Assembly: GCA_963844965.1 (NCBI GenBank)
Contig: CAWJQC010000008.1
Location: forward strand, 92,185 to 156,184
DNA from: an uncultured bacterium
GTDB taxonomy: Bacteria; Patescibacteriota; Minisyncoccia; UBA6257; 2-01-FULL-56-20
Length of the DNA stretch: 64,000 bases
Reading direction: 5' to 3'
The notes under the pieces are model-generated. The model saw only the letters and a program-made list of their open reading frames with translations. It had not been told where the DNA came from and searched no databases. How positions within the stretch are numbered: the stretch's first letter is position 1; each line of letters starts with the position of its first letter. Positions 1-64,000 of the stretch are shown here, in pieces. A program made the translations under genes and the position numbers.

Positions 1-1488
1 TTTCCTTATGAGCCGCAGTTCCGTTTCGCCGCGGAGCTCGCGCAGGTCAACTTCGCCAATCTCTCCGGCTTTCTTTTTAATGCTCATAAGGCGCGCGTAA
101 GTATATTGGAGATATGGCGCGCTGTCGCCCGTCAAGTCCAGCATTTTTTTCCAGTCAAAAACGATATCCGTCATGCGGTTTTCTTTGAGGTCGTTGTACT
201 TCAGGGCGCCAACGCCGACCACTTCCGCGATCTTCCGTTTTTCCTCATCGGACGGGCCCTCGGCGGCTTTTTCATAACGCTTGAGGGATTTCTCGTCCAC
301 AACGTCGCGCGCAAGCGTAATCGCTTTCTCCAAGACGTCCGCAAGTAAAATCGTTTTGCCCTCGCGCGTCGCCAATTTTTTGCCAGCTTCGCCGAGAACC
401 AAGCCGTATTTAACGTGCATTAACTCGGCCCCGTCCAACCCCACGATCTTCGCTATCGCGAAAAGCTGTTCAAAGTGCAGCGACTGTTCGTTTCCTACGA
501 CATACAAAATCTTGGCCGGCTTGTATTTCGTCAGGCGGTAATTAAGGTTAGCGATGTCGCGCGTGAGATATAGGCTTGCCCCGTCCGACTTCCGCACCAG
601 CGCCGTCGGCAGGTGAAAACTTTCCAGATTGACGATTAAGGCGCCCGCACTTTCCTGCGCGATGCCCCGCTCCTCCAGATTCTCAAGGAGCGGCTTCAAA
701 TCCTTCTCAAAAAAGCTCTCGCCGATCCACTCGTCAAATTCAATTCCAAGGACTTTATACGTCTTCTTGAGCTCCTTTATGGATTCTTCCCGGAACAGTT
801 CCCACAATTTCCTGTTTTCATTGTCGCCCTCCTCAAGTTTCTTGAATTCTTCCTGCCCGCGTTTTTCCAGATCCAAATTATTTCCCAGTTCTTCGTGAAA
901 ACGGACATAAAGTTTTTGCAATTCCTCAATCGGCCTTGTTCCCATCGCTCTCGCATCGCCCCACAATTTATAGGCGGCGATGATCTTGCCGAACTGCGTG
1001 CCCCAATCGCCCAGGTAGTTCCAGCGGACAACTTTGTAGCCCAAAAATTCAAAAATATTAGCGAGAGCGTCGCCGATGATCGTCGTCCTCAAATGCCCCA
1101 CGTGCATTAGCTTCGCGATATTCGGCTGCGAATATTCCGCGATAACCGTTTTCCATCCACCAATGGAACTTCTGCCGAACCTCTCAGCGTTCTCGTGGAT
1201 GCTTCCGAGCTCGTCCTGAAGCGCCTCGTTGCTTATCCAAAAATTCACGAACCCCGGCGGTGCCGTATCTGTTCTCTCAAAAAATCCCCGCGGTGCGCCG
1301 TTCCAAACGTTAATGGCGATTTCCCTAGCCAAATCAATTGCATTCCTGCCGTTTTTTTTCGCGAGCCGCAGAGCCAAATTAGTGGAATAGTGGCCAAATT
1401 CTTCCCTCTCCGGGACAAAAACGTCAATAACCTCGGCGTCGGTGCCGGCAACCGCTCCTTTTATAATTTCCACGATTTTTTCCTTCAT
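1..1488 (-). CDS. argS: arginine--tRNA ligase, 3' end (C-terminus) beyond window start
   Basis: Minus-strand translation from the ATG (plus cat 1486-1488) gives an Arg-tRNA-synthetase N-domain. It is followed by ...IAEYSQPNIAKLMHVGHLRTTIIGDAL, the class-I HIGH motif context typical of ArgRS. The ORF is open to position 1. Confidence 0.85.
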   Translation of the reverse strand, partial: MKEKIVEIIKGAVAGTDAEVIDVFVPEREEFGHYSTNLALRLAKKNGRNAIDLAREIAINVWNGAPRGFFERTDTAPPGFVNFWISNEALQDELGSIHENAERFGRSSIGGWKTVIAEYSQPNIAKLMHVGHLRTTIIGDALANIFEFLGYKVVRWNYLGDWGTQFGKIIAAYKLWGDARAMGTRPIEELQKLYVRFHEELGNNLDLEKRGQEEFKKLEEGDNENRKLWELFREESIKELKKTYKVLGIEFDEWIGESFFEKDLKPLLENLEERGIAQESAGALIVNLESFHLPTALVRKSDGASLYLTRDIANLNYRLTKYKPAKILYVVGNEQSLHFEQLFAIAKIVGLDGAELMHVKYGLVLGEAGKKLATREGKTILLADVLEKAITLARDVVDEKSLKRYEKAAEGPSDEEKRKIAEVVGVGALKYNDLKENRMTDIVFDWKKMLDLTGDSAPYLQYTYARLMSIKKKAGEIGEVDLRELRGETELRLIRK

Positions 1489-1599
1489 TTCCGGTCAATC
1501 CAACTCATTACAATACTTATTCTAACCGACAACCGCCAAAAAAAACACCACCGACAGGACGGCCTAGAACAGCGCCGTCCCTGCCACGGCACGGACAAA

Positions 1600-2397
1600 C
1601 TATATTTTCACGGCGACCAATGCCCTTTCCCTAAAAAATTCGTCGTTATTTTTATTAGCTTTCTGCAGCAGCGTCATAGCGGCATAAATTTTTTTCTTAT
1701 CAAACGAGAAAAGTGCCTTCCGGAATCCGAGGTCGGACAAATACATCTCAAACCCGTCGGTCGCGAGCAGATAGACGGCATTTTTTCTCAAGTTCGCTTT
1801 TCCATAGCGAACGTAAATTTCGGCCGCCCTCTCGCCCGTGACGACGCCATATCCCTTTTTCTCTCCCCGCGCTCCGACCGCGTTTCTGAAAACCGTGCGC
1901 AAAAGGAAGGTTCTATCCATCTCGGAGTAGCGGGACAAGTCAAATCCGTGGTGGTGAGTGTGGTCGCGATTCCAAAATAATAACCTTCCATCGGGGCCGA
2001 TCGCAGCGACGCCGGCATCGCAGATATTTCCATATTCAACCCGACGACTGCAAATCCGAAGGAAAGCCGCCGTCGCGGCGTAGTAGCAACTCGCGTTTTG
2101 GAAAACGGAATATTTATCACGATTTTTATTGAAAATAAACACGCTGCGGTTTGCCTTTCTGAACGCGTTTTTTAACATTCCGCGCCTAGCGTTGCGGACA
2201 AACACGTCACAAAATTTCTGCGCGAGTTTTCCCGCCGGCGACGGACGGGGATATTTCTTCTTGTATTCGATTCCCTTGTATAGGTGAACTCCGTCCGCCA
2301 CAGCAAAAATTTTATTCTTGGCGTCAACTACCCAAGCGTCTTCTTTCGGAAGGCGTGGTCGATGAGTATGCGGAAAATAAAGTTGAATAATTTTCAT
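1600..2397 (-). CDS. PP2C/SpoIIE-like Ser/Thr phosphatase domain protein (putative)
   Basis: 265-aa ORF with FAVADGVH...LLATDGF motifs reminiscent of PPM-family phosphatases. ATGA overlap with the downstream gene. Confidence 0.4.
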   Translation of the reverse strand: MKIIQLYFPHTHRPRLPKEDAWVVDAKNKIFAVADGVHLYKGIEYKKKYPRPSPAGKLAQKFCDVFVRNARRGMLKNAFRKANRSVFIFNKNRDKYSVFQNASCYYAATAAFLRICSRRVEYGNICDAGVAAIGPDGRLLFWNRDHTHHHGFDLSRYSEMDRTFLLRTVFRNAVGARGEKKGYGVVTGERAAEIYVRYGKANLRKNAVYLLATDGFEMYLSDLGFRKALFSFDKKKIYAAMTLLQKANKNNDEFFRERALVAVKI

Positions 2398-3029
2398 TTG
2401 CGCCGTTTATAAAGATAATGTCCCAAAGCCCAGGCTCTCGTGCCAGGAGGCTTAATTTTGGTAATACGTTTCCCATCTTTAAACATTTCTTTCTGGACTA
2501 TAAATTTTTTACGCAACGCCTCTTTCCATGCGCGTGTTGGCCCTTTTCCCCAGTTGAACCAGGGAGTAAGGTCATCAATCACAATCAGAGAATCTTTGTC
2601 GCAAAGCAGCCTGAAATTAGTGATGTCGGATTTGGCCACTACGTAATCATGTCCGCCGTCTATAAAAACTAAGTCGAAATGAGCATGAGGGTGCTTCTTT
2701 TTAAACTGGGATATGGTTTTTTTAGAGTCCCCATAAATTAACGTGTGTCGTCCGGGAAACTTTCTGTCAACAAATGCCTTGGCGGTTTTTGTATATGGAT
2801 GATCTCCGGTATCGAATGAGATTACCTTGGCGTTGGGTTTTGCCCCTAGGAAGGCATAACTAGAGAAACCAGCATTGAATCCAGTTTCTCCGATAAAGCG
2901 CACATTGTATCGCCGCACCAATCCTATAAGGTAATTGAGTTCTTGTGGGGAGGTAGACCCCTCTGTTACTACATACCCTTTTTTCTTTAAATAGCCAACG
3001 ATTTTTTTGATCTCTTTTTTGATAGACAT
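2394..3029 (-). CDS. class I SAM-dependent O-methyltransferase (family 3-like)
   Basis: 211 aa; IGETGFNAGFSS glycine-rich SAM loop and FIDGGH motif. Confidence 0.55.
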   Translation of the reverse strand: MSIKKEIKKIVGYLKKKGYVVTEGSTSPQELNYLIGLVRRYNVRFIGETGFNAGFSSYAFLGAKPNAKVISFDTGDHPYTKTAKAFVDRKFPGRHTLIYGDSKKTISQFKKKHPHAHFDLVFIDGGHDYVVAKSDITNFRLLCDKDSLIVIDDLTPWFNWGKGPTRAWKEALRKKFIVQKEMFKDGKRITKIKPPGTRAWALGHYLYKRRK

Positions 3030-3032
3030 GTT

Positions 3033-3926
3033 TCAGTCATGAGAAATCTTATCGGGATTTTGTTGGCCACCGTTGTTTAACTTATAGAAATTTTCAAATA
3101 CTTTGGCGACCAGAATCGGGCCGGTGCCGCCCGGAGTGGGAGTGTAAAACGACAATGACGATAATAATGACGAAGACACATCCAGATCGCCGACCAATTT
3201 GCCTTTTTCCGCGTCGGTCTGCGTCAAGTCCGCGTTTGTCTGCGACGGCGCGGGCGCCGTATCATAGCCGAAATCAATCACGCCCGCGCCGGATTTGAGC
3301 ATTTCCGGTTTTATAAGGCCGGCTTTTCCGACCCCCGTTATTACAAGGTCCGCGTTTTTGAGCAAAGAAAAATCGCTGCCACGATGCAAAAGATGAAGTC
3401 CCTTAACTTTTCTCATTAGCCATGTTGAGATCGGTTTCCCCACAAGCGGGCCGAGGCCGACAATGGCAACGGTGGCAGTTGAAAGTTGAAGGTTGAAAGT
3501 TGAAAGGATTTTTTCAACGACGCCGACAGCCGGCGGCACGACAGGATTCCGGTCAGCGTAGAAGGCACCTAGGGCACGCTCGCCCAAAATGTCAACGTCC
3601 TTCTCGCGCGGAATGACATTCAAGATGTACTGGGCATTCACGTGTTCCGGCAAAGGCAGCTGCACGATCACTCCGCCGCAGGTTTTGTGTTCGGAAATTT
3701 TCTGGACCTCATCGCGCAATTCGTCGTTTTTGATATCGGGCGGAAATTTATACAAACGGAAATCAACGCCGAGCTCTTTAGCCGCTTTTTCCTTTTGTTT
3801 TATGAAACTTGCGGAGCTCAGATCGTCGCCGACCAAAAATACTGCCAAGAATTTTTTTGGCGCTGTCTGGGACTTCAATTTTGTCAAAATCTCCGAAGCG
3901 ATTTTTTTACCATCAATCACAATCAT
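3033..3926 (-). CDS. folD: bifunctional methylenetetrahydrofolate dehydrogenase/cyclohydrolase
   Basis: MIVIDGKKIASEI...VQLPLPEH...VGKPIS signature regions. The ATG at plus 3924-3926 was chosen over the longer track ORF. Confidence 0.85.
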   Translation of the reverse strand: MIVIDGKKIASEILTKLKSQTAPKKFLAVFLVGDDLSSASFIKQKEKAAKELGVDFRLYKFPPDIKNDELRDEVQKISEHKTCGGVIVQLPLPEHVNAQYILNVIPREKDVDILGERALGAFYADRNPVVPPAVGVVEKILSTFNLQLSTATVAIVGLGPLVGKPISTWLMRKVKGLHLLHRGSDFSLLKNADLVITGVGKAGLIKPEMLKSGAGVIDFGYDTAPAPSQTNADLTQTDAEKGKLVGDLDVSSSLLSSLSFYTPTPGGTGPILVAKVFENFYKLNNGGQQNPDKISHD

Positions 3927-4105
3927 CAATTTATTATAACAATAAATAATAGAGGCCGGATCAAGAATCCGGCCCTGGCACCGTGTGGGCTTGTTTGGCC
4001 AGACACAACACAACTCTATCCAAAAGCATCTTAGCTTTCGGTTCTTTCCCCTTCTTTGACTGGAAATCCGTTGAGTAAAGATTGAGAAAATTGCCAGGCC
4101 AGCCG

Positions 4106-4479
4106 TCAATGCAAAGTCGCGCTACTATCCATTTTCCCGGAAGATCTTTCGTCCATAACAACGGCCTGCTCGCGTTCTTCGCCGAATTCCTCTTCCACCT
4201 CAACATCTCCCTCCTCTGTTTCCTCGGGCCCCGCAAAAAATAAATCTGTTTCGTAGTTAGTGAACTTGTGCAAAATACCGTTGAGGGACCATTACGAATA
4301 TAGGCGCTGAAAAGCTCCCGGCCGTCGGCGCGCCTGAACTTATTTGAAAGAGAAAGGCACAGATCTTTGAACCCGGAAATGAAACGCTGCAGTTCCGGCG
4401 ATGGATTCGTAAAATCGGCCGGAATAATGTCTGGGACCTCTATTATTACTTTCAAAACGACCTCCGCTTGATGGAACAA
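4106..4479 (-). CDS. hypothetical protein with apparent -1/+1 frameshift near 4275-4290 (acidic C-terminal tail in the alternate frame)
   Basis: The N-part MFHQAEVVLKVIIEVPD...SAYIRN continues in a second frame as ...LNGILHKFTNYETDLFFAGPEETEEGDVEVEEEFGEEREQAVVMDERSSGK...*. The track ORF tail looks non-coding. Confidence 0.3.
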
Positions 4480-4536
4480 GATTCTGGAAACAAGAATACA
4501 AAATTTACCGGATTATTTCAAGTTGGTTTCTAAGGA

Positions 4537-5776
4537 TCAATGTTTTAATGGGAATTTCCTGCAGAGTTTTTTCACCGCGCCGTTCACATTCCTGTTTTGC
4601 GCCAAAACTTCGTCTATCAGCCGCGCGACCTCCTTCATCTCTTTTTCTTTCATGCCGCGTGTCGTGAGAGACGGCGTGCCGATTCTTATTCCCGACGGGT
4701 CAAAGGGCGGCCTGGTGTCGTAAGGCACCGTATTTCTGTTCACAATAATGCTATTCCGCTCCAGACGATCCTGCGCTTCGCGGCCGGAAATTCCGAAATT
4801 CGTGAGGTCAATAAGCATCAGGTGATTTTCCGTACCGCCAGAGACAAGATTGAAACCACGATGGACGAGTTCACGGGCAAGAGTGCCGGCGTTTTTAACT
4901 ATCTGCCTACCGTACTTTTTGAAGGACGGCTGCATAGCTTCGTAGAGGCACGCAGCGATGGCGGCGGTTTGGTTGTCGTGCGGTCCGCCCTGAAGCGCCG
5001 GGAACACCGCCCTGTCAATTTCCTTGCCGATGTCAATTTTCTTCTTAAGGGCAAGCGGCGATACTCTGATTGGCGAAAATCAGCGCGCCGCGCGGTCCGC
5101 GCAGGGTCTTGTGCGTAGTCGTGGTCACGACATCGGCGTAAGGAAACGGCGAGGGATGCGCACCAGCGGCGACGAGACCGGCAATGTGAGCCACGTCCAC
5201 GAGAAGATAAGCGCCAACCTCGCGGGCTATCTTCCCGAATTTTTTGAAATCAAACTTTCTTGTATAAGCGGTCGCGCCGGCAACGATAATCTGCGGACGC
5301 TCTTTGCGCGCCATTTTTCTCACTACTTCGTAATCAATGAAGCCGTTGCGGTCAACGGAATACTGCGCGGACTTGTAAAATCGCGCGGAAAAATTCACCT
5401 TCCAGCCGTGCGTCAAGTGACCGCCGAAGGGAAGCGACATTCCCATGATTTTTTCTCCCGGCCGGAGCAGGGCGTAATAGACAGCCATATTCGCCGGCGA
5501 ACCGGAATACGGCTGAACGTTCACATGCCAATTTTTACCAAGATGGAAAACTTTCCTTGCCCTCTCCTGCGCCAATAACTCAATCTCATCAATCACCGAA
5601 TTGCCCGCGTAGTATCTCTTACCCGGGTAACCCTCGGAATATTTGTTGGTTAGCGCGGACCCCAGTGCCCCGAGCACTCCGGCCGAAACGATATTCTCCG
5701 AGGGAATCAAGTCCAGAGTGTCGTTCTGACGCCGCGTTTCTTTTTTGATTAAATTTTCCACAATCTTGTCGCGCAT
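4537..5776 (-). CDS. glyA: serine hydroxymethyltransferase, split by a single frameshift near 5045-5075
   Basis: The 5045..5776 ORF matches the SHMT N-terminal two-thirds (…[18 protein letters not shown]). In the adjacent frame the sequence continues …[29 protein letters not shown]… into ORF 4537..5007 (…[16 protein letters not shown]…). Confidence 0.85.
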
Positions 5777-5853
5777 TCGTTAATTTTACACTTTTGCGCG
5801 CAGGAAAACAAAACAGCGCACGCGGTGGCGTGCGCCAATTCTCAAATATCCCC

Positions 5854-6219
5854 CTATTCATCACATGCGACAAGGCCCACGAAGAAAAGAAATGTAATCA
5901 TTATGGAATAAGCGGCTATTCCGATGAGAATGGAATAAAGAAGTGACAGCGGCGGCGCGGCGGAGGATATTTTAGAAAAAGCCATGCCGCTTGCGATCGC
6001 CGGCGCGAGCATCGTCGTGGCCAAGAGTCCAAGAACTGCCGATGTCTCAATGTCTTCCATCAGCAATCCACCAAAGGTGAATGCCCCATGAATCATTTTA
6101 TACATAAATCTGGCTCCACGGATATTTAGCAGGTCCACGGCGAATACCAGGACGAAGGGAGCAATGACGCAAAGAGGAATTACCCACCTTAGCGCAACAA
6201 AAAAATTAAGCCAGAACAT
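5854..6219 (-). CDS. hypothetical membrane protein
   Basis: 121 aa, several hydrophobic helices. Confidence 0.4.
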   Translation of the reverse strand: MFWLNFFVALRWVIPLCVIAPFVLVFAVDLLNIRGARFMYKMIHGAFTFGGLLMEDIETSAVLGLLATTMLAPAIASGMAFSKISSAAPPLSLLYSILIGIAAYSIMITFLFFVGLVACDE

Positions 6220-6372
6220 AGCAATGCCTCCACTTAGCTAATAATCAAGCTAAAAACTAAGTAGTATGATAATCGCCTTGCGTAAAAATGTCAAGTACGC
6301 CACGAAAGCCAACTGATACCGCGACATAATTGTGATGCGGCATTGGTTTGATGACGGTTCGGACAGCTTCGC

Positions 6373-6900
6373 CTAGGCGATATTCACTTCGCCCTCGTTC
6401 ACGCGCTCCGGTATCTCCTCGGAAAACGTCCGGAACAATTCACCGCGCCATTCTGGCTTCTCTTTATATTCCACAACTTCCACTCCGGCCGCCCGTAACA
6501 TATCCAACGTTTTGGAATTGCGGTAAATCTTCCCAACGACCATCCGCTTCACGCCGCAAGCGATGGCATACTTGGCGCAATGGATGCATGGAGCATATTT
6601 GCTGTACATGACGGAGCCGACGGTATCTATATTGCCCTGGATCGCCGCCTGCAGAAGCACGTTATGCTCGCCGTGTATGGTGCGGACACAGTGGCCTTCT
6701 TCCATGAGATGACCGACGTCGTTGCAGTGCGGCAAACCGGGCGGAGCACCGTTGTAACCGGTGGCTATAATCCGGTTGTTTTTGATAAGTATCGCACCCG
6801 AATAAAGGCGATCGCAGGTGCCGCGCGTGGCCACCAGCTTCGCGATGGCCATAAAATAATCATCCCAGGACGGCCGATAATGTTTTCTTTCTTCCGGCAT
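6373..6900 (-). CDS. dCMP deaminase (ComEB/deoxycytidylate deaminase family)
   Basis: HGEHN zinc-binding motif plus PCIHCAK (PCxxC) motif of the CMP/dCMP deaminase fold. Confidence 0.8.
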   Translation of the reverse strand: MPEERKHYRPSWDDYFMAIAKLVATRGTCDRLYSGAILIKNNRIIATGYNGAPPGLPHCNDVGHLMEEGHCVRTIHGEHNVLLQAAIQGNIDTVGSVMYSKYAPCIHCAKYAIACGVKRMVVGKIYRNSKTLDMLRAAGVEVVEYKEKPEWRGELFRTFSEEIPERVNEGEVNIA

Positions 6901-7047
6901 GGTTTTTTTTGTAGTGGATTTTAATTATTTTACTTTGTCAGATCCTGAACCGCAATGCCAACCCCGCCTGCGCTGCTTTTAACGGAACGGAATCCGGTCG
7001 CTCAACGAAAGCATTGGCCTATCCTACGATTCTACAATCTTTCGCGG

Positions 7048-7084
7048 GAAAACAAAACCCGCTTCTCAAATTTGAGAAACGGGG
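7048..7084 (-). terminator. Rho-independent terminator (perfect 16-bp palindrome TTCTCAAATTTGAGAA in a GC-clamped stem, then U-run on the minus strand)
   Basis: CCCGcTTCTCAAATTTGAGAAaCGGGG followed on the minus strand by TTTTGTTTTCC, downstream of the 7101..7349 ORF. Confidence 0.6.
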
Positions 7085-7100
7085 TCGGAGGTGGCCGGTT

Positions 7101-7349
7101 TTAGCCGATAATACCCGCGCCGAAGATCGGCGCCTTGGGATTGCCCAGCCAGACCGCAAGCATGAAGACAGTGAGTAGGATGGCAATAAGCAGAAGCAGC
7201 AAGCTTGTGGTAGCGGAGCCTGTGGTAGTGGGTTCCGACTTCAAAATCGGCATCGGTGGTATACGAAAAGACAAGAAGGCAAAAATGAGGGAAGCCAACA
7301 CTATGATCGCGATGCGCACCAAGATTGACGGGCAAAACAAATCCTCCAT
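7101..7349 (-). CDS. small hydrophobic protein (hypothetical)
   Basis: 82 aa, two predicted TM segments. Preferred over the overlapping plus-strand ORF because a terminator follows it. Confidence 0.3.
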   Translation of the reverse strand: MEDLFCPSILVRIAIIVLASLIFAFLSFRIPPMPILKSEPTTTGSATTSLLLLLIAILLTVFMLAVWLGNPKAPIFGAGIIG

Positions 7350-7416
7350 CGGTCACCTCGCCTACAGAATTCAACCACGGAACTAGTTTGACTATAAAGC
7401 GGTAAGTTGCGTCGTG

Positions 7417-8346
7417 TCAAATGCAACCGCCGAAAGTGAAGGCATACGCCCGCAGTCCACGGTCTTTCGCGAAAATTATGAGCTCGCCGCGCGGGGGAGC
7501 CGCCAACGGTCCGCCACCGAAGTCCTTCGCGTTCGCGAGATTGTACATTTTAGTTTCACTTACCTCCAATTCCTTCAAAAGTTTTCCGTCAAGCTCCACG
7601 CGGACCTTTGCAGCGCGCTCGCCATCCGCTCCCATCACGAGATTAATTTCCATCGCTTCAAAATTGAGCGACAGATAATCAACGAATTCTTCGGTTTTCC
7701 TTTCGTACTCAATATATTCCGGATAAACTTTCCAATCACCGGAGAAATTCCAGGTTTTTCCGGCGCGGCCGCGCATCGTACCGAGATAGGTTTCCGGCGT
7801 GGTTGGATAACAAACCCCGCCTTCGCCCTCCGTGGCCTTGACAACGGAGGGCAACTTCTCCCCCGGGTTAATTTCCGAAAGCGCCTTTCGGATTGCCTCT
7901 TCGGTCTCCGCATAAGCTCCCTCTCCGGCATGCTCGTATACTGCTTGGCCATCTTTATTTATCAAAAATTTATGCGGCCAGGAGTTATTGGAATATAAAC
8001 TCCAAATTTGATAGTCGCTATCCATCACGACAGGATATTCAATTCCGAATTCCTTTATGGCCCTCGCGACGTTTTCAACATTCTTCTCAAATTCAAATTC
8101 TGGAGTATGCACGCCAACGATCACGAGACCGAATTTTGCGTATTTATCGTGCCAGCTTCTTATGTGCGGCAGGGTACGGATGCAGTTCACGCAGGAATAG
8201 GTCCAAAAATCCACAAGCACGACATGCTTGCCGCGCAAATCTTTCATACTAAGGCGCTGTTCGCCGCCCAATCCCCCGCCGCTGGGCAAAAGGCCGGCGG
8301 GTAAGTTGAACCAGCGCAAATTTGGAGGAAACTCCGGTGAATGCAT
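7417..8346 (-). CDS. thioredoxin-fold (redoxin/AhpC-TSA-like) protein with C-terminal extension
   Basis: VVLVDFWTYSCVNC CxxC active-site context, 309 aa. Confidence 0.65.
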   Translation of the reverse strand: MHSPEFPPNLRWFNLPAGLLPSGGGLGGEQRLSMKDLRGKHVVLVDFWTYSCVNCIRTLPHIRSWHDKYAKFGLVIVGVHTPEFEFEKNVENVARAIKEFGIEYPVVMDSDYQIWSLYSNNSWPHKFLINKDGQAVYEHAGEGAYAETEEAIRKALSEINPGEKLPSVVKATEGEGGVCYPTTPETYLGTMRGRAGKTWNFSGDWKVYPEYIEYERKTEEFVDYLSLNFEAMEINLVMGADGERAAKVRVELDGKLLKELEVSETKMYNLANAKDFGGGPLAAPPRGELIIFAKDRGLRAYAFTFGGCI

Positions 8347-8370
8347 TGTTTAAATATTAATTTGAACCGC

Positions 8371-8411
8371 GAAAAAAAACAAACACCCCTGCGCGCTACG
8401 CGTCAGGGGTG
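8371..8411 (-). terminator. Rho-independent terminator overlapping the stop codon
   Basis: CACCCCTGcgcgctacgcgtCAGGGGTG stem followed by TTTGTTTTTTTT on the minus strand. Confidence 0.65.
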
Positions 8412-8912
8412 AAACTTCCTGATGATTCTCACCGAAAAGTCGGCCGCAAAAAATTCCTTGTCCCTCGGGCACTTTTTCCCATATGCCTCGGGGTTGGTTT
8501 GATAATCCACGATGTGGCCGACTTCATGGAACAAATCGCCCACCGTCGCGTCCTCCTGAAGGATAATCTCATTAGTGTCGGGCCAGCAGAACGATGTGCT
8601 TGATTCTTCAATGCCAACGCGGTAGCAGAGATACAGGTACGGCCGTAAAAATGTCTTTCGCATGTCCTTCGGCAGAATATAAACGCGCGGGACATCCAGG
8701 TTGCCAAGGCCGGCGCGCGTCAAACCACCGTGAGCGATAAATTCCTTCGTGCTGTCGCGACGCAAGAGAAAACCCGGATTGGAAATAATGCTGAAGCCGA
8801 CAGTGACGTAAAAAAAGGCAAAGATTATGCACGCGTAGACCGGACCGCGAAACAAATCGGGCAGCGGCTTGGCCAAAAAATCAAACCAGAGCCAGCGCAG
8901 GGATTTTTTCAT
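8403..8912 (-). CDS. membrane-anchored putative Zn-metallopeptidase (HExxH)
   Basis: 169 aa, N-terminal TM segment, HEVGH motif. Confidence 0.5.
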   Translation of the reverse strand: MKKSLRWLWFDFLAKPLPDLFRGPVYACIIFAFFYVTVGFSIISNPGFLLRRDSTKEFIAHGGLTRAGLGNLDVPRVYILPKDMRKTFLRPYLYLCYRVGIEESSTSFCWPDTNEIILQEDATVGDLFHEVGHIVDYQTNPEAYGKKCPRDKEFFAADFSVRIIRKFHP

Positions 8913-9087
8913 GAACCACCTCGGTTTATATGTCCTCAGGATCCTATTCTTAGATTACCACTATTTGAAACAAAATCTACCGCACGGCTCCATGGTCCGT
9001 GCCTGTATATCACATGGCAGATACTGCGCAAAAATCAAAAATCTTGTACAATACAGGTCAGCAACTATAAAAACAAGGAGGTGTTTC

Positions 9088-9417
9088 GTGGCGGAGGAAA
9101 AAAATAATAAGCAGAAACTCGCTGCTATCATCGCGTATGTAAGAAAACGGCGGAGGGAATCCAGAATAAAAATCGGCGTACCCCAGCCGCAAACCTCATG
9201 CTGGGGCGGTGGCATAGGAGAATTCGGCAATCTTGTTGAACTTAGTTTACCGTACAGACACGAAGAAGAATGGGATGAGCTCAAGGACCAGGAAACCCTT
9301 GACGGCGTACACCGGTATGTTTCCTATAAACCGCCAAAAAAACCAGAAAAAATGAAGGGAGCCGCAATTAGCGGCCCTTTTTATTTTTTTTGGAGGTGCC
9401 TCACCCGAGGACGTTAG
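9088..9417 (+). CDS. hypothetical small protein (GTG start; 3' end uncertain, ORF runs through a terminator hairpin)
   Basis: Sigma70-like promoter TTGTAC-16-TATAAA (9044-9071) and RBS AAGGAGG precede GTG 9088. The longer track ORF 8869.. was rejected. Confidence 0.35.
   Translation: MAEEKNNKQKLAAIIAYVRKRRRESRIKIGVPQPQTSCWGGGIGEFGNLVELSLPYRHEEEWDELKDQETLDGVHRYVSYKPPKKPEKMKGAAISGPFYFFWRCLTRGR
9361..9391 (+). terminator. Rho-independent terminator
   Basis: GCCGCaattaGCGGC then CCTTTTTATTTTTTTT. Confidence 0.6.
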
Positions 9418-9421
9418 AACC
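9395..9421 (+). repeat. E1 repeat copy a (GGTGCCTCACCCGAGGACGTTAGAACC), immediately 3' of a terminator
   Basis: One of four related ~27-nt copies at 9395, 10364, 11375 and 11685. Confidence 0.7.
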
Positions 9422-9456
9422 TGTTTTACAGAAATGGCCAGCAAATTGTGAGTCCG

Positions 9457-9480
9457 GCAGGTTCGAATCCTGTAGGGGTG
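9457..9480 (+). other. tRNA 3'-end-like fragment (T-arm GCAGG-TTCGAAT-CCTGT plus 3' acceptor strand), no matching 5' half
   Basis: Canonical T-loop TTCGAAT in a 5-bp stem followed by AGGGGTG. No complementary CACCCCT acceptor 5' strand was found upstream. Confidence 0.45.
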
Positions 9481-9497
9481 TCTGCTCCAGAACTGTG

Positions 9498-9533
9498 TTT
9501 GAGAGGAAAAACGATACGACGTATATATTCCGG
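9498..9533 (+). promoter_or_regulatory. E2 repeat copy a: conserved sigma70-like promoter (TTGAGA-17-TATATA)
   Basis: tttgagaggaaaaacgatacgacgtatatattccgg, near-identical to 10739-10775. Lies upstream of ORF 9657 with a ~120-nt structured leader. Confidence 0.55.
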
Positions 9534-9656
9534 GCCTAGGGCCAACCAACGAGTCGGCTGCCCGTCCTTGACGATTACCAGCTCCTTGTGCTTTCATCTA
9601 AATGGCTGGCGAGCCGCAAGCGAGCCAGACTACTTGACAAAGGAGGAAGTGGCCCA

Positions 9657-9950
9657 ATGAGAAACGGGAAACTTCTGCAAATTCCAGGTACTGAACTTTG
9701 GAACGGTTTGGAGGCTCTGCAGGTGGGGGGTGTCACGCCCAACCTGTGGCAGCGTCTCCGCTTAGATCTTTATTTTAGACGATATGCTGTCGAGATGATG
9801 GTCCAAGAGAACATACGCCACCCCGGCCTTTCCGAAGCGGTGGAAGGTTTCCATTACGACACCCCTCGCTCCAAACTCGCTAACGGACTTCGGGAAAGGG
9901 GTTTCTATGTTGTGAAAGGTGAGATACGTAGAGGCCCTCGAGCCACATAG
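9657..9950 (+). CDS. hypothetical protein (GC-rich cassette ORF 1)
   Basis: RBS AAGGAGG 8 nt upstream of ATG 9657; 97 aa. Confidence 0.45.
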   Translation: MRNGKLLQIPGTELWNGLEALQVGGVTPNLWQRLRLDLYFRRYAVEMMVQENIRHPGLSEAVEGFHYDTPRSKLANGLRERGFYVVKGEIRRGPRAT

Positions 9951-9969
9951 CACGTGGCCAGTACACGCA

Positions 9970-10287
9970 ATGGACATCGTTTTCTACCCAATACAGCCAT
10001 TCCGCGCTCTTAATCAGGAAGAGGCCAGAGCTGAGCTCGACGAACGCAAGGTCCGTCCTGCTTACACCGAGGAATTTCTGCGTTTTTGCATGACCAAGCT
10101 TGCATTGGATACCACCTGTAGCCGACAAATCGGCGGGGTGGTAGCTCTGAATGCCTACCGAGATGATTGCGGAGTTCGCGAATATCTTTGTCTGGATCGC
10201 CGCCTTGACGGCAATCCGGCATTGGGTTTCTGGCACCCCGAGCCGACTTTCCCTGGGACGTGGGCGTTTCTGGGAGTCAGGCCATAG
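9970..10287 (+). CDS. hypothetical protein (GC-rich cassette ORF 2; alternative GTG start 9919)
   Basis: 105-122 aa. A strong terminator follows directly. Confidence 0.4.
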   Translation: MDIVFYPIQPFRALNQEEARAELDERKVRPAYTEEFLRFCMTKLALDTTCSRQIGGVVALNAYRDDCGVREYLCLDRRLDGNPALGFWHPEPTFPGTWAFLGVRP

Positions 10288-10318
10288 GTTCAATCTTGCA
10301 GATCGAGCAACTGCTCGT

Positions 10319-10349
10319 CGCCACGACAAAAAAATCGTGGCGCTTTTTT
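10319..10349 (+). terminator. Rho-independent terminator
   Basis: GCCACGAcaaaaaaaTCGTGGC then GCTTTTTTA. Confidence 0.7.
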
Positions 10350-10363
10350 ACGAAAAACACCAG

Positions 10364-10390
10364 GGTGCCTCACTAAAGGACGTCAGAACC
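10364..10390 (+). repeat. E1 repeat copy b (GGTGCCTCACTAAAGGACGTCAGAACC)
   Basis: Follows a terminator, as in copy a. Confidence 0.7.
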
Positions 10391-10493
10391 AGAATAATCG
10401 GGGCGTTACTGAAAAATCGGTATATTTACATACCGGATTTAACTTTGCCAATAACTGCGAGGTAAAGGAATCTATCAGATTTGATAAGCTTCT

Positions 10494-10682
10494 TTACTTT
10501 CCGGCCTTGTCTAAAATCTTTGAACCTATGTTTATTGAACCGACCAAGACAACACCCGCCAGAATTGCATAAATAAGAGAAAATCCTATCGTATCAATCA
10601 AGTATAACGAGAACATAAAAGAAATGCAGACGATTATAATAGCCGGAATCCAAATCAACAAGTAGCCGAGGAGTTTTTTCAT
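10494..10682 (-). CDS. small two-TM membrane peptide (hypothetical)
   Basis: 62 aa, strongly hydrophobic. Confidence 0.35.
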   Translation of the reverse strand: MKKLLGYLLIWIPAIIIVCISFMFSLYLIDTIGFSLIYAILAGVVLVGSINIGSKILDKAGK

Positions 10683-10738
10683 AGATTTATTTTACCTTAT
10701 TTTACCCCACCCCACCACTCACCGTATCTCCAGGCATA

Positions 10739-10775
10739 TTTGAGCGGAAAAACGATATGACGATATATATTCCGG
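10739..10775 (+). promoter_or_regulatory. E2 repeat copy b: conserved promoter (TTGAGC-18-TATATA)
   Basis: tttgagcggaaaaacgatatgacgatatatattccgg. Lies upstream of ORF 10912. Confidence 0.55.
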
Positions 10776-10911
10776 ATGTAAAATCGCAAAATATTCCAGG
10801 CCATAGGCAGTATCGACAATTTTTCTCATCTGTTATATAAGGGATATAGGCCCGCCAGCAAGTATGCGGCGGATGAGGCAGTTTACATCATAAAACAAGG
10901 AGGCGAACGCA

Positions 10912-11316
10912 ATGCGACGATTTGGATTTCTGGCACTCTTTTTGGGAATGACCATTCTGGGGACGTCTGCGCTGGCGGGATCCGCCAAAGACGGCGAATA
11001 TGTTCTTGAAAAAAATCAAATACAACCCATGGGTGAAGATAAGAGCTGCGGTCCATATTTTATCCTGACCACATATGGCGGGCGTTCTGCGGAGAGGATT
11101 GTCTTTCATTTCGTTGACGATGATGGAAAGATTCAGGCCGACGCAATCAAGATTTCGATGGTTTCGGTCGTCGGCGACAAAGACAAAAAAGTCCCAACCG
11201 TTCAGTTCGAAAAAAACGAGGACGAGAGGACAATGATTTTGCGAATTAGCCCGGAGGACAGGCAAGAGGCAACCTGCCTTAAAGCCAAGAGCGACGATAC
11301 CAAAGGAGGCCGCTGA
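10912..11316 (+). CDS. secreted hypothetical protein (signal peptide)
   Basis: RBS AAGGAGG; N-terminal MRRFGFLALFLGMTILGTSALAGSA signal-peptide-like segment; 134 aa. Confidence 0.5.
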   Translation: MRRFGFLALFLGMTILGTSALAGSAKDGEYVLEKNQIQPMGEDKSCGPYFILTTYGGRSAERIVFHFVDDDGKIQADAIKISMVSVVGDKDKKVPTVQFEKNEDERTMILRISPEDRQEATCLKAKSDDTKGGR

Positions 11317-11340
11317 ATCTAAACGGCCCCTTTTTCTTTT
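11308..11340 (+). terminator. Rho-independent terminator overlapping the stop codon
   Basis: GGCCGctgaatctaaaCGGCC then CCTTTTTCTTTT. Confidence 0.6.
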
Positions 11341-11374
11341 CTCGACGCCCTAAAAATATCAACATTTTTCGCCG

Positions 11375-11401
11375 GGTGCCTCACTTGAGGATGTTATTGT
11401 T
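11375..11401 (+). repeat. E1 repeat copy c (GGTGCCTCACTTGAGGATGTTATTGTT)
   Basis: Follows a terminator. Confidence 0.6.
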
Positions 11402-11515
11402 TCGAAAAGAAAAAACCGCCTCGGAAAACCAAGACGGTCGATGCACGTTTCCAGTACATTGGCTTGAGTGAACGGACGGCGAGGGGTATAATGAAGTTAC
11501 TAAAGAAGAAATAGC

Positions 11516-11617
11516 ATGGCTCATCGCGGAGGCAAGAGAACGAAAAATAAGAGGAACCGAAAAGCACGGCGAAAGTTTAATAGTCGGGTTATTTTCCCGT
11601 CAGAAAGAAGGAGATGA
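11516..11617 (+). CDS. very basic 33-aa peptide (MAHRGGKRTKNKRNRKARRKF...), speculative
   Basis: Short ORF not in the track; no strong RBS. Confidence 0.15.
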   Translation: MAHRGGKRTKNKRNRKARRKFNSRVIFPSERRR

Positions 11618-11684
11618 TATCGTGGGCAGTCCGGTCGCGCCGACATGGTAGCCGTATCTGTCCCTCGATAATAAAAATACTTGG

Positions 11685-11711
11685 GGTGCCTTGTTGGATG
11701 TGTTTAGAACC
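11685..11711 (+). repeat. E1 repeat copy d (GGTGCCTTGTTGGATGTGTTTAGAACC; 3-nt deletion variant)
   Basis: Shares the GGTGCC…GTTTAGAACC ends. Confidence 0.5.
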
Positions 11712-11764
11712 GTGAATTGGAATGAATTACGGGAAGGTATGGCGAATTTAAGCTTTGTGGGCGG

Positions 11765-12181
11765 TTAATAAACCCAGATTCCAATAGCAAGCAGGATAAT
11801 CCGCACGAGCATAAAGGCAATTAAGTGGAGCATATAAAATATACCCTTTTCGAACATATCAATGCCCCAAATTTTGAAACAGATAAGAATGACGGCGGAG
11901 TGGACGATAAGGTAAGAGAAACTGCCAATTATCCGGTTGACAGATGGAGGAAGGCCGTTGGATTGGCGCATCCTTCCGAAAGTCATTGCGGTAAAAACGA
12001 CAGAAACCAACACGAGGAAGATACCGATTACGATCGTTGGGATGAGGGGTGAAATAAACGATTGCCACAATTGCACGAAAGGCGCATCAAGGGCGTTAAA
12101 TATCGGCTGGAGCATTTGGGTCGCCGAGGCGACAGCGCTGGAGGAATACACTGGGAAGATAACCGGCGGTGTAGATGTCAT
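11765..12181 (-). CDS. hypothetical integral membrane protein
   Basis: 138 aa, 4 hydrophobic segments. Confidence 0.45.
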   Translation of the reverse strand: MTSTPPVIFPVYSSSAVASATQMLQPIFNALDAPFVQLWQSFISPLIPTIVIGIFLVLVSVVFTAMTFGRMRQSNGLPPSVNRIIGSFSYLIVHSAVILICFKIWGIDMFEKGIFYMLHLIAFMLVRIILLAIGIWVY

Positions 12182-12246
12182 CCCAGCAACATACAGCAGT
12201 TATGGCGGGCTGGTCAATTGGTGGCCGCGGGTTATATAATATCTTT

Positions 12247-13482
12247 AATGAAAATCGAGAGCCAAAAACTCAACGTAACCGAGGCGTTTAAAAACTTCTA
12301 TTACATCGTCCCGCCGTATCAGCGGGAGTATGTTTGGAAGGAGAGAAACGTTGCCCAGTTATTTAACGATATTTACGACGAATATACCAACGATAAAAAC
12401 TCCGAATACTTTATCGGCAGTATCGTCGTAAATAAGCGTGAGGATGGCACATACGAAGTGATCGACGGCCAACAGCGATTAACCACTTTATTTATTAGTC
12501 TTTGTGCGCTTAAACGTGTGTTCAAAAATTCCCAAGATCATTTAAGCGTTATAGAAAATCTGCTCACTTCCCCGACGACGAACGATAAAGGCGAAATCAT
12601 CCGCAGCTCCCATCTTGAACTGCAATATGAAGGCACAGCAGACATTTTACGCGATATTTTGAATGACAAGGAATTAAGCAAAAAAACGTCTGGTTCGGCA
12701 GAACACATCAAAGAAGCCCTCGAAACCATCCTCGAATACCTGAACGCAAACTTCAAAACAGAAAATGACCGAACGCGGTTTTATGGATATTTTATGCACA
12801 AGGTAAATTTTGTGCAGATTGAAACGCCGAGCGTGAGCGACGCTTTGAAAATTTTTGAAACGATCAATGAGCGCGGCGTTGGCCTGAATCCGATGGATTT
12901 GCTCAAAAATTTGATATTTCAGCAATTGCCACGCGACGAGTTTCAAAAGGTTAATGTCGAATGGAAGAAAATAACGAGGACGTTGGAAAAGAATGGGCAG
13001 AAGCCACTCCGCTTTTTACGCTACTTCATAATGGCCAACTATCAGGTCAAGGATACTAAAGACGTCGAGGTTGTGCGTGAGGACGAGATTTACGACTGGG
13101 TGGTAAGACACGCCGAGGTTTGCGGCTATAGGAAAGATCCATTCGGGTTTGTGGGAAAAATCGCCACAGATGCCGAAGCCTACGTTTCATTTTTCAACGG
13201 TATGACGCTGGAGGGCAAGAATAGCGTCGAATTGGAAAACATCAGGAGCTTGGGCGGCGGTGCATTCAGCCAACATTTAGTTATGCTGCTTGCGGCCAAA
13301 GAGTTGCCCGAAGACCTTTTTCTTCATCTCGTTCGACAGGTGGAAAGCTTATCTTTTACTACTTCATTACGAAAACTCCCGCGAAAGCACTGGAAGCCCG
13401 TTTTTCCCGATGGGCGGATGATTTGCGTGATGTAGCGGGCGATGCAGATCAAAAAGCCGCCCTCAATAAATTCATAATGTAA
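12247..13482 (+). CDS. DUF262 (ParB-like nuclease / GmrSD-BrxU N-terminal domain) protein, frameshifted near 13345 and ending inside the IS3 terminal repeat
   Basis: N-terminal YYIVPPYQREYVWK…VIDGQQRLTTLF is the DUF262 signature (DGQQR). The alternate frame after ~13350 reads …LIFYYFITKTPAKALEARFSRWADDLRDVAGDADQKAALNKFIM*. No DUF1524/HNH-like C-terminal domain is present. Confidence 0.7.
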
Positions 13483-13534
13483 AGGATAGGTTTCTTTAGA
13501 CAGTGATTCGACGGCTTTTTGCCGTTTTTTTTCG

Positions 13535-14317
13535 TTAAGCCGCAATCTTCTCGGCAAACACGGACGGCGGCATCTTGAGGGCGGAGTGGATCCGCGTGTG
13601 GTTGTACTGCCACAAGGTGCTGTAGATCTCCGCCACGAGCTCGCCGAAGGTCCCGAACCGGTTGGGATCACCGAGGTCAATCTTGAACTTGTCATAGAAC
13701 GATTCCTGGTAGCCGTTTTCCCATGGGGCACCGGGCCGCGACCGCGAGATCGTGATGCCACAGTCCCCCAGTGTATCGGTGAACGCTCGTGCCTTGTACT
13801 CGCTGCCGTTGTCCGAATGGAAGATGACCGGATGCGGATGGTGGAAAAGCGCGTTGGCCAGGGTCTGTATCGTGAGGGGCGATCCTTTCCGCAACGCCAC
13901 ATGGACGCCCATCAATCGTCTCGTGAAAAGATCGAGTATCGTGGACACGTACACTTTCTTGCCGCGATACAGGAACTCCGTGAAATCGGTTGCCCAGACG
14001 TGGTTCGCGTACGAGGGCATGATGGCAAGTAAGAGGTTCGGAAAGGCCCGCGATGCCTTTGATTTCCGGTATTTCCTGCCTCGCCTCCGGTACGGCCTTA
14101 TGCCGAAGATTCGCATGACGCGCTGCGCTCGCGGACGGCTCACGCCCAGAGCTTGTCCCAAGCGCCGGGAACCGTATGCCGGATGGCGCTGCAATTCTTC
14201 TTCCATGCGGATCTTGAGCGCCCAATCTTTCTTGTCCTGCCGTGATACGTAGTAGAGCGATGCCCGCGAGACGCCCATGGCCCGCGCCATGGCGGACTTG
14301 TTCCGCTTTTCCGTCAA
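13535..14317 (-). CDS. IS3-family transposase OrfB (DDE integrase core, rve domain), expressed as OrfAB fusion by -1 frameshift
   Basis: HSDNGSEYKARAF…ITISRSRPGAPWENGYQESF (DDE/rve). The -1 frame from the CCAAAAAAAG heptamer gives KELTEKRNKSAMARA, which continues OrfB. Confidence 0.8.
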   Translation of the reverse strand: MTEKRNKSAMARAMGVSRASLYYVSRQDKKDWALKIRMEEELQRHPAYGSRRLGQALGVSRPRAQRVMRIFGIRPYRRRGRKYRKSKASRAFPNLLLAIMPSYANHVWATDFTEFLYRGKKVYVSTILDLFTRRLMGVHVALRKGSPLTIQTLANALFHHPHPVIFHSDNGSEYKARAFTDTLGDCGITISRSRPGAPWENGYQESFYDKFKIDLGDPNRFGTFGELVAEIYSTLWQYNHTRIHSALKMPPSVFAEKIAA

Positions 14318-14577
14318 TTCTTTTTTTGGGCCTGGGAGAGCTTCACGGTGAGCTCGCCCACCACTTCAAACAGCTCCCTGTTCTGCTTCTGGAGACGGCT
14401 GAACTCGCCCCAGGAAGGGACGCCCGATGCTCCTGCGCCTAGCCAATTGTAGATGGTGGACTCGTGCAAACCGTGGTCCTTCGCAGCCTGCGCTACGGGG
14501 ACTCCTTCTTCCTTCACCCGGCGGAGGATGTCCGCCTTCACTTCCTTCGCAATCCGATGCCCTTTTTTGTTGCTCAT
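14314..14577 (-). CDS. IS3-family transposase OrfA (HTH)
   Basis: 87 aa, helix-turn-helix. Ends KLSQAQKKN* at the A7G slippery run (plus 14320-14328). Confidence 0.8.
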   Translation of the reverse strand: MSNKKGHRIAKEVKADILRRVKEEGVPVAQAAKDHGLHESTIYNWLGAGASGVPSWGEFSRLQKQNRELFEVVGELTVKLSQAQKKN

Positions 14578-14719
14578 GACACAATGGTAGTTTGTTTCGA
14601 CCTTTGTGTCTAAATTATCCTATCCGGGTCAGTTGAACTCAAAACAGTTTGCCATCAATGCGGATTATTGTTATAAACAAGGCAGCATGACGCCACCCAA
14701 AGCGAAACAAGGAGAGGGA

Positions 14720-15427
14720 ATGAATTTGAAGCTCGGCTTTTCTACCGGCTGTTTACATAGGGCACAATTGCATATTCGTGAGAAGCTGGCCATCATTCAA
14801 AAAATGGGCTGTCGCGCCGTGGAGCTCGGATATGTCAGACTGAAGGATTTCAATTCCGGCGAGCTTGAAACGATAACGACCGAGAATCTCCACGATTTTG
14901 ATCATGTCAGCTTACACGCACCAAAGTTCGATTATGGCAACAACGATGGAACTATCGGGATATTCGAACGAATACGAAAACTGAACAGGGTAAGAAAATT
15001 GGACCTGGTTGTTTTTCACCCCGACACCATCGTCGATCTAGACGTTTTTACGAGAGCCGATTTCAATGTGGCTCTTGAGAACACGGACAACAGAAAAGAA
15101 TTTTGTCGGCGCCCAGAAGAGTTAGAACGATTACTTGCTGGCAACAACTTCGGATTTGTCCTCGATGTAAACCATGTATACAGCAATGATGCCTCGATGA
15201 GGATGGCTGCCGAGTTTTATAAAAAGCTTGGCGGTAGGATTTCCGAGGTTCATCTGAGTGGTTATCGTGGTTACCACGAGCCGCTTTTTGAAACGAAGCA
15301 AGTCGAAATTGTACAGTCAATAATAGATTTCGGCGTGCCGATAATCGTGGAGGGAGAACTGACCCCGGAAAATATCCAAAGTGAACAAGAATATATTCTG
15401 GGCATCATCGGCGGGCTTGAACAATAG
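14720..15427 (+). CDS. sugar phosphate isomerase/epimerase (xylose-isomerase-like TIM barrel)
   Basis: RBS AAGGAGAGGG then ATG 14720. MNLKLGFSTGCL…VELGY…VFHP…HLSGY is the pattern of the AP-endonuclease-2/TIM-barrel family. Confidence 0.55.
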   Translation: MNLKLGFSTGCLHRAQLHIREKLAIIQKMGCRAVELGYVRLKDFNSGELETITTENLHDFDHVSLHAPKFDYGNNDGTIGIFERIRKLNRVRKLDLVVFHPDTIVDLDVFTRADFNVALENTDNRKEFCRRPEELERLLAGNNFGFVLDVNHVYSNDASMRMAAEFYKKLGGRISEVHLSGYRGYHEPLFETKQVEIVQSIIDFGVPIIVEGELTPENIQSEQEYILGIIGGLEQ

Positions 15428-15580
15428 GTCCGCTTTTTGTTTTTCCCACTTCTGACAAATGAACTTTGTGTACGTCGTGTACGTCCTACGGGACCGGGGT
15501 AATTGCCCCGTTCAGCAGTCCTGGCAGTTTTTGCAAGTATTCCCCGAGTCCCAATAATGTCCACTATTTCCACCAAAAAT

Positions 15581-15614
15581 AAAACGTCCCATTATAACGG
15601 GACGTTTTATTTTT
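15581..15614. terminator. bidirectional Rho-independent terminator between convergent genes
   Basis: AAAACGTCCCattataaCGGGACGTTTTATTTTT. Confidence 0.7.
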
Positions 15615-16170
15615 GTACATTCTGCACTCTCTCCACGTTGGCGCGGCGCAAAAGTTCGTCGCGGATCTTTTCGGCAACATCCTTGTCCAGGGCCGGCAAA
15701 ATTCCTTCCGCTTCGCCGGTCTCTCCGGCTTCCTCGTGGCCGGCGGTCAAAATCGTAAGCCTACTCAAGCCGAACATCTGGTAAGACAAGTCGCGTTCGA
15801 TCGTCGCATCCTGAATCTGCCTATAAGGTACGGCGATTTCCTCCTTGTTGAATATTCCCCTCTTAATTTTCAAAGCGTTGTCGCCGAGGCAAAATTTATA
15901 ATTCACGTACACAAGCCAGCCGACGAACGCAGTCACAAGGAAGACCGCAACAAATAAAGCGAACCCGAAAAAACATATCACATACATGTTCAAAGTAAAC
16001 AAATTAAAAACATTCAGGGGCCCTGTTCCCTTTCCGACAAAAAACAACCCTAGAGAAACGAGCAAGACAATCATCGCGAGCCAGCTGCGGTCAAAAATAA
16101 AAAGCCAAAGCGTTTTGCTTCCCAAATTTTCATATTTTTCGGCGCTTGCGACCTCCGGTGTGTCGGGCAT
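15607..16170 (-). CDS. membrane protein with bacterial PH (YdbS/YdbT-like) domain (start at MPDT; track ORF extends to 16254)
   Basis: Two TM helices, then a PH-like domain pattern (…DLSYQMFGLSRLTILTAG). Confidence 0.45.
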   Translation of the reverse strand: MPDTPEVASAEKYENLGSKTLWLFIFDRSWLAMIVLLVSLGLFFVGKGTGPLNVFNLFTLNMYVICFFGFALFVAVFLVTAFVGWLVYVNYKFCLGDNALKIKRGIFNKEEIAVPYRQIQDATIERDLSYQMFGLSRLTILTAGHEEAGETGEAEGILPALDKDVAEKIRDELLRRANVERVQNVQK

Positions 16171-16240
16171 AAATTTATTATACCAAATACCAACTGAAAC
16201 CAGAAATAAAAACGCCCCGAGTCTGATCGGGGCGCAGGTA

Positions 16241-17278
16241 TCAGACAATAACATCTCTTAGCTCTTTGGCCGCGATTTCCGGCGGCACCGGATTGATGTA
16301 CATCTCGGTGTTAATCTCAAAACCGGCCAATTTGGTCATCCTCGGCTTGATCTCAAAATGCCAATGGAAATCATGCTCAATGGTGGATCCATTAGAACGC
16401 TCGTCATTATGGAACCAGGGAGCGGTGTGTAACACGATATTGAAATTGGCATCATTCGTAGCCGATCTGAGTTTCGTAAGTAATTGCACAAACGCCTCCG
16501 CGAGTTCTTCCACTCTCCCCCGAATCTGCATATATTGCTCGAAACAATGATGATGGAGGTCCCGCTTCGGCGCAAGCCATAATTCGTAGGGAAGCTCGCC
16601 GGCGAAATAACACCAGGCGACGAGAGATTTGTTTTCCCAAACAATTCTTTCCTGTGCCGCGTATTCGTCGTCAATAATCCGGCACAACAGGCAGCATCTT
16701 TTCTTGCTGTAATAGTGGCGGGAGTTGTCCAGCTTCTGCATGATGCTGGGTGGCACGATCGGCATGACGATCAATTGCGAATGCGGATGCTCCAACGAAG
16801 TGCCGGCTTCTTTGCCGTGATTCTTGAACAAGACCGGGTATTTAAACCTGTCGTCCACCGAAAACGCGAGCATGCGCAATTTCCACGCCGTGATCAGGAC
16901 CTTCCAGTCATTTGCCGTAAAATCCGCAGGGTGACGGTGGTCTTCGTAGGGATGGTCAACTATCACTTCATGCGCACCAACGCCGTTTTCTATCCAAAAT
17001 TCGCTGAAGCCGACTCTTCTCAATTCCGCGTAATACTCAAGCACATTGAACATATTTGGAGTCACTCTCACGTGCCAATCCGTGCCCTGCGTTTCGGAAA
17101 GATCGGCTTTCAGTGCCAAGATCGTTGAAGGCGTCTTGTGTTCGTTACCGCGGCAAAAAACGCATACATCTTTATCGCCCAAACCATGCGGCCTCCCCGC
17201 TCTCCTTTTATCCATGGCCACAACAACCCAGTTCCCGCTCATCGGGTCTGACCGAAACTTATGAGTAGGATCCAACAT
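16241..17278 (-). CDS. galT: galactose-1-phosphate uridylyltransferase (HIT-family GalT)
   Basis: FKNHGKEAGTSLEHPHSQL (HPHxQ active site). RBS AAGGAGGG before ATG 17278. Confidence 0.8.
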   Translation of the reverse strand: MLDPTHKFRSDPMSGNWVVVAMDKRRAGRPHGLGDKDVCVFCRGNEHKTPSTILALKADLSETQGTDWHVRVTPNMFNVLEYYAELRRVGFSEFWIENGVGAHEVIVDHPYEDHRHPADFTANDWKVLITAWKLRMLAFSVDDRFKYPVLFKNHGKEAGTSLEHPHSQLIVMPIVPPSIMQKLDNSRHYYSKKRCCLLCRIIDDEYAAQERIVWENKSLVAWCYFAGELPYELWLAPKRDLHHHCFEQYMQIRGRVEELAEAFVQLLTKLRSATNDANFNIVLHTAPWFHNDERSNGSTIEHDFHWHFEIKPRMTKLAGFEINTEMYINPVPPEIAAKELRDVIV

Positions 17279-17492
17279 TGTGGTTCCCTCCTTTGTAAAA
17301 AAGCTGATGCTCAACTGTTAGTTATTATAATTCCCATTCACCGCCGATGTCCACCGCCCTTCTCCGCAATTTTGACAAATTGCTGACCGTCGCGTAGTAT
17401 TAAGAAGATTGCGCAGTCAAAAGAGGGTTCAAAAGCCCCATTAAAAAGCCATAATCAAGCCCAGAATAAACAGCCAAATAATCGCGCAGGAA

Positions 17493-17955
17493 TTGCGCGT
17501 GATAGACGAAAGCGGGAAGAACCTCGGCGTATTGAAGCGGGAGGAGGCGCTTGCCTTGGTGAGGCCCGGGTCGGGAATCGATTTGATAGAAATCTCGCCG
17601 AACGCGAAGCCGCCGGTCGCGCGGCTCATGAGCTACGACAAATATCGTTACGAGGCGGAGAAGAAAGAAAAAGGAGCGCCTCGCGCAAAAAGGCGCCGGT
17701 ACAAAACAGGTGCAAATAAGCGCCCGCGCCGCCACGAATGATCTCCTGATAAAAATCCGCCAGCTGGAAAAATTCCTTGCCGAAGGCCACCAAGTTGAGG
17801 TGCATATGCGCCTCAGGGGGCGCGAAAAATATAATAAGGACTGGGCACGGAAGAAACTTAACGATTTTATGAAGATGATAACAACCGAATATAAGGTGGT
17901 AAGCGAACCGAAATTCGGCGGGAGAGGAATGATAATGCAAATAACCAAAAAATAA
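17493..17955 (+). CDS. infC: translation initiation factor IF-3, split by a frameshift in an A5 run near 17683
   Basis: N-part LGVLKREEALALVRPGSGIDLIEISPNAKPPVARLMSYDKYRYE and C-part (17710..17955) …LIKIRQLEKFLAEGHQVEVHMRLRGRE…KVVSEPKFGGRGMIM match the IF3 N- and C-domains. Non-ATG start (TTG/GTG), as is common for infC. Confidence 0.8.
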
Positions 17956-17957
17956 AC

Positions 17958-18082
17958 CATGAATCCCGTTAGAAGCCACGGTCGCGTTGCGGAAAACACC
18001 TATCGGGATAAAAATAAGGATTGCGAATTATAAATATAACCATCAGCAGGCGCCGACCGCGACCTGCTTCTAACGGGATGAA
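17958..18082 (+). mobile_element. MITE-like element copy 3 (TIR TCCCGTTAGAAG / CTTCTAACGGG; 5-bp direct repeat ATGAA) between infC stop and rpmI start
   Basis: ATGAA-TCCCGTTAGAAG…(92 nt)…CTTCTAACGGG-ATGAA. The right ATG is the rpmI start codon. Confidence 0.6.
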
Positions 18083-18245
18083 AAAAAGTGTTTCCAAAAG
18101 AATCAGAATCACGAGGAACGGCAAAATGATGCGGCGGCCGATGGCCACCGATCATTTTCGCACGCGCCACACGCAAAAAAATATAAGGCGTAAATCAAAA
18201 ACGCTCGGAGTTGACTATCCGAGGAAAAAAATCGTAAACTACTAA
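18078..18245 (+). CDS. rpmI: 50S ribosomal protein L35
   Basis: MKKSVSKRIRITRNGKMMRRPMATDHFRTRHTQKNIRRKSK… is basic and L35-like. Sits in the infC-rpmI-rplT order. Confidence 0.75.
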   Translation: MKKSVSKRIRITRNGKMMRRPMATDHFRTRHTQKNIRRKSKTLGVDYPRKKIVNY

Positions 18246-18248
18246 GCA

Positions 18249-18593
18249 ATGCCAAGGGTTAAGAGAGGAGTAAACGCGACAAAAAAACGGGAGCGGCTTC
18301 TCCGATACACGAAGGGTTTCCGCTGGGGAAGAAAATCAAAGGAGCGTGCGGCGAAAGAAGCTCTGCTTCACGCATGGACACACGCTTTCCGGGGGCGGAA
18401 AGAAAAAAAGCGGGATTACCGCGGGCTTTGGAATGTCCGCATCAACGCCGCTGCCCGCGCCGAAGGCACAAAATACAGCAAACTTATTGCCGATCTCAAA
18501 AAGAAAAACGTGAGGCTCGATCGGAAAATCCTGGCGGAACTCGCCGCTAACGAACCGGCAGTGTTCAAAAAAATTGTGGAATTCGCGAAATAA
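18249..18593 (+). CDS. rplT: 50S ribosomal protein L20
   Basis: MPRVKRGVNATKKRERLL…NVRINAAAR…VRLDRKILAELA is the L20 signature. Confidence 0.9.
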   Translation: MPRVKRGVNATKKRERLLRYTKGFRWGRKSKERAAKEALLHAWTHAFRGRKEKKRDYRGLWNVRINAAARAEGTKYSKLIADLKKKNVRLDRKILAELAANEPAVFKKIVEFAK

Positions 18594-18622
18594 AAGCTCC
18601 GGAATTGCGCCGGAGCTTTTTG
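18593..18622. terminator. bidirectional Rho-independent terminator
   Basis: AAAAGCTCCGGaattgcgCCGGAGCTTTTT. Confidence 0.7.
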
Positions 18623-18626
18623 ATTC

Positions 18627-18959
18627 TTAGTTGATCCATCGGTTCACGCTTCCACTGCGCGCTGTAAAGGACGCATCTTTGGAAATTTTCGGATTTGGAT
18701 GTTCAATAAGATAAATAACGGCAAATACAAGTATATAGGCAAAGGCCGCCACGAGGCCGAAGAGCCAGAAAAATAAACTTCCCGTTCCAAGTTGGCGGTC
18801 AAGTTTCATTCCCTCAACAAATGCGTTTGCCGTAACAAGCGAAGCGAGTAACACAAAAAGAAAAAAGGCAGAAACTGGACGTCCACGGCCGCGTGGACCC
18901 CGGAAAAAATTTCTCCATACCAGAAGCATCGCCCAGTAGTATTTCGGTACTATTCGCAT
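18627..18959 (-). CDS. hypothetical membrane protein
   Basis: 110 aa, 3 hydrophobic helices. Confidence 0.4.
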   Translation of the reverse strand: MRIVPKYYWAMLLVWRNFFRGPRGRGRPVSAFFLFVLLASLVTANAFVEGMKLDRQLGTGSLFFWLFGLVAAFAYILVFAVIYLIEHPNPKISKDASFTARSGSVNRWIN

Positions 18960-19020
18960 CGCAAGTCTCCTCTCAATATGCCGGAGGTAATGTTAACAAA
19001 CCAGACAGAAGAAATCAATG

Positions 19021-19527
19021 CTAACGAACAGCGCCGTGATGATGCCGCCGACTCCTTGCCAAAAGAAAGTCATGCGCCTGTTTTAAAATCCGCTTTACGC
19101 CTTGATACTTTTTCCCAACGGTCTTTACGGCGTCTTCGTAAGTGAACCAACCAAACCCGCTATGCTCGCGTGTCGATATTTTCACTTCCGCCTTGTGGGT
19201 TTCCGCAAGATAGAGAATAACTGTGTCGTGTATCTTTTCCTCGCCGCGCTGGAAATAAAATTTTTCGTACGCGCGGAATCCCTGCATCATCCGGAGTTCG
19301 GATTTCCTGATCCCCGTTTCCTCCTCAACTTCCCGCAGAGCAGCCTCCAAACTTGTTTCGCCGACCTCAAAATGCCCCTTGGGAAAATTCCAGTATGAAC
19401 CACGGCGGTATAAAAGTAAAAACTTTATGCCTTCGTGGGTACGCCTGTAAATCACAAAACCGGCGACAAACTGCCGCCGTGCTCGCACTTCATTGCGCCT
19501 AAGATATGTACGGAGATTTGTTGTCAT
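19021..19527 (-). CDS. NUDIX hydrolase
   Basis: Nudix box GHFEVGETSLEAALREVEEETGI. Confidence 0.8.
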   Translation of the reverse strand: MTTNLRTYLRRNEVRARRQFVAGFVIYRRTHEGIKFLLLYRRGSYWNFPKGHFEVGETSLEAALREVEEETGIRKSELRMMQGFRAYEKFYFQRGEEKIHDTVILYLAETHKAEVKISTREHSGFGWFTYEDAVKTVGKKYQGVKRILKQAHDFLLARSRRHHHGAVR

Positions 19528-19530
19528 TGG

Positions 19531-21264
19531 TTATTTAAGAAACTTTAACATCTTTTCAATTGGCCAGGAATTAATTATATCTTTTTTCCCAGCCCAGCCG
19601 CGGCGTGCCTGCGCGATGCCGTACTCCAAACATCCACAATGCGCCGGCGAATGGGCGTCGGAGTCAATCGCCAATTTAACACCAGCATCCACGCATTTTT
19701 TTATGTATTCGTCTTTGAGGTCAAGCCGGTCGGGAAAGGCGTCTATTTCCATTATCGTCCCGGTCTGCTTTGCGGTTTTTATAAGTTCATCCACGTCAAC
19801 TTCGTAAGGAGGGCGGCGGTTGATGATACGCCCCGTCGGATGGAAAATTATGTCCACATTCGGATTCCGCATCGCTTTCCTAATCCGCTCTGTCTGCTCC
19901 TCGCGCGGCAGATTGAAATATGAATGGACTGACGCGCCGACAACATCAAGCTTGGCCAAAATATCGTCAGGCAAGTCAAGCGAACCATCTTTCAAAATAT
20001 CGCATTCGCTGCCCTTTAAAATTTTAATTTTACCGCCGAACTTTTTATTGAGCCGGTCAATTTCGGTCATTTGTTTCAAAATTCCCTTTTCATCCAAACC
20101 ATGGGTCATCGCCAGACGTTTTGTGTGATCCGTGATAGCGATATATTCCAATCCGGCCTCGCTCGCGATCTTGGCCATTGTTTCTATGGAATCCGAGCCG
20201 TCTGTCCAGTCCGTCTGCACCTGTAAGTCGCCAAGCAAATCGTCATAGCCGATTAATTTCGGGAGTGTGTGGTTCTGCGCCAATTCTATCTCGCCCGTAT
20301 TTTCTCTCATCTCCGGCTCTATATAATCCATTCCCAGTGCTTTATATAATTCTTCCTCTGTTTTCCCAGCGATTTGCACTTCGCGCTTCGCGCCCTGCTT
20401 AAACAACCCATACTCGTTGAGTTTATATCCTTTTTTAATGGCAATCTGCCGCAGGGCAACATTATGGTCTTTGGAACCCGTAAAGTAGTTAAGGGCCGCG
20501 CCGTAGGAATCGCTCTCAACGACGCGCAGATCAACATTAATGCCGGATTTGAGTTTAATTGCCGATCTCGTTTCGCCGTGCGCATTAACTAGGGCAACTT
20601 CCGGCATTTTCACGAAGTAATTCATGACCGGTCCTGGGTTTTTGGAAATCGCTAGGATATCTGCATCGCCAATCGTCTCTTTCATCCGCCTTACCGAGCC
20701 GGCGACAACGACGCGCTCAATACCACCAAACTCCCGCAGGCGTTTTTCTATCATCCGTATCTCCGGCATGACAAAGCCTAAAACGAAACGCCCGCCGGAT
20801 TTTTTGGTGAACTCTATGCCTTGCAGAATTTTCTCCTCGCTTTTTTTGCCGAAGCCCTCAAGCTTGGCAATCTTTCCGGCCTTGGCCGCCTTTTCCAAAT
20901 CGGCGATATTCCTGATTCCCAATTTTTGATAAAGTTTTCTGACGGATTTCGGTCCCAGCCCTTCAATCGCCCCGAGCGAAGCAAGGTCAACTGGCGTTTT
21001 CTTTTTCAAATTTTCGTAGTCCTTTATCCGTCCGGTTGTGAGCAATTCTTCTATCCGTTCAGCTATTCCCCTGCCGACCCCGGGAATTCCTTCAAGCGCC
21101 TTCACGCCGCCCTTCCTGTATATTTCTTCCACTTCTTCTTCCAGACCAGCGATCACGCCCGCGACTTTCTCGTAAGCGCGTGGCTTGAACGGCACATCAT
21201 ACATCTCCAGATATTCGGCGATCTCCTTCAAAATTTCCGCGATTGATTGGTTAGAAATATTCAT
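19531..21264 (-). CDS. polX: DNA polymerase X family protein (Pol-beta-like core plus C-terminal PHP phosphoesterase domain)
   Basis: 577 aa. Helix-hairpin-helix motifs (GIPGVGRGIAERI, GLGPKSVRKL), a nucleotidyltransferase core (GSVRRMKETIGDADIL), then PHP-like histidine-rich segments. Confidence 0.75.
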   Translation of the reverse strand: MNISNQSIAEILKEIAEYLEMYDVPFKPRAYEKVAGVIAGLEEEVEEIYRKGGVKALEGIPGVGRGIAERIEELLTTGRIKDYENLKKKTPVDLASLGAIEGLGPKSVRKLYQKLGIRNIADLEKAAKAGKIAKLEGFGKKSEEKILQGIEFTKKSGGRFVLGFVMPEIRMIEKRLREFGGIERVVVAGSVRRMKETIGDADILAISKNPGPVMNYFVKMPEVALVNAHGETRSAIKLKSGINVDLRVVESDSYGAALNYFTGSKDHNVALRQIAIKKGYKLNEYGLFKQGAKREVQIAGKTEEELYKALGMDYIEPEMRENTGEIELAQNHTLPKLIGYDDLLGDLQVQTDWTDGSDSIETMAKIASEAGLEYIAITDHTKRLAMTHGLDEKGILKQMTEIDRLNKKFGGKIKILKGSECDILKDGSLDLPDDILAKLDVVGASVHSYFNLPREEQTERIRKAMRNPNVDIIFHPTGRIINRRPPYEVDVDELIKTAKQTGTIMEIDAFPDRLDLKDEYIKKCVDAGVKLAIDSDAHSPAHCGCLEYGIAQARRGWAGKKDIINSWPIEKMLKFLK

Positions 21265-21281
21265 CTATGGCGTGCAATTTT

Positions 21282-21923
21282 CTATGGCAAAGTAATTCGC
21301 GGAGGCGACGATTTTCTCTCCATCCTCGAACCATCCAATTTCGGAAAAAGCATGAGAAGAAGTGAGGATGCGATCAAATTTAGAATTGCCGCCACGGCAA
21401 AAGTCGTTCTAAAGCCATAAGCATCGGCAATTATCCCGCCAATCGCGCCGCCGACGGCAGTGGAAACGGTCAGACCGAAAACGCTGAATATGCTCCACTC
21501 AACACCCTCGGAAACCTTGTCAACGTGATGCGCGAAGATCGTATAGTAAGCAGCCATAAGACAAGCATCGCCGACCCCGCAGACGGCTTCCATTACGTAT
21601 AACTGCCAGGTAAACTTTATGAACATTAAGGTTAAGGGATAAACAACGCCTATCGCGCAGCCCAAAAGCATCACGCGGAAATCGTCTTTTTCCCCGGATT
21701 TTCTGTCTATTCTTCTCGCAATCGGTATCTGGAGAATTGATTTCACTATCGCGTAGATGGCGATCGCGAAACCAGCCGTTCTTAGGCTCGCCCCGACGAG
21801 CGTGCCCGTGATGAAAACCGCGAAAAGCGGCGCGAAAAGTCCGCCGCTCGCGTTCAGGATAAACAGGAAAAAAAGCAGGAGTTCAATTACCCTATTTATG
21901 GAAATGTTCAGTTTTATTCTCAT
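21282..21923 (-). CDS. MFS-type transporter-like membrane protein (6 TM; possibly a half-size or truncated MFS)
   Basis: Hydrophobic 6-helix pattern. Start ATG (plus cat 21921-21923) lies inside the MITE-like repeat; the track N-terminal extension RPISNGM comes from that repeat. Confidence 0.45.
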   Translation of the reverse strand: MRIKLNISINRVIELLLFFLFILNASGGLFAPLFAVFITGTLVGASLRTAGFAIAIYAIVKSILQIPIARRIDRKSGEKDDFRVMLLGCAIGVVYPLTLMFIKFTWQLYVMEAVCGVGDACLMAAYYTIFAHHVDKVSEGVEWSIFSVFGLTVSTAVGGAIGGIIADAYGFRTTFAVAAILNLIASSLLLMLFPKLDGSRMERKSSPPRITLP

Positions 21924-22054
21924 CCCGTTAGAAATAGGGCGCAACGCCGCCGCTCGTCCTCTTTATTATTTAATATTCGGCCATTTTGTTGATGTAATAT
22001 CCGCAAAGCGTCCGCGCCTGCCTGCCGGCAGGCAGGATTTCTAACGGGACCCAT
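21919..22054 (-). mobile_element. MITE-like element copy 1 (TIR TCCCGTTAGAAAT; flanks ATGGG/ATGAG) between the clpB-like stop and the MFS start
   Basis: On the minus strand: ATGGG-TCCCGTTAGAAAT…ATTTCTAACGGG-ATGAG. Contains the 20-bp palindrome at 22017-22036. Confidence 0.6.
22017..22036. repeat. perfect 20-bp palindrome CCTGCCTGCCGGCAGGCAGG (copy 1 of 3)
   Basis: Identical at 31099-31118 and 38023-38042. Confidence 0.9.
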
Positions 22055-24629
22055 TACTGTTTTACTATCTGATCTCCCAGTTCCACAAAACCGACCTCGT
22101 CGCCCTGCGTCGTGAGTTTTATATGGCTCCCGTGCTCAACTTTTTTCTCCAAAATTTTCTGCGCGAGCGGCGCGCGCAATTTTTCTTCTATCACGCGCCG
22201 CAGAGGTCTCGCGCCGAACGCGGGATCATATCCGATCCGCGCGAAAAGTTTTATAACCGCCGGATCAATTTCCATCTTTATCCCCTGCTCGCTCACCAAC
22301 TCTGCGACATCCTTAAGATTCAGCGCGACTATTTTTTCCAAATCCGCCGGCTCTAAATTTTTGAACACGACAATCCGCGAGAACCTGTTCAAAAGTTCTG
22401 GTTTGAAAATGTCGGTCAGTTTTCTCTTCAGATAGTCGGCGATCTGCGCCACCGATTGACCCTGGCTCAGGGCGTCATTGATGATATCCGAATGGGCATT
22501 AGAGGTGGCGATTATAATCGTGTTCTCAAAATCAACCGTGCGGCCGAGATTATCCGTGAGCCGGCCATCGTCAAACACCTGCAAAAATAAATTCAAGATA
22601 TCAGGGAAGGCCTTCTCAAATTCATCCAAAAGGATCAAACTATACGGCTTTTGCAGAATCGCGTCCGTCAAAGCTCCGCTTACCTGGCCATCGGGCGTTC
22701 CGATAAACCTGAAAAAACTCTGCTTATCCTGATATTCCGTCATGTCAAACCTCACCATTTCCTTATCCGAACCGAATTGGACCTTCGCCAAGATTTTGGC
22801 GAGTTCGGTTTTGCCGACGCCGGTCGGACCGACGAAAAGAAAACTGGCGATCGGTCCGCCTGGCCGCGCGAGCCCGCTCCTGTACTCGCGCAGGGCATCC
22901 GCCACGACCCCCACCGCCTCCTCCTGGTCGATCATCCGTTCGTGTATTGTCTCCTCCAACTTGAGAAGTTTTTGCGCCTCGGCTTCGGTTGCCTCGTGCA
23001 GCGGAATATTTACCTTTGCTTCGGCCACGCTTACCACCCTGTCCGGCCCCACGTACTTTTCCCCGCGCCTTTGGGCGTCAACCAAAGCGCTCTTCAATAT
23101 CTCCTCGGCGCTTGAAGGCAGAAATTTACTGCGCAAATATTTTTTTGCGAGCACAACCGCCTTCTTTATCGCGCCGAAACTTATGGTTACCCTGAACTGA
23201 CGCTCGAGTATCAGACTCTCGTAGGTTAAAATTTTTTCCGCGTCGGCGACGCTCACTTCGCTCACCCTGATTATTTCAAACGCGCCAGCAAAATCGCTAC
23301 GCGGCTCTATGAACTGCTTGAAGTCGCGCGGAAAAGTGAGCCGATCACCGGAAAGGCATTGTTTGTTATTATCGGCATCAAGGCATCAGCGGCGGAAATG
23401 TACGCGGCGCCGGAGGTGCGCACCAAGTTGTGTATGTTCGGGATGTAAATGATGATGTTCCCGGCGATGGTGATTTCTTCAATTATGTCTTTGAGCCGCG
23501 CGGTCAGTACTTCGGGCGGCGCGCCCGCCACAAGACTTTCAAGCTCAAGCGACACCAACCGCTTGTCAAACAACGCCGGCGGAACTTCGTCCTTAACAAG
23601 TTCCGCGGCGAGGTGAGAAATTATGGTTTCCTTGCCGATGCCGGCCTCCCCGACCAAAATAGCGTTGGGATTTATCGGCCGCGCCAACACTTCCACCAGC
23701 CGTTCAAACTCCTCTTTGTGACCGATCAAAAAACCGGTCTGATTCTGGCGGGCAAGATCGGTAAAGTCGGTTGAATATTTATCAAGGGTAGGCGTCGGCC
23801 GCGACGTCCACGCCCTATTCATTATGCGGTGTCGTATTTTCGGAGCACCAAACACAAAAAAGCCGCCGAGCGTCACTGGAATGCGGCGACTCATACTATG
23901 ACCCAGGGAACTGAAGATCATAGCGCGCTCAAGGTCGCCTACCTCGATCCCAAAAATGTTGAAAAGTCGGCTCATGGCTTCGTTTTTGACGAGAGGCATC
24001 GCCGAAAACAGGTCACTTGATTCTATGAAGTTGTGGCTCGCGCCCATGGCCTGTTCCAAGGCCAAAAGCACGAGCGTTTCCGCGTTCGCCAATCTATCTT
24101 CTTTGGAAATCGCGGACCACTCCCCGCTTTTTGAACTCTCGCCGAGAAACGCTTCTGTTTTCTGTTTGAATTCCTCTGGTTTTACATCAAGACGCTTTAA
24201 CCCCTCTTCTATGTCGGACAAATTTAGAAGCTGATGCGCCGTTTCCAGAAAGAAATTCTGCTTGGTGATCATGCTCCGGTCAAATGCCCTCTCCAGGGCG
24301 GCGAACGCCTTCGGCCGCAGATAACTCGCCATATTAACTCTGCCTCTTTTCGGCAACTCTATAAGCGGCTTGTCGCCCTCGTTCAGGTGGAGAAAGCGGT
24401 CAAACAGGAACAAAGCGAGAAATATTCCCGCATAGCGCAGTCCCCAGACCCCGGAGAGAAGAAACGAAGCCGCCGTAGCCGCAGTCACGAGGTACATCAC
24501 ATAACTTAGAACTCTTACGAATAATCTGCCCGGAAACGTCATCAAGAGTCGCGGGTCCTTATAACAGAAAACCGGACCCTCTCCAGCGACGCCCGCTGAC
24601 GCTGTTCCTTTACTATTTTCTTCGCTCAT
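22054..24629 (-). CDS. ClpB/ClpC-like two-domain AAA+ ATPase with N-terminal membrane anchor; split by a frameshift near 23265-23310
   Basis: ORF 23307..24629 has 2 N-terminal TM helices and a first AAA+ domain D1 (ILVGEAGIGKET…IIIYIPNIHNLV; Walker A/B look degenerate). ORF 22054..23265 is a second AAA+ domain D2 with intact GPTGVGKTELAK Walker A, LILLDEFEKA Walker B and the sensor-2 motif GARPLRR. Confidence 0.7.
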
Positions 24630-24988
24630 GGAGAATAGGAATGGAAATTAGTAGCGGCGAGAATAATAATAACCGGCGGAATCAAAACCCAAACAAGGTA
24701 AATAACAAGGAACACCAATCCCAAGAATAAATAGAGAACGCCGCCGATAAGTATCCTCCCTAAACGAAAGATCACGCCGAGAACTCTCCCGACTATCGTG
24801 TAATCCTTGTATAACGGCTGGAAGAAATATTTTATGGTAAGGCGAATCGCCAAAGACTTGTCCACCTCCTCCAAGATGGAAACAAACTTATGCGCCAAAA
24901 GACGCGAGCCGTCCACGTACCAGTGATGGAAAAAATCCAAAATCCTGTAAATGGCGCGATTGATTAAATAAACCAAGGCGAAGTTCAT
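24626..24988 (-). CDS. small membrane protein (hypothetical), translationally coupled upstream of the Clp-like ATPase
   Basis: 120 aa, two TM helices; ATGA overlap. Confidence 0.35.
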   Translation of the reverse strand: MNFALVYLINRAIYRILDFFHHWYVDGSRLLAHKFVSILEEVDKSLAIRLTIKYFFQPLYKDYTIVGRVLGVIFRLGRILIGGVLYLFLGLVFLVIYLVWVLIPPVIIILAATNFHSYSP

Positions 24989-25119
24989 TTATTTAAATTA
25001 TACCCGTTTGAGCCCAAGAGAACAAAAGATGCGCACGAAGGACGAAAATAAAAAAACCCGCGCATTGGTGCAAGCAATGGCGAGTATTCATATGAACACC
25101 GACTATCTCCACGGACCAA

Positions 25120-25521
25120 TCACTGTCTTTTCAGTTTGTGTTTTTCGCAACGCTTCACGAAAAGACTTGTCGCGCAAATCGCGCCATCGGGTAGCCGTAC
25201 CAAAAATGGGAGAGATTCGGTAAAATAGAATAATCCTGTGTAATCTATCCACGAACCAAGCAAGCCGAATAGCATGTACTCAGGATCAAGCCCTTTCGTT
25301 TTGTAGAAAGCCAGAAGCTCTTCAAACGTAAACTGCGTCCAACGACCCTTTTCCTGGAAGAAACGGACCAGTGCCACGGCGGCTTCTTCCACCTCGCACT
25401 TTCCGAACGTCTCTGAAAGTCCGTCGGAGAGATCAATATCGCTTGGCCTGGTTTTTTGGCTTGGTTTGTCGGCGGATTCACTGATCACACTAAAACTAAC
25501 CCCCTCTGCTGTTTTAAACAT
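25120..25521 (-). CDS. hypothetical protein
   Basis: 133 aa ORF, no recognisable motif. Confidence 0.3.
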   Translation of the reverse strand: MFKTAEGVSFSVISESADKPSQKTRPSDIDLSDGLSETFGKCEVEEAAVALVRFFQEKGRWTQFTFEELLAFYKTKGLDPEYMLFGLLGSWIDYTGLFYFTESLPFLVRLPDGAICATSLFVKRCEKHKLKRQ

Positions 25522-25596
25522 AACACCTCCTTCACACTACAAGCTAAGCGCAGATTAGCATATCGGCAATTTATCTGTCAAATTCGTCGCCGGGTT

Positions 25597-26238
25597 TTAA
25601 AACAACTTCGGCTGCGGCGGTTTCTTCGGCTTAGTTTCTTTCGCGGCGACGGCACCCGGCATTATGACGGTGAGCGGTGATTCTGTAAGAAATTTTCCCG
25701 AAACGATGTCCGGAAGCTTTTTGAAATCATCGCGGAGCTGATTCAAAACTTCGGTGGAGCGCAAGGCTGCTGCCGTGTGAAAAAGAGGAATGACCAGCCG
25801 ACCGTCAACTTTAAAAACCTTCCCGTGATCTCTTGAAATTTTGGCTTCGGGCAAAAAATAATTCATGGCGAACCGCCCCACGGCCGCAATGATTTTCGGG
25901 TTGATTATTTCAACCTGCTTTGTCAGATATGGCTTATATGCCTCAATTTCGTCCGGGCTAGGGTCGCGGTTCTCCGGCGGGCGGCGCTTGACAATGTTCG
26001 TGATATATACATTCCCACGCTTCCAGCCGATTGCTCTGATAAACTCGTCCAAAAGTTGCCCGGCGCGACCGACAAACGGCCGCTTGAGGCGGTCTTCGTG
26101 AAACCCCGGTGCCTCGCCAATGAACATAACTTCGCAATCGGGATTGCCTTCGCCGAAGACCAAATTCGTCTGAAGTGGCAGGGACTTGTCGGCGGCGATT
26201 TCGGCTTCAAGTTTTTTGAGTTCGTCGTCTTTGCTCAT
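25597..26238 (-). CDS. uracil-DNA glycosylase, family 4
   Basis: MFIGEAPGFHEDRLKRPFVGRAGQLL (GEAPG motif). Start at MSKDD (plus cat 26236-26238), downstream of a terminator. Confidence 0.75.
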   Translation of the reverse strand: MSKDDELKKLEAEIAADKSLPLQTNLVFGEGNPDCEVMFIGEAPGFHEDRLKRPFVGRAGQLLDEFIRAIGWKRGNVYITNIVKRRPPENRDPSPDEIEAYKPYLTKQVEIINPKIIAAVGRFAMNYFLPEAKISRDHGKVFKVDGRLVIPLFHTAAALRSTEVLNQLRDDFKKLPDIVSGKFLTESPLTVIMPGAVAAKETKPKKPPQPKLF

Positions 26239-26333
26239 ATCAGAAATTATACACGAGTTCATTTTTTGTAGTAATACCGGAAAATTATCGTGACACTGAA
26301 ACGAAAGATGGCAACGTAAATCTTCCCAACGTA

Positions 26334-26369
26334 AAAAGCCGGTCGCCTGAGGCGACCGGCTTTTTATTT
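26334..26369. terminator. bidirectional Rho-independent terminator
   Basis: AAAAGCCGGTCGCCtgaGGCGACCGGCTTTTTATTT. Confidence 0.75.
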
Positions 26370-26389
26370 GCTGTCGCGACAGCAAATCG

Positions 26390-26671
26390 TTAGAGTATCG
26401 CTTCCTTCGCGGCTTTGGCAACGCGGAATTTCACAACCGTCTTCGCCTTGATCTGGATCTGCTCGCCGGTTGCCGGATTTCGTCCCATTCGGGCCGCGCG
26501 GTGCTTCTTCACCAGTTTTCCAAATCCAGGAAGAGAAAACTCGCCCGCGGATTTAACCTGGCCGTAAGCAATCTCAGCAAGAGTGTCCAAAAACATTCCC
26601 GCCTGCTTTTTTGACACCTCGGCTTTCTCGGCAAGCTTCCCCAAAAGCTCCGACTTCGTCATTTTCGCCAT
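26390..26671 (-). CDS. hup: DNA-binding protein HU
   Basis: 93 aa. …GFGKLVKKHRAARMGRNPATGEQIQIKAKTVVKFRVAKAAKEA is the HU/IHF arm signature. Confidence 0.85.
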   Translation of the reverse strand: MAKMTKSELLGKLAEKAEVSKKQAGMFLDTLAEIAYGQVKSAGEFSLPGFGKLVKKHRAARMGRNPATGEQIQIKAKTVVKFRVAKAAKEAIL

Positions 26672-26797
26672 GAGTTTGGTTTTGAATTAAATTTATGCCG
26701 ACCTTGTGTATATGTATATTATATAACAAATCAGGGCTTGCACACAAAGCGGCTTATATGCTAAAACACAATCAGTAAAAATTGGCAGGAGAATAAG

Positions 26798-28003
26798 GTG
26801 AAAATCGAAATTGCCTTCAAGGATTTCAAACTGCAATCCCTGAACGCGCTCCCGGTGGGAAAACGCATCCAGCGGATATCTTTGGGGATCAAAAAGGGCA
26901 TGGATTACCCCCGCGGTAAGGTTGGCAAATTCATCTTATCGCAATTCGGCACCATACACCTCGTAAGTCCGCTTCTTCCGGAAAGCATAGTCACGACAAA
27001 TTACGCGCTTTGCAATGAGGCGAGAGAACTGCTCGGCGAAATGTATGAATCCTGTGGCAAAGAAGCGCCGAAGGTGGCCTGCGGGAGTAGGGTAATTCCC
27101 GGTTCAAGCTTCGAAAAATCACGGCGTTTGGAAAGAAATGGTGTCGTTATCCCATTTTCCGGCGGGAAAGACGGCGCGCATCATTACCTGAAATCCATGA
27201 AATCCGGTCTTACCCCGCGCCTTGTCCATATTCGCAACATGAACCTCGCGTCCACTTCTGAAGAATTCGCGTGGGCGGGAAAACTTTCAAGTTTTCTTGA
27301 GGAAGATCTGGACATAATTCATCTGCACAACGGCGTACCCAAGAACGGCTTTGACACCATGAGATTCCGCGACATGTTCCTCGTCGCTCTGATGATCCCA
27401 TATAACCTCAAATACGGCGCCGAAAAAACGATCATAGAGGGCTTTGCCGACGAACTTGAGGGCAACATGGAGCTTTTCAGCGGCAAAGAAAGTGAAATGA
27501 AAAAATTTAACGAGCTGCTCAACGATTTGGGATTCCCGATAAAAATTTCGTGGTACAACATGCCGGAATGGCGAGTTTTGAAATGGCTGATCCTGAACCA
27601 TCCCGATGTTCTCGCGAATACTAACAGCTGTTTCGCGTATCCACTCTTGAAACTCCAGCAGAAGGATAGGGTAAAAGAACTTTTTCCCGGCTTCCCTTTC
27701 TTTGAAAGCCAATGCGGAATGTGCTTCAAGTGTTTCATAGTGAACCTCGCGCGAATCGCTTTTGACGACGTAGATTGTCCGGCAGAAATTTTGAGAAGAT
27801 ATGTAATTACCGCCGATGCGTGGCTTGCGAAGAAAATCAAGAATTTGGGCGCGTATTACAATGACCCGAGTTTTTCCCGCCTGCTCGCGCTAACCAAACA
27901 AAAGATACAGACAGTTCAGCCGCCGACCAAGGGTCCGGCGGTTTTAGTTTTCGGCCGCGCGCCAGAAATCCTCTTATTGCGCCCCGGCGGTATTCCGTGT
28001 TAA
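26798..28003 (+). CDS. PP-loop (adenine-nucleotide alpha-hydrolase superfamily) ATPase with C-terminal Cys cluster (QueC/TtcA-like), GTG start
   Basis: PFSGGKDGAHH PP-loop (SGGxD) motif; C-terminal CGMCFKC. Confidence 0.45.
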   Translation: MKIEIAFKDFKLQSLNALPVGKRIQRISLGIKKGMDYPRGKVGKFILSQFGTIHLVSPLLPESIVTTNYALCNEARELLGEMYESCGKEAPKVACGSRVIPGSSFEKSRRLERNGVVIPFSGGKDGAHHYLKSMKSGLTPRLVHIRNMNLASTSEEFAWAGKLSSFLEEDLDIIHLHNGVPKNGFDTMRFRDMFLVALMIPYNLKYGAEKTIIEGFADELEGNMELFSGKESEMKKFNELLNDLGFPIKISWYNMPEWRVLKWLILNHPDVLANTNSCFAYPLLKLQQKDRVKELFPGFPFFESQCGMCFKCFIVNLARIAFDDVDCPAEILRRYVITADAWLAKKIKNLGAYYNDPSFSRLLALTKQKIQTVQPPTKGPAVLVFGRAPEILLLRPGGIPC

Positions 28004-28117
28004 AAATTAAGCAGCAAAATTAAAGTCGCTGGAGCGGATAATGAGCAAGAAACACCGGAAAAATAAGCGGTTATTAGGACTATCTACTGTTCAGGAAGGA
28101 AACCGCGGGAGCGTGCC

Positions 28118-28411
28118 ATGCGATGGCTGATTACACTTAAAACCGAAGATGGCCTTATCGTACCCTGCCGGCTCATGAATGCGTTCCGCTGCAAGGGATT
28201 GAAAATCGTGACCTTGGCCATGGCGGCCCGGCCGTGTGGCTATTCCATGATGGCGGTCGTGGAGCCACCGGAAGGCGCTGACGCCGACTACATCTTTAAC
28301 TTCCTGCGCCGCATGGGGGGCGTTCAGAGTGTTGTTATCAACAAAAAACCACCATCAGCAGAAAAAGAGGAGTACGAAATTGTTTTTTTCGCGCCGCCTG
28401 CGCCAAAGTAG
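28118..28411 (+). CDS. hypothetical protein
   Basis: 97 aa ORF. Confidence 0.3.
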   Translation: MRWLITLKTEDGLIVPCRLMNAFRCKGLKIVTLAMAARPCGYSMMAVVEPPEGADADYIFNFLRRMGGVQSVVINKKPPSAEKEEYEIVFFAPPAPK

Positions 28412-28444
28412 GCGGCTTTTTGTTTTGTCGCACAAACACGCAAA

Positions 28445-28519
28445 AAATTAAATTGGTGCCCCCGCGAGGAATTGAACCTCGACCACCTCCTTCGGAGGGA
28501 GATATTCTATCCGTTAAAC
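28445..28519 (-). tRNA. tRNA-Arg (anticodon CCG), CCA encoded
   Basis: Minus strand: GCCCCCG acceptor, anticodon stem TCTCC/GGAGG with loop CTCCGAA (anticodon CCG), T-arm CGAGG-TTCAATT-CCTCG, CGGGGGC-A-CCA. Confidence 0.85.
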
Positions 28520-28538
28520 TACGGGGGCTGGCTTTGAG

Positions 28539-28609
28539 CTTACTTTACCCCCACACCCAACAGCAAGCAAGTTTTCTGCTTACAGTTACTTGCTGTCAGG
28601 TGTGGGGGC
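28539..28609. repeat. long imperfect hairpin (about 25-bp stem) between the transporter gene stop and tRNA-Arg
   Basis: CCCCCACACCcAACAGCAAGcAAGT…ACTTGCTGTcaGGTGTGGGGG. Confidence 0.6.
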
Positions 28610-29729
28610 TTACAATAAAATAGTAGACCCCGTAAATTGCAGCAAGTATGAACACAAGCGAAATCACGTTCAAGAGAATTCGTTTCACGCCGCCGATCTG
28701 GAGAACTTTTTTCCCGACCAAAATTATCAAGAGATACTGCAAGCTCAAGAACACGCCGCCGGTGAGGCCAATCACGTTAGCGAAATTATTCAAACCAAGG
28801 TAAACCAGAGCTAGCGGCAAAAGAAGCGTAATTCCAAGGCCTAATCCTCGCGACAGGCGCAGGTCGTTAACGAGCGAGTGCTTGATCTCCAAACTTATGG
28901 GTAAATGCGAGGTCCAGATCGCGAAGATGCCCATAACGGCGAGCAGGGCAATTTTGTAGCCCGGCCAGCCGATGAGCCCAGACAAAGTATCCGATGTGAT
29001 CATGGACGATGAACCGAAAATTCCCACGACAAACATAAGATACAGCACCGCGACGATCGCAGTTCCCGCGGCCAGCGCCAAATACGGCTGAGCCGCCGGC
29101 GCAAGGTCGGATTTCAATCTCCTCTCCGTGTCAAACACCGGCTCAACCGCGGTCCAGCCGGCCAATGCGAAAAGGATCGCGCCGAAAGGAAAAAAAATAT
29201 TCCTGAAATTGACGGCGTGAGCGGCAGACAACGCCCCGACCGGATTTGAAGAAAAAAAGATGAAAAATATTATGGCTGCGGTTAAAATTATTCCTAAAAT
29301 TTCCAAGTTAAGACCGCGGCGTTCCTTAAGTAGGAGCGGCAACGCTGTCACAAACCAAAAGATGGGTAAAGCCAGTGCCACAGGCACAAAAGGAAACAAT
29401 AATCTGACGAACTGACCTCCCAAAATCAAATAAGCGACAAGCGCCAAGATCAAGCCTCCCAATATCACGAACAATCCAACGCCAAAACCCAATCTGCCAA
29501 GGTATCCGCGCGAGAGGCCGAGCAATCTGTTCCTCTCTTTAACTTTTTCCAAGACGCGGAAATACAAAGCGTGAGCGGACACGACAATCGCCGAAAAAAT
29601 CAGCAAATAAAAAAGGCCGGTAAACCATCCGGCCGCGAGAAACACGTAAGGCAGTGCGAAAACTCCCGCTCCGATAGTCGCCGCGGCCGCAAGCCCGGCT
29701 TCTTTCACGAAACTTTTTAGCGGACCCAT
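28596..29729 (-). CDS. amino-acid permease-like polytopic membrane transporter
   Basis: 377 aa, about 11 TM helices. N-terminal KSFVKEAGLAAAATIGAGVFALP resembles aromatic/APC-type permeases. Confidence 0.5.
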   Translation of the reverse strand: MGPLKSFVKEAGLAAAATIGAGVFALPYVFLAAGWFTGLFYLLIFSAIVVSAHALYFRVLEKVKERNRLLGLSRGYLGRLGFGVGLFVILGGLILALVAYLILGGQFVRLLFPFVPVALALPIFWFVTALPLLLKERRGLNLEILGIILTAAIIFFIFFSSNPVGALSAAHAVNFRNIFFPFGAILFALAGWTAVEPVFDTERRLKSDLAPAAQPYLALAAGTAIVAVLYLMFVVGIFGSSSMITSDTLSGLIGWPGYKIALLAVMGIFAIWTSHLPISLEIKHSLVNDLRLSRGLGLGITLLLPLALVYLGLNNFANVIGLTGGVFLSLQYLLIILVGKKVLQIGGVKRILLNVISLVFILAAIYGVYYFIVSPHT

Positions 29730-29769
29730 TGAGGATTTACCGATTACTAATTGCCAATTTCCAAACTAG

Positions 29770-30033
29770 TTATTCCGCCCCAAAAACCTGGTCTCCTTCC
29801 CGGACCTTGCCCTCAACTTTAATGCCGACTTCCTGGCCCTTTTTTGCTGACTCTATCGGTTTGTGGTCGTACTGCATTGATTTTATATCTTCCGTAAAAT
29901 CGGTTGTCGCGCCCTTATAGTGGAGTTTTGCGCCAACGTCAACCTTCTTATTGAATTTAACGATGGCAACCTCCAAATTGCCGAAGTAGTGGGTCACCTC
30001 CCCGATCGGTTTTGGTTCCGAAGATTTTGGCAT
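29770..30033 (-). CDS. hypothetical small protein
   Basis: 87 aa. Confidence 0.3.
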   Translation of the reverse strand: MPKSSEPKPIGEVTHYFGNLEVAIVKFNKKVDVGAKLHYKGATTDFTEDIKSMQYDHKPIESAKKGQEVGIKVEGKVREGDQVFGAE

Positions 30034-30128
30034 TGTATTATTGTTAATCGCTCAGCGCCAAGCACGTATCACACAATTCGCAGTTCGCACTTTGCGCTTA
30101 GCCAATAAATTTTCGACCTTTGCTCAAT

Positions 30129-30722
30129 TTATTTCTCCTTCTCCTCTTCTTCTATCAAGGTCACGACCTTGTCCAGAAGCTCCTCTGGATCACCCGAATA
30201 AACCACCTTGCCGCCGCCTTTGCGCGACTTCTCAATTATTTCCTTAATCATATCGCATACGCCACCCGTGCCGGTCAAAACCCCCTGTGGCTTCTGATCC
30301 TCAAAGCCGATGGTGAATTCGTTCAAGGTCCCCATGCGCCCGCAAATCGTGATAATCGCGTCCGCGGAACGCGTGAGAAGTAAATTGCGCCCGGAGTATT
30401 CAAAGCCGGTATAAACTATAAGATCGTGATAGTCGGTGGGCAAATGGTAAGAATTCACGTGAGCAAGTTTTGACGCCGCCGGAGAAAGTCCTATCACTAT
30501 CCCTCCGGCTTCCTTCGCGCCCTTCGCTGCCCAGTAAGGGATGCCTGTCGTCGCGCCGGTGACCAAAATCATATTGCGCTCGGCGATTAATTTGCCGAGC
30601 CTCTCGGCCTTCTCCACGGCGTCTTGCGAGCAAATATCGGTTTCGGCCGCTCCCGAAATGCAAATTTTATACTTAAGATGCTGTGTCCCCAATTTGGAAT
30701 GATTTGCCTTCATCTTTGGCAT
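30129..30722 (-). CDS. LOG/TIGR00725-family Rossmann-fold nucleotide-binding protein
   Basis: ISGAAETD…GGIVIGLSP…GRMGTLNEF resembles LOG (lysine decarboxylase-like) family proteins. Confidence 0.55.
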   Translation of the reverse strand: MPKMKANHSKLGTQHLKYKICISGAAETDICSQDAVEKAERLGKLIAERNMILVTGATTGIPYWAAKGAKEAGGIVIGLSPAASKLAHVNSYHLPTDYHDLIVYTGFEYSGRNLLLTRSADAIITICGRMGTLNEFTIGFEDQKPQGVLTGTGGVCDMIKEIIEKSRKGGGKVVYSGDPEELLDKVVTLIEEEEKEK

Positions 30723-30854
30723 GGTCTAAGTATAACAAATATAAAAAATAATTCGAGCGTTGAACACTCTATAACTTTCCAATTTCTGTCCGGCGCGACG
30801 CGAAGCTGGCCTTTTTCGTAGATGCGTCTTATGTGGTGCTCGCAAGATTTAAAA

Positions 30855-31134
30855 TGAACTACCGCCGCTTAAGAGCGGTGGTATTAGAACTGCCACGCCT
30901 CGCACGCAACCAGATTTTACATCACTTAGCATGCGGTAGTTCACCCCGCCCCCACTTTTACTTATGACACTTGCGATTCTTTTTCCGTGTTGATGGCACA
31001 AACCTATACATTTTTCTCCTGACGTTTTAAGTAAAAGTGAGGCGGGGTTTATGTTTTCCATTCCGCAATCCTGCCCCGCTCTACTGGCGGGGGGGTATTC
31101 CTGCCTGCCGGCAGGCAGGCTTGCGGGGAAAACA
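30855..31134. repeat. hairpin-dense noncoding block: three consecutive long imperfect stem-loops plus the 20-bp palindrome (candidate structured RNA or degenerate MITEs)
   Basis: Inverted-repeat pairs: 30855-30864 with 30932-30941; 30943-30960 with 31030-31046; 31050-31067 with 31120-31134. Inner hairpins at 30859-30880 and 31072-31092. Palindrome at 31099-31118. The 30849..31142 track ORF is probably spurious. Confidence 0.5.
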
Positions 31135-31143
31135 TAAAACAAA

Positions 31144-32525
31144 TTAAGTCAGTTCAACTTCTTCTCCTGCCTTCGGCACTTCGGCGAGAACCGCGAAGTC
31201 GTCCTTGATTTTAGTGGCCAAGGCCTCGCTTGCGCCTTCCTCGCCCTGCACGACGAAAACTTTTTTAAGCGTTCTGCGCATTGGTTCAAGCCATTTCAAA
31301 AGCAACGGCTGGTCGGCGTGCGCGGAATAACCGCCGATTACCACCTTCCTGCAACGAACGGGGACTTCTTCCCCGAAAATTTTTACAGAGGTGGCGCCGT
31401 CAAGAATCTGCCTGCCGAGCGAGCCCGCCGCCTGATATCCGACAAAGAGAATCGTATTTTTCTCCCCGGGAAGGTAGCGCAATTCGTGATGCAGGATCCT
31501 TCCACTGTGCGACATGCCGGAACCGGCGACAACGACTTTCGGCGGCGGCACGTCGTTGATTTCTTTGGATTGCTCCGTGGTAAGCGTGAGCCGCAAGCCG
31601 GGGAAATTCAGGATGTCATCGCCGGAATGCGCCAATTTTTCCGTTTCGGGATTGAAATAATTCTCGTATTTTTTATAAATCGCCGTAAGTTTTATGGCTA
31701 GCGGGCTGTCAATGAAAACCGGTACTCGCGGCACTCTTTTTTCCGTAAACAACTGGTGCAGGTGGTATAGAAGCTCCTGCGTGCGTTCCATCGCGAACGT
31801 CGGTATGAGCAGCACGCCCTTCCGCCTCACGGTGTCTTCAATCGCGTCCTCAAGCATTTCCCTGCGCTTGTCTATCCCCTCGTGAACCCTGTCACCGTAC
31901 GTGGACTCAATCAGACAATAGTCGGCAGAATTTATCTTTTCCGTCGGTTGAATTATCGGCGCGGGATAATTTCCGAGGTCACCGGAGAAAACAACCGTTT
32001 TCCCCTCGGCGATAACTTTTATTATGGCTGAACCCAGTATGTGTCCCGCGTCAAAAAGCTCAACCCGCCAGCCCGAGGCCGGTCCGCCTCCGGAGGAGAA
32101 ATTGCCGATACTCAACCGGCGTGTGGTAATCAAGTTTCCGCCACAATTTCATCAGTTCAAATATATCCTGCGTAGTGTAGAGCAACGGTTTTTTCTCCCG
32201 TTCCGCTTCCTGGGCCAATATGTGCTCCGAATCTAAAAGCAAAAGTTCTGCGAAGTCTTTTTGTCGCGGGCGTGGAATAAACCGTTCCGCGGAAACCATC
32301 TTTCCAAAGTTTGGGTAAAAGACCTATGTGGTCAATGTGCGAATGGGTTATGAAAACCGCCTCTACGTTCTTGGGATCGTAAGGAAACGGTTCAAAATTT
32401 CTGCGCTCGGCATAATGGCCTCCCTGGTGAAGTCCGCAATCAATCATAATCTTTTTCCCACCCGACTCAAGAATATAGTTGGCGCCGGTAACCTCGCCGA
32501 CGCCACCATAGAAAGTTAAACGCAT
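31144..32525 (-). CDS. rnj: ribonuclease J-like (metallo-beta-lactamase / beta-CASP / RMMBL) protein, split by two frameshifts (about 32290 in an A5 run, and about 32110)
   Basis: HxHxDH motif (ITHSHIDHIGLLPKL) in frame A; KDFAELLLLDSEHI… in frame B; beta-CASP/RMMBL body (…VVAGSGMSHSGRILHH…GGYSAHAD…) in frame C. Confidence 0.75.
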
Positions 32526-32587
32526 TCTTAAATTGTAAATCTCCTTAATGATAAAAACAAAGCGCGTTGACGCAAATTTGTGTGAAG

Positions 32588-33898
32588 TTATCGATGCCCG
32601 CTCTTGAGTGTCTCCTCAACGACAAGTCGTTCGTTCCAGGGAATTTTTTCGCCTTTTTCTATATGAATCCAGTCCTCGCTTCCCTTGCCGGTCAGCACAA
32701 CAACGTCGCCGTTTCTGGCCACAGAAACCGCTTTCTTAATCGCCTCGCGCCGGTCGGTAAGTTCCCTTGTCGCATATCGCTTGTCACTTGTCACTCCGGA
32801 TTTTATCTCCGATAAAATCTGGCTAGGATTTTCGTCGTATGGGTCTTCGTTCGTCAGAATAATTTCATTGCAATATTCGGCGGCGATTTTTCCCATTTCC
32901 GGCCGCTTCCACCTGTCTCTGCCGCCACCCGCCGCCCCGAGAACACATATCAACTTGGACCTTGGAACTTTCAAAAAAGAATAAACTTTTTTTAATGAAT
33001 CCGGCGTATGGGCGTAATCTATAACAACCGAGAACGGGGTTCTTTGCACAAATTCCATCCTCCCCGGAACACCGCGGAAGGATCGTATCGCCTCTCTCGT
33101 CGCGTCTTCGCCGACCCCGATATCTCGCGCTACCGCAACGGCGGCGGCAATATTTTCTTTATTGAAATCTTCCAGCGGAAATTCACTGCGTGAATTGTCG
33201 GCGGCAACCCGAAGCGGACCTCGCCGCGGCAATAGCCGAGAAACATTCCCGTCATTCACCGAATACGCGGCTGGTCTGAATTTCTTGAGCGCATCAAAAA
33301 AGAAACCGGCGCTCTTATCCTCCGCATTGATGAAAATCTTTCCGCCCTTCTCGCCCACATAGCGCAAGAAATCAAGCTTGGCCTCACGATATTTTTCAAA
33401 AGAACCGTGCGCTTCAATGTGCTCCGGAGCGAGATTTGTCAAAATCCCCATATTCCAATTCACGAACAGATGGCGCGACAAAATCACGCCCTGCGAAGTG
33501 GCCTCAATCAACGCATACTGGCAATCGGCGCGGACTGCTTTACGCAAGAAGCGTTGAATGTAGGCGCGGCCTGGCATACTGTTTCCCGTTGGGTTCTTCT
33601 CGGAGCGATCGCCGATTTTCACGCGAAGCGACGAAAGCAGGGCAGTTTTTTTGCCCGCCGCCTCTAGAATTGCGTTCAAAAGTTCAAGAGTCGTCGTCTT
33701 GCCCTTCGTGCCCGTTACGCCGACCACAAAAATATTCCTGCTTGGAAAACCGCAAAAAACTGCGCCGAAAAAAGCCCAAAGGAAATGGTAAAGCCAAGCC
33801 GCGCCCGACAAATTATAGAAAAACCCGACCAGGGGAAAATTTTTTATTTTCTCCATCATAAATAATGACCGGCCAATAAGATTGCTAAACTTTACCAC
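32588..33898 (-). CDS. Mur ligase family protein (MurE/MurT-like)
   Basis: VVGVTGTKGKTTT P-loop and IDYAHTPDS motifs of Mur ligases. Confidence 0.65.
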   Translation of the reverse strand: MVKFSNLIGRSLFMMEKIKNFPLVGFFYNLSGAAWLYHFLWAFFGAVFCGFPSRNIFVVGVTGTKGKTTTLELLNAILEAAGKKTALLSSLRVKIGDRSEKNPTGNSMPGRAYIQRFLRKAVRADCQYALIEATSQGVILSRHLFVNWNMGILTNLAPEHIEAHGSFEKYREAKLDFLRYVGEKGGKIFINAEDKSAGFFFDALKKFRPAAYSVNDGNVSRLLPRRGPLRVAADNSRSEFPLEDFNKENIAAAVAVARDIGVGEDATREAIRSFRGVPGRMEFVQRTPFSVVIDYAHTPDSLKKVYSFLKVPRSKLICVLGAAGGGRDRWKRPEMGKIAAEYCNEIILTNEDPYDENPSQILSEIKSGVTSDKRYATRELTDRREAIKKAVSVARNGDVVVLTGKGSEDWIHIEKGEKIPWNERLVVEETLKSGHR

Positions 33899-34466
33899 TC
33901 AGAATCTTAAGCGCAGCCTTCAACCGTTCTTCCAAATTAACAATTTTCTCGTCAACTTTTCCGAGCGCTGCCTTGGCCTGTTCGCGGCGGTAGCCCAAGC
34001 CGACGAGCGTCTCAACGAGGTCAGCGTCAACCTCCATTTTGCCCACGGCAATCTCGGATTTTTCTGATTGTACTTTGCTCTTCAATTCCAGAATAATCCG
34101 CTCGGCCGTTTTCCTGCCGATCCCCGACGCGCGCGTGAGCAAATCCGGTCGCCCCTCTTTGATGGCTGCCGCCAAATTTTTCAGCTCGGCAACTTCCATT
34201 ATAGACAACGCCGACTTCGGCCCCACGCCGGAAACGGAAATCAATAGCTCAAAAAAGTTCAATTCGGCTTCCGTCAGAAATCCGTAGAGTTCCAGTCCGT
34301 CCTCGCGCATATGCAAATGACAGAAAAATTTAACGGCCAAGCCAATGGGTGGTAAAGCACCCAGCGTGCGACCGCTTACAAAAACCTTGAGCCCCAATCC
34401 AGCCGCGTCCACAACCGCGAAGTGTTCGCTCTTTGACATCAGTTTGCCCGAGACGCTGTAGAGCAT
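33885..34466 (-). CDS. ruvA: Holliday junction branch migration protein RuvA
   Basis: …LYGFLTEAELNFFELLISVSGVGPKSALSIM… are RuvA HhH motifs. Confidence 0.85.
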   Translation of the reverse strand: MLYSVSGKLMSKSEHFAVVDAAGLGLKVFVSGRTLGALPPIGLAVKFFCHLHMREDGLELYGFLTEAELNFFELLISVSGVGPKSALSIMEVAELKNLAAAIKEGRPDLLTRASGIGRKTAERIILELKSKVQSEKSEIAVGKMEVDADLVETLVGLGYRREQAKAALGKVDEKIVNLEERLKAALKILSGKV

Positions 34467-34622
34467 ACCCAGTAGAGGAATTTCGAATTATAACTTTCGG
34501 CTTTCTCGACTAAGCCGTTGACTTGTTCCCGTTGCGCTGATGGTGAAATTGTCCATAAAATAGGTGTTCGGCAGTAGGCGTTCGAAATTCTCCTACTGGG
34601 CATAATTCAATTATACGGCTAC

Positions 34623-34650
34623 TTGCACTTTTTTTCATATGCCATATACT
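34623..34650 (+). promoter_or_regulatory. sigma70-like promoter for rpsT (TTGCAC-16-TATACT)
   Basis: Located 10-38 nt upstream of the rpsT ATG. Confidence 0.45.
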
Positions 34651-34660
34651 GAAACCTAAC

Positions 34661-34936
34661 ATGCCCATCACCCAGTCCGCAAAAAAAGCCATGCGCCAGA
34701 CGAGAAGGCGGTACGCAAGGAACCTCATCAAAAAAGAGGCCTATAAAAAAGCGGTAAAAAATTTCAGGAAACTGGTCGTAGAAAAGAAAGTGGAGGAAGC
34801 AAAAAAAATACTGCCTGCGGTTTATAAAGCACTGGACAAAGCAGCTAAAACAAACGTTATCGCGAAGAATAAAGCTTCGCGGCTCAAGTCGCGGCTTTCT
34901 CATCTGATAGCCAAATCAACCAAGACCTCCTCGTAA
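34661..34936 (+). CDS. rpsT: 30S ribosomal protein S20
   Basis: MPITQSAKKAMRQTRRRYARN…NKASRLKSRL. Confidence 0.9.
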   Translation: MPITQSAKKAMRQTRRRYARNLIKKEAYKKAVKNFRKLVVEKKVEEAKKILPAVYKALDKAAKTNVIAKNKASRLKSRLSHLIAKSTKTSS

Positions 34937-35721
34937 TCCAATTTCCCGGATTTTACCTTAAGATCATATTCCGCCATCTGCGGAACTCTCTCGCGCCAGC
35001 CGGAAGCCAAAATATTAAATATCTTGGGCGGCGGGTCGCCAATCGCAAAAAGTTTTTCAAGCGCTGCGATACGGGTTTTCAAATCCTGGCTTTTCAGTCC
35101 GCCGAATAACGCCCAGTAGTCGGGCGCTATTTCCAAATCCAAGTCGGCCAAGTCCTTCTTGTCAATAATGCCGCTTTTTAAGTTTCTGATTTTTTCAAGC
35201 TCGGTCACGAGTCCCCAGGTGTTATTCTGATAAACCGCGGCAAGGAATTTAAACGCGAAATCCGAAAATTCCAACCCAAGTTTTTTCGCCCGTCCCCTCG
35301 CGAATATTTCCCATTCATAGCCGGTCAAAAATTCAAATTTCTCCGCTGTCGCGGTCGGCTTTTCAATCAAAAAATCCAGGGCCTTGTTGGGCTTCCCTTT
35401 TTCCGAGCACAGAACAATTGTATCTTTTTTTGCGACAATTTCGTGGAGCACATCCTTTATTTTTTCCTCGTCCGCCTCATAAAGATTTTCCAAAATTGCC
35501 AGTTTCTTGCTCTCTCCTCCGGAGGCGGATCCGCCTACGGCGGAAAAAAGTGGCTGCGCGCGAGCGAACCCCCTGAATTCCTCAAGTGTATCTTTTCCCT
35601 CCTCGGCAAAATCAAATGTCCGCACGCTCAGGGCGGAGTATTTTTTCTCAAACTCCTTTATATACCATCTCTTTTTTTCTTCCCGGCGATAATCGTCCGG
35701 GCCGTAGAGGAAAATTATCAT
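34900..35721 (-). CDS. holA: DNA polymerase III delta subunit
   Basis: MIIFLYGPDDY… N-terminus and overall HolA-like length. Confidence 0.65.
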   Translation of the reverse strand: MIIFLYGPDDYRREEKKRWYIKEFEKKYSALSVRTFDFAEEGKDTLEEFRGFARAQPLFSAVGGSASGGESKKLAILENLYEADEEKIKDVLHEIVAKKDTIVLCSEKGKPNKALDFLIEKPTATAEKFEFLTGYEWEIFARGRAKKLGLEFSDFAFKFLAAVYQNNTWGLVTELEKIRNLKSGIIDKKDLADLDLEIAPDYWALFGGLKSQDLKTRIAALEKLFAIGDPPPKIFNILASGWRERVPQMAEYDLKVKSGKLDYEEVLVDLAIR

Positions 35722-37364
35722 TTTTTGATTGCCACTTTGATAAATTCTTTAAATAATGGATGCGGGCTAAGAGGGCGTGATTTCAATTCTGGATGAAATT
35801 GCGTTCCGACAAAGAATGGGTGCTTATCGTGCGGCAACTCGGCAATTTCCATTAGACGCTTATCCGGGGAAATGCCGGAGAAAATAAGGCCGCGTTTCTC
35901 AAGGCGCGAAATATAGGCGGGATTCACCTCGTAGCGATGGCGATGTCGCTCGGAAATATGCGTCATGCCGTAGGCGCCGCACGCTATGCTGTTCGCTTTT
36001 AAGATGGCCGGATACGCCCCGAGCCGCATCGTGCCGCCGTAGTTTTTTACCGCCAACTTCTCTTTCTGCTCGGGCATTATGTCAATCACAGGATACGGTG
36101 TTCTGGGATTGATTTCCGTCGTGTCGGCGTTCTTTAATTTCAAAACATTCCGCGCGAATTCAACAACCGCAAGCTGCATGCCGTAACAAAGACCGAAATA
36201 GGGAATTTTATGTTCGCGGCAGTATTCTATCGCTTTTAATTTACCCCTGACGCCGCGGCTACCGAAGCCGCCGGGAACTATTATGCCGTCATAATCGCCG
36301 AGTTTTTTAAGCTCGCGCGCGCTCCGCTCAAATTTCTCGGCATCAAGCCACGTTATTTCCGGCCTCACGCCCCAGAAAGCAGAAGCGTGCTTTATGGATT
36401 CAATCACGGAAATATAGGAGTCAGTAAGGACAAAGTTGCCGCTGCCGAAGTATTTGCCGACAATGCCAATCTTCGCCACTTTTCGCGAATTCTTAACAGC
36501 ACTGGAAAAACGGCGCCAATCTTTTAAATCCCTGCGCCTCGATTTAATTCCAAGTTTTTTTGTAATCCTGTTCCCTAAATTGTCCTTCTCAAAATTTATC
36601 GGCACATCATAAATACTTTCCACGTCTGGTGCAGAAATAACATTTCCTTTATCAATGCTACACATAAATTCTATTTTCTCTTTTCGTTTCCCGTCCAGCG
36701 GAACCGCCGCGCGTCCCAAGATAAAATCCGGATGAATGCCGACCGAATTCAAATTTCTCACGGCGTGTTGCGTTGGTTTCGTTTTCAATTCGGTGCCGCC
36801 GGCGCCCAATGCCGGCAAGAAACTTACCAGGATCAGAACAACATCCTGCGGCTGGCGCAGCTTAAGCATCCTCACCGCCTCAAGAAAAAGAATGTTCTCG
36901 TATTCCCCGACCGTTCCGCCGATTTCCGTAATGGCGATGTCCGCCTTTTCCTTGACCCGCGCCTTTTCAATTCTGCCTATCACCTCGAGCGGAATTCTCG
37001 GGACCACCTCCACCTGCCTGCCTCCATATTCCAAATTTCGTTCTTTTTGTATCACCGAAAGATAGATGCTTCCGGTCGTCATGTAGTTCGCGCCGGTGAG
37101 GTCGCGGTTCAGAAATCTTTCGTAGTTGCCCATATCCTGGTCGCACTCCGTGCCGTCGTCCAGAACAAAAACTTCGCCATGCTCCGTGGGATTCATTGTG
37201 CCGGCATCAACGTTCACGTACGGGTCAATTTTTATCGCCGTTACTTCAAAACCATAGGACTGCAAAATTTTCCCGATGGACGCCGAAGCCACGCCCTTGC
37301 CGACGCCCGACATCACGCCGCCGACAACGAAAATGTATTTTGGATTTACTTTTCTTTCTGGCAT
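35718..37364 (-). CDS. pyrG: CTP synthase
   Basis: KYIFVVGGVMSGVGKG…GLCYGMQ…GTQFHPE are CTP synthase / glutamine amidotransferase signatures. Confidence 0.9.
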   Translation of the reverse strand: MPERKVNPKYIFVVGGVMSGVGKGVASASIGKILQSYGFEVTAIKIDPYVNVDAGTMNPTEHGEVFVLDDGTECDQDMGNYERFLNRDLTGANYMTTGSIYLSVIQKERNLEYGGRQVEVVPRIPLEVIGRIEKARVKEKADIAITEIGGTVGEYENILFLEAVRMLKLRQPQDVVLILVSFLPALGAGGTELKTKPTQHAVRNLNSVGIHPDFILGRAAVPLDGKRKEKIEFMCSIDKGNVISAPDVESIYDVPINFEKDNLGNRITKKLGIKSRRRDLKDWRRFSSAVKNSRKVAKIGIVGKYFGSGNFVLTDSYISVIESIKHASAFWGVRPEITWLDAEKFERSARELKKLGDYDGIIVPGGFGSRGVRGKLKAIEYCREHKIPYFGLCYGMQLAVVEFARNVLKLKNADTTEINPRTPYPVIDIMPEQKEKLAVKNYGGTMRLGAYPAILKANSIACGAYGMTHISERHRHRYEVNPAYISRLEKRGLIFSGISPDKRLMEIAELPHDKHPFFVGTQFHPELKSRPLSPHPLFKEFIKVAIKK

Positions 37365-38155
37365 TTAGGACAAAAATAAGATGACCTTCCGCCAATTTTT
37401 ATTTTCTTTATTTTAGCACAGCACCGAAAACATTTCTCACCCTCGCGATCATAGACCTTACGGGAATCCTGGTAATAACCCGAACTGCCGTCGGTCCGGC
37501 GGTAATCACGCAGCGTAAAACCGCCCTTTTTGATGGCTTCGCGGAGAATTTCCTTGATTGAACGCACCAAACGCACGATTTCCCGACTCTTTAGCGCGCC
37601 ACTCCGTCGCATTGGGTGGATTTTGGCTGTCCATAGGCTCTCATCCGCGTAAATATTGCCCAATCCGGCGACGAGCCGCTGGTCAAGTAGTGCCGATTTT
37701 ATCAGCTTTTTCCTGCCATACAGCAATTCACCCAGCTTTTTAGCATTAAAATCCTTTGAAAGCGGCTCTACTCCCGGTTGCGGAAGCGATTGCGCATCGG
37801 TTTGCCACTCAATCGTGCCGAAACGCCGGGCGTCAACGAACCGCAAAACCGAACCGTCGGAAAAATAAAATCTCGCCCGTTCGTGCGGCATCCTTTCCGG
37901 GCCTAGCCGCATTTGCCCGGTCATGCGGAGGTGGATAATGCAACGTAAACCATTCTCAAAGCTAAGGATTATAAATTTCCCGCGGCGGCGCACAGAAACG
38001 ATTTCCAGCGGCAAAACAAAGCCCTGCCTGCCGGCAGGCAGGCGCGGCTTCCCGATTTTCTTCACGTCAAAAACCGCAAACTTAATCAATTTTTTGCCGA
38101 CCAAGATGTGCGAGAGCTCGCGCGTTATGGTCTCAACTTCCGGAAGTTCGGGCAT
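37346..38155 (-). CDS. mutM: formamidopyrimidine-DNA glycosylase (Fpg/MutM); carries the 20-bp palindrome in-frame (…KPRLPAGRQGF…)
   Basis: MPELPEVE N-terminus (Pro2 active site) and a C-terminal zinc finger (CFRCCAKI…CPKC). Confidence 0.85.
   Translation of the reverse strand: MPELPEVETITRELSHILVGKKLIKFAVFDVKKIGKPRLPAGRQGFVLPLEIVSVRRRGKFIILSFENGLRCIIHLRMTGQMRLGPERMPHERARFYFSDGSVLRFVDARRFGTIEWQTDAQSLPQPGVEPLSKDFNAKKLGELLYGRKKLIKSALLDQRLVAGLGNIYADESLWTAKIHPMRRSGALKSREIVRLVRSIKEILREAIKKGGFTLRDYRRTDGSSGYYQDSRKVYDREGEKCFRCCAKIKKIKIGGRSSYFCPKCQKEK
38023..38042. repeat. perfect 20-bp palindrome CCTGCCTGCCGGCAGGCAGG (copy 3, inside the fpg coding region)
   Basis: Identical to 22017-22036 and 31099-31118. 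Confidence 0.9.
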
Positions 38156-38199
38156 GATAAGAAATTTAAAATGTAAAAATCAAAATGTAAAATGAATGA

Positions 38200-38245
38200 G
38201 CCCTGCACCACTTTTGTGTACGCAAAAGTGGTGCAGGGCGATTCT
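38200..38245. terminator. bidirectional Rho-independent terminator
   Basis: GCCCTGCACCACTTTTgtgtacgcAAAAGTGGTGCAGGGC then GATTCTTT. Confidence 0.7.
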
Positions 38246-38275
38246 TTAATAATTTTATACCTTACGCTTTCAACT

Positions 38276-39622
38276 TTACGCTTTTATCACTCCTCCACCG
38301 CAACTTCGTGCGCCGGGATCAAAGCCTGGGTCGGTCGGCAGGGTAAAATGCAAAACGGTGCCGCGTCCGAGCTCAGAATCGGCCCAGATCTTGCCGCCGT
38401 GCGCCTGAATGATGTTTTTTGCGATGTAAAGTCCCAAGCCGGAACCCTCGGTTTTGGTCTTGAGAGCATTGTCCGCGCGGAAAAACTTTTTGAAAAGCTT
38501 GTCCATGTCTTGCGGCGCTATGCCAATACCGGTGTCCCTTACGCTTATCTCCACGAAGGGCTCATCTATGACTTTGTCTATTTTAACCGTAACCTCGCCT
38601 CCTTCAACGTTATAGCGAACGGCGTTCTCTAAGATATTATTGACGGCCAGCAACAATTTTTGCGAATCTATCATGAGCTTCGGAAGCGGCGCTTTCGGTT
38701 TTTCAAAATAAATCTTTATGCCCGCGCGCCGCGCGACGGGGATAGCCTGCAGAAGAATTCCGTTCACGAAATCAACCGCATCGGCTTCTTCAAAATTGTA
38801 ACCGAAGCGCCCTTCTTCGATTTTCGCGATATTAAGTAGGTCCTCTACTATTTTTAGAAGTTCCTTCCCCGCTGCGAGCGAATTGCCGACAACGTTTTTT
38901 GACTCCCCGCTCAGGGTCTTGTCGCTGGCTAAAACCTCTAAACCCCAGTTTAATTCCGTAACTGGCGTCCGGAGCTGATGCGAAGCAACTGTCAAGAATT
39001 CATTCTTTGAACGGATGAGTGACAGCTCCCGCGTGCGATCGTGAATGATCTTCATAAAACCCAAAAGCTTTCCGTTCTCGTCGTTAACCGGCAAGGTTGA
39101 CACACGAAGGTCCAAAACCGGCTCGGCAAAAGAAAGATCGGCAACTTGAGGATACTGGCCGGCCACGGAACGGCTTGTGATTTCGGGGGCAAGAGACGGA
39201 AAAATGACCTGCGTAAGCAATTTTAGAGGCGGCTTTTCAGTGTCTTGAGGGGTAAACTCGTGATTCACGACAGTTTTGGAATCCAGCTTGAAAAGCCGCT
39301 CCGCCACGGGGTTAAAAAATAATATTTTAAAATCGTTATCGTAAACGACCAAAGCGTCCTCCAGGCCGGACAGAACACTTTTGAACTGATTCCGTTCTAC
39401 TTTATTTTTCCTTTCAATATCAGCCACGCGGTAAACCAACGCGAACGTGAGCGCCGCCGTGATAACAATCAGACCGCCCTGGAGAATGATGAACCCGAGA
39501 GACAAACTGTAGCCGGCGGCAAAAACGAACGCGAGGAGTATTAAAATCGGCCAAACGCCGCGAAGCTCTGGCCAAGAAATGACCTCTCTTATTTTTTTGA
39601 AGCTGAAAATTTCTCCGCTCAC
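38276..39622 (-). CDS. PAS-domain sensor histidine kinase (2 TM)
   Basis: HisKA H-box (…ASHQLRTPVTEL…) and HATPase_c motifs (…RDTGIGI…GGLGLGLYIA…). Confidence 0.85.
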   Translation of the reverse strand: MSGEIFSFKKIREVISWPELRGVWPILILLAFVFAAGYSLSLGFIILQGGLIVITAALTFALVYRVADIERKNKVERNQFKSVLSGLEDALVVYDNDFKILFFNPVAERLFKLDSKTVVNHEFTPQDTEKPPLKLLTQVIFPSLAPEITSRSVAGQYPQVADLSFAEPVLDLRVSTLPVNDENGKLLGFMKIIHDRTRELSLIRSKNEFLTVASHQLRTPVTELNWGLEVLASDKTLSGESKNVVGNSLAAGKELLKIVEDLLNIAKIEEGRFGYNFEEADAVDFVNGILLQAIPVARRAGIKIYFEKPKAPLPKLMIDSQKLLLAVNNILENAVRYNVEGGEVTVKIDKVIDEPFVEISVRDTGIGIAPQDMDKLFKKFFRADNALKTKTEGSGLGLYIAKNIIQAHGGKIWADSELGRGTVLHFTLPTDPGFDPGARSCGGGVIKA

Positions 39623-39629
39623 TTTAGTA

Positions 39630-42151
39630 TCATAATTTTTCCATATTCCCCCAGTCCTTCCCGCAGGAAACGTTCACCACAAGCGGCACTTTCAGGGTGT
39701 ATATTTTTTCCATTGTGCCTCCAATCAGCTCTGCAGTTTCTCTTATCTTATCATCGCGGACCTCGAACAGCAATTCATCGTGAATAGAGAGAATCAATCG
39801 CGCGCCAGCGCCCCAAATCCCGGCCTCTTCCAAAACCTTACGCGATCTAATCATTGACATTTTTATAATATCGGCGCCAAATCCTTGGATTGGAAAATTT
39901 ATCGCCGCCCGCTCCGCTTCGGAGACCAAGCGCGGCGAATCCGTGGCTGCACCGAAGAGATAGCGCCTCCGGCCGGTCGGCGTCCGCGCGAAACCGGAAG
40001 TTCTAACTTCACTTTTTATTTTCTCCTGCCAAACTTTTATCTGCGAAAATGCCTTAAAATACGCAGTGATGAATTCGCGTGCTTTTTCTGTTGTGAGGCC
40101 GCTCGTCCTTGCGAAAGACGGCGCCCCCATGCCATAGATCAGCCCGAAATTAAGTGTCTTCGCGAGACGCCGCTCAGCTGGACCGACCTTTTCAAGCGGA
40201 ATTCCAAAGACGCGCGAAGCGGTGACTTTATGGATATCCAGTCCCCTCTCAAAAGCTTTTATCATCTGCGAATCACCGGTAAGCGAGGCGAGGATGCGAA
40301 GTTCAATTTGGGAATAGTCAAAAGCGAGAAACGAAGAATCCCTTCGGCGCCTCAAAGGCCGCCCGCAGTTCCTTGGTCCAGATCGATTCCTGGGGAATGT
40401 TCTGCAAATTCGGCGTCTGCGAACTCAATCTGCCAGTAGCCGTTCCCGTCTGCACGAATTCCGTGTGAAGCCGTTTACCGGCTGAGAGTTCCAAAAGCGG
40501 GCGCGCGTATGTGGATAAAATCTTGAAATTCTCGCGATAATCCAAGAATCAAACCGACTATCTCGTGCGCCCCGCGCAATTCTTCCAAATTAGCCGCGCG
40601 CGTTGTGCGCATCCCGGTCTTCGTCCTCCGGACGCCATCACCGAGCCCCAGCTTGTCAAAGATAATCTCGCCGACTTTCTTGGGCGAATTGATGTTAAAT
40701 TCTTCTCCGGCAGCCGCGTAAATTTCTTTCGCGAGGCCGTCTAATTTTTTCGTGATTTTTTCTTCAAGCGTCGTGAGTTTCTCCAGCGAAATCAAAATGC
40801 CGTGGCTTTCCATTTCCGCCAAAATTCGCAGAAGCGGCATTTCAATTTCCTCAAAGACTTTAGCAAGGCCATACTCATTGATTTTTCTCGCGGCAAAATC
40901 ATACGCGTACTTCAAGTCGGCAATGTCACCTCTCCACTCTTTGTTAAAAAATTTCTTGAATACCGCCGGCGGCGCGTATTGCTTGAAATCCGGGTCAATC
41001 ATCCAGAAAGCGACGCCTAGGTCAAAGTACGGCGCGCTTAAATCTTTGCCTTGCCTCCATAGATTTTTGAGCGTTTTTTTCAGATCAAAACCGACTTTGG
41101 GTTTTGAAGAAAGATAAGCCGCAGAATATGCCTCGCCGTCTCTTATAAAAATAACTTCTTGTTTTTCGGCATTTTGCGCGACGGCTGAGCCGACTTCCGG
41201 CATGGGAAAAATCCGGCCCTGCTCGCCCCGTTTGCGGCGGACCATTGGGGCTGGCGTTTCCTTTCCCGGCTCGGGGACGTGCACCTCCATTCCACCCTCC
41301 AATCTCTTGAGTAGTGTCTCAAAACCGAGTTTTCGGAAATATGTTTTTATCGGGGAATAATTTTCTTCAATTTTCAGTTCATCAATGTTTTTTACCTCAA
41401 GCGGCACCCCCCGGTTGAGAATCACGAGGCTTCTCGCCAGTTCCGCTTCCTTCCTAAATTGACCCAATTTTTTCTCCAGCTTCGAATCGGCTGCCAAATT
41501 TTTATACGCGTTTTCAAGCGTCCCGAAGCGCTGAAGTAGTTCGGCGGCGGTCTTCGGACCGATCCCAGGAACGCCTTTTATGTTGTCGGATGTGTCGCCA
41601 ACGAGCGCTTTGTAATCAATAAGTTGCGGCGGCCGAAGGCCATAGCGTTCGCGCACGGCCTCTTCATCGTAGAGCATCGTCTCGCTCACGCCTTTTTTGA
41701 AGGTCCTCACCAAAATTTTTCCGTTCTCCACGAGCTGGAGAGTGTCCAGGTCACCGGTAAGTATTATAACTTTAATATCTTTTTCCTTGCTGAATTTCAC
41801 GGCGAGCGTCGCGATCAAATCGTCGGCTTCGTAGCCGGGAATTTCAAAAGTTTTTATGCCGAAGACGGAAAAAGATACGTGAGCATCGGCAAGCTGCGGC
41901 ACGAGATTGTCCGGCGTCGCCGGCCGCTGTGCTTTATACTCGGCATATTCTTTCTCGCGGAATGTCTGCTCCGGCCTGTCAAAAAGCGCCGCGACGTAGT
42001 CCGGTTTATCCTCGCGCCAAAGCTTAAGCAAGATGCTCGCTAAGCCGTAAATCGCATTTATCGGCCTACCGTCCAGGGTCGTGAGCGGCGGCAAAGCATG
42101 AAAGGAACGATGAATTATGGAGTTAGCGTCTATTAAAAGAAGGGTTTCCAC
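39630..42151 (-). CDS. polA: DNA polymerase I, split into three ORFs by two frameshifts (about 40475-40545 and about 40318-40355)
   Basis: 40475..42151 is the 5'-3' exonuclease domain (…GYEADDLIATLA…) plus the N-terminal part of the polymerase. 40318..40545 and 39630..40355 carry motif A (DYSQIELR), motif B (RRLAKTLNFGLIYG) and motif C (ILSIHDELLFEV). Confidence 0.85.
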
Positions 42152-42183
42152 TTCTTAATCATAAATGCGATACATGAATAAAA

Positions 42184-42215
42184 CAAAAAACCCGAGCGCG
42201 ACCTGCTCGGGGGTT
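42184..42215. terminator. bidirectional Rho-independent terminator
   Basis: AAAAAACCCGAGCgcgacctGCTCGGGGGTTT. Confidence 0.7.
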
Positions 42216-42227
42216 TACTGACAATAT

Positions 42228-42569
42228 TCACCTGGAAAACGATCCACCGCATCCGTGATTCTTGCTAACGTTGGGATTTATAAAAACAAACCCCTCGCAA
42301 TCGCCACCAGCCACATAGTCAATTCGCGCGTTATCCACATAACGTGCGCTGTCGGGGTCAACTCGGATTTCAACGCCGAAATACTCGCGTTGAAAATCTG
42401 TCGGGCGCGCTGGTTTTTTATCGTAAAGTATGCTGTAACCAAACTCCGCGCAACCGCTGTCCCGAGCAACAATTCTCATAACAGCGCCGGCCATGCCTTC
42501 TTTTTCCGCGATTCTTTTGAATTCAGCCGCAGCTCTTTCTGTCAGCTCAATTTGCATACGTTCCTCCAT
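42228..42569 (-). CDS. HesB/IscA-family iron-sulfur cluster insertion protein
   Basis: C-terminal …FINPNVSKNHGCGGSF (CGCG-like) motif. Confidence 0.75.
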   Translation of the reverse strand: MEERMQIELTERAAAEFKRIAEKEGMAGAVMRIVARDSGCAEFGYSILYDKKPARPTDFQREYFGVEIRVDPDSARYVDNARIDYVAGGDCEGFVFINPNVSKNHGCGGSFSR

Positions 42570-42635
42570 AAAATAAAACGGCTGGCATCATCGTAGCACG
42601 GCTAGCCAAAACGACAAGTCCGCCGGGGAAAAATT

Positions 42636-43097
42636 CTAAAATCTGATTGTTCTCTCGTTCTCTTTTGCACCGTGCGAGAAATAAATCCAAGTGGAGTTCT
42701 CGGGTAAAATCCTTTTAATATTGTCGGCCCATTCTATAAGAACTATGTTTTTGGAATCGGCAAAAATCTCTTTCAGCCCGAGCGCTGGAAGTTCGCACGG
42801 CTTTTTGATGCGGTAAGCATCAACGTGATGTAAATTTTCAATTTTCAATTTACAATTTTCAATTTTGAAACGGCGCATAATGATAAACGTTGGACTCGTT
42901 GTTTTTTTGCGAATTCCGAGACCGCGCAGAAAACCCTGAATAAAGGTGGTCTTCCCGCTGCCTAGGTCGCCTGCAAGCGCAAAAACAAGCGCACCACGCA
43001 GTTTGGAAATTGAAAATTGAAAATTGAAAATTCTCTTGGCAAGTTCACTGCCAAGGTTCTTCGTCTCTCGCGAAGAAAAGCTTTGATAGGTTTTCAT
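42636..43097 (-). CDS. tsaE: tRNA threonylcarbamoyladenosine biosynthesis protein TsaE (contains two in-frame inverted heptamer-repeat insertions)
   Basis: GDLGSGKTTF P-loop and …SPTF… motif. Confidence 0.75.
   Translation of the reverse strand: MKTYQSFSSRETKNLGSELAKRIFNFQFSISKLRGALVFALAGDLGSGKTTFIQGFLRGLGIRKKTTSPTFIIMRRFKIENCKLKIENLHHVDAYRIKKPCELPALGLKEIFADSKNIVLIEWADNIKRILPENSTWIYFSHGAKENERTIRF
42833..42867. repeat. heptamer array (AATTTTC)x5 inside tsaE
   Basis: aattttcaattttcaatttacaattttcaatttt; inverted relative to the 43006-43033 array. Confidence 0.8.
43006..43033. repeat. heptamer array (GAAAATT)x4 inside tsaE, the inverted partner of 42833-42867
   Basis: gaaattgaaaattgaaaattgaaaattc. 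Confidence 0.8.
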
Positions 43098-43623
43098 TTC
43101 TCTTTAATAAAAACATAATTATGGCGGTCAAGACAACTGCCGCGCCGAGCATCGTGCTCCAAAATTCAACCGTGCCAAGATTTTTGTTAAGCGAAGTGCC
43201 GACAGGATACGTATTGTGAAGTATGCTTGTGTTTAACAAAATCTTGTTCGCCGCGCCGGGCGTCGGATCGCTCCAGGCAAATTGCTGCGCCAAACTCTCG
43301 GGATTATAGCCAATCCTTGAAAAACTTTTTCCCTCAGGCGCGCTGCCCAAAAATCCCGATTCATCAACAAGTTTGCCAGTTGCATCATAAAGAAAAAGTT
43401 TTTCGTCAGTGTTTTTCAGAACCAGTTTTGTGTCGGTGCGCTTCAGAACCAGATACTCACCGGCGCCGATTGCGCCTTTTAAGTTGTATTTGCTGGTGCC
43501 TGTGGTTTTTATAGTCCAGCCGCCCAAACTCGCGGGCACATTGCCGTTATTGAACAATTCCACCCATTCGCCCGTCGCATCGTTCCCGACCGGATTTGGA
43601 AGCCATTCGTTGATGAAAATCAT
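43045..43623 (-). CDS. lamin-tail-domain (LTD) protein with C-terminal TM anchor
   Basis: MIFINEWLPNPVGNDATGEWVELFN is the LTD signature. Confidence 0.6.
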   Translation of the reverse strand: MIFINEWLPNPVGNDATGEWVELFNNGNVPASLGGWTIKTTGTSKYNLKGAIGAGEYLVLKRTDTKLVLKNTDEKLFLYDATGKLVDESGFLGSAPEGKSFSRIGYNPESLAQQFAWSDPTPGAANKILLNTSILHNTYPVGTSLNKNLGTVEFWSTMLGAAVVLTAIIMFLLKRNENLSKLFFARDEEPWQ

Positions 43624-43757
43624 ACCTCATACATTATTTGTAACACACGCGAATTGCAAGTCTCCCACGTAAACAAAAAACTAGAACAAATTTAAGATCT
43701 CGCAGAAGAAAAGTTTGACAAAAATTAAAATAACGACCGCCTGACCACAAGCGGCCG

Positions 43758-44258
43758 TTATCTAATCCAAAGTTCTCCACGCCTCACCACCTTATTAACA
43801 AGGAAAATGGCCTCTGTGCGATTACTGCGGACGTCCAGCCAGCGCTTTGCGAACTCCTCGCAAAGCGCCTCTTCAACCTTGCGCGGAGGAACCCATCTTC
43901 TTTCTGGCGGCTTTACAAGAATATCATAACCAAAAGTGTGGCAAAGTTCGTGACCGACGGTTTTGGCTATATAGTCAACGTCAAGCGGGGCATCAATGTC
44001 AAGCGGGGTAACAAGATCGAATTCTATCCAAAAACCTCCGTCTCTCCTTGGGCAAAGATGGCCTCCGCCACGAAAGTGCCCGGCTCTGCATCGTAAGTCG
44101 AGAAAATACAGACATCGTATATCCCGCTCTTTTAGTTGATCAACAACTGGCGCTGCGGGAAGAAAACCAAGAAACTTTTCTATCAACCGCGCATTCTCGG
44201 TATTGTCGGTGATATCCCCGGGATACCAAAACTGACGTCTCCGTTCATCAGACATCAA
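43758..44258 (-). CDS. putative HExxH metallopeptidase-like protein (hypothetical)
   Basis: HELCH motif; 166 aa. Confidence 0.35.
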   Translation of the reverse strand: MMSDERRRQFWYPGDITDNTENARLIEKFLGFLPAAPVVDQLKERDIRCLYFLDLRCRAGHFRGGGHLCPRRDGGFWIEFDLVTPLDIDAPLDVDYIAKTVGHELCHTFGYDILVKPPERRWVPPRKVEEALCEEFAKRWLDVRSNRTEAIFLVNKVVRRGELWIR

Positions 44259-44319
44259 CCAACCTCCTACAATCTGCTAGACAGAATGTAGCACAAGAAG
44301 TTGTGTAGACGCAAGACAA

Positions 44320-45315
44320 TTACAGTAAATCACCTCTCCTAACTATTCCCAAATGGTCGTACGCCGCCGGCAGAGCAATTCTGCCGGCCGACGAGCGCTG
44401 TAAAAAACCCAACGTCATCAAATATGGCTCGTAAATATCCTCAATTACGCCCTTTTCCTCGCTCAAAGCCGCGGAAAGCGTGTTTATTCCGACAGGTCCA
44501 CCGTTAAACTTCTTTATTATTGTCTCTAATAAACGCCTGTCCTGCGGTTCAAGCCCAAGGTCGTCAATTTCCAGCATTTCCAGGGTCTTTTTGGCCACTC
44601 CGGCGTCAACTATTTTCTTACCGTTCACCTCCGCGTAGTCGCGGGCGCGCTTCAAAAGCCGGTTTGCCACGCGCGGCGTGCCTCGCGAGGCCTTTGCCAA
44701 AATTTCCACCGAGGCGGGCTCAATCGAAACACCCAGAAGTTTCGCCGAGCGCGCAAGAATCTTCTTGATATCATCCTGCACATAATAATTCAAACGGAAC
44801 GTGGCGCCGAAACGGGAGCGTAGCGGTTGCGAGAGCAGGTTTTCCCTTGTCGTCGCGGCGATAAGCGTGAACGCCGGCAGGTCCAAACTCAAAGTCCGCG
44901 CTGAAGGACCTTTGCCGACGACAAGATGAAGCTTCCGCGACTCCATCGCCGGGTAAAGCACCTCCTCAATCAATGGATTAACTCTATGTGCCTCGTCTAT
45001 GAAAAGAATCTCGCCCGGTTCAAGATTCGTAAGTATCGCCGCGAGGTCACCAGCTTTCTCGAGCGCGGGCCCCGAGGTCGTCCGCACGCCACAGCCAAGT
45101 TCTTTTCCGACCAAATAGGCGAGCGTGGTCTTCCCGAGTCCCGCGGGACCGGAAAAAAGAAAATGATCCGCAGATTCTTTCCTTTTTTTCGCGGCGTCAA
45201 TGATAACACGAAGGTTGTTTTTTATTTTCTCCTGGCCAACGTACTCGTCCCACTTCGTGGGACGGAGGGCCTGATCAATACTCATATCCTCCTTTGTTTT
45301 GGCGTCAATTTTCAT
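44320..45315 (-). CDS. ruvB: Holliday junction DNA helicase RuvB
   Basis: LFSGPAGLGKTTLA Walker A, …ILFIDEAHRVN…, RuvB C-terminal winged helix. Confidence 0.9.
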   Translation of the reverse strand: MKIDAKTKEDMSIDQALRPTKWDEYVGQEKIKNNLRVIIDAAKKRKESADHFLFSGPAGLGKTTLAYLVGKELGCGVRTTSGPALEKAGDLAAILTNLEPGEILFIDEAHRVNPLIEEVLYPAMESRKLHLVVGKGPSARTLSLDLPAFTLIAATTRENLLSQPLRSRFGATFRLNYYVQDDIKKILARSAKLLGVSIEPASVEILAKASRGTPRVANRLLKRARDYAEVNGKKIVDAGVAKKTLEMLEIDDLGLEPQDRRLLETIIKKFNGGPVGINTLSAALSEEKGVIEDIYEPYLMTLGFLQRSSAGRIALPAAYDHLGIVRRGDLL

Positions 45316-45361
45316 GAAAATCTATAAAATTAGCCGCTTTCTTCTAAGGTATTGACAACAG

Positions 45362-45390
45362 ATAATTTTTATGCTAACATATGGCAGAAT
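45362..45390 (+). promoter_or_regulatory. near-consensus sigma70 promoter (TTGACA-17-TAACAT) with no downstream ORF
   Basis: attgacaacagataatttttatgctaacat. Confidence 0.5.
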
Positions 45391-45396
45391 GCTGGT

Positions 45397-45590
45397 TTTA
45401 CAAGGTTTTTAAGCTCCTTCAAATCTGGGGGCGGGAACGATCCTTAGCTACTCCAGGAAGGCGTGGTTTCGGCGACGCCTCTCCTCGGGATAATTCTAAC
45501 CTCTTTTGATTTTATTAAAAGAGAATCTTGTTCCGACTCCGGTCGGAGCATGCCCCCAGGTTTGAGGGAGTTTTGTTTTCAAAATTAAAT
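45397..45590 (+). ncRNA. candidate structured ncRNA: closing helix CTGGGGGC/GCCCCCAGG around three internal hairpins, then U-rich tail
   Basis: 45435-45442 pairs with 45562-45570. Internal hairpins GGCGTgg…ACGCC, CTCTTTTgattttattAAAAGAG and CCGACtccGGTCGG. Followed by TTTTGTTTTC. No ORF. Confidence 0.4.
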
Positions 45591-45670
45591 ATTAAAAACA
45601 AAAATTAAAGATATTATGATTTTTGATTTAATTCCTCGACCTTTGTATACTTATTTTTAATATTTGATTT

Positions 45671-47363
45671 TTAATCTGTCTGCTGTTTCCACTCTATCCT
45701 GCCGGTAACCGACTCCACTTCGTCAAAACTCGTTAAACCCTGAAGGACCTTCAGAATTCCGTCGGCTTGCATGCTCACCATTTCCTGGGAGTCCGCGAAT
45801 TTTTTCAGGGCCACCTCCGATGCCTCTTTCAGTATCACTTCTTCCAAGGCAATGCCTCCCTCCAAAAATTCGTACACTCCCACGCGGCCGCGGTAGCCGA
45901 GGCCGCTGCATTTCGCGCAACCGACTGGTTCGTAAACATTTATTTTCTCATATGCGGCCTGGTTCACCCGTTTCGGTAAATTATCCAAAAATTTTTGTAT
46001 CTTGGCTCGGAAGCCACCGTCCAACGCTTTCGCCTTCTTGCATTCGGCACAAAGGCGCCGCACGAGACGCTGGGCGATAATCAAATTGAGCGCCGGCCCG
46101 ATACTCACGGCTTTCACGCCCAAATTTATCAGGCGTGGGACGGCACCGACGGCATCATTCGTGTGAAGCGTTGAGAGGACCAGGTGGCCGGTAAGCGAGG
46201 CTTGAAGCGCAATATCCGCAGTATCCAAATCCCTGATCTCACCTACGAGAATTATGTCCGGGTCCTGACGCACGACCGCCCGCAACCCCTTCGCGAACGT
46301 ATAGCCGGCCTCGGAATCAACCTGCGTCTGTTCTATGCCCGGAATCCTGTACTCTATTGGATCTTCAAGGGTTATTATTTTTATTTCGGGGCTGTTAACC
46401 CTCTTCAAAAACGCGTAAAGGGTGGTGGTTTTCCCGGAGCCGGTGGGACCAGTGTTTAAAATAAGGCCGTTGGGCTTTTCTATTTGGCGATTTACAATAA
46501 CGAGGATCGTCTTCCCTTATGCCCAGCCCGCCGAGGTCAATCGCGATAACATCCGGGTCCAGGATCCGCAGGACAATGGTCTCGCCGAATTCCGCCGGTA
46601 TAACCGAGGCGCGAATTTCTATTTCCTTTTGCCCGAAACCTATCGTGAACCGACCGTCCTGTGACTCGCCTTTTATATTTATCTTCATTCCGGAGAGAAG
46701 CTTGAGGCGCGAAACCAAGGACTCGTAATTCTTAAGCGGCAACTCCTCGAAAATATCGTGCAACAAGCCGTCAACTCTGTAGCGCATGCGCGCGTTTTTC
46801 TCCCCGGCCTCAAAATGTATGTCGGACGCCTTAAGACCCATGGCGCCGGCCAGGACAACCTCGATAAGAGTGACCGGGGTCGTCTTTGTAAAATCCAATT
46901 TTCCTATTTCGCTTTTTACCGCGGAGAAATTAACGAGTATCGCGGAGAGTTCTTCAAGCCGCTTTTTTTCGATTTTCACCTTGCCGGTAATCTCTTCCGC
47001 CTCCGGTTTGACAAATTTATAAAAGCGCCAGGCGTCGCCGAGTCCCGAAAGTGACGTGACGAACGTTTTTACCTCGTATTTTTTATTTTCCAGGTCTTTG
47101 ATAATTTTTTGCACCGCGGGCGCGCGGGGATCGGCGGCGGCTAAAGCCACTCTCCTGACCTTGACCTCAATCGTTGCGACCCTCGCGCCGCGCGCCACAT
47201 CTTCCAGAACAAGTTTTAACGCGTCCGTGGAAACGGGGGTCTTGGATAAATCCACATAAGGAAACCCTGCGTCACTAGCCAAACGTTGCGCCGCCCGCTC
47301 CTCGCCTTCGCGGTGGAGAACGGTAAGTTTACTTTGCAGAACGGATGGCTTTTGAGGATCCAT
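45671..47363 (-). CDS. GspE/PilB-family secretion ATPase (type II/IV pilus assembly), split by one frameshift near 46500
   Basis: N-terminal GspII_E_N-like domain (…DAGFPYVDL…). The alternate frame supplies NTGPTGSGKTTTLYAFLKRVNSPE (Walker A). The C-part has the tetracysteine motif CAECKK…CAKC. Start ATG (plus cat 47361-47363) is inside MITE-like copy 2. Confidence 0.8.
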
Positions 47364-47483
47364 CCCGTTAGAAATAGGACGCGGATAAAGCCACCGCGCC
47401 ATTTTTAATTTTTTGTAGTGCTCTGACCATTTACAATGATTCTTCTATTTTGCAACGCATCCGCAATTTCTAACGGGATCCAT
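47359..47483 (-). mobile_element. MITE-like element copy 2 (TIR ATCCCGTTAGAAAT; perfect 5-bp direct repeat TCCAT/ATGGA) at the gspE/pilB start codon
   Basis: On the minus strand: ATGGA-TCCCGTTAGAAAT…ATTTCTAACGGG-ATGGA. Confidence 0.65.
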
Positions 47484-47556
47484 TTATCCTGATGTTAGCC
47501 CGCGAATGCTTTATTTACAAGGATTTTTGGGACATTCCTGTGTATATCTTTCGTGC

Positions 47557-47585
47557 TTGACAATACGCTTGTTTGGATATATAAT
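47557..47585 (+). promoter_or_regulatory. sigma70-like promoter (TTGACA-17-TATAAT)
   Basis: Upstream of the 47654 operon. Confidence 0.5.
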
Positions 47586-47653
47586 TAAAGTAGTTTAGTT
47601 GGCAGTAATACCAGCCGAGTTCATTGGCCGGAAATCACAAGGAGGATAGGACC

Positions 47654-48439
47654 ATGAAGAAACGATTGATTCTGTCGCAACTGATTGTATTTCTATTCGT
47701 CGTTTTCGTATCCATCTCAATGGCCACGCAAGGACAGCATTCCACACCCGCGCCACGAAGCAGCCCCCCTGGCGGTGGCCAAAAAGTTGTTGCGCCACCC
47801 ACGCAACGCGGCGGCCCACAACGAACCACTCCGGCACAACTACAACGTCCCACCCAAAATCGAACCTATCGCATTCCCGCGCAGGGACCTTTGCCACAGG
47901 CGCGCGGTGGCCCCGGTGTTTACAACCGATCATATTATCCGCAAATGCCCAGTCCGCGCCAGAACAACCGGCGACGGTTTAGTGGAGAATATCGCGGCGG
48001 TGAAAGCCGCTTCGGCGGCTACGGCGGGCGCTACTTCGGTGGCGGACGCAACCGCGGTTATTACGGCGGTTTGAGGGGCTACGGCGGGAGAAGCCACGGC
48101 TGGGGGTATGGGTACCACAGTTGGAGCTATATCTGGTTTTTACTCTTCGGTTTTGAATATGGACCACCCCCTTGGTATTGGGATCCGTTCTATTGGGATT
48201 CGTCGTACTATGGCGCCTACTGGGGACCGTGGTTCGGAAGGTGGGGGATCACCTATTGCCCGTATCCGTACTATCCATACTATCCATACGATGCGGCCAT
48301 TGGCTACTGCGGTCGCACCGGTGTGAAGTTTGACACCGGCGAGATCACGGACAGCACCGACAAAAAAATCATCCGCGAGAGCGAAGTATACGTGGACGGC
48401 CCTACGCCGGCATTGTTAAGGACTTTGACGGCCGGCTGA
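47654..48439 (+). CDS. secreted Gly/Tyr/Trp/Arg-rich low-complexity protein
   Basis: RBS AAGGAGG; N-terminal MKKRLILSQLIVFLFVVFVSISMA signal-peptide-like segment; GGYGGRYFGGGRNRGYYGGLRGYGG…PWYWDPFYWDSSYYGAYWGPWFGRWG. Confidence 0.55.
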   Translation: MKKRLILSQLIVFLFVVFVSISMATQGQHSTPAPRSSPPGGGQKVVAPPTQRGGPQRTTPAQLQRPTQNRTYRIPAQGPLPQARGGPGVYNRSYYPQMPSPRQNNRRRFSGEYRGGESRFGGYGGRYFGGGRNRGYYGGLRGYGGRSHGWGYGYHSWSYIWFLLFGFEYGPPPWYWDPFYWDSSYYGAYWGPWFGRWGITYCPYPYYPYYPYDAAIGYCGRTGVKFDTGEITDSTDKKIIRESEVYVDGPTPALLRTLTAG

Positions 48440-48474
48440 GGGGTGGGCTTCGTTTAGGCGCTGGAAATCATAAT

Positions 48475-48840
48475 GTGGAGGTGCGGTTGCCAAACAACCA
48501 AACCTTCACAAAGGAAGTGGATGTGCGGCAGTGTCAGGTTACGATTATACACATCCCACAACCTCCGCACCCCGCCACTTCCGGCTCGGCCACCCAACCC
48601 CAAAAGACAGAACCTCGGCAGGAAGGGAAAGTGAGCAAGCAACAAGACGAGAAGCTTGCCACCCCGACCCCGCCGATCACTGCCCCCGGCAATCCCGCCG
48701 GGCAGTCAACCGAGGATGAATTGGGGCAGCTACAGGAAGCGCGCAAAACGACAGCTGACGAGAATGCGCGCATCTTGAAGGAGTTGGACGAAGAAATCCA
48801 GAAGTTGCAGCAGAAAGCAAAAGAAGGAAACAAGCAATAA
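48475..48840 (+). CDS. hypothetical Pro/Thr-rich protein with C-terminal coiled-coil (GTG start)
   Basis: 121 aa; co-transcribed with 47654. Confidence 0.35.
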   Translation: MEVRLPNNQTFTKEVDVRQCQVTIIHIPQPPHPATSGSATQPQKTEPRQEGKVSKQQDEKLATPTPPITAPGNPAGQSTEDELGQLQEARKTTADENARILKELDEEIQKLQQKAKEGNKQ

Positions 48841-48866
48841 TTGTAGGTCCCGCTCGCAGGAGACCG

Positions 48867-48905
48867 GCCCAACCACCACAACTACCACAGGTTGGGCTTT
48901 TTTTA
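48867..48905 (+). terminator. Rho-independent terminator
   Basis: GCCCAACCaccacaactaccacaGGTTGGGCTTTTTTTAT. Confidence 0.7.
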
Positions 48906-49056
48906 TCCAAACGGCGTATTATAATCTAATTGATTTTGGCTTTTAAAAATTTTTCCACTTTCAATATGTCCGGCCATTCGCATTGGGCGGGCCGTCTACG
49001 GCGAGCCTCGCCCGGGAGTAGAACGTAAAATTGGGGTAAATTATTAAATTATAAAC

Positions 49057-49605
49057 ATGTCAGGCCATAGTCATTGGGCGGGAATAAAACATAAAAAAGG
49101 AGAGACCGACCAGAAGCGCGGAAAGGTTTTTTCCAAACTTCTCGCGGCTATTTCCGCCGCCGCGAAGTCCGAGCCGAACCCGGAATTCAACCCGCGCCTC
49201 CGGACAGCCGTGGAAAAAGCTAAGGAGGCGCACGTACCCGCGGAAAACATAGAACGAGCTATCAAACGCGCCACCGAGACAGGCGCGAATCTTGAGGAAC
49301 TTATTTTTGAGGCCTATGGGCCAGGCGGCACGGCAATCCTTGTTGAGGCGATTAGCGACAACAAAAACCGCACCGTGCAGGAGATCAAAAAAATACTGAA
49401 CGAACTCGATGGCAAGTGGGCAGAATCGGGAAGCGTGCGCTGGGCATTTTCCGCCGAAGGTGGATCCGCCTCAGGCGGAGAACGCGTCTGGCGCGCTAAA
49501 TTTCCTCAGGAACTCAACGAGGAGGACAAGAAAAAACTCCAAGAACTTATCGCCGCGCTTGAAGAACAGGACGACACGCAAAAAGTATACACCAATGCGG
49601 CATAA
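49057..49605 (+). CDS. YebC/PmpR-family probable transcriptional regulator (short form)
   Basis: MSGHSHWAGIKHKKGETDQKRGKVFSKL…NPRLRTAVEKAK…; 182 aa. Confidence 0.75.
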   Translation: MSGHSHWAGIKHKKGETDQKRGKVFSKLLAAISAAAKSEPNPEFNPRLRTAVEKAKEAHVPAENIERAIKRATETGANLEELIFEAYGPGGTAILVEAISDNKNRTVQEIKKILNELDGKWAESGSVRWAFSAEGGSASGGERVWRAKFPQELNEEDKKKLQELIAALEEQDDTQKVYTNAA

Positions 49606-49631
49606 CCGCGTCGTAATTTTCAATTTTTAAA

Positions 49632-50123
49632 ATGACCATTCTCGGCATTGATCCCGGCACGTCACGGATCGGCTATGGAATAATAAAAAAGCTTGCCGCG
49701 AACAAACTTGAACTCTTGGACGCCGGCCTTCTCGCTGTCGCCACAAAAGGTGCTGCCGCTCGCGGAAAGTATGACCACCTCAAAAACGCGAGGGGCGCGC
49801 TTGAGGAACTCATAAGAAAATTCAAGCCCGAAATTCTGGCAATAGAAAAAATCTACTTCATGAAGAACCAAAAAACGGGCATTTCTGTCGCCGAGATGCG
49901 CGGTGTCCTGATCGCGACAGCTACGGAAAACAACTTAGAGATTGACGAATATAGCCCGAACGAGATCAAAACCTGCGTGACCGGCTATGGCTTCGCGGAC
50001 AAAAAGGCGGTCCTAAAAATGGTGAGGTTGATACTCAACAAGCCAGACTTGAGCGTGATAGATGATGCAAGCGACGCAATCGCGGCAGCCATAGCGTCGG
50101 CAGGCGGCATCCACACGCGCTGA
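49632..50123 (+). CDS. ruvC: crossover junction endodeoxyribonuclease RuvC
   Basis: MTILGIDPGTSRIGYGII…; the catalytic Asp context typical of RuvC. Confidence 0.85.
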   Translation: MTILGIDPGTSRIGYGIIKKLAANKLELLDAGLLAVATKGAAARGKYDHLKNARGALEELIRKFKPEILAIEKIYFMKNQKTGISVAEMRGVLIATATENNLEIDEYSPNEIKTCVTGYGFADKKAVLKMVRLILNKPDLSVIDDASDAIAAAIASAGGIHTR

Positions 50124-50394
50124 TCCTTCGCTAGAATAGCGCACTAACCGGCAAAAAGTTATCCACACCCGCGGCAGGGTTGACCCCCACACCACAAGGT
50201 GGATAATTGTTTTTAAAAGCTGGGGTTTTATTGTACAAAAACCAATAATCCCGCTACCAAAAGTGGATTTTCAGAAATGAGATATCAATCCATATTTGGT
50301 CTGGGGGGGTTGACACGAGCCTGCTTTAGAATATACTCCTGAAAATCACCACAAAACCCAACTTGGAAATTAAAAAGGTCGAGAATTTTTCAAT

Positions 50395-50562
50395 ATGGCG
50401 GTTCGCGAAACACAAAAAATAAACCATTTTGAAACAATGTTCCGCGCATTAAGCGACGAGGAGCCGGAAGACGGCGGAGTACCGGAAGGGGGCGACGATC
50501 TCGACTCGGATCAACCAGAAAATTTAGAAGAGGGAGAAAAGGAGGAGGGAACGGACATATAG
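50395..50562 (+). CDS. small acidic protein (55 aa), speculative
   Basis: MAVRETQKINHFETMFRALSDEEPEDGGVPEGGDDLDSDQPENLEEGEKEEGTDI. A TTGACA-16-TATACT promoter lies at about 50309-50336. Confidence 0.2.
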   Translation: MAVRETQKINHFETMFRALSDEEPEDGGVPEGGDDLDSDQPENLEEGEKEEGTDI

Positions 50563-50826
50563 CGGTTCGTCCGACCCTTGGCCCAAATCAGTTAAAACAG
50601 ACCCATCTTCCTACGCAGCTCCAGTTGCGCAAGAAATCTACGAACGGCGCCGACCCATTGCAAAACGACATGCTTTGGTAAGCGGCCGTTTTTGATTGTT
50701 TGACACGGACACACGGGGACGATTTGCAATCCAAAAAATTGTGGTAGAAAATTAGTTCAACGACGAACCCAGCTGTCGTGGGCAGTCTCGTTTCAAATTA
50801 ACCGGAGGACGCACTAACGATTATCA

Positions 50827-53251
50827 ATGGCGATTGTCAAAAAAATAATTTTGATTATATTCATAATCGGCGCCGTAGGCACGGCAACCTCTGTTTTGGC
50901 ATATTTTTATTTTGCTAGAGATCTTCCTACTATGGAGCAGATAAAAGACAGGCAAATAAGTCAATCTACAAAAATCTACGATAAGACGGGAACGGTGCTT
51001 TTGTACCAAATAAGCGGCTCGGAGGACAGGACCATCGTCCCATTCGAAAGCATCCCGCAGAATTTGAAGGACGCAACCATTGCTATTGAGGATAAAAATT
51101 TTTACAACGAACCCGGATTCTCGTGGAGCGGCTATCTGCGAGCCTTTATCACGAACCTCGTTCACGGGCAAATACTACAAGGCGGTTCAACAATTACCCA
51201 ACAGTTGGCAAGGAACACCTTCCTCACGACGGACCAAACCGTTACCAGAAAAATCAAAGAGCTCATACTGGCCATAAGAACTGAACCGCTACTATACCAA
51301 AGACCAGATACTTGCGCTCTACCTCAACGATATCCCGTACGGCCCTACCGCCTACGGAGTGGAGGAGGCCAGCCAAGAATATTTCAACAAATCCGCGCGG
51401 GATTTGAACCTCGCCGAAAGCGCCACGCTTGCCGCGATTCCCAAAGCCCCAACTTACTATTACCCCTGGGGAAATCACGTGAGCGACCTCATAAGCCGCG
51501 AGAAACTGGTCCTGGAAAAAATGCTTGAACTCGGGAAAATCACACAGAAGGAATACGACGGAGCGGTGAAATATAAAATCGTTTTCGCGCCGCAGGGGAA
51601 AGAAATAAAAGCCCCGCATTTCGTGATGGCTGTTCAGGATTACCTTGCGCAAAAATATGGTGAGGATATGGTGCGTGAGGGTGGCCTTCGCGTCGTGACT
51701 ACTCTTGACTGGAATCTTCAGCAGATCGCAGAAAAAGCGGTCGCCGACGGTGCCGCGCAGAACGAATCCCTCTACCAAGGAAAAAACGCGGCGCTCGTCG
51801 CCGAAGACGCGAAGACCGGCCAGATACTCGCCCTGGTCGGTTCGCGCGACTATTTTGACACGAAAAACGACGGTAATTTTGATGTCGCAACACAAGGATT
51901 ACGCCAGCCGGGTTCTTCCCTAAAACCATTCGTTTACCTCACGGCGTTCGAAAAAGGGTACACTCCCGACACCGTTGTCTTTGACGTGCCGACCGAATTC
52001 GCGGCTAACAATCCCGTCTGCCCGCCGAATCCCGATTACAAAAACGACAATCCGCAATGCTTCCATCCAGAAAATTTTGACGGCCAATTCCGCGGACCGG
52101 TGACCCTAAGGCAAGCCCTTGCTCAATCTATAAACGTCCCCTCGGTAAAAGTTCTTTACCTTGCCAGCTTGAACGATTCGGTGAAGAACGCCTACAACTT
52201 CAGCCTGACGACGCTCACCAACCCGAACCTCTACGGTTTGTCGCTGGTTTTAGGAGGAGGAGCTGTTAAATTAATTGACCTGGTCGGAGCCTATTCGGCT
52301 CTTGCCCAGGACGGCATCAAGCATGCACAGTCGATGATACTGGAGGTTAGTGACGCCACAGGGAACACGTTGGAGTCTTATCAGGACGAGAACACCAAAG
52401 TCTCCGATCCACAACCAATAAGATTGGTCAACAACATCCTCTCCGACGCGGAAGCGCGCAGTGGGCTTTTTCAAAACAGTTTAGACCTCACCGTCTTTCC
52501 GGATCACGATGTGGCGCTCAAAACTGGGACATCCAACGACTACCGTGACGCCTGGGCCATCGGCTATACTCCCTCGCTCGTTGTCGGCGTCTGGGCCGGA
52601 AACAACGACAACTCTCCGATGCAGCGTCATGGTTCAAGTATTCTGGCCGCCGTCCCGATATGGCACGCTTTCATGGCCGAAGCCATAAAGAATCTGCCGC
52701 TTGAAACATTCAATCGTCCCGACCCAACTAACCCGCAAAAGCCGATCTTAGCCGGAAATTACCTGTACAACAAACAGATTCATACAATCCTTTATTATGT
52801 TGACAAGACGGACCCCGAAGGCCCGCCCCCGACAAATCCATTCAACGATTCCCAGTTCGTGAACTGGGAATACGGAGTTCTCGCGTGGGCCAAAGATAAT
52901 CTTCCCGACTTTTCTAGCTATAACCAGTCAATAACCACAACAAACCAGGCGACAAGCACGTCCGTAAATATCCCGCCAAAGATTGAAATAAAAAACCCTG
53001 TGGTCGGTAGTTTTATAAGCGGCCCGATAAATATCAACGCCGCAATCACGGCTTCCGCTCCGATTGCTAAAATAAGGGTCTATTTCAACAACCAACTCGT
53101 CGACGATTCAGGTCTTAGTGGTAGTTTAAACTACAATTTTAACTGGTCGTTCACGCCCCGAGACACACAACCGCAAAATTTGATCCAAGTGGAAGTAGTA
53201 GACCAAAACAACATTTCAACGCGCGAGGGAGTAATTGTATATGGCCAGTAG
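50827..53251 (+). CDS. class A penicillin-binding protein (transglycosylase + transpeptidase), split by a frameshift near 51290-51320
   Basis: GT51 motifs EDKNFY and GGSTITQQLA in ORF 50827... The transpeptidase body (…SLKPFVY…KTGT…) is in 51359..53251, and its frame continues upstream as TKDQILALYLNDIPYG. Confidence 0.85.
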
Positions 53252-53266
53252 CCGATTCTAAATTCG

Positions 53267-54380
53267 TCAACTGTTCGCTATGGGTTTCAGAATATAAAGA
53301 TACGAATTATCGTTGGGTGATTTTATAAGAGCTGGTTCGCTGTCGCTTGTGATCCCCAAAAATACTTCTTCCGCTTTCAGGATTTTAATAACGTCGGCCA
53401 AATATCTCCAGTTAAAAATAGTTTTATTTGGTTTTCCTTGAATTTTCGCCGGCAACAGATATTTATTCTCACCAATAACCTGGTCAGACGATTCAACCTC
53501 TAGGACTTTTTTATTTTCCTGGATATTAAGGGTTGTCTCGCTGCTCCTTGTCCCAAAAATGCCGGCTAACTTCAGAGCTTCGGTAAATTCCTGTTTATTG
53601 ATTATGATTTCCGCGCCGAACTTTCTGGGTATTATCGCATTATAATCGGGGAAGTTTCCTTCGATCAGGCGCGAAAGGAATTCTAATTGCTCGGTTTTAA
53701 ATAATATTTGATTACTATCGTGGTAAATCCTGACGATATTCATTATTATTCAGGATTCTTATAAGTTCTTGAGTTGTTTTTAAAGGAATAAGAACTCTGA
53801 AATTTTCCTTGGAATTAGCGGTAAATTCTGAAGAGTTTATTGTCTTCTCAGCTAATCTAAAGCTGTCGGTTGCGGCTAATTTAATATTATTCACCGAAAA
53901 TTCAAACAAAACACTATTTAACTCCGGTCTCAAATCGGAGAATTGAGAGGCGACAAGTACTTGATTAAGTGCTTCTCTGAATATTTCTGTTTTTATTTCT
54001 ATATATTCTTCGTTATTTTTTATCTTCGGAGTTATAGGAAAATCATCAGCCGCAAGACCGTGGACCGAAGCGTTATAATTATCGGTTTTTATTTCCAATT
54101 TATTTCCCCTTTTTTCTATATTTAATCTTTCGCTTTGAATATTATTTATCAGATTATAAATCACACTTATCGGCACGGTGAACTTTCCGTTTTCAATAAT
54201 TTTGCCTGATATATTACAACTTATTGCAATTTCTAAATTAGTAGTTGTTAGTCTTATTTTATTATTCTCAACCTCAAAGAGAACGTTTTTTAATATCGGC
54301 AAATTCAGATTGTCTCCGGCTCCTCGTTCGGTCACCGCAAGGCCGTCCTTTAGGTTTGTTTTAATAACTATAAATTTCAT
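53267..54380 (-). CDS. dnaN: DNA polymerase III beta sliding clamp, split by a frameshift near 53715-53745
   Basis: N-terminal MKFIVIKTNLKDGLAVTERGAG… is typical of DnaN. The C-part is in ORF 53267..53743. Confidence 0.8.
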
Positions 54381-54501
54381 TTATTTATATTAATACTTAT
54401 TGTTGTAGTTATTTTTATTATTATACTGTTAGTTGTGTGAATAAGTAAATAAACTTTAATTTACAGTTTCAATTTTTAATTTCTTTTTTGTTCATATCTT
54501 G

Positions 54502-55863
54502 TTATGAACTTTTATAAATCATCTCTTTTATCATTAAGATCTTCTGATTTAAATTTGAATTCCTGTTGACTTCCTGATTTATTTTTTCGTAGGAATGTAT
54601 GGCTGTTGTGTGGTCTCTGCCCATTTTATCCCCAATATACGGATACGACAACTCCAAGATATCCCGAAGAAGATACATTGCTATCTGTCTCGGCTCTACT
54701 ATTTCCTTCTTTCTATTATGACTTACGAGACTTTCTATTGAGATATTAAAGAATTCGGCTACCGATTTTAAAACCTGGCCATCGTTTACGTGCTTAGCAA
54801 GCGTCTGTATTGATTTTTCTATTATTTCTCCGGCTATCTTTTCCGTCACTTCAACCTGCTTTCTTTCTTTGTAGAATAATATTTTCTTTAAAACTCCTTC
54901 TAATTCTCTTATGTTTTTCTTGACTTTTTTGGCTATTAGATCAATAACCGCGTCGCTTAGTTCACTATTTGCCTCTTGAAGTTTACTTTTTATAATAGCG
55001 ACGCGCATTTCATATTCCGGATATATGATATCCGCCACCAAACCTCCTTCAAATCTGGACCTCAGCCGCTCTTGAAGTGTTGGTATGGATTGCGGCGGCC
55101 TATCTGAAGATATAATAATTTGTTTGTTCATCTCGTATAAAGCATTGAAAGTATGAAAAAATTCTTCTTCGGTTTTTTCTTTTCCTCCGATGAATTGGAT
55201 GTCATCAATAATTAGAACGTCAACATCTCTGTATTTTTTCTTAATATCTTCCATCCGTTTGTTCCTTATAGCCCAAACAATATCGCTCGTAAACCTTTCC
55301 GACGGTACGTATCGCGGCTTTATTTTGTTTTGGAAGTTCGCGCGCACTTCGTTCCCTATCGCCTGGATAAGATGGGTTTTACCAAGACCAACGCCTCCAT
55401 ATACGAAGAACGGGTTGTATTTCGTTCCGATTTCTTTGGCGACGGCCGAAGCAGCCGCGAACGCCAATTCGTTTGATGGGCCGACAATGAACGAGTCTAG
55501 GGTGTAGCGCGGATTCAGATTGGTTTCCGGATCTACTTTGAAATCCAGATCAATAGCGTTTTCAGCGCCCGCCTGATTTAACATCGCCACCTTCTTGTTA
55601 GAGGTATCGGGTTCGCGGCTATCAACCATAAATTCAAGTTTTTTGGCAGAGTTGTCGAAGTTTCTCAGAATTCCGAGGATGTTTTTTTGATATTTATTCT
55701 CAACCCACTCTTTCGCAAAGTTATTCGGTAGGGAGACATAGAAAACCCCATCTCTTTTATCTACCAGGCGGCTGTTTTTGAGCCAGGTGGCGAAATTGGC
55801 CCTCGATAATTGGACTTCTATCTCTCCTAAGGTTGTCTGCCAGAGCTGGTTCAGGTCGTCCAT
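54502..55863 (-). CDS. dnaA: chromosomal replication initiator protein DnaA
   Basis: Start MDDLNQLWQTTL; GVGLGKTHLIQAIGNE Walker A; a C-terminal DNA-binding domain. Confidence 0.9.
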   Translation of the reverse strand: MDDLNQLWQTTLGEIEVQLSRANFATWLKNSRLVDKRDGVFYVSLPNNFAKEWVENKYQKNILGILRNFDNSAKKLEFMVDSREPDTSNKKVAMLNQAGAENAIDLDFKVDPETNLNPRYTLDSFIVGPSNELAFAAASAVAKEIGTKYNPFFVYGGVGLGKTHLIQAIGNEVRANFQNKIKPRYVPSERFTSDIVWAIRNKRMEDIKKKYRDVDVLIIDDIQFIGGKEKTEEEFFHTFNALYEMNKQIIISSDRPPQSIPTLQERLRSRFEGGLVADIIYPEYEMRVAIIKSKLQEANSELSDAVIDLIAKKVKKNIRELEGVLKKILFYKERKQVEVTEKIAGEIIEKSIQTLAKHVNDGQVLKSVAEFFNISIESLVSHNRKKEIVEPRQIAMYLLRDILELSYPYIGDKMGRDHTTAIHSYEKINQEVNRNSNLNQKILMIKEMIYKSS

Positions 55864-56051
55864 GAAAATTTTGTTAATTCGTTTAGAAAGTTTATACCAC
55901 CAAACCCACAACAAAACAATATCAGTCTAATTCTATTTTTAATTCCGTTGTAATTGAAGAGCTTGGATATCACAATTTGGGGATTAACTGTTAATAACTT
56001 TTTTAATATATATACTACCACGGTTAATGACAATTCAAAAATAGTATGTTA
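55864..56051. promoter_or_regulatory. putative oriC / dnaA-rpmH divergent control region (AT-rich, DnaA-box-like 9-mers)
   Basis: ATATCACAA and TTATCCTAA(rc)-like boxes. Conserved rpmH-rnpA-yidC-jag / dnaA-dnaN synteny. Confidence 0.4.
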
Positions 56052-56186
56052 GGATAACGGAATGTCGGTTACATACCAGCCCAAAAAGAGAAAACGGCGC
56101 CGAACGCATGGTTTCAGGACGAGACAAAGGACCAGCGGCGGACGGAACGTTTTGAGCCGCCGGAGACAAAAAGGCAGGCGCAGACT
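56052..56186 (+). CDS. rpmH: 50S ribosomal protein L34
   Basis: [44 protein letters not shown]; not in the ORF track (44 aa). Confidence 0.85.
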
Positions 56187-56306
56187 GATAGTTTGACGCC
56201 GCTGGCCGTCGTCTGCCCGGGCACCGATCGGATTGTCGTCAGGTATGTTTAGCGGCAGTTCGATGGGGTTCGGTAAGGATTTTGGCGGCTGGTGGTGATT
56301 TGCGCG

Positions 56307-56648
56307 ATGCTCGCGAAGAAATTTCGTTTGCCGCTTGCAAAAAAAACCACAGGATTTAGGCGATTGTATTCCTCGCCGTATTTTTTGATAAAATTAAGTG
56401 AAAACAGCGAGGGATATAATAGATTCGGAATCATAGTTCCGGCAAGCGCAGTCAGGAAATCTGCACGGAGACATTTCTGGAAGCGTCAGATAACAGAATG
56501 TTTCAGGCGCTGGCCGAATTTTAAAAAAGATTTTTTAGTGATAGTTTCTCCGAAAATAGAAAGCGCTGACAAAAAAATTATAAAATTGGAACTTGAAAGG
56601 GCGGAGAAGGCACTTAGCAATCAAATTAATCAGTCATTAAATTATTAA
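56307..56648 (+). CDS. rnpA: ribonuclease P protein component
   Basis: …FGIIVPASAVRKSARRHFWKRQITECFR… is the RnpA RNR-motif region (alternative GTG start 56292). Confidence 0.8.
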   Translation: MLAKKFRLPLAKKTTGFRRLYSSPYFLIKLSENSEGYNRFGIIVPASAVRKSARRHFWKRQITECFRRWPNFKKDFLVIVSPKIESADKKIIKLELERAEKALSNQINQSLNY

Positions 56649-56718
56649 ATCATCGGGCGCGAGTTGTTCGCACACAATAATTCAAACAGCTTATTACTCA
56701 TTAACCGATAAAAGTTAA

Positions 56719-57450
56719 ATGCTTTCCCTTTACAATACAATATTATATCGGCCCCTCTTGAACATCCTTATTTTTTTCTACAACACGATCGCGTTCAAGG
56801 ATTTGGGATTATCCATAATATTTTTGACGGTTCTCATTCGTCTGATACTTTTCCCGATCTTTCACAAAAGCGCGCGGCATCAAACCGTAATGCAGCGGTT
56901 GCAGCCGGAACTCAAGAAAATCCAAGAGCTGCACAAGGGCAATCGCGAGAAACAGACCGAAGCGATGATGAATCTCTATAAACAATATAACGTGAACCCA
57001 TTTTCCGGTTTTTTGTTGCTCTTGGTCCAGATACCGATTCTCATAGCTCTTTATCAGATAATTTTAAAAAGTTTGAGGCCGGGTTTTTCGTCCGGACTTT
57101 ATAGTTTTGTGAGCGCGCCGGTCTCCATCAATTCTAATTTTTTGGGCTTGATAAATTTGGCCGGGAGGAGTATTGTTGTAGTGGCGTTGGCGGCTTTAGC
57201 CCAGTATTTTCAAGGAAAATTGAGCCTCCCGCAGAACACCGGGAACGCGGCGTCGGATCCCGCACAAAGAATAAGCCGCCAGATGGTTTTTGTGGCGCCA
57301 GTTGTGACCCTTATAATTTTCTACAACCTGCCGGCCGCCATCGGGCTTTATTGGCTGGTCGCCTCTTTGTTCTCGGTTTTTCAGCAGCTTGTAGTCAATC
57401 GCCAAAAAGAAAATGGAAAATTTGGAAACGTTGGTAAAAAAAATAATTGA
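56719..57450 (+). CDS. yidC: YidC/Oxa1-family membrane protein insertase (short form)
   Basis: 243 aa, 5 TM; conserved position after rnpA. Confidence 0.8.
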   Translation: MLSLYNTILYRPLLNILIFFYNTIAFKDLGLSIIFLTVLIRLILFPIFHKSARHQTVMQRLQPELKKIQELHKGNREKQTEAMMNLYKQYNVNPFSGFLLLLVQIPILIALYQIILKSLRPGFSSGLYSFVSAPVSINSNFLGLINLAGRSIVVVALAALAQYFQGKLSLPQNTGNAASDPAQRISRQMVFVAPVVTLIIFYNLPAAIGLYWLVASLFSVFQQLVVNRQKENGKFGNVGKKNN

Positions 57451-57859
57451 ACTAATGGGCTTTTCCGATTTTAAGGTTGACCTAAAATCCGATCAGAGGC
57501 GCGGTTCGGTTTTTATATACGACAGCCCGACTTTGGTGAAGGAGAATTTGCCGGTGCTGGTGGAGAGCGTGAACCACATTCTGCAAATGGTTACGAAAAA
57601 AAGGTCCGAGCCGCCGGTTTTTTTTGATATCAATGGTTATCGGCAGGAGCGCGAAAATCTGATAGCGGAATTGGCGCGCGCCGCGGCGAAGAAGGTTTTG
57701 CAGACCAAGACGCGCGTTTCTCTTCCGGCGATGAATTCATATGAAAGGCGGATCGTCCACATGGAATTAGCCATCCATCCCGAAGTTACCACCGAAAGTT
57801 TCGGAGCGGGGAAGGAGCGGTATGTGATAGTCAAGCCCGTGGAGGAGAAGGTTGGTTAG
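57413..57859 (+). CDS. jag: Jag/KhpB RNA-binding protein (KH + R3H domains)
   Basis: R3H motif …YERRIVHMEL…; position after yidC. Confidence 0.75.
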   Translation: MENLETLVKKIIELMGFSDFKVDLKSDQRRGSVFIYDSPTLVKENLPVLVESVNHILQMVTKKRSEPPVFFDINGYRQERENLIAELARAAAKKVLQTKTRVSLPAMNSYERRIVHMELAIHPEVTTESFGAGKERYVIVKPVEEKVG

Positions 57860-57887
57860 CCCCCGACGCTGTTCGCCGGTTCCCAAC

Positions 57888-57925
57888 AAAACAGCTTTTC
57901 GCGCGAAAAGCTGTTTTATGTTATT
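57888..57925. terminator. bidirectional Rho-independent terminator
   Basis: AAAACAGCTTTTCgcgcGAAAAGCTGTTTTATGTTATTT. Confidence 0.75.
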
Positions 57926-57943
57926 TGCGTCAGAGCCGGAGAC

Positions 57944-59194
57944 CTATTTCAGCGATATCCAGTATAATTTCTGGTCGTAACGATTAATGAACAAAAGATA
58001 ACCGTTGAATATTTTTAAATCCGTCGCGTCTAGATTCTGCGAGACATCGGCGAATACTTGCGTTATGTTCCCATCGTTGAGATTGATTTTATAGAAATCG
58101 TCTACGGTGAAAAGCTTGTTTTTATAATAATCGTCTGGTAATGTACTCGCGCGAAACTCATCAGCATCTCTCGGCAGAGCGCAGTACATAAACGGTGTTT
58201 GTGCTACGTTCGTGGTCGAGCTCGTTATTTTTGTCGTTGTCGCTTGTCCTCCAACCACCTGGAAAGTGCATTTCGATGGCAGGGTGAGAACAGTGAAATC
58301 GTTAAGCATTTTTCCGGAAGTATCCAGGAAGCTCAGTTTTCCTCCGTGCTCGCTTATGTCGGCAGTAAAGATTACGCCGAGATTCGCCGCTCCGCTCCAG
58401 GCCGAGTCCAGTCCGGGTTCATCGCTCACGATAGCCGCCATCGTTTTCTTCTTTACGTCAAGTGCCCATATCGATCCCGCGTAGTACGCGCTTGGCTTAT
58501 CCGATATGATTATTTCTCCAGGAGCTATCCAGTTAAGTTTTACGTCCTCAATGTGTAATTTAATCAGGTCGTTCGCCTTTGCTTTTGGGTTGGACACGTC
58601 AAAAGTCGTGATAGCGCTGACGCCGCCGCTCTCGTTGAAGATGTAGGCGATTTGGTAGCTTGACGGTGACCACACTACCGATTTCGCGCCGGCGGAAAGC
58701 GGCTGCCAAAATTTACCGGCGACATCAAAAATACTTTCCTGCGGGGTAGAGGCGTTTCCGAACGCGGTGATGATTTTATTTCCGTCGTAAGAAAAGTCGG
58801 CGCTGATAAGGTTTGCTATGGCGGACGAATTCAAAACCGACTGACTCCCGTTCATGACTTTGACGACTTGGCCGTCCGGCTGGACGATGACGGCGTTATT
58901 CTGGTTGTCTATGAAATAGTTAAGTACCTGGTTTTGGGCGACGAGGCCGAATTTCTGCCGCTGGACATTCGCGCCGGTCGCGCCGACGCCGGCATTTGTT
59001 CCGACTCCGGATGGAGACGGCGTTTGGGCGCCGGACGGATTTGACTGTGTCTGCGTCTGAGGAAGTCCGGCATTTTGGGCCTCATTGGTTGTTTCCGGTG
59101 TAGCAACCTCCGAACGGTAACGCAGGAAATAGAAAACTCCCACGACAACCAATACTGTGACGATTATTCCTAAAATATAATATGAACGTTTCAT
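57944..59194 (-). CDS. membrane-anchored beta-rich surface protein (hypothetical; T4SS-locus associated)
   Basis: N-terminal TM helix, Ser/Thr/Gln-rich linker, ~300-aa beta-strand-rich domain. Confidence 0.4.
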   Translation of the reverse strand: MKRSYYILGIIVTVLVVVGVFYFLRYRSEVATPETTNEAQNAGLPQTQTQSNPSGAQTPSPSGVGTNAGVGATGANVQRQKFGLVAQNQVLNYFIDNQNNAVIVQPDGQVVKVMNGSQSVLNSSAIANLISADFSYDGNKIITAFGNASTPQESIFDVAGKFWQPLSAGAKSVVWSPSSYQIAYIFNESGGVSAITTFDVSNPKAKANDLIKLHIEDVKLNWIAPGEIIISDKPSAYYAGSIWALDVKKKTMAAIVSDEPGLDSAWSGAANLGVIFTADISEHGGKLSFLDTSGKMLNDFTVLTLPSKCTFQVVGGQATTTKITSSTTNVAQTPFMYCALPRDADEFRASTLPDDYYKNKLFTVDDFYKINLNDGNITQVFADVSQNLDATDLKIFNGYLLFINRYDQKLYWISLK

Positions 59195-59206
59195 GGATTT
59201 ATATTT

Positions 59207-59935
59207 TTATTGGCAATTTGTAGTTGTAAAGTTATTGCATGGTCCAGCACAAGATAATCCTGGACAATCTTTTCCAGATACACACATAGGAGTTCCCGAT
59301 CCCGGGTCGCAACTGGACGACAAAACAGTGCCGCTTCCACTGGAATTAGTGCAGCTTGGTTGGTTGTAATTTGAACATGGTCCAGCACAAGATAATCCTG
59401 GACAATCTTTTCCAGATACACACATAGGAGTTCCCGATCCCGGGTCGCAACTGGATGATTGGGCGTTACTGCTTTGCTGGCATGTGCCGCTGATGCATGA
59501 TTGCCCCGAAGGGCAGCTACCAGTTGGGTTAGTGCTACTGCAACCGCTCGTCGTCGCCGTCGTCGACACCGAAACACCGGAAAGCAGAAAATTCCAACTC
59601 GTCAGATTAGGATTGATGATATTTAAAATCGTATAAGCGCCGACAAGAAGCAGGAGTCCGATTAAGGCGCCCTTCACCCACTCTTTTCCTTCTGTTTGGC
59701 CAGTGGGGTTTCCGGCTGCCAGCGTGTACTTTATTCCGCCGTAGACGATAGCCCCGAACGCCAGAATGCCGGCAAGCATCATGGCAAATTTATAAAGATA
59801 GTCAACAAAGTTCCCCAAGCCGGAGCTGCCAGAAGGTTGCCCTGGCAGATTTGTGTAGATAGTGACCGCGAGAGCGGCAAGGTTGGGGCAAAACAAGAGC
59901 AGACCGCTTAGATAATATAAAAGCTTCTTGGACAT
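59207..59935 (-). CDS. VirB2/TrbC-like pilin candidate with C-terminal Cys-rich tandem repeat
   Basis: Signal peptide plus two hydrophobic helices (pilin-like topology). Then SSCDPGSGTPMCVSGKDCPGLSCAGPC is repeated twice; this is an exact 80-bp DNA direct repeat at 59238-59317 and 59376-59455. Confidence 0.45.
   Translation of the reverse strand: MSKKLLYYLSGLLLFCPNLAALAVTIYTNLPGQPSGSSGLGNFVDYLYKFAMMLAGILAFGAIVYGGIKYTLAAGNPTGQTEGKEWVKGALIGLLLLVGAYTILNIINPNLTSWNFLLSGVSVSTTATTSGCSSTNPTGSCPSGQSCISGTCQQSSNAQSSSCDPGSGTPMCVSGKDCPGLSCAGPCSNYNQPSCTNSSGSGTVLSSSCDPGSGTPMCVSGKDCPGLSCAGPCNNFTTTNCQ
59238..59317. repeat. 80-bp perfect direct repeat, copy 1 (period 138 bp, in-frame)
   Basis: Identical to 59376-59455. 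Confidence 0.9.
59376..59455. repeat. 80-bp perfect direct repeat, copy 2
   Basis: Identical to 59238-59317. Confidence 0.9.
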
Positions 59936-60627
59936 TATTTGACTAAGGTTAGGGTTTTCATATCGGAAGCCGCCTCCGTGGAATTCTTCGTGTTCGTTAT
60001 CGTGAGCCCTATGTTTACGGCGGAACCGGCTGGCGCGTCGGTGTTCAACGTTACCGTGAGGTCTGCCGGATTTTCCTTATTGGATGCCGTTTCGCCATTG
60101 ACCGACCAAGTGAAATCAAGGGTGGACGGATTAAGCGCGGTGAAGAAGTATGGCGTGCCTATGACGTGAATTGCGTTGGTTAGAAATTTTTCGCCAGGGT
60201 ATGGCGCTTCCACGACCGCTTCGGGGTAGACGATAGGCAGCTGTATAGCCCTGGACGATTCGCCTATTTGGACTCTTATCTCCGGCGGCGTCACAATGAC
60301 GGGGTCCATGAATAAACTTGCCCCCTGCACTCCGGTGCCGCCGCTAAACAACTCGTCGTTCACATACCAGTATATGTCTTGTTTGGACAAGTCAGCAGGA
60401 ACGCCATTTTCAAGAACATCTACGGAGAAGTTAATGATAGAGTTCATGGTCGGGAGAGCTTTGCCAACGTATCGGGGCGGCGTGTATGTTGCAGCCCTCC
60501 ACGTAAGCAAGATCTGCTGATCCGCGGTTTGGGCTTGGCTTTTGTGTGCAAGGAATATCGCGAAAAAAGCAGCGAATAACAATCCGGCAGCTGATAACCT
60601 GATAACAGATTTGGGGTGCTTTACCAT
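59935..60627 (-). CDS. secreted hypothetical protein (signal peptide)
   Basis: 230 aa; N-terminal MVKHPKSVIRLSAAGLLFAAFFAIFLAHKSQA. Confidence 0.45.
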   Translation of the reverse strand: MVKHPKSVIRLSAAGLLFAAFFAIFLAHKSQAQTADQQILLTWRAATYTPPRYVGKALPTMNSIINFSVDVLENGVPADLSKQDIYWYVNDELFSGGTGVQGASLFMDPVIVTPPEIRVQIGESSRAIQLPIVYPEAVVEAPYPGEKFLTNAIHVIGTPYFFTALNPSTLDFTWSVNGETASNKENPADLTVTLNTDAPAGSAVNIGLTITNTKNSTEAASDMKTLTLVK

Positions 60628-60636
60628 TATTGTTTA

Positions 60637-61596
60637 TTATAACATTTCTTTGTTTTCCCCTCCCTCGGTCTTTTTCTTTTGCTCTTTGTCGCGCTTGTGC
60701 GCTTCCTCTATATCTTTCTTCAGTTTTAACCCCCCTAGCCACTCTCCGGCTTCTTTTTTCACTTGCTGGCGATGTTTTTCTTCCCACGTGAGGTGCGGCA
60801 CTTCTTCCTCGCCTTCTTTTGTCGGTTTTTCTTCCTCTGGTGGGACCTCTCCCTTCAAACCTAACTCTTGTGGAAGTTTTTCTAGTGGTGTCGGTTCTTC
60901 CCCTATCGCTTCTTTTTCTTCCGGCGTGGTTGCGGCCCTCTCCGGAGCCCCTCCTTCCTCTTTCGGCGCGCCTTCTTCCGGCGCGGCTCCTGCTTCTTCG
61001 GCCGGCAAGCCGACCTCTTCCGGCGCGACCCCGACTTTTTGAGCTTGCTCCTCGGCCGATGGCCCGACTTCGGTCGGAGCGCCTTCAATCGCGGGCACTT
61101 CTTCCACTCCGACAGCTCCGGGCGCGCCGGCCGCCGCACCGGCTTTCATTTCGCCTTCGGCCGCCCCCACGCCAGCTTTTGCTTCGCCCTCGACCGCCTT
61201 GGCGCCGCCCGCCGCTCCTCCTACTCCGCCTGCGCCGGTAGCCACGGCTGCTACCGATACGACAGCCTGCAGCTTGGGATGATTTTCTGTATACACGACA
61301 ATAATGAACGTAGCCGTTCTAATTGGAAGATCTCCTATCCATGGGATTAGTTTTATCAGGTTGCCTATCAGTAAATAATTGCCCTTAACCCCCTTGAGGT
61401 ACATATAAATTTGAGTTGCCGGAAATGCGACAATGCTCGTGACATCGCTCGTGGGAAAAGCGAAAAGCAAGCCAAGGATATCTATCGTGTCAACGAGGGC
61501 GATAAACGAACCGACAAGCAGCGCCTCCGGCAGGGGGAATTTAGATTGATGCTCCTGTTCAGACTGGGGTGTTTGTGTTTGAGTTTCTTCGTCCAT
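60637..61596 (-). CDS. membrane protein with N-terminal TM helices and a long Ala/Gly/Glu/Pro-rich low-complexity tail (possible VirB3/VirB6-like T4SS component)
   Basis: 319 aa; hydrophobic N-terminal third, then AGE-rich repeats. Confidence 0.4.
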   Translation of the reverse strand: MDEETQTQTPQSEQEHQSKFPLPEALLVGSFIALVDTIDILGLLFAFPTSDVTSIVAFPATQIYMYLKGVKGNYLLIGNLIKLIPWIGDLPIRTATFIIVVYTENHPKLQAVVSVAAVATGAGGVGGAAGGAKAVEGEAKAGVGAAEGEMKAGAAAGAPGAVGVEEVPAIEGAPTEVGPSAEEQAQKVGVAPEEVGLPAEEAGAAPEEGAPKEEGGAPERAATTPEEKEAIGEEPTPLEKLPQELGLKGEVPPEEEKPTKEGEEEVPHLTWEEKHRQQVKKEAGEWLGGLKLKKDIEEAHKRDKEQKKKTEGGENKEML

Positions 61597-61642
61597 CTTG
61601 ATTCATATAAAACAAACAGTATAGAATGTTTTATTTTGATTT

Positions 61643-63379
61643 TTACACCAGCCCTTTCTCTTCCTCCAATAATTGTTCCGGATTTGTCGTGATGATCTGG
61701 TCTTCGTAATAGGAAGCGACCGTTTGGATCGCCACATGCCGCTTGCCGGCGAAGAAAAGTCCTGTGCCGACATCCGCTCCCAAGAGCAGATTTTTTTCCG
61801 CTTCAGTGAGCCCGAACGCTTTGCCCACTATATCTATTGTCGCCGGCGCCTGTTTAAGAAGAAGCTGGAGCGAGGAATTTGTGATGATCGGCCGGCCGTA
61901 TGGCGAGCGCAGGAAGTCCTCAACGTCTTGTGTGATCGTGGAAACGCCGAGGTAATATTTCCTGGCGCGCTTCACGAGGCCGAAGAGAAATGTCGCGCTG
62001 TCCTGGTTTTTCATCATCCACCATGCCTCGTCTATTATAAGAAGCCGTTTCTTGAGTTCCGCCCGGATCATGTTCCAGATGAAATTCAATATCACGTACA
62101 TCGCTATTGGCCGTAGTTCGTCCTCAAGATCGCGGATAGAGAAAACAATCAGACGGTTCGTGATATCAATGTTCGTTGGCTGGTTGAGAAAGCCGGCAAA
62201 GCTGCCTTTAGTGAATTTGTAAAGTCGGTCGGCCATTTCCCGTCCGCCCTCCAAGTCGCGCAGTACCGTTTCCAGATCCTCAAGAACAGGAGGTTCCGCG
62301 CGGGAGAAATCCTGCCCGGCCACGATTTCGCGCGAGGCATATGTTTCCGTGATCGCGCGGTCCAGGAGCGCGTCTTCTTCGGCCGAGATGTTTCCGAGCA
62401 TGAGTTTTAGGAGTCCCGCCACGTTTACGATGTGCGATTTGAGAACGTCGGATGGCGATTCGTCTTTGGGTATCAGGGGTATATCAAAGGGGTTTATGTG
62501 CTCGTGTGAGGATAGTGAGATATTGAATACGCTGCCTCCGAAGGTGTTGGCAAGCCGCCTGTATTCGTTTTCCGGGTCAATTATTATGGCCGTTTCCACG
62601 CCGGCCATGAGCGAGCGGATTACCTCAAGTTTCGTCGCGTACGACTTTCCGGAGCCGGATTTCGCGAAGACTACCTGGTTGGCGTTTTCCAGCGAGAATC
62701 TGTCGAAAATAACCAGACTGTTGTTGTGGAGATTCACGCCGTACATGATTCCCTGGTTTGACGAGAGGTCTTCGGAAACGAACGGGAAGAACGATGAAAT
62801 CGGTCCAGAGTTCATCGGAGTTCTGACGCCTATTTTGTCGTCATTGAGCGGCAATACGGAGAAGAGCCCTTCTAGTTGTTCAAAAAGCGCCGGCTTCATG
62901 TAAATCAACTTGGCCTCCATCAGTGAAACGATCTTGGCTTCAAGATGCGAAATTTCTTCAAGCGTGTCTCCGTAGATGGTGAGGTAGACGCCGGTACTGA
63001 ATAATTTTTCCGTGGACTGCTGGAGAGTGTCGCGCAGCGTTTCCACGTCCTGGAGCGCCGTTTCCAGGAGTGGATCGCGGACGAGCCCCTTCTCCTGCTG
63101 GTCCATTATCTGCGATTCTATTTGCGCCGCCTTTTTTCTGAGGTTCTTTAGTGCGGTGCCGGTGTCCACGGGATTTACGAAAATGGAAATGTCAAAAAGG
63201 TTTGGCAGGTCAATCAGCGGCTCGAACCAGCCGGTTGAGAGGTACCTTGGATAAGAGAACACGAAGAATGTCTTCGCGAATTTGCCACCGATTTTCAAGT
63301 GGCTCTGCTCCACCTCCACGCCGGACGGCGCGATTATTTTTGTGATATCACCTAATTTATTGTCGTTATCTTCGGGCAT
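61643..63379 (-). CDS. VirB4/TrbE/CagE-family type IV secretion ATPase
   Basis: Walker A VVFAKSGSGKSYAT and Walker B LLIIDEAWWMM. Length and motif spacing fit the VirB4 C-terminal ATPase domain. Confidence 0.8.
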   Translation of the reverse strand: MPEDNDNKLGDITKIIAPSGVEVEQSHLKIGGKFAKTFFVFSYPRYLSTGWFEPLIDLPNLFDISIFVNPVDTGTALKNLRKKAAQIESQIMDQQEKGLVRDPLLETALQDVETLRDTLQQSTEKLFSTGVYLTIYGDTLEEISHLEAKIVSLMEAKLIYMKPALFEQLEGLFSVLPLNDDKIGVRTPMNSGPISSFFPFVSEDLSSNQGIMYGVNLHNNSLVIFDRFSLENANQVVFAKSGSGKSYATKLEVIRSLMAGVETAIIIDPENEYRRLANTFGGSVFNISLSSHEHINPFDIPLIPKDESPSDVLKSHIVNVAGLLKLMLGNISAEEDALLDRAITETYASREIVAGQDFSRAEPPVLEDLETVLRDLEGGREMADRLYKFTKGSFAGFLNQPTNIDITNRLIVFSIRDLEDELRPIAMYVILNFIWNMIRAELKKRLLIIDEAWWMMKNQDSATFLFGLVKRARKYYLGVSTITQDVEDFLRSPYGRPIITNSSLQLLLKQAPATIDIVGKAFGLTEAEKNLLLGADVGTGLFFAGKRHVAIQTVASYYEDQIITTNPEQLLEEEKGLV

Positions 63380-63441
63380 TGTTATGTTGAGTTTTGTCGT
63401 CGGCGCCCTGTGGCTTTGACCGTGGTGCGACTTTTATGTTT

Positions 63442-64000
63442 TCAATTTTGTTGGGGTATATTTATGTTCTCTCGTTCTATGGACTCCGGATTGTAAAAAT
63501 TATAGAAAAGTTCAACAAGCTGTTCGCCGTTTAGAACGGCCGCCTCTAGTCCCATCGAAAGGATCCCTTCCACAACCTGGTTTACGCGTTGTTTCAGCTG
63601 GGACACGTTTTCGTTGAAGTGCGCTTCCGCTTCTTTTTCGGCTTTTTCCTTGGCCTCCTTGTTCTTTTTCAAAAACGGGAGGTACTTGCTGAATGTGCTC
63701 GTGGAGCCTACCGAGGGAATGGATATCGGGAAAAACGGCACCACAGTGAGGAAGGTTTTCTCCATGATCGGGTTTTTTGCAACGAATCCACGGACAAATT
63801 CGCGGTATTCTTCCGCCTGATTGCGGAGCAGAGACGTTTCCTCCCGCTCCTGGTACACCTTGAGACCGTCAAGATATTTTTCTATATTTATTTTCCGTGA
63901 GTGGATTATGATCTGCAGCGAGAAATCTATGCCGTTCAGGAAATTTTGGTAGGCCTGCGTTATGAGATTTTGTTCCGCCTCCGATTTTAAGGAGAAATTC
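63442..64000 (-). CDS. hypothetical protein, 5' end beyond window (T4SS-locus associated)
   Basis: The frame stays open from 63858 up to 64000 on the minus strand; the track GTG 'start' is internal. Confidence 0.4.
   Translation of the reverse strand, partial: NFSLKSEAEQNLITQAYQNFLNGIDFSLQIIIHSRKINIEKYLDGLKVYQEREETSLLRNQAEEYREFVRGFVAKNPIMEKTFLTVVPFFPISIPSVGSTSTFSKYLPFLKKNKEAKEKAEKEAEAHFNENVSQLKQRVNQVVEGILSMGLEAAVLNGEQLVELFYNFYNPESIERENINIPQQN

Follow-up and report, generated by a model that had tools for sequence, protein, structure and literature searches.

The closest described counterparts of the locus analysed here are long-read assemblies whose consensus retains small insertions and deletions. 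In nanopore assemblies such indels break up gene calls, and for metagenome bins covered below about 40x polishing is required (PMC9262707); errors that break genes apart are, moreover, a recognised problem of long-read assembly (PMC12007338). Nanopore read errors induced by base modification have been described as well, at least in the parts of the reports drawn on here (PMC11610603; bioRxiv 10.64898/2026.01.14.699587), the second of which treats substitution errors specifically. Many frameshift-interrupted genes are also found in decaying genomes, such as those of Mycobacterium leprae, Sodalis and recent endosymbionts. Core genes for replication and translation are spared in these genomes, which show nonsense mutations, deletions and sequence drift.

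The window, a stretch of 64,000 nucleotides, is a faithful copy of the deposited contig of an uncultured Paceibacteria/Parcubacteria (CPR) genome. Fragment proteins of its broken genes are on record for that 156,184-nt NCBI/ENA contig, so the frameshifts stem from the assembly as deposited and not from any later step. Open-reading-frame, profile and orthologue comparison mapped 13 single-base indels in ten genes of the window, with a net balance of 10 insertions to 3 deletions and a density of about 20 per 100 kb. The genes affected are glyA, infC, a clpC/clpB-like gene, a beta-CASP RNase gene and polA (each hit twice), the gene of a pilB/gspE-type ATPase, the PBP1A gene, dnaN and two conserved hypotheticals (3964-4455 and 47609-48837). 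Hence about ten of roughly 60 genes, including dnaN, infC and polA, are disrupted, which is far more than expected for an intact genome. All lesions at the 13 sites are 1-nt indels, with no nonsense codons or larger deletions. It is very probable that the broken genes reflect errors of one base, arisen in sequencing or in the consensus of an indel-prone assembly, and not biology; in the living organism the glyA, infC, clpC, beta-CASP RNase, polA, pilB/gspE, PBP1A and dnaN genes are almost certainly intact. The sites are the following:

4147-4149, minus strand: conserved hypothetical (3964-4455), 1-nt insertion GAA[A]GATCTT, where the frame goes back to the main ORF
4226-4232, minus strand: same gene, 1 nt lost from a G4/C3 run, offset further along the gene by the insertion at 4147-4149
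5049-5066, minus strand: glyA (4540-5776), +1 frameshift, the extra base probably being T at 5063 (GAG[T]ATCG)
17668-17672, plus strand: infC (17445-17955), +1 frameshift in an A5 run in the Lys/Glu-rich linker, IF3_N and IF3_C in different frames
23337-23341, minus strand: clpC/clpB-like AAA+ gene (22057-24629), 1-nt deletion right after GATCGG, from orthologue comparison
32258-32262, minus strand: beta-CASP/MBL RNase (RNase J-like, 31147-32525), first +1 frameshift, A4 to A5, from the L081 orthologue
32108-32112, minus strand: same gene, second +1 frameshift, proposed extra T at 32110 (GAG[T]ATCGG)
40547-40548, minus strand: polA (39633-42151), first +1 frameshift, extra T within GATC (GAT[T]CTTGG), from a Logan contig
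40334-40338, minus strand: polA, second +1 frameshift in GGATTCTTCG, where the choice of the extra T is a probable one
46504-46505, minus strand: pilB/gspE-type secretion (Type II/IV) ATPase (45674-47402), +1 frameshift GATC[C]TCG, T2SSE profile split
48400-48401, plus strand: hypothetical (47609-48837), 1-nt deletion, from a Logan contig and L082
51279-51280, plus strand: PBP1A (50827-53248), +1 frameshift AGA[A]CTG, Transgly profile split, one-base repair
53736-53737, minus strand: dnaN (53270-54380), frameshift net +1 (or -2) where AATAATAATGAATA meets TCG, DNA_pol3_beta_2 profile split

The earlier note had listed ten split genes, of which nine were borne out as broken, or as having an internal stretch out of frame, at the places given or close to them, the exception being the DUF262 gene, which is intact. 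It had also stated that both halves keep their family signatures, and Pfam profile positions indeed continue across the pieces. Thus, the SHMT profile of glyA covers 4-248 in the piece 5048-5779 and 270-399 in the piece 4540-5007, the T2SSE profile of the secretion ATPase 10-133 and 134-369, the Transgly profile of PBP1A 5-99 and 98-177, and the DNA_pol3_beta_2 profile of dnaN 1-84 and 87-116, each pair in different frames. The DNA_pol_A profile of polA falls into three pieces (2-80, 80-150 and 151-380), the last two in different frames, while the frame pieces of the clpC/clpB-like gene carry AAA on one side and AAA_lid_9, AAA_2 and ClpB_D2-small on the other, and those of the RNase carry Lactamase_B on one side and Beta-Casp and RMMBL on the other.

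Orthologues also locate the breaks, one intact orthologue from a relative matching each broken gene as adjoining segments in different frames. For glyA, the intact orthologue (L125) matches in frame -1 and then in frame -2. The infC junction is backed by ORFs of 35 relatives, and the segments of L085 stop at 17672 and resume at 17680. In the clpC/clpB-like gene, orthologues read ...FPV(I/V)G(A/S/T)(T/S)YP... and the window is one base short there, as supported by at least 120 ORFs. At the first RNase site the L081 orthologue reads STPAAKDFAELML, and in the window STPATK and DFAELLL fall in successive frames; at the second, PVE followed by IGNF fits the orthologue VDVGPF only with one base removed. 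The orthologue sequence at the second polA site is APKGFSLLALDYSQ. In the ATPase, REDD plus LVIVNRQIEKP equals the orthologue in length, and the gene lies in one frame in L001, L002, L003, L081 and L082. Residues 22-151 of the L081 PBP1A match frame +1 and residues 151-821 frame +2, with the meeting point at 51278/9. The loop length of the dnaN orthologue is compatible with a true sequence of either window -1 or window +2.

The conserved hypothetical 3964-4455 follows a different pattern. An earlier call had placed a split gene at 4106-4479; the indels were confirmed, but the real gene is 3964-4455, and it is not split, since its two indels compensate and the ORF stays open throughout, leaving 28 internal residues out of frame. 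The homologue P0381 reads ...VVMDEDLPGKW at 4147-4149, which the window matches after removal of one A, and between 4228 and 4148 the alternate frame reads VEEEFGEEREQAVVMDE, identical to P0381, while the main frame there has no similarity; coding potential also switches frame at 4226-4232. With both sites repaired, 138 of 166 positions are identical to P0381, as against 116 before. The other hypothetical, 47609-48837, is a further split gene, absent from the earlier list.

Thirteen one-base edits yielded ten uninterrupted ORFs with no internal stops, all of which align with orthologues, in a single end-to-end alignment for the nine that have close relatives. Repaired glyA is a 413-aa ORF aligned over 3-411, infC aligns over 1-169 with 80.6% identity and one gap, polA aligns over 2-840, and the RNase with both repairs aligns with the L081 protein over its full 463 residues. 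Identity on either side of the breaks is similar (79/82% for infC, 66/80% for clpC, 67/71% for PBP1A and 63/74/67% for polA). The earlier advice to merge gene calls across frames is sound: the breaks being almost certainly artefactual, the gene pieces should be merged. The comparison with close relatives proposed at the same time found every broken gene intact there: the genes are single ORFs in the syntenic relatives L081 (window 29.7-55 kb), L085 (17.4-30.7 kb), L001-L004 and L082. Among the homologues listed, at least 120 in each case, the PolA proteins, leaving out those cut by a contig end, all measure 800-870 aa and the beta-CASP proteins all about 440-500 aa. The species of the window is absent from the representative genomes scanned, in which the best RuvB match was 75%. 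A homologue search with six concatenated junction windows gave no 100% match among the matches listed, which were mostly beta-CASP homologues.

An independent comparison came from five Logan contigs, a k-mer assembly of run ERR10755942, which overlap the window over 10,842 nt at 99.7-99.9% identity with 12 discordant places. These contigs reach four of the 13 frameshift sites (clpC, polA 40547, hypothetical 48401 and dnaN), and all four fall among the discordant places (chance about 4e-9). At two of the four the Logan sequence keeps the reading frame. At polA 40547, contig L167 lacks the extra T and reads a single frame GLILDYRENFKILSTY..., matching the orthologue SILNYRESFKILSTY, and at 48401 one T more is present in contig L165 (GGC[T]CCTAC), which reads a single frame SEVYVDGSYAGIVKDFDGRL, in agreement with L082 (...EVYADG.YVGVVKDFDGRL). 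At the other two sites, clpC 23340 and dnaN 53736, Logan has another indel and is out of frame as well: L083 reads GATCG-TTCAC against GATCGGCTCAC, and L164 has one A more exactly at the dnaN site. None of the four covered frameshift alleles is therefore common to both assemblies, indicating that the indels are consensus errors. Logan also has four frame-breaking indels of its own, at PBP1A 52813 (G4 to G3), clpC 23727, polA 41877 and polA 41082, places at which the window and all relatives are intact. Taken with the intact orthologues, the restriction to 1-nt indels and the conservation past the breaks, the absence of a shared Logan frameshift allele upholds the earlier view of an indel-prone assembly as against biology.

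The density, the adjacent ORFs in different frames, the indiscriminate hits in essential genes, the one-base repair and the disagreement between independent assemblies of the same data at the sites are all shared with long-read (Oxford Nanopore/PacBio CLR) assemblies and low-coverage long-read MAGs, in which roughly 20 single-base indels per 100 kb are likewise found (PMC9262707; PMC12007338). The window departs from the classic long-read pattern of deletions in long homopolymers, in that most of its events are net insertions and runs of five or more are not enriched. Deletion bias is what is usually quoted for nanopore consensus, and the 10:3 excess of insertions runs against it.

The sequence context of the errors was also informative. 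Homopolymers had been proposed as junctions by the earlier note, and the A5 runs it had in mind do exist at 17668-17672 and 32258-32262 (T5 on the plus strand), 10-30 nt from where it had put them. As the main error context, however, they failed: no homopolymer enrichment was seen among the 13 sites, since runs of at least five occur at 2/13 and runs of at least four at 3/13, both at background, and the dominant context is GATC. Net insertions at runs no longer than two bases account for the majority of events, the longest run at any site being A5. With the motif chosen post hoc, GATC lies within 5 nt of five of the 12 discordant places, where 4.6% would be expected (p = 1.3e-4), and three of the 13 window indels adjoin an intact GATC within 5 nt (p = 0.016, again for a motif chosen post hoc). 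At one further window indel the Logan allele restores GATC, and three others regain it if repaired. The local contexts GAG[N]ATCG, GAT[T]CTT and GATCGG recur. As a lead only, an 8-mer, GAGTATCG, is common to two junctions, and is not significant alone once pairs are counted.

This enrichment suggests methylation-linked nanopore miscalls. The clustering within a few bases of a short palindrome is the one seen in nanopore errors at methylation motifs such as Dam GATC, although those papers, in the parts drawn on here, concern read errors and substitutions, while the window has indels in a polished consensus and its GATC methylation is deduced. According to the proposed mechanism, the reads would be long ones from a platform prone to indels, Oxford Nanopore being the likeliest, and coverage of this genome would be low; Dam-like 6mA methylation at GATC would disturb basecalling or consensus and leave many errors beside GATC, and the deposited consensus would keep residual single-base indels, each shifting the frame of an otherwise normal gene. 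We lean towards taking the errors as the mark of a Dam-like GATC methylome in this lineage of Paceibacteria, a reading more likely than real, tolerated frameshifts in core genes. No DNA methyltransferase gene lies within the window.

Three other explanations have to be weighed. Collapse of co-occurring strains, or mis-polishing, in place of raw read errors at a modified motif, is improbable. Strain mixing is frequent in metagenome bins, and Logan does show a few substitutions relative to the window (22438 and 41406); yet divergence is only 0.1-0.3% and concentrated at indels beside GATC or in homopolymers, mixing yields substitutions and not frame-breaking single-base indels in essential genes, and the indels private to the Logan k-mer contigs point to the reads.

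Genuine decay, in which a host-dependent CPR cell gathers real frameshift pseudogenes, seems still less probable. Genome reduction and a symbiotic way of life are features of CPR bacteria, the deposited contig itself contains the frameshifts, and the second assembly is likewise out of frame at clpC and dnaN, all of which would suit it. Against it, dnaN, infC, polA, glyA and PBP1A are struck at once; the earlier note had held a simultaneous inactivation of IF3, Pol I, the beta clamp and RNase J to be biologically implausible. Unlike decaying genomes, the window has its core genes struck and no nonsense mutations, larger deletions or drift, and conservation is kept past the breaks. The two assemblies of the same population share none of the four alleles, two sites are intact in the other, and Logan has different genes broken. 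Bacterial mutation is deletion-biased, and 10 insertions versus 3 deletions is the opposite. It is equally doubtful that some of the nine indels outside Logan coverage, or the clpC and dnaN sites, are real, with frameshifted core genes tolerated through recoding or population-level complementation.

Programmed recoding, in which real frameshifts are bypassed by ribosomal +1/-1 frameshifting or transcriptional slippage, is hardly credible: mechanisms of this kind exist (prfB +1, dnaX -1, IS3 -1, poly(A) slippage in insect endosymbionts), the IS3 element of the window bears a classic A7G slippery site and three of the +1 sites include an AGA codon, but no slippery motif or stimulatory element is common to the 13 sites, no frameshift is conserved in any orthologue (all in one frame), the longest run, A5, is too short for slippage rescue, and the assemblies disagree on the very DNA sequence at the sites. 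The -1 frameshift of the IS3 family (orfA-orfB), with two overlapping ORFs in different frames, applies only to the element at 13484-14625, which has the canonical A7G run and terminal inverted repeats, and the 13 error sites have nothing comparable.

The contig, and presumably the whole bin, is unfit for pseudogene counts, gene-content or metabolic inference and protein-family building until frameshift-corrected or polished. The errors lie mainly beside GATC and in very short runs, so that most would escape a check confined to homopolymers, and the compensating pair in 3964-4455, which garbles 28 residues within an open ORF, means that ORF-length tests miss errors too. Public Logan k-mer assemblies of the source run offer a cheap independent check that does not need the reads.

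Several other candidates were discarded. The DUF262/GmrSD_N gene was rejected as split, as it has an ATG at 12249, a normal N-terminal domain position and continuous coding potential to the stop at 13435; ORF 11937-12239 was rejected as a piece of it, being in another frame, reaching its stop 10 nt before that ATG and matching no family. Plus-strand frame changes at 19460-19541, 24558-24641, 28519-28608, 32528-32591 and 33859-33895, and a minus-strand change at 24722-24775 with single support, were shadow-ORF or gene-boundary effects. A short MFS gene (226 aa) and ORF 24647-24988, considered as fragments, are of the same size or separate genes in relatives. The overlaps TsaE/LTD, PyrG/next gene, HK/polA and UDG/HU represent normal borders between neighbouring genes, and L081 has the first two as well.

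The window was found, by Pfam scans and by comparison with relatives, to be a gene-dense chromosomal region from a member of the Candidate Phyla Radiation (Paceibacteria/Parcubacteria), whose RuvB is about 75% identical to that of the nearest species representatives. The JGI contig L081 is syntenic with the window at 29.7-55 kb, and another, L085, at 17.4-30.7 kb. The genes assigned were as follows:

argS, folD, glyA; infC-rpmI-rplT; polX; a clpC/clpB-like AAA+ gene; UDG; HU
a beta-CASP RNase gene; a murein ligase gene; ruvA; pyrG; fpg; a histidine kinase gene
polA, tsaE, ruvB; a pilB/gspE-type ATPase gene; yebC; ruvC; the PBP1A gene
dnaN-dnaA; rnpA-yidC-jag; type IV secretion-like genes

A tRNA-Arg (CCG) at 28454-28528 (-) is the sole RNA gene detected in the 64 kb by ARAGORN and Rfam.

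The earlier note had named ten genes as split across frames, and this observation was confirmed for nine of them; the analysis added one further gene and a compensating indel pair hidden within an open ORF. In the named genes, parts of a single Pfam profile run consecutively across neighbouring pieces, as for SHMT in glyA (4-248, then 270-399), T2SSE in the type II secretion ATPase (10-133, then 134-369) and DNA_pol_A over the successive polA pieces (2-80, 80-150 and 151-380). When every stop-to-stop ORF from 162 related loci was searched in translation against the window, one relative's ORF matched adjoining segments in differing frames at glyA, infC, clpC, beta-CASP (twice), polA (twice), the T2SS ATPase, PBP1A and dnaN, and also at a hypothetical gene split at 48400 that was absent from the earlier list. 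The codon-usage frame profile, which is independent of homology, showed the same frame switches and additionally pointed to 3980-4275. The tenth named gene, that for DUF262, is intact, reading in one frame from the ATG at 12249 to 13435 with its domain at the usual N-terminal position. In total, 13 indels were counted in 10 genes; the stretch at ~8400-15430 may hold hidden ones. Since the fragment proteins recorded for the 156,184-nt NCBI/ENA contig match the window's fragment calls exactly, the frameshifts are part of the deposited assembly.

The compensating pair lies in a conserved hypothetical gene at 3964-4455 (-), whose ORF is open, yet carries 28 residues in the wrong frame, bounded by the loss of one nucleotide at 4226-4232 and the gain of one at 4147-4149. 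Among the homologues retrieved by exhaustive search, the 166-aa protein P0381 contains exactly what the alternate frame reads, VEEEFGEEREQAVVMDE, and the repair raised identity to it from 116 to 138 of 166 residues. Checks of ORF length are blind to errors of this type.

Residue-by-residue comparison with orthologues fixed most sites within a few bases, and the lesions were classified as follows:

Net +1 (n = 10): glyA; infC; beta-CASP (two); polA (two); T2SS ATPase; PBP1A; dnaN, where a 2-nt deletion fits orthologue loop lengths equally well; 4147
1-nt deletion (n = 3): clpC; 48400/1; 4226-4232

Thirteen one-base edits turned each gene into a single ORF with only the terminal stop left. The repaired genes align with their orthologues, in one end-to-end alignment in the nine that have close relatives (for instance, infC over 1-169 with 80.6% and one gap, clpC over 29-857 with 73.5%, and polA over 2-840), and similarity after each break equals that before it. 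Neither nonsense codons nor larger deletions nor drift occur in the lesioned genes, and such a pattern is not what pseudogene decay leaves behind.

A key observation came from a separate assembly. A search with the clpC fragment gave a 100% match, also in the Logan assembly of run ERR10755942, and cluster look-ups yielded four further Logan contigs of this run. The five contigs together overlap 10,842 nt of the window, to which they are 99.7-99.9% identical, and disagree with it at twelve places; all four window frameshift sites within this span are among these (chance probability ~4e-9). At polA 40547, the extra T is absent from Logan, whose unbroken frame reads ...GLILDYRENFKILSTY..., and at 48401 Logan carries one T more than the window and likewise stays in a single frame, SEVYVDGSYAGIVKDF...; both readings are exactly those predicted by the orthologues. 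At the clpC and dnaN sites, the Logan indel differs from that of the window and the frame is still broken. Logan also has private frame-breaking indels at PBP1A 52813 (G4 to G3), clpC 23727, polA 41877 and polA 41082, at places that are intact in the window and in every relative. That two assemblies from a single population break different essential genes and share no frameshift allele is best explained by noisy, indel-prone reads.

The non-shared alleles, the one-base repairs and the intact orthologues support the interpretation of the earlier note, namely that the split genes are an artefact of an indel-prone assembly and not biology; the doubt left is slight, with nine of the 13 sites lying outside independent coverage. 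Strain collapse or mis-polishing would be a minor variant of this explanation. Which genes are hit, the lesion spectrum, the undiminished conservation and the fact that no allele is shared all contradict genuine genome decay. Programmed recoding of these genes is contradicted by the lack of a common or conserved signal at the sites and by the fact that the DNA itself differs between assemblies.

As for the error context, the homopolymer runs proposed earlier did not hold: runs of at least 5 nt occur at two of the 13 sites and of at least 4 nt at three, neither above background. GATC, a motif picked post hoc, lies within 5 nt of five of the twelve Logan-discordant places (expected 4.6%, p = 1.3e-4), and at a sixth it is present in the Logan allele. 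Intact GATC adjoins three of the 13 window indels (p = 0.016), the polA 40547 lesion is an insertion inside GATC according to the Logan allele, and homology-favoured repairs would regain the motif at glyA and the second beta-CASP site; at the second polA site, one of two equally long repairs would restore it. The recurring local forms are GAG[T/G]ATCG, GAT[T]CTT and GATCGG. Modification-linked nanopore miscalling is a known phenomenon (PMC11610603), and we infer that the GATC-linked errors reflect such miscalling at a presumably methylated, Dam-like motif in what would be nanopore data. The density, ~20-26 detectable indels per 100 kb, would be expected of a low-coverage long-read bin, and bins below ~40x have been reported as needing polishing (PMC9262707). 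Gene calls should be joined over each of the 13 sites, and the bin should be polished before it is used.

The Logan contig L083 differs from the window at two places, 22438 and 23340; on the coding strand, each difference includes a C in the window against a T in Logan two bases past GATCG, which resembles a substitution miscall specific to that context.

One frameshift should not be "corrected". An IS3-family insertion sequence at 13484-14625 (-), with 19-nt terminal inverted repeats, has orfA (HTH_Tnp_1) and orfB (rve) overlapping at a CCCAAAAAAAG run (~14316-14326; A7G); this programmed -1 frameshift is a natural one, and the only true one in the window. The element lies, with the DUF262/GmrSD_N gene, at ~8400-15430 among ORFs that alternate between strands and are weak or lack an assignment. 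This stretch has nearly no counterpart in relatives, only ORF 14591-15424 matching one locus (L098), and in L085 the distance between argS and infC is ~2 kb. The stretch has the appearance of a mobile or defence island.

An MFS-like gene at 21285-21962 (-), about half the usual size and covering the MFS_1 profile in its first half only, was considered as a fragment and rejected: its 226-aa product has the same length in L085 and three other related loci (L086, L087 and L089), and it is thus a genuine short gene.

In L081, greA and rpsT (16391-17133) lie between ruvA and the pyrG-adjacent gene; in the window counterpart (34488-34936), rpsT is at 34661-34936 (+) and greA was not seen at this position. 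An origin-type layout is present at 53270-57860, with dnaN-dnaA (-) divergent from rnpA-yidC-jag (R3H) (+), and G+C falls to 0.365 at 54-56 kb. Finally, a type IV secretion-like cluster at 59210-63433 (-) comprises a T4SS pilin (PF18895), a TraG/VirB4-type P-loop ATPase and several ORFs without a family match.

Follow-up and report, generated by a model that had tools for sequence, protein, structure and literature searches.

Probable decayed insertions at a tRNA-His 3' end in a Patescibacteria genome, marked by repeats from the tail of a large serine recombinase

The interval of short ORFs between 8930 and 11765 of the window (the whole stretch of 64,000 nt analyzed here, from an uncultured member of the Patescibacteria) probably arose as integrative elements or cassettes using a large serine recombinase (LSR) inserted repeatedly at the 3' end of a tRNA-His gene, leaving an array that has since decayed. 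The repeats of the interval, firstly described as two families named E1 and E2, are the two halves of a single unit of ~70 nt.

Organization of the interval

The features are given below from left to right; positions are those of the window.

9088..9417, + strand: ORF 9088, conserved chromosomal gene, host-side left flank of the array (syntenic homologues)
9361-9375: terminator hairpin of ORF 9088, then a T run
9392..9427, + strand: unit a, left half (E1a); nhmmer 9396-9427 on profile positions 8-39
9428..9488, + strand: insert of 61 nt splitting unit a; profile positions 28-39 on both sides
9489..9534, + strand: unit a, right half (E2a); nhmmer 9489-9530 on positions 28-70, E 2.6e-8
9657..10287, + strand: cargo of cassette 1, a single gene of ~209 aa; GC 0.54; terminator 10319-10342
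10362..10440, + strand: unit b (E1b and a decayed right half); nhmmer 10362-10390 on profile positions 5-33
10494..10682, - strand: cargo of cassette 2, hydrophobic ORF of 62 aa; GC 0.365
10737..10775, + strand: unit b2, right half only (E2b); nhmmer 10737-10772 on positions 35-70, E 7.7e-7
10912..11316, + strand: cargo of cassette 3, 134-aa protein with a signal-peptide-like N-terminus; homologue in the related locus L006
11372..11411, + strand: unit c (E1c and the decayed start of a right half); nhmmer positions 4-47, E 0.42
11464-11492, + strand: promoter-like site, 10/12 matches
11516-11617, + strand: putative basic ORF of 33 aa, from the ORF list
11682..11713, + strand: unit d (E1d), weak and doubtful member; 67% identity to E1a; nhmmer E 7.8, rank 12
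11765-12181, - strand: 138-aa membrane protein, right-hand context
12062-13435, + strand: GmrSD/DUF262-type defence gene, matching just profile positions 3-370 of 554
13535-14317, - strand: transposase ORF with integrase-core (rve) domains, abutting the defence gene; IS3-like by inspection

ORF 9088 has homologues at the syntenic place in three relatives (L005, 63% identity; L006, 47%; L003, 34%), all of which stop in or beside the hairpin, and the frame beyond it is probably not genuine coding sequence. The raised GC content reported for the ORFs at 9657 and 9970 was confirmed (0.54 against a window mean of 0.486, within the top 5% of equal-sized windows), while the supposed pair proved to be one gene of ~209 aa that a frameshift near 9926 breaks in this assembly: the extra base is missing from a second assembly (L001), and the product aligns over its full length with a 207-aa homologue (P0127) at 61% identity. 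The suggested search of the small ORFs for known families returned nothing, as neither the 209-aa nor the 62-aa ORF matched Pfam, NCBIfam or PADLOC. The 134-aa protein has a 68% identical homologue in L006.

A single repeat unit

The four E1 copies (9395, 10364, 11375 and 11685) and the two E2 copies (9498 and 10739, with none expected) were located as previously described. All E1 copies are on the + strand and no further site exists in the window. A degenerate 27-mer recovered the two strong copies, E1a and E1b, where none was expected; E1c is 70% identical to E1a, and E1d is the weak one. The repeats are therefore real, although E1 and E2 are not separate elements. In L005 they lie only 4 nt apart and are thus contiguous, and contiguous but decayed copies are present at E1b and E1c as well. 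Furthermore, an nhmmer profile built solely from 65 metagenome copies, external to the window, had as its five best matches in the 64 kb E2a, E2b, E1a, E1b and E1c, with E1 falling on profile positions 4-39 and E2 on 28-70. The in-frame translation of unit b is GASLKDVRTRIIGALLKNRYIYIPDL, its right half being read directly from sequence and alignment, while E2b encodes FERKNDMTIYIPD and matches recombinase residues 543-564 (tblastn, E 8e-4). The left half of unit b2 is missing or barely recognizable (motif TACCCCACCC at 10703) and, together with E1d, is a weak point of the array reading.

Terminator-like hairpins do precede three of the four E1 copies (E1a, E1b and E1c), as had been noticed, but E1 is not part of the terminators and just comes next where the preceding cassette ends. 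The units have no inverted-repeat structure. The core that E1 was thought to have in common with the terminal inverted repeat of a MITE-like element, CGTTAGAA, is a coincidence of 8 nt, as E1b reads CGTCAGAA at this position and the family consensus is GATGTTAGAAC. A MITE or IS element was consequently rejected, since the units lack inverted ends and the MITE-like repeats of the window (at about 17.96, 21.9 and 47.4 kb) match them by this 8-mer only.

Recombinase origin of the unit

The unit encodes the final ~24 codons (GAVVEDVRTVFERKNDATIYIP) of an LSR. One related locus, L015, has the recombinase gene intact, and a 561-aa ORF of L015/L012, harboring the Resolvase, Recombinase and Zn_ribbon_recom domains, has the unit as its C-terminus. 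This XisF/Ccr-like ORF shares 21-27% identity with serine integrases of phages, its matches to the CcrA/B/C models being weak and far below the model cut-offs. Homology to the LSR starts sharply at W533/G534 in 47 of 97 copies; in L045, a decayed ARIELKTTL upstream of the core matches HRIELDKTL. The metagenome copies were fetched with a peptide pattern spanning 10 codons and, because of that, the coding signal is inflated within this stretch. Outside the pattern, the three codon positions have entropies of 0.70, 0.38 and 0.97, and synonymous changes make up 58% of the single-base differences between codons, where 25% would be expected; arginine is encoded variously by AGA, CGA and AGG. Hence, E2 is coding sequence of the recombinase C-terminus and not a dedicated cassette promoter.

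The tRNA-derived edge

Over its first ~10 nt, the unit reads as the 3' end of tRNA-His in reverse complement. In E1a this is GGTGCCTCAC, which matches the tRNA-His 3' end of L005 (on this strand, GGGTGCCTCACGGG...), and the remainder of the left half encodes ..EDVRT of the recombinase tail. In L051, the unit edge GTAGCCCGTAG is identical to the 3' end of the adjoining tRNA-Glu. The left edge therefore derives from the target tRNA. Synteny points to the same place: in relatives, tRNA-His occupies exactly this slot beside the homologue of ORF 9088, abutting its terminator in L003, and adjoins a thioredoxin-like gene in L002, L003, L005, L007, L008 and L009. The 64-kb window holds displaced copies of the tRNA-His end and no tRNA-His itself, while the full arrangement, in which an intact tRNA is accompanied by a displaced copy of its end, occurs in L005 and 12 metagenome loci. 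The junction at E1a is a hybrid, passing from the host terminator flank to the tRNA-His 3'-end core and then to the LSR tail, and L051 has the equivalent junction with tRNA-Glu. Since E1a directly adjoins the host flank, where ORF 9088 has its terminator, it is an attL-type junction.

The preliminary description had taken a tRNA fragment at 9457-9480 as the sign of integrase-mediated insertion. Integrase-type insertion beside a tRNA stands, but that fragment is not att-derived; what does derive from a tRNA is the stretch of ~10 nt at the start of E1. A T-arm-like GGTTCGAATCC is indeed found at 9460-9470 and reaches 13.3 bits in truncated-mode tRNA scoring (E 1.1, 48-nt search), while ARAGORN and full-length Rfam gave no tRNA match at 9457-9480. 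It belongs to the 61-nt insert, which is flanked by an imperfect 12-nt repeat (AGAACCTGTTTT / AGAACTGTGTTT) and has no second copy in any locus. Beyond the insert, E2a, in which 1 nt is deleted, encodes FERKNDTT(I)YI...

Arrays in related genomes

In about 70 loci, each surveyed with ±6 kb of flank, units that come without the recombinase body (orphan units) are arrayed on one strand towards a tRNA 3' end and separated by unrelated small genes. All 93 of 93 units are co-stranded within their locus, and the downstream tRNA is always on the opposite strand; it is mostly tRNA-His (12 loci), with tRNA-Glu and tRNA-Arg/Phe also represented. Cargo is unlike between loci, including a HicAB-like pair (by inspection), a methyltransferase-like gene and adh_short, and varies in GC. 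Between the homologue of ORF 9088 and tRNA-His, gene content differs in every relative examined (L003, L005 and L006). These data uphold the earlier proposal that the cassettes were acquired independently and that a repeated module bounds them. The recombinase that was to be sought is absent from the window, where tblastn found no LSR or LSR fragment but scars only, and was met contiguous with the unit in L015/L012 only. Across the surveyed loci there is one intact LSR lineage, and orphan units outnumber intact recombinase genes by about 65 to 1.

Proposed mechanism and alternative readings

We propose that the attachment-site core would lie within the recombinase's own gene, about 24 codons before its stop, where it mimics the reverse complement of a tRNA 3' end (TGG-G-GTGCC). 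In the 3' end of the L015-type gene, TGGGGTGCC would be the site center and the tRNA-His 3' end its partner. Because the core sits inside the LSR gene, recombination with the tRNA end would deposit on the host-flank side a scar consisting of the tRNA end and the last ~24 LSR codons, which is what E1 and E2 together may represent. Repeated insertion would yield a same-strand array of scars with cargo in between. In the window, E1a would be the attL-type scar and the remaining units inner junctions, bounding about 4-5 cassettes whose cargo would include the 209-aa gene, the 62-aa membrane peptide, the 134-aa secreted protein and possibly more. LSR catalysis of the insertions and the position of the crossover are deduced from this arrangement: dyad symmetry at the proposed core (10/22) is no better than background, and the attR configuration was never observed, since no N-terminal part of an LSR adjoins any tRNA-His in the about 70 loci with ±6 kb of flank. 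In L029 the cassette-flanking repeat consists of 104 nt of tRNA flank and the core, which fits homologous (Campbell-type) recombination equally well as site-specific recombination. The array of the window now looks inactive: the 64 kb contain neither an LSR nor a tRNA-His, three of its units are degenerate, and an insert interrupts one.

An active system, integron- or SCC-like, in which orphan units serve as att sites of non-autonomous cassettes that a recombinase encoded elsewhere would capture, excise and reshuffle in trans, is an unlikely alternative. The ability of the unit to complete the reading frame of the recombinase would then explain why it stays coding-competent. The excess of orphan units over intact LSR genes speaks for it, as does the fact that the codons retained upstream never exceed ~32 in any orphan unit, a pattern not expected of random deletions in a 1.6-kb gene; moreover, members of the L044 array differ mainly by synonymous changes and the cassettes are small (0.5-2 kb, often one or two genes). 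Yet none of the arrays examined is headed by a recombinase gene, neither circular forms nor empty sites are in evidence, several copies carry in-frame stops or indels, and those of the window are degenerate. It is doubtful that the Patescibacteria possess a hitherto undescribed cassette-capture system of this kind, with small recombinase-less cassettes moved in trans, an att module doubling as the last ~24 LSR codons and arrays at tRNA ends (mainly tRNA-His).

Still less credit can be given to E2 as a portable sigma-70-type promoter which, with E1 as a separate terminator-associated boundary, would make up expression cassettes, as the preliminary description held. E2 does contain TTGAGA and TATATA 17-18 nt apart, lies 120-140 nt upstream of the co-directional ORFs 9657 and 10912 as well as upstream of adh_short in L005, and no better promoter is evident for ORF 9657. 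Nevertheless, its sequence evolves like protein-coding DNA of the LSR tail, cargo occurs on either strand relative to the unit (L044 and L024), a promoter scan did not flag E2a, and the 134-aa gene, which E2 was said to drive, has its putative promoter at about 10816-10848, conserved in L006 as GACAATTTT..GTTATATAAGGGATA where E2 is lacking. That the unit is maintained for a product of its own, either a gene for a ~25-35-aa peptide or a small structured RNA conserved beside tRNA-His, is very improbable. Conservation over about 70 nt is strong among diverged genomes and some copies have ATG, CTG or TTG immediately before GGTGCC, but the copies share no consistent start codon or ribosome-binding site, five have an in-frame TAG, and the unit and its peptides match neither Rfam nor Pfam, respectively. 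In addition, the fold of 9392-9492 is not more stable than shuffles (z = -0.85) and substitutions are of the coding type rather than base-pair covariation.

Significance and comparison with known systems

Accessory gene flow in related uncultured bacteria is poorly understood, and one profile of ~70 nt finds insertion hot spots and variable cassettes beside tRNA genes on many contigs that appear to come from them. The unit points to serine integrases that target tRNA 3' ends with the att core inside their own coding sequence, an arrangement that would alter the integrase C-terminus upon integration and possibly switch activity or direction. Enzymes with a defined natural tRNA target could serve as genome-engineering tools, and the heavy excess of orphan modules over integrase genes constitutes a testable question. 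If real, the active system would give organisms that are regarded as having few mobile elements a serine-recombinase counterpart of the integron.

Tandem cassettes at gene ends are also known from the SCC islands of staphylococci, in which the large serine recombinases CcrAB/CcrC insert at the 3' end of rlmH. Both systems have tandem cassettes with direct repeats containing a gene 3' end, a large serine recombinase and many members without one. However, the gene end repeated here belongs to the recombinase itself, joined with a tRNA end, instead of to a host gene like rlmH; the lineage also differs (Patescibacteria) and matches to Ccr models are far below their cut-offs. In the SSV1-type integrases of archaeal viruses and in the integration-dependent immunity of mycobacteriophages, which are tyrosine-recombinase systems, attP lies inside a phage or viral ORF. 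The core within the element's reading frame, the tRNA gene as target and the splitting off of C-terminal codons are alike, whereas the recombinase is here of the serine type and the split state, with the N-terminal part fused to the tRNA, is predicted and was never observed.

Islander/TIGER-type tRNA/tmRNA islands likewise target the 3' end of a tRNA gene, leave a copy of the tRNA end at the far boundary and, by repeated use of the site, give same-strand arrays of boundary repeats with unrelated cargo. Such islands, as portrayed in PMC4383910, are usually made by tyrosine integrases. In contrast, the enzyme associated with our unit is a large serine recombinase, the repeat comprises just ~10 nt of tRNA and ~60 nt of recombinase coding end, and most cassettes bounded by it carry no integrase. 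Integrons and CALINs (attC clusters that lack an integrase) also line up small cassettes in a single orientation with one recombination module apiece, and many of these arrays have no recombinase nearby. An integron was nonetheless rejected, given that the window has no tyrosine recombinase (tblastn with one tyrosine-integrase query) and the units no inverted repeats; unlike integrons, with their IntI-type tyrosine recombinase and the imperfect palindrome of attC, the cassettes described here bear at their tRNA-distal side a unit that is derived from coding sequence.

Repeat Units in the Window

The repeat finder recovered both repeat families of the preliminary description at the positions claimed for them. 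E1, a 27-nt family, has four copies at 9395, 10364, 11375 and 11685 (E1a to E1d; 100, 85, 70 and 67% identity to the first copy, respectively), while E2 has two, at 9498 and 10739 (E2a and E2b). No further copy of either was found in the 64 kb, the chance expectation being none for both. Terminator-like hairpins lie upstream of E1a, E1b and E1c. A decayed E2 directly follows E1b and E1c, and E1a is split from E2a by a 61-nt insert (9428-9488) with an imperfect 12-nt repeat on its flanks. The whole window was also searched, with all filters off, using an nhmmer profile built from 65 distinct metagenome copies alone.

Five best window matches of the metagenome-only profile (rank, copy, window positions, profile positions, E-value)
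1, E2a, 9489-9530, 28-70, 2.6e-8
2, E2b, 10737-10772, 35-70, 7.7e-7
3, E1a, 9396-9427, 8-39, 0.048
4, E1b, 10362-10390, 5-33, 0.25
5, E1c, 11372-11411, 4-47, 0.42

Since this profile places E1 on the left and E2 on the right, it confirms them as halves of one unit rather than the two separate families first described, and the order in the related locus L005 (see below) agrees. E1d ranked only 12th (E-value 7.8) and is a doubtful member. Exact-pattern scans for E1 in species genomes, metagenomes and viral contigs gave no match, the pattern being too strict. ARAGORN and Rfam detected no RNA gene at 8800-11900; Rfam gave no match at gathering thresholds or at E-values up to 10, and E1 does not match tRNA. 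A structured-RNA reading of the unit was dropped, as folding of 9392-9492 gave z = -0.85.

Three copies of a MITE-like element of ~110-130 nt, with terminal inverted repeats ATCCCGTTAGAA and poorly conserved interiors, are located at 17959-18087, 21914-22046 and 47361-47483. The proposed tie between the E1 core and these termini dissolves on inspection, because the only common stretch is an 8-mer in E1a. The window also holds three intergenic copies of a perfect GC-rich palindrome, CCTGCCTGCCGGCAGGCAGG (22012-22047, 31099-31122 and 38023-38047), an 83-nt direct repeat within a coding region (59238-59320 and 59376-59458, 99% identical, 138 nt apart), and AT-rich AATTTTCAATTTT-type repeats at 42833-43033 with a 30-36-nt inverted pair ~120-150 nt apart. 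GC content at 53000-56000 is low (0.31-0.42 vs 0.486 for the window), and this may be another foreign segment.

The Unit as the Tail of a Serine Recombinase

Translated in one of its frames, the unit (nucleotide consensus TGGGGTGCCGTCGTAGAGGATGTTAGAACTGTGTTTGAGAGGAAAAATGATGCGACTATCTACATTCC) gives GA(S/I)xxDV..FERxNDxTIYIPD, and peptide alignment of unit copies retrieved 69 metagenome loci. A 561-aa ORF of locus L015 (and of L012, which is identical) has the unit at its C-terminus and harbors Resolvase, Recombinase and Zn_ribbon_recom domains. This ORF is XisF/Ccr-like by NCBIfam, with scores below the cut-offs, and has 21-27% identity with phage serine integrases, none of which bears the unit tail. 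Unit copies vary in a coding-type manner, also outside the ten retrieval codons: entropy by codon position is 0.70/0.38/0.97, synonymous changes make up 58% of single-base codon differences (25% expected), and the Arg codon of DVRT is AGA, CGA or AGG. Judged by these sequences, the unit is the terminal part of a gene for a serine recombinase. Unit peptides had no match in Pfam, and their tentative assignment to tyrosine-recombinase box II or a helix-turn-helix was superseded once the full ORF of L015 had been identified as a serine recombinase. Nearly all copies lie in frames that run 23-117 codons from stop to stop (most <70) with no conserved sequence upstream, and five carry an in-frame TAG. 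Recombinase homology begins sharply at W533/G534 (TGG GGT) in 47/97 copies, and a few retain decayed upstream codons (e.g., ARIELKTTL vs HRIELDKTL in L045).

Another motif, TACCC(C/T)A(C/T)CC, is strand-biased (71 plus-strand and 12 minus-strand occurrences) and is located after the recombinase stop, 20-40 nt past the unit end, in 28 of 88 units (L010-L078); its window copy (10703-10712) is located 34 nt before E2b and not after a unit. The sole intact recombinase of the unit-tail family is established in an island (L015, 1300-8025) adjoining tRNA-Ala; upstream of it is an ORF that by inspection is tyrosine-integrase-like, and a frameshifted DUF262-type gene (by motif) comes after it. The window array also adjoins a defence gene of this general type, the proteins of the two loci being without detectable similarity.

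Synteny and the tRNA-Derived Left Edge

The thioredoxin-like gene at 7417-8346 has relatives with 63-73% identity in Patescibacteria/Paceibacteria MAGs, and a tRNA-His(GTG) is located near it, on the same strand, in six related loci; that strand is equivalent to the window's minus strand. ORF 9088, left of the array, has homologues at the syntenic place in L005 (63%), L006 (47%) and L003 (34%), and its conservation indicates a real gene. In L003, the 3′ end of tRNA-His is found 31 nt past the terminator of this homologue. These syntenic relationships imply that the window from 9395 onward is the slot held by tRNA-His in its relatives; no tRNA-His was found in the 64 kb. Gene content past the ORF 9088 homologue is different in every relative examined:

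L003: tRNA-His directly
L005: LemA/TPM operon, 204-aa gene, adh_short, then tRNA-His
L006: genes of 474 and 207 aa, followed by a homologue (68%) of the window's 134-aa protein

In L003 (~6320-6350, minus-strand view), the functional tRNA-His (acceptor GGAGACAT) is separated from the ORF 9088 homologue's terminator by a stretch with GGGTGCCCGACGGG..CCAGTATCGCAC. This stretch resembles what deletion would leave of another, GGTGCC-type tRNA-His, so L003 would also have been rearranged at this tRNA.

Read in window orientation, L005 presents a terminator, the E1-like GGTGCCATCGTGGAGGACGTTGGGATT, 4 nt, the E2-like TTTGAGAGGTTGAACGATGCGACGATATATATTCCGG, adh_short with its terminator, and tRNA-His, whose 3′ end on this strand is GGGTGCCTCACGGGAATCGAACCC. 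The first 10 nt of E1 in the window, GGTGCCTCAC, accordingly match, in reverse complement, the tRNA-His discriminator base, the 3′ strand of the acceptor and two bases of the T-stem. The left edge follows the target tRNA: in L051 the unit starts with GTAGCCCGTAG, the exact 3′-end sequence of the tRNA-Glu next to it, before changing to TGGAGGATGTTAGAAC. The tRNA-linked integrase insertion proposed earlier is borne out insofar as E1 has a real tRNA-His-derived edge, but the T-arm-like fragment cited for it lies inside the 61-nt insert that splits the first unit.

Arrays and Cargo Genes

Within every locus the units are on one strand (93/93), and several loci contain two to four copies spaced 0.5-3.4 kb apart. 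The tRNA, where in range, is downstream on the opposite strand with its 3′ end towards the array; 12 loci have tRNA-His there, three have tRNA-Glu and two have a tRNA-Arg/tRNA-Phe pair. Between the units lie unrelated genes, on either strand, including a methyltransferase-like gene, a HicA/HicB-like pair and secreted proteins (by inspection), as well as adh_short (a Pfam call). Neither unit DNA nor unit peptide was found in IMG/VR, GenBank phages or PLSDB plasmids. Cargo orientation speaks against E2 as a dedicated cassette promoter, as had been suggested, and so does the stretch upstream of the 134-aa gene, GACAATTTT..GTTATATAAGGGATA, which is kept in L006 where E2 is absent and can be read as the putative promoter of that gene.

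The GC content of three window cargo genes is 0.54, 0.365 and 0.489 (window mean 0.486). Searches of the small and cargo ORFs against Pfam, NCBIfam and PADLOC gave no match, and single-sequence AlphaFold models of the 134-aa protein and ORF 9970 reached pLDDT 40-45. ORFs 9657 and 9970, previously taken as a pair, are one gene of ~209 aa, as the 207-aa homologue P0127 aligns end to end with the joined product (61% identity). The Logan contig L001, from a near-identical strain, matches window 7132-13507 at 99.9% with three indels: inside E1a (9402-9404), at 9926 and at 10236. Near 9926 the extra base is in the window and at 10236 it is in L001, each being either an error of assembly or a segregating frameshift. 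ORF 9088 is unlikely to extend genuinely into E1a, as its homologues end in or beside the terminator hairpin. The glyA gene (serine hydroxymethyltransferase, 4537-5776, minus strand) is split in two (ORFs 5045-5776 and 4537-5007), and this split, taken with the indels, suggests frameshift errors in the window assembly or real pseudogenes.

Origin of the Units

The simplest account of units and arrays is a scar model in three steps. The attachment core of the recombinase, TGGGGTGCC, would lie inside its own 3′ coding end and mimic the 3′ end of a tRNA; recombination between the two would place the final ~24 recombinase codons, fused to the tRNA end, on the side of the host flank; and serial events would build the array. 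E1a adjoins the native flank, i.e., the ORF 9088 terminator, and would represent an attL-type (left) junction, the other window units being inner ones. A 104-nt direct repeat in L029 (1387-1489 and 3096-3199, 95% identical) brackets a 1.6-kb cassette and consists of the tRNA-His 3′ flank, including its apparent terminator, and the core, with one copy before an orphan unit (a unit without the recombinase body) and the other before the intact tRNA-His; this repeat could equally stem from homologous (Campbell-type) recombination. None of the loci examined showed the expected partner junction, in which the N-part of the recombinase would run into tRNA-His, and a dyad-symmetry scan for the crossover position was uninformative.

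No recombinase was found within ±6 kb of loci other than L015/L012, so that orphan units exceed intact genes by ~65 to 1. Moreover, orphan units keep at most about 32 upstream codons, which does not fit random deletion of a 1.6-kb gene. Both observations would suit non-autonomous cassettes mobilised in trans, a reading that we consider rather improbable beside the scar model. With respect to the scar model, the window array, carrying decayed scars alone, is probably a relic, since the window has neither recombinase nor tRNA-His and its units include several degenerate copies and one broken by an insert. The recombinase search proposed in the preliminary description yielded no serine or tyrosine recombinase in the 64 kb (tblastn, with one query for tyrosine integrases), apart from a transposase ORF (13535-14317) with integrase-core (rve) domains, IS3-like by inspection. 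The GmrSD/DUF262-type defence gene (12062-13435) covers only profile positions 3-370 of 554 and ends 100 nt from this transposase ORF; an IS insertion has probably truncated it.

Comparison with Known Systems

Integron, MITE and structured RNA were each rejected as the identity of the unit. A literature search of incomplete coverage returned no serine recombinase family described as combining this tail with this target and with arrays of scars. Likenesses do exist: the behaviour of the arrays resembles that of tRNA-targeted islands with displaced tRNA ends, and parallels are also found in SCC-type composite islands built by large serine recombinases and in elements that bear attP inside one of their own reading frames.

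What the first reader, a model, noticed from the sequence alone, without database searches (positions are those of the whole stretch)
12247..14631. DUF262 (GmrSD/ParB-nuclease-like) defence-type gene truncated at its 3' end by an IS3-family insertion
The DUF262 ORF carries the DGQQR/ParB-like NTPase signature. It lacks the usual DUF1524/HNH-like C-terminal domain. It terminates with a stop codon that falls inside the left terminal repeat of a complete IS3-family element, which has OrfA, OrfB and a canonical A7G -1 frameshift site. The gene also has an internal frameshift near 13345. Defence genes are common IS targets, and this looks like insertional inactivation of a standalone type-IV-restriction-like system.
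Basis: partly seen in the sequence, partly recalled or inferred. Interest (0 to 1): 0.55.

Follow-up and report, generated by a model that had tools for sequence, protein, structure and literature searches.

The report
Restriction gene remnant cut by IS
A phage-defence (GmrSD-type, modified-DNA-cutting) restriction gene in what is probably a tiny-genome Patescibacteria chromosome has lost its nuclease third at the edge of an intact IS3-family jumping gene and also carries a 1-base frameshift; this is an ordinary example of a defence gene being destroyed by a mobile element.

Summary
The ORF starting at ATG 12248 is a GmrSD_N/DUF262 gene (Pfam E 2e-42, DGQQR present). A 1-nt deletion at 13348-13352 shifts its frame. 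Homology to about 110 full-length homologues of 586-613 aa (GmrSD_N + GmrSD_C) stops at residue 410 of about 592, at window base 13476. The stop TAA 13480-82 lies at bases 3-5 of a 1154-bp IS3-family element (13478-14631, minus strand). The element has OrfA, OrfB, an A7G -1 frameshift site, a DDE triad and TG...CA ends. I fixed those ends by comparing more than 15 related copies.

The whole His-Me/HNH nuclease domain is missing. It is not on the other side of the IS or anywhere else in the window, so this is an insertion plus loss of at least 546 bp, not a simple insertion.

An independent assembly reproduces both the frameshift and the gene|IS junction. Ka/Ks of about 0.02 against the closest intact gene indicates recent inactivation.

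There is no target-site duplication, but relatives of this IS also mostly lack one, so that absence is not diagnostic.

The main caveat is that the right junction could be an assembly collapse across IS copies. Overall this is ordinary and of low interest.

The parts
12211..12240 (+). Promoter-like site (TGGTCA-18-TATAAT, 10/12 matches) just upstream of the GmrSD start codon
   Evidence: This is a consensus match only.
12248..13351 (+). GmrSD-family pseudogene, segment 1: codons 1-368 in the original frame. It holds the GmrSD_N/DUF262 domain (aa 14-224, DGQQR at aa 73-77) and most of the helical linker.
   Evidence: Pfam PF03235 E 2.3e-42. tblastn to P0002 aa 1-386 gives 84% identity. The 80-homologue HMM matches positions 1-383. 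All close homologues start MKIESQKL, so ATG 12248 is the true start.
13348..13352 (+). Site of the 1-nt deletion (frameshift): AGC TT(A) ATC has become AGCTTATC. Downstream, frame 0 reads 27 aberrant residues and stops at TAG 13433-35.
   Evidence: Single gap in the alignment to L001. The same deletion is present in the independently assembled Logan contig L073 and its protein P0121.
13352..13476 (+). GmrSD-family pseudogene, segment 2: codons about 369-410 in the -1-shifted frame (IFYYFITKTPAKALEARFSRWADDLRD...ALNKFI). This is the last part homologous to intact genes.
   Evidence: tblastn to P0002 aa 368-410 gives 81% identity, E 3e-17. HMM positions 366-410 of 593.
13477..13482 (+). Junction codon ATG (A from the gene, TG from the IS), followed by stop TAA 13480-82, which is supplied by the IS terminal repeat
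   Evidence: Sequence. IS end at 13478.
13478..14631 (-). Complete IS3-family insertion sequence, 1154 bp, 56.8% GC against 48.5% for the rest of the window
   Evidence: Homology to related copies L002-L011 and L081-L088 starts and stops at these bases to within a few nt; their shared TG...CA termini set the ends at 13478 and 14631. NF033516 scores 215 bits. GC. It is the only copy in the window.
13478..13502 (.). IS right terminal inverted repeat (orfB side); on the + strand it reads TGTAAAGGATAGGTTTCTTTAGACA
   Evidence: Inverted repeat I2, 19 nt at 84%, plus the TG dinucleotide.
14607..14631 (.). IS left terminal inverted repeat (orfA side); on the minus strand it reads TGACCCGGATAGGATAATTTAGACA
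   Evidence: The 37 nt after the TGAC are identical in 8 metagenome copies.
14314..14577 (-). IS orfA, 87 aa, helix-turn-helix
   Evidence: PF01527 HTH_Tnp_1 E 4e-9. The exact protein is recorded on 3 contigs in the database, so the IS is multi-copy in the source data.
14320..14327 (-). A AAA AAG (A7G) programmed -1 frameshift site joining orfA to orfB
   Evidence: Sequence. The fusion made at this site gives a full-length IS3 transposase match over positions 1-362 of 369.
13535..14317 (-). IS orfB, the DDE transposase core (D111, D169, E205, K212 in OrfB numbering)
   Evidence: PF00665 rve E 1.4e-20. Motif positions. Relatives match residues 1-260 in full.
13510..13534 (+). Hairpin plus T-run (terminator-like on the + strand) inside the IS, about 30 nt after the new stop codon
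   Evidence: This is a consensus match only.
14632..14719 (.). 88-bp spacer between the IS and the next gene. It carries no trace of the GmrSD 3' part.
   Evidence: tblastn and the C-terminal HMM against the whole window find nothing.
14720..15427 (+). Intact xylose-isomerase-like TIM-barrel gene (235 aa). It is a neighbour, not part of the GmrSD gene.
   Evidence: Homologues are 233-237 aa and come from Patescibacteria. PF01261 is weak. PADLOC PDC-M70B E 2e-32.

Best explanation
The locus is the dead remnant of a single-chain GmrSD-family type IV (modification-dependent) restriction gene. It sits on a chromosome that is probably from a Patescibacteria/CPR bacterium.

**What intact relatives look like.** They are about 592 aa. 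They have an N-terminal ParB/Srx-like NTPase domain (DUF262, DGQQR), a helical linker of about 200 aa, and a C-terminal His-Me-finger/HNH nuclease (DUF1524, motif EIEHILP...LGNLTLLEKPHN).

**What has happened here.**
1. A 1154-bp IS3-family element abuts codon 410. Everything 3' of that point, meaning at least 546 bp that includes the entire nuclease domain, is absent. The IS tip supplies the stop codon.
2. A 1-nt deletion at codon 368/369 independently breaks the frame.

**Most likely history (inferred).** The IS inserted into the linker region. The DNA between it and the present right flank was then lost, either by IS-mediated adjacent deletion or by recombination with a second copy in the same orientation.

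**Consequence (inferred from mutagenesis of relatives).** With no nuclease domain the product cannot restrict DNA. The IS itself looks intact and recently active.
For: **Shown here**
- The GmrSD_N domain and DGQQR motif are present.
- The best PADLOC matches cover only profile positions 3-397 of 554 (Orf5, E 6e-72) and 4-400 of 562 (HEC-06, E 3e-56).
- About 110 of the 120 best homologues are 586-613 aa and carry PF03235 + PF07510.
- The closest intact gene product, P0002, is 86% identical. Its GmrSD_C domain is at 423-581 and its EIEHILP motif at 475.
- Homology ends at residue 410, window base 13476.
- An HMM of the C-terminal 183 positions finds nothing in a six-frame translation of all 64 kb (best E 6.9).
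- A database search with the C-terminal region finds no near-identical orphan fragment.
- More than 15 independent copies fix the IS ends at 13478 and 14631.
- IS3 family membership is supported, with the A7G site and DDE triad in place.
- The exact OrfA protein occurs on 3 contigs, so the IS is multi-copy.
- The frameshift and the gene|IS junction are both reproduced in the independent Logan contig L073. It is 99.94% identical to window 7132-13507 and stops 30 nt inside the IS.
- Against the L001 gene, Ka is 0.07, Ks is saturated and Ka/Ks is about 0.02. The gene was therefore under purifying selection until recently.

**From the literature**
- In HEC-06, the E471A/H472A nuclease-motif mutants and the Q79A/R80A DGQQR mutants abolish defence (bioRxiv 10.1101/2024.01.29.577857).
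- Domain roles in the GmrSD family are described in PMC4619093.
- Homologues sit in defence islands, next to Eco57I-like, DpnI, MmeI-like RM and Fic genes.
Against: - There is no target-site duplication (TAA on the left, GTT on the right), so the insertion event itself is not directly documented.
- The right junction (IS|14632) has no independent support, and the IS is multi-copy. An assembler could have joined two different copies.
- No syntenic relative was found. The pre-insertion arrangement and the size of the deletion are therefore unknown.
- The two assemblies that agree on the frameshift may derive from the same or closely related reads.
- The assignment to Patescibacteria rests only on the named hosts of the TIM-barrel homologues and of the IS relatives.
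Confidence: 0.85

Rival explanations
1. Assembly artefact. The genome really contains [GmrSD 5' part]-IS-[GmrSD 3' part ... other DNA]-IS-[TIM-barrel gene]. The assembler collapsed two IS copies in the same orientation into one and dropped the interior. On this reading the gene is interrupted but not truncated.
For: - The IS is multi-copy in the source data: the exact OrfA protein is on 3 contigs.
- The independent k-mer assembly breaks exactly 30 nt inside the IS.
- The flanks show no TSD.
Against: - No orphan GmrSD_C fragment at the expected identity of about 86% or more exists among called proteins from NCBI/ENA. The best fragments are 72-73% identical and come from other samples.
- Missing TSDs are the rule for this IS lineage even in a closed long-read genome, so their absence here does not point specifically to a chimera.
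- Even under this reading the gene is still inactivated.
Confidence: 0.1
2. Simple IS insertion, with the remainder of the gene lying immediately on the other side of the IS. This is the classic insertional-inactivation picture.
For: This is the default expectation for an IS inside a gene.
Against: - The 88 bp to the right of the IS run straight into an unrelated, intact TIM-barrel gene.
- tblastn with the C-terminal region and the C-terminal HMM find nothing anywhere in the window.
Confidence: 0.01
3. A naturally short DUF262-only protein that happens to end next to an IS, meaning there was no truncation.
For: A few entries of 364-494 aa carrying only PF03235 appear among the homologues (P0053, P0061, P0068, P0113).
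Against: - Three of those short entries (P0053, P0061, P0068) are on contigs of about 1.4-4.3 kb, so they mostly look like fragments; P0113 has no contig listed.
- Every close relative (60-86% identity) on a contig long enough to hold the gene is 592-606 aa with both domains.
- The window's reading frame stays homologous right up to the IS tip, and its stop codon is IS sequence.
Confidence: 0.02
4. The 1-nt frameshift is a sequencing or assembly error. On this reading the gene makes a 411-aa DUF262+linker protein that ends in the IS.
For: - The deletion sits in a short AA/TT context.
- The window differs from the Logan contig by three indels elsewhere, at 9404, 9926 and 10236, so at least one of the two assemblies contains indel errors or strain variants.
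Against: Two independently produced assemblies carry the same deletion. The nuclease domain is missing in any case, so the functional verdict does not change.
Confidence: 0.1

Closest known systems
HEC-06 (GmrSD-like single-gene phage defence; PADLOC models PDLC04154-04157; Payne et al., bioRxiv 10.1101/2024.01.29.577857)
   Same: The N-terminal DUF262 domain with DGQQR and the long helical linker align with the profile over positions 4-400 of 562 (E 2.8e-56). Intact relatives of the window gene share the full architecture, including an EH(I)xP nuclease motif.
   Different: The window copy lacks profile positions of about 400-562, which is the DUF1524 nuclease carrying the E471/H472 equivalents that are essential in HEC-06. 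It is also frameshifted. The PADLOC model named 'Orf5' (PDLC02688) scores higher (E 5.6e-72); the library gives no description of it.
GmrSD / Eco94GmrSD type IV restriction endonucleases (Machnicka et al. 2015, PMC4619093; He et al. 2015, PMC4437046)
   Same: Same domain family (Pfam GmrSD_N; intact relatives also have GmrSD_C) and the same (I/V)(I/V)DGQQRLTT motif. Homologues lie in defence islands.
   Different: The relationship is distant: it is a Pfam-level match only, and PADLOC mREase_IV gives only E 2e-13. Substrate specificity is unknown. The copy here is a pseudogene.
BrxU (HEC-05) and SspE, the structurally solved GmrSD-like proteins; also PDB 9JFL 'DUF262 domain-containing protein'
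   Same: They share the DUF262 NTPase domain. P0002 against PDB 9jfl_B gives E 2.9e-10 over residues 2-223. SspE 6jiv gives E 1.5e-3. PADLOC SspE gives E 4e-16 and HEC-05 gives E 7e-13.
   Different: Only the N-terminal roughly 100-220 residues align. These are different subfamilies. SspE is 771 aa and senses phosphorothioate.
IS3 family insertion sequences (e.g. IS911, IS150, IS2)
   Same: The element has OrfA (HTH) and OrfB (DDE) in the 0 and -1 frames, an A AAA AAG slippery site, D-58-D-36-E plus K at +7, TG...CA terminal inverted repeats, and NF033516 above its cut-off.
   Different: At 1154 bp it is shorter than I recall being typical for the family. No 3-5 bp target duplication is present here or in most relatives. 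The lineage is found almost only in Patescibacteria MAGs.

Membership tests
GmrSD family (fused DUF262-DUF1524 type IV restriction enzymes) | N-terminal DUF262/GmrSD_N (ParB/Srx-like) domain with a conserved DGQQR motif | tested here: met
   PF03235 E 2.3e-42 over aa 14-224. VIDGQQRLTTL is present at aa 71-81. The motif definition comes from PMC4619093.
GmrSD family (fused DUF262-DUF1524 type IV restriction enzymes) | Helical linker of about 200-400 aa between the two domains | tested here: met
   Residues 225-410 align to HMM positions 225-410 of 593, built from 80 full-length homologues. The linker is cut near its end.
GmrSD family (fused DUF262-DUF1524 type IV restriction enzymes) | C-terminal DUF1524/GmrSD_C His-Me-finger nuclease with (E/D)H...N...N motifs | tested here: not met
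   There is no PF07510 hit. No tblastn or HMM hit exists anywhere in the window. The domain is present at 423-581 in P0002. The locus is therefore a remnant of a family member, not a functional member.
GmrSD family (fused DUF262-DUF1524 type IV restriction enzymes) | Uninterrupted reading frame | tested here: not met
   A 1-nt deletion lies at 13348-13352 and is reproduced in L073.
GmrSD family (fused DUF262-DUF1524 type IV restriction enzymes) | NTP-stimulated cleavage of modified (e.g. glc-hmC) DNA, or protection against phage | not testable with these tools
   This needs biochemistry or plaque assays on the intact homologue (e.g. P0002).
IS3 family insertion sequence | Transposase matching the curated IS3 model above its cut-off | tested here: met
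   NF033516 scores 215.1 bits against a cut-off of 160, over model positions 1-362 of 369, using the OrfAB fusion.
IS3 family insertion sequence | Two overlapping ORFs (orfA with HTH, orfB with DDE) in the 0 and -1 frames, joined at an A6G/A7G slippery site | tested here: met
   orfA is 14577..14314 and orfB is 14317..13535. The site CAA AAA AAG lies at 14328..14320.
IS3 family insertion sequence | DD(35)E catalytic triad with K/R seven residues after E | tested here: met
   D111, D169, E205 and K212 in OrfB, with spacings of 58 and 36. The residues were assigned by motif, not by structure.
IS3 family insertion sequence | Imperfect terminal inverted repeats ending 5'-TG...CA-3' | tested here: met
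   The ends read TGACCCGGATAGGATAATTTAGACA and TGTAAAGGATAGGTTTCTTTAGACA. They were set by homology to more than 15 copies.
IS3 family insertion sequence | 3-5 bp target-site duplication | tested here: not met
   The flanks are TAA and GTT. 27 of 29 related elements also lack a 3-bp repeat. Possible causes are deletion or recombination, assembly error, or a property of the lineage.

The most novel reading that the evidence does not exclude
The IS belongs to an IS3-family lineage found mainly in Patescibacteria MAGs that, unlike canonical IS3 elements, leaves no 3-5 bp target duplication. Either it integrates with a blunt or 2-bp stagger, or its copies recombine so often in these roughly 0.8-1 Mb genomes that flanks are routinely scrambled. 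On that reading it would be a main driver of deletion of accessory (defence) genes in ultra-small genomes, with this locus as one example.
Probability: 0.2. Interest if true: 0.4.

Novelty: new member of a known kind. Interest (0 to 1): 0.15.

Why it matters
The value is mostly for annotation.
- The 395-aa 'DUF262 protein' (P0001) should be flagged as a pseudogene.
- The database entry for the neighbouring TIM-barrel gene (273-aa P0195) starts inside the IS and is 38 codons too long.

Biologically, this is one more documented case of defence-gene turnover driven by a mobile element, here in a probable CPR/Patescibacteria genome where every kilobase counts. It opens no new question. The apparently TSD-less IS3 lineage is the only lead that might repay further work.

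Tried and rejected
1. **Synteny to size the deletion.** I examined the loci of the closest intact GmrSD genes (L001, L074-L076) and of the closest TIM-barrel homologues (L077-L079). None shares flanks with the window, so the deletion size stays unknown.
2. **Other copies of this exact IS in the source genome.** OrfA (P0122), the OrfAB variant (P0125) and P0001 are not in the gene-position index. The IS-IS rearrangement idea could not be tested directly.
3. **The missing C-terminal part elsewhere.** I searched the window and the protein database. The best fragment, P0130, turned out to come from an unrelated run, SRR34068985.
4. **TSD as evidence of deletion.** I dropped this argument once related copies, including 8 in a closed 805-kb genome, proved to lack TSDs as well.
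5. **In-silico precise excision of related copies.** This was meant to reveal ORFs spanning the insertion site. Only short, chance-like spans appeared, so it was uninformative.
6. **A possible lost partner gene.** The PDC-M70B hit on the TIM-barrel gene suggested that a partner 'A' gene might have been deleted. Relatives of the TIM-barrel gene have no A-like neighbour, and no paper mentions PDC-M70. I did not pursue this.
7. **Literature on IS3 elements in Patescibacteria.** The search found nothing relevant.
Full report
**1. What is in the sequence**

The + strand ORF begins at ATG 12248. All close homologues start MKIESQKL, so the longer TTG/GTG-initiated ORFs are over-extensions. A promoter-like TGGTCA-18-TATAAT lies at 12211-12240.

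The translated product carries Pfam GmrSD_N (PF03235, formerly DUF262) at residues 14-224, E 2.3e-42. It has the family motif VIDGQQRLTTL. There is no GmrSD_C/DUF1524 hit.

In PADLOC the best models are 'Orf5' (PDLC02688, E 5.6e-72) and HEC-06 (PDLC04155, E 2.8e-56). Only profile positions 3-397 of 554 and 4-400 of 562 are matched, so the last roughly 160 positions are missing.

**2. The frameshift**

Frame 0 runs to TAG 13433-35, giving 395 aa. This is the database protein P0001, recorded on a 156,184-bp NCBI/ENA contig that is evidently the source of the window.

Against the closest intact gene (L001, product P0002), the DNA alignment shows a single 1-nt gap: GAAAGTTTGATTTTT in L001 against GAAAGCTT-ATCTTT in the window. 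That places a 1-nt deletion within 13348-13352. After it, homology continues in the shifted frame (IFYYFITKTPAKALEARFSRWADDLRD...ALNKFI; 81% identity to P0002 residues 368-410).

An independently built Logan contig (L073, run ERR10755942, 6375 bp) equals window 7132-13507 at 99.94% identity. It carries the same deletion. Its four differences all lie at 9402-10236. The frameshift is therefore probably real, although the two assemblies may share reads.

**3. The truncation**

Of the 120 best homologues, about 110 are 586-613 aa and carry PF03235 + PF07510. The short ones are, apart from the window's own P0001 and one entry listed without a contig, on contigs of about 1-4 kb.

P0002 (592 aa, 86% identical) has GmrSD_N at 13-224 and GmrSD_C at 423-581. 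Its nuclease motifs are:
- EIEHILP at 475
- LGNLTLLEKPHN at 505
- NFFEDKK at 522
- the W...W motif at 567

These positions come, and the motif definitions from PMC4619093.

An HMM built from 80 full-length homologues matches the window at positions 1-383 and 366-410 of 593, and nowhere else. An HMM of positions 411-593 finds nothing in a six-frame translation of the whole 64-kb window (best E 6.9). tblastn agrees. The last homologous base is 13476.

**4. The IS**

On the minus strand lie orfA (14577..14314; HTH_Tnp_1) and orfB (14317..13535; rve). They overlap at CAA AAA AAG (A7G, 14327..14320) in the canonical register.

The -1 fusion product scores 215 bits on NCBIfam NF033516 'IS3 family transposase', against a cut-off of 160. 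The DDE residues are D111, D169 and E205, with K212 at +7.

To place the ends I collected related copies:
- 71 loci from GTDB species-representative genomes, overwhelmingly Patescibacteria MAGs. One of them is a closed 805-kb genome, OY970216.1, with at least 8 identical copies.
- 8 metagenome contigs that share the exact 37-nt end.

In the copies related at about 75% nucleotide identity, homology to the window starts and stops within a few bases of 14631 and 13478, and their shared TG...CA termini set the ends at exactly those bases. The IS is therefore 13478-14631, 1154 bp.

The IS is 56.8% GC against 48.5% for the rest of the window. It is single-copy in the window. Its exact OrfA protein is recorded on three contigs, so it is multi-copy and recently active in the source data.

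**5. More than a simple insertion**

To the right of the IS, 88 bp lead straight into an intact TIM-barrel gene. Its true start is ATG 14720, because homologues are 233-237 aa. No GmrSD 3' remnant exists there or anywhere else in the window.

No near-identical orphan GmrSD_C fragment is present among database proteins. The best fragments are 72-73% identical, and the one traced (P0130) comes from an unrelated run.

At least 546 bp have therefore been lost beside the IS. The likely routes are adjacent deletion or recombination between two copies in the same orientation.

The flanks show no target duplication (TAA against GTT). I do not use this as an argument, for these reasons:
- 7 of 8 copies in the closed genome OY970216.1 lack a 3-bp repeat.
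- 4 of 4 two-flanked metagenome copies lack one.
- 27 of 29 elements overall lack one.

No relative is syntenic with the window on either side. The original downstream content and the deletion size are unknown.

**6. Function and timing**

In intact relatives of this family, the DUF262 domain binds and hydrolyses NTP and the DUF1524 His-Me finger cleaves DNA (PMC4619093). In HEC-06, alanine substitutions in either the DGQQR motif or the EH nuclease motif abolish phage defence (bioRxiv 10.1101/2024.01.29.577857).

Homologues of the window gene lie among restriction and defence genes: Eco57I-like, DpnI, a T5orf172/ResIII helicase, DUF3800, an MmeI-like RM system and Fic.

By inference, the window copy lacks the whole nuclease domain and is frameshifted, so it cannot restrict DNA.

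Comparing the repaired 410 codons with L001 gives Ka 0.07 with saturated Ks, and Ka/Ks of about 0.02. The gene was evidently under purifying selection for essentially all of its divergence, and its inactivation is recent. The order of the two lesions cannot be told.

**7. Host**

The window carries housekeeping genes, including PolX, CTP synthase and a Pol I-like gene, so it is chromosomal.

The named homologues of the TIM-barrel gene come mostly from Patescibacteria: Yanofskybacteria, Buchananbacteria and 'Patescibacteria group'. The IS relatives are mostly in Patescibacteria MAGs as well. A Patescibacteria/CPR origin is probable but not proven.

**8. Caveats and rivals**

The main rival is an assembly collapse across two IS copies, which I put at about 0.1. 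The right junction has no independent support, and the k-mer assembly breaks 30 nt into the IS. Even then the gene would still be interrupted and frameshifted.

A naturally short DUF262-only protein and a simple insertion are both effectively excluded.

**9. Verdict**

This is an uncharacterised member of two well-known kinds: a GmrSD-like type IV restriction gene and an IS3-family IS. Together they show a well-known process, IS-mediated decay of a defence gene. Interest is low.

The only mildly unusual by-product is that this IS3 lineage, found mainly in Patescibacteria, seems to lack target-site duplications.

Noticed in passing
window 13478/14631; L003-L011, L013-L047, L082-L088: The IS3 lineage to which this element belongs, found mostly in Patescibacteria MAGs, rarely shows a target-site duplication. 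27 of 29 elements with definable TG...CA ends have no 3-bp direct repeat. 5 of 29 have a 2-bp repeat, against 2.1 expected by chance. The count includes 8 identical copies in the closed 805-kb genome OY970216.1.
   Followed up: partly
L003 1237-2395 and 3767-4925 (OY970216.1): Two identical IS copies in the same orientation lie 1.37 kb apart. Together they are flanked by the 5-bp direct repeat ATGAG, which could mark a composite transposon or be coincidence.
   Followed up: no
window 14606-15427: The database annotation of the TIM-barrel gene (P0195, 273 aa) starts at GTG 14606, inside the IS. Homologues are 233-237 aa, so the real start is ATG 14720. The protein matches the PADLOC candidate-defence model PDC-M70B (E 2e-32). 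Relatives of this gene have no recognisable 'A' partner beside them.
   Followed up: partly
window 9400-10380: The only differences between the window and the independent Logan contig L073 are here: a substitution plus a 1-nt indel at 9402-9404, +1 nt at 9926 and -1 nt at 10236. L073 has an open 239-aa ORF (about window 9656-10376) that is broken into overlapping ORFs in the window. The ORF has no Pfam or PADLOC hit. The region is more GC-rich, at about 54%.
   Followed up: partly
window 22054-24629 (-): A ClpB/ClpA-like gene is split into two ORFs in different frames: 440 aa at 23307..24629 and 403 aa at 22054..23265. Compared with an 879-aa ClpB from a relative, residues of about 317-541 are not matched. 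This may be another pseudogene or a divergent split gene.
   Followed up: partly
window 13510-13534 (+): A GC-rich hairpin followed by a T-run lies inside the IS, about 30 nt after the truncated gene's new stop. It is oriented to terminate transcription entering the IS from the GmrSD side.
   Followed up: no
L001 8513-16454; L074 3946-14581: Intact homologues of the GmrSD gene sit in defence or mobile islands. L001 has Fic, an MmeI-like type IIG RM gene with an S subunit, and a serine recombinase. L074 has an Eco57I-like gene, a T5orf172/ResIII helicase, DUF3800, DpnI, DUF2130 and DUF2779.
   Followed up: no
protein P0125 (346 aa, 331,718-bp contig of the source data): Another copy of the same IS is annotated as one 346-aa protein. 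It runs from OrfA into a wrong frame and re-enters the OrfB frame only near the C-terminus. This is either a degenerate copy or a mis-modelled frameshift.
   Followed up: no
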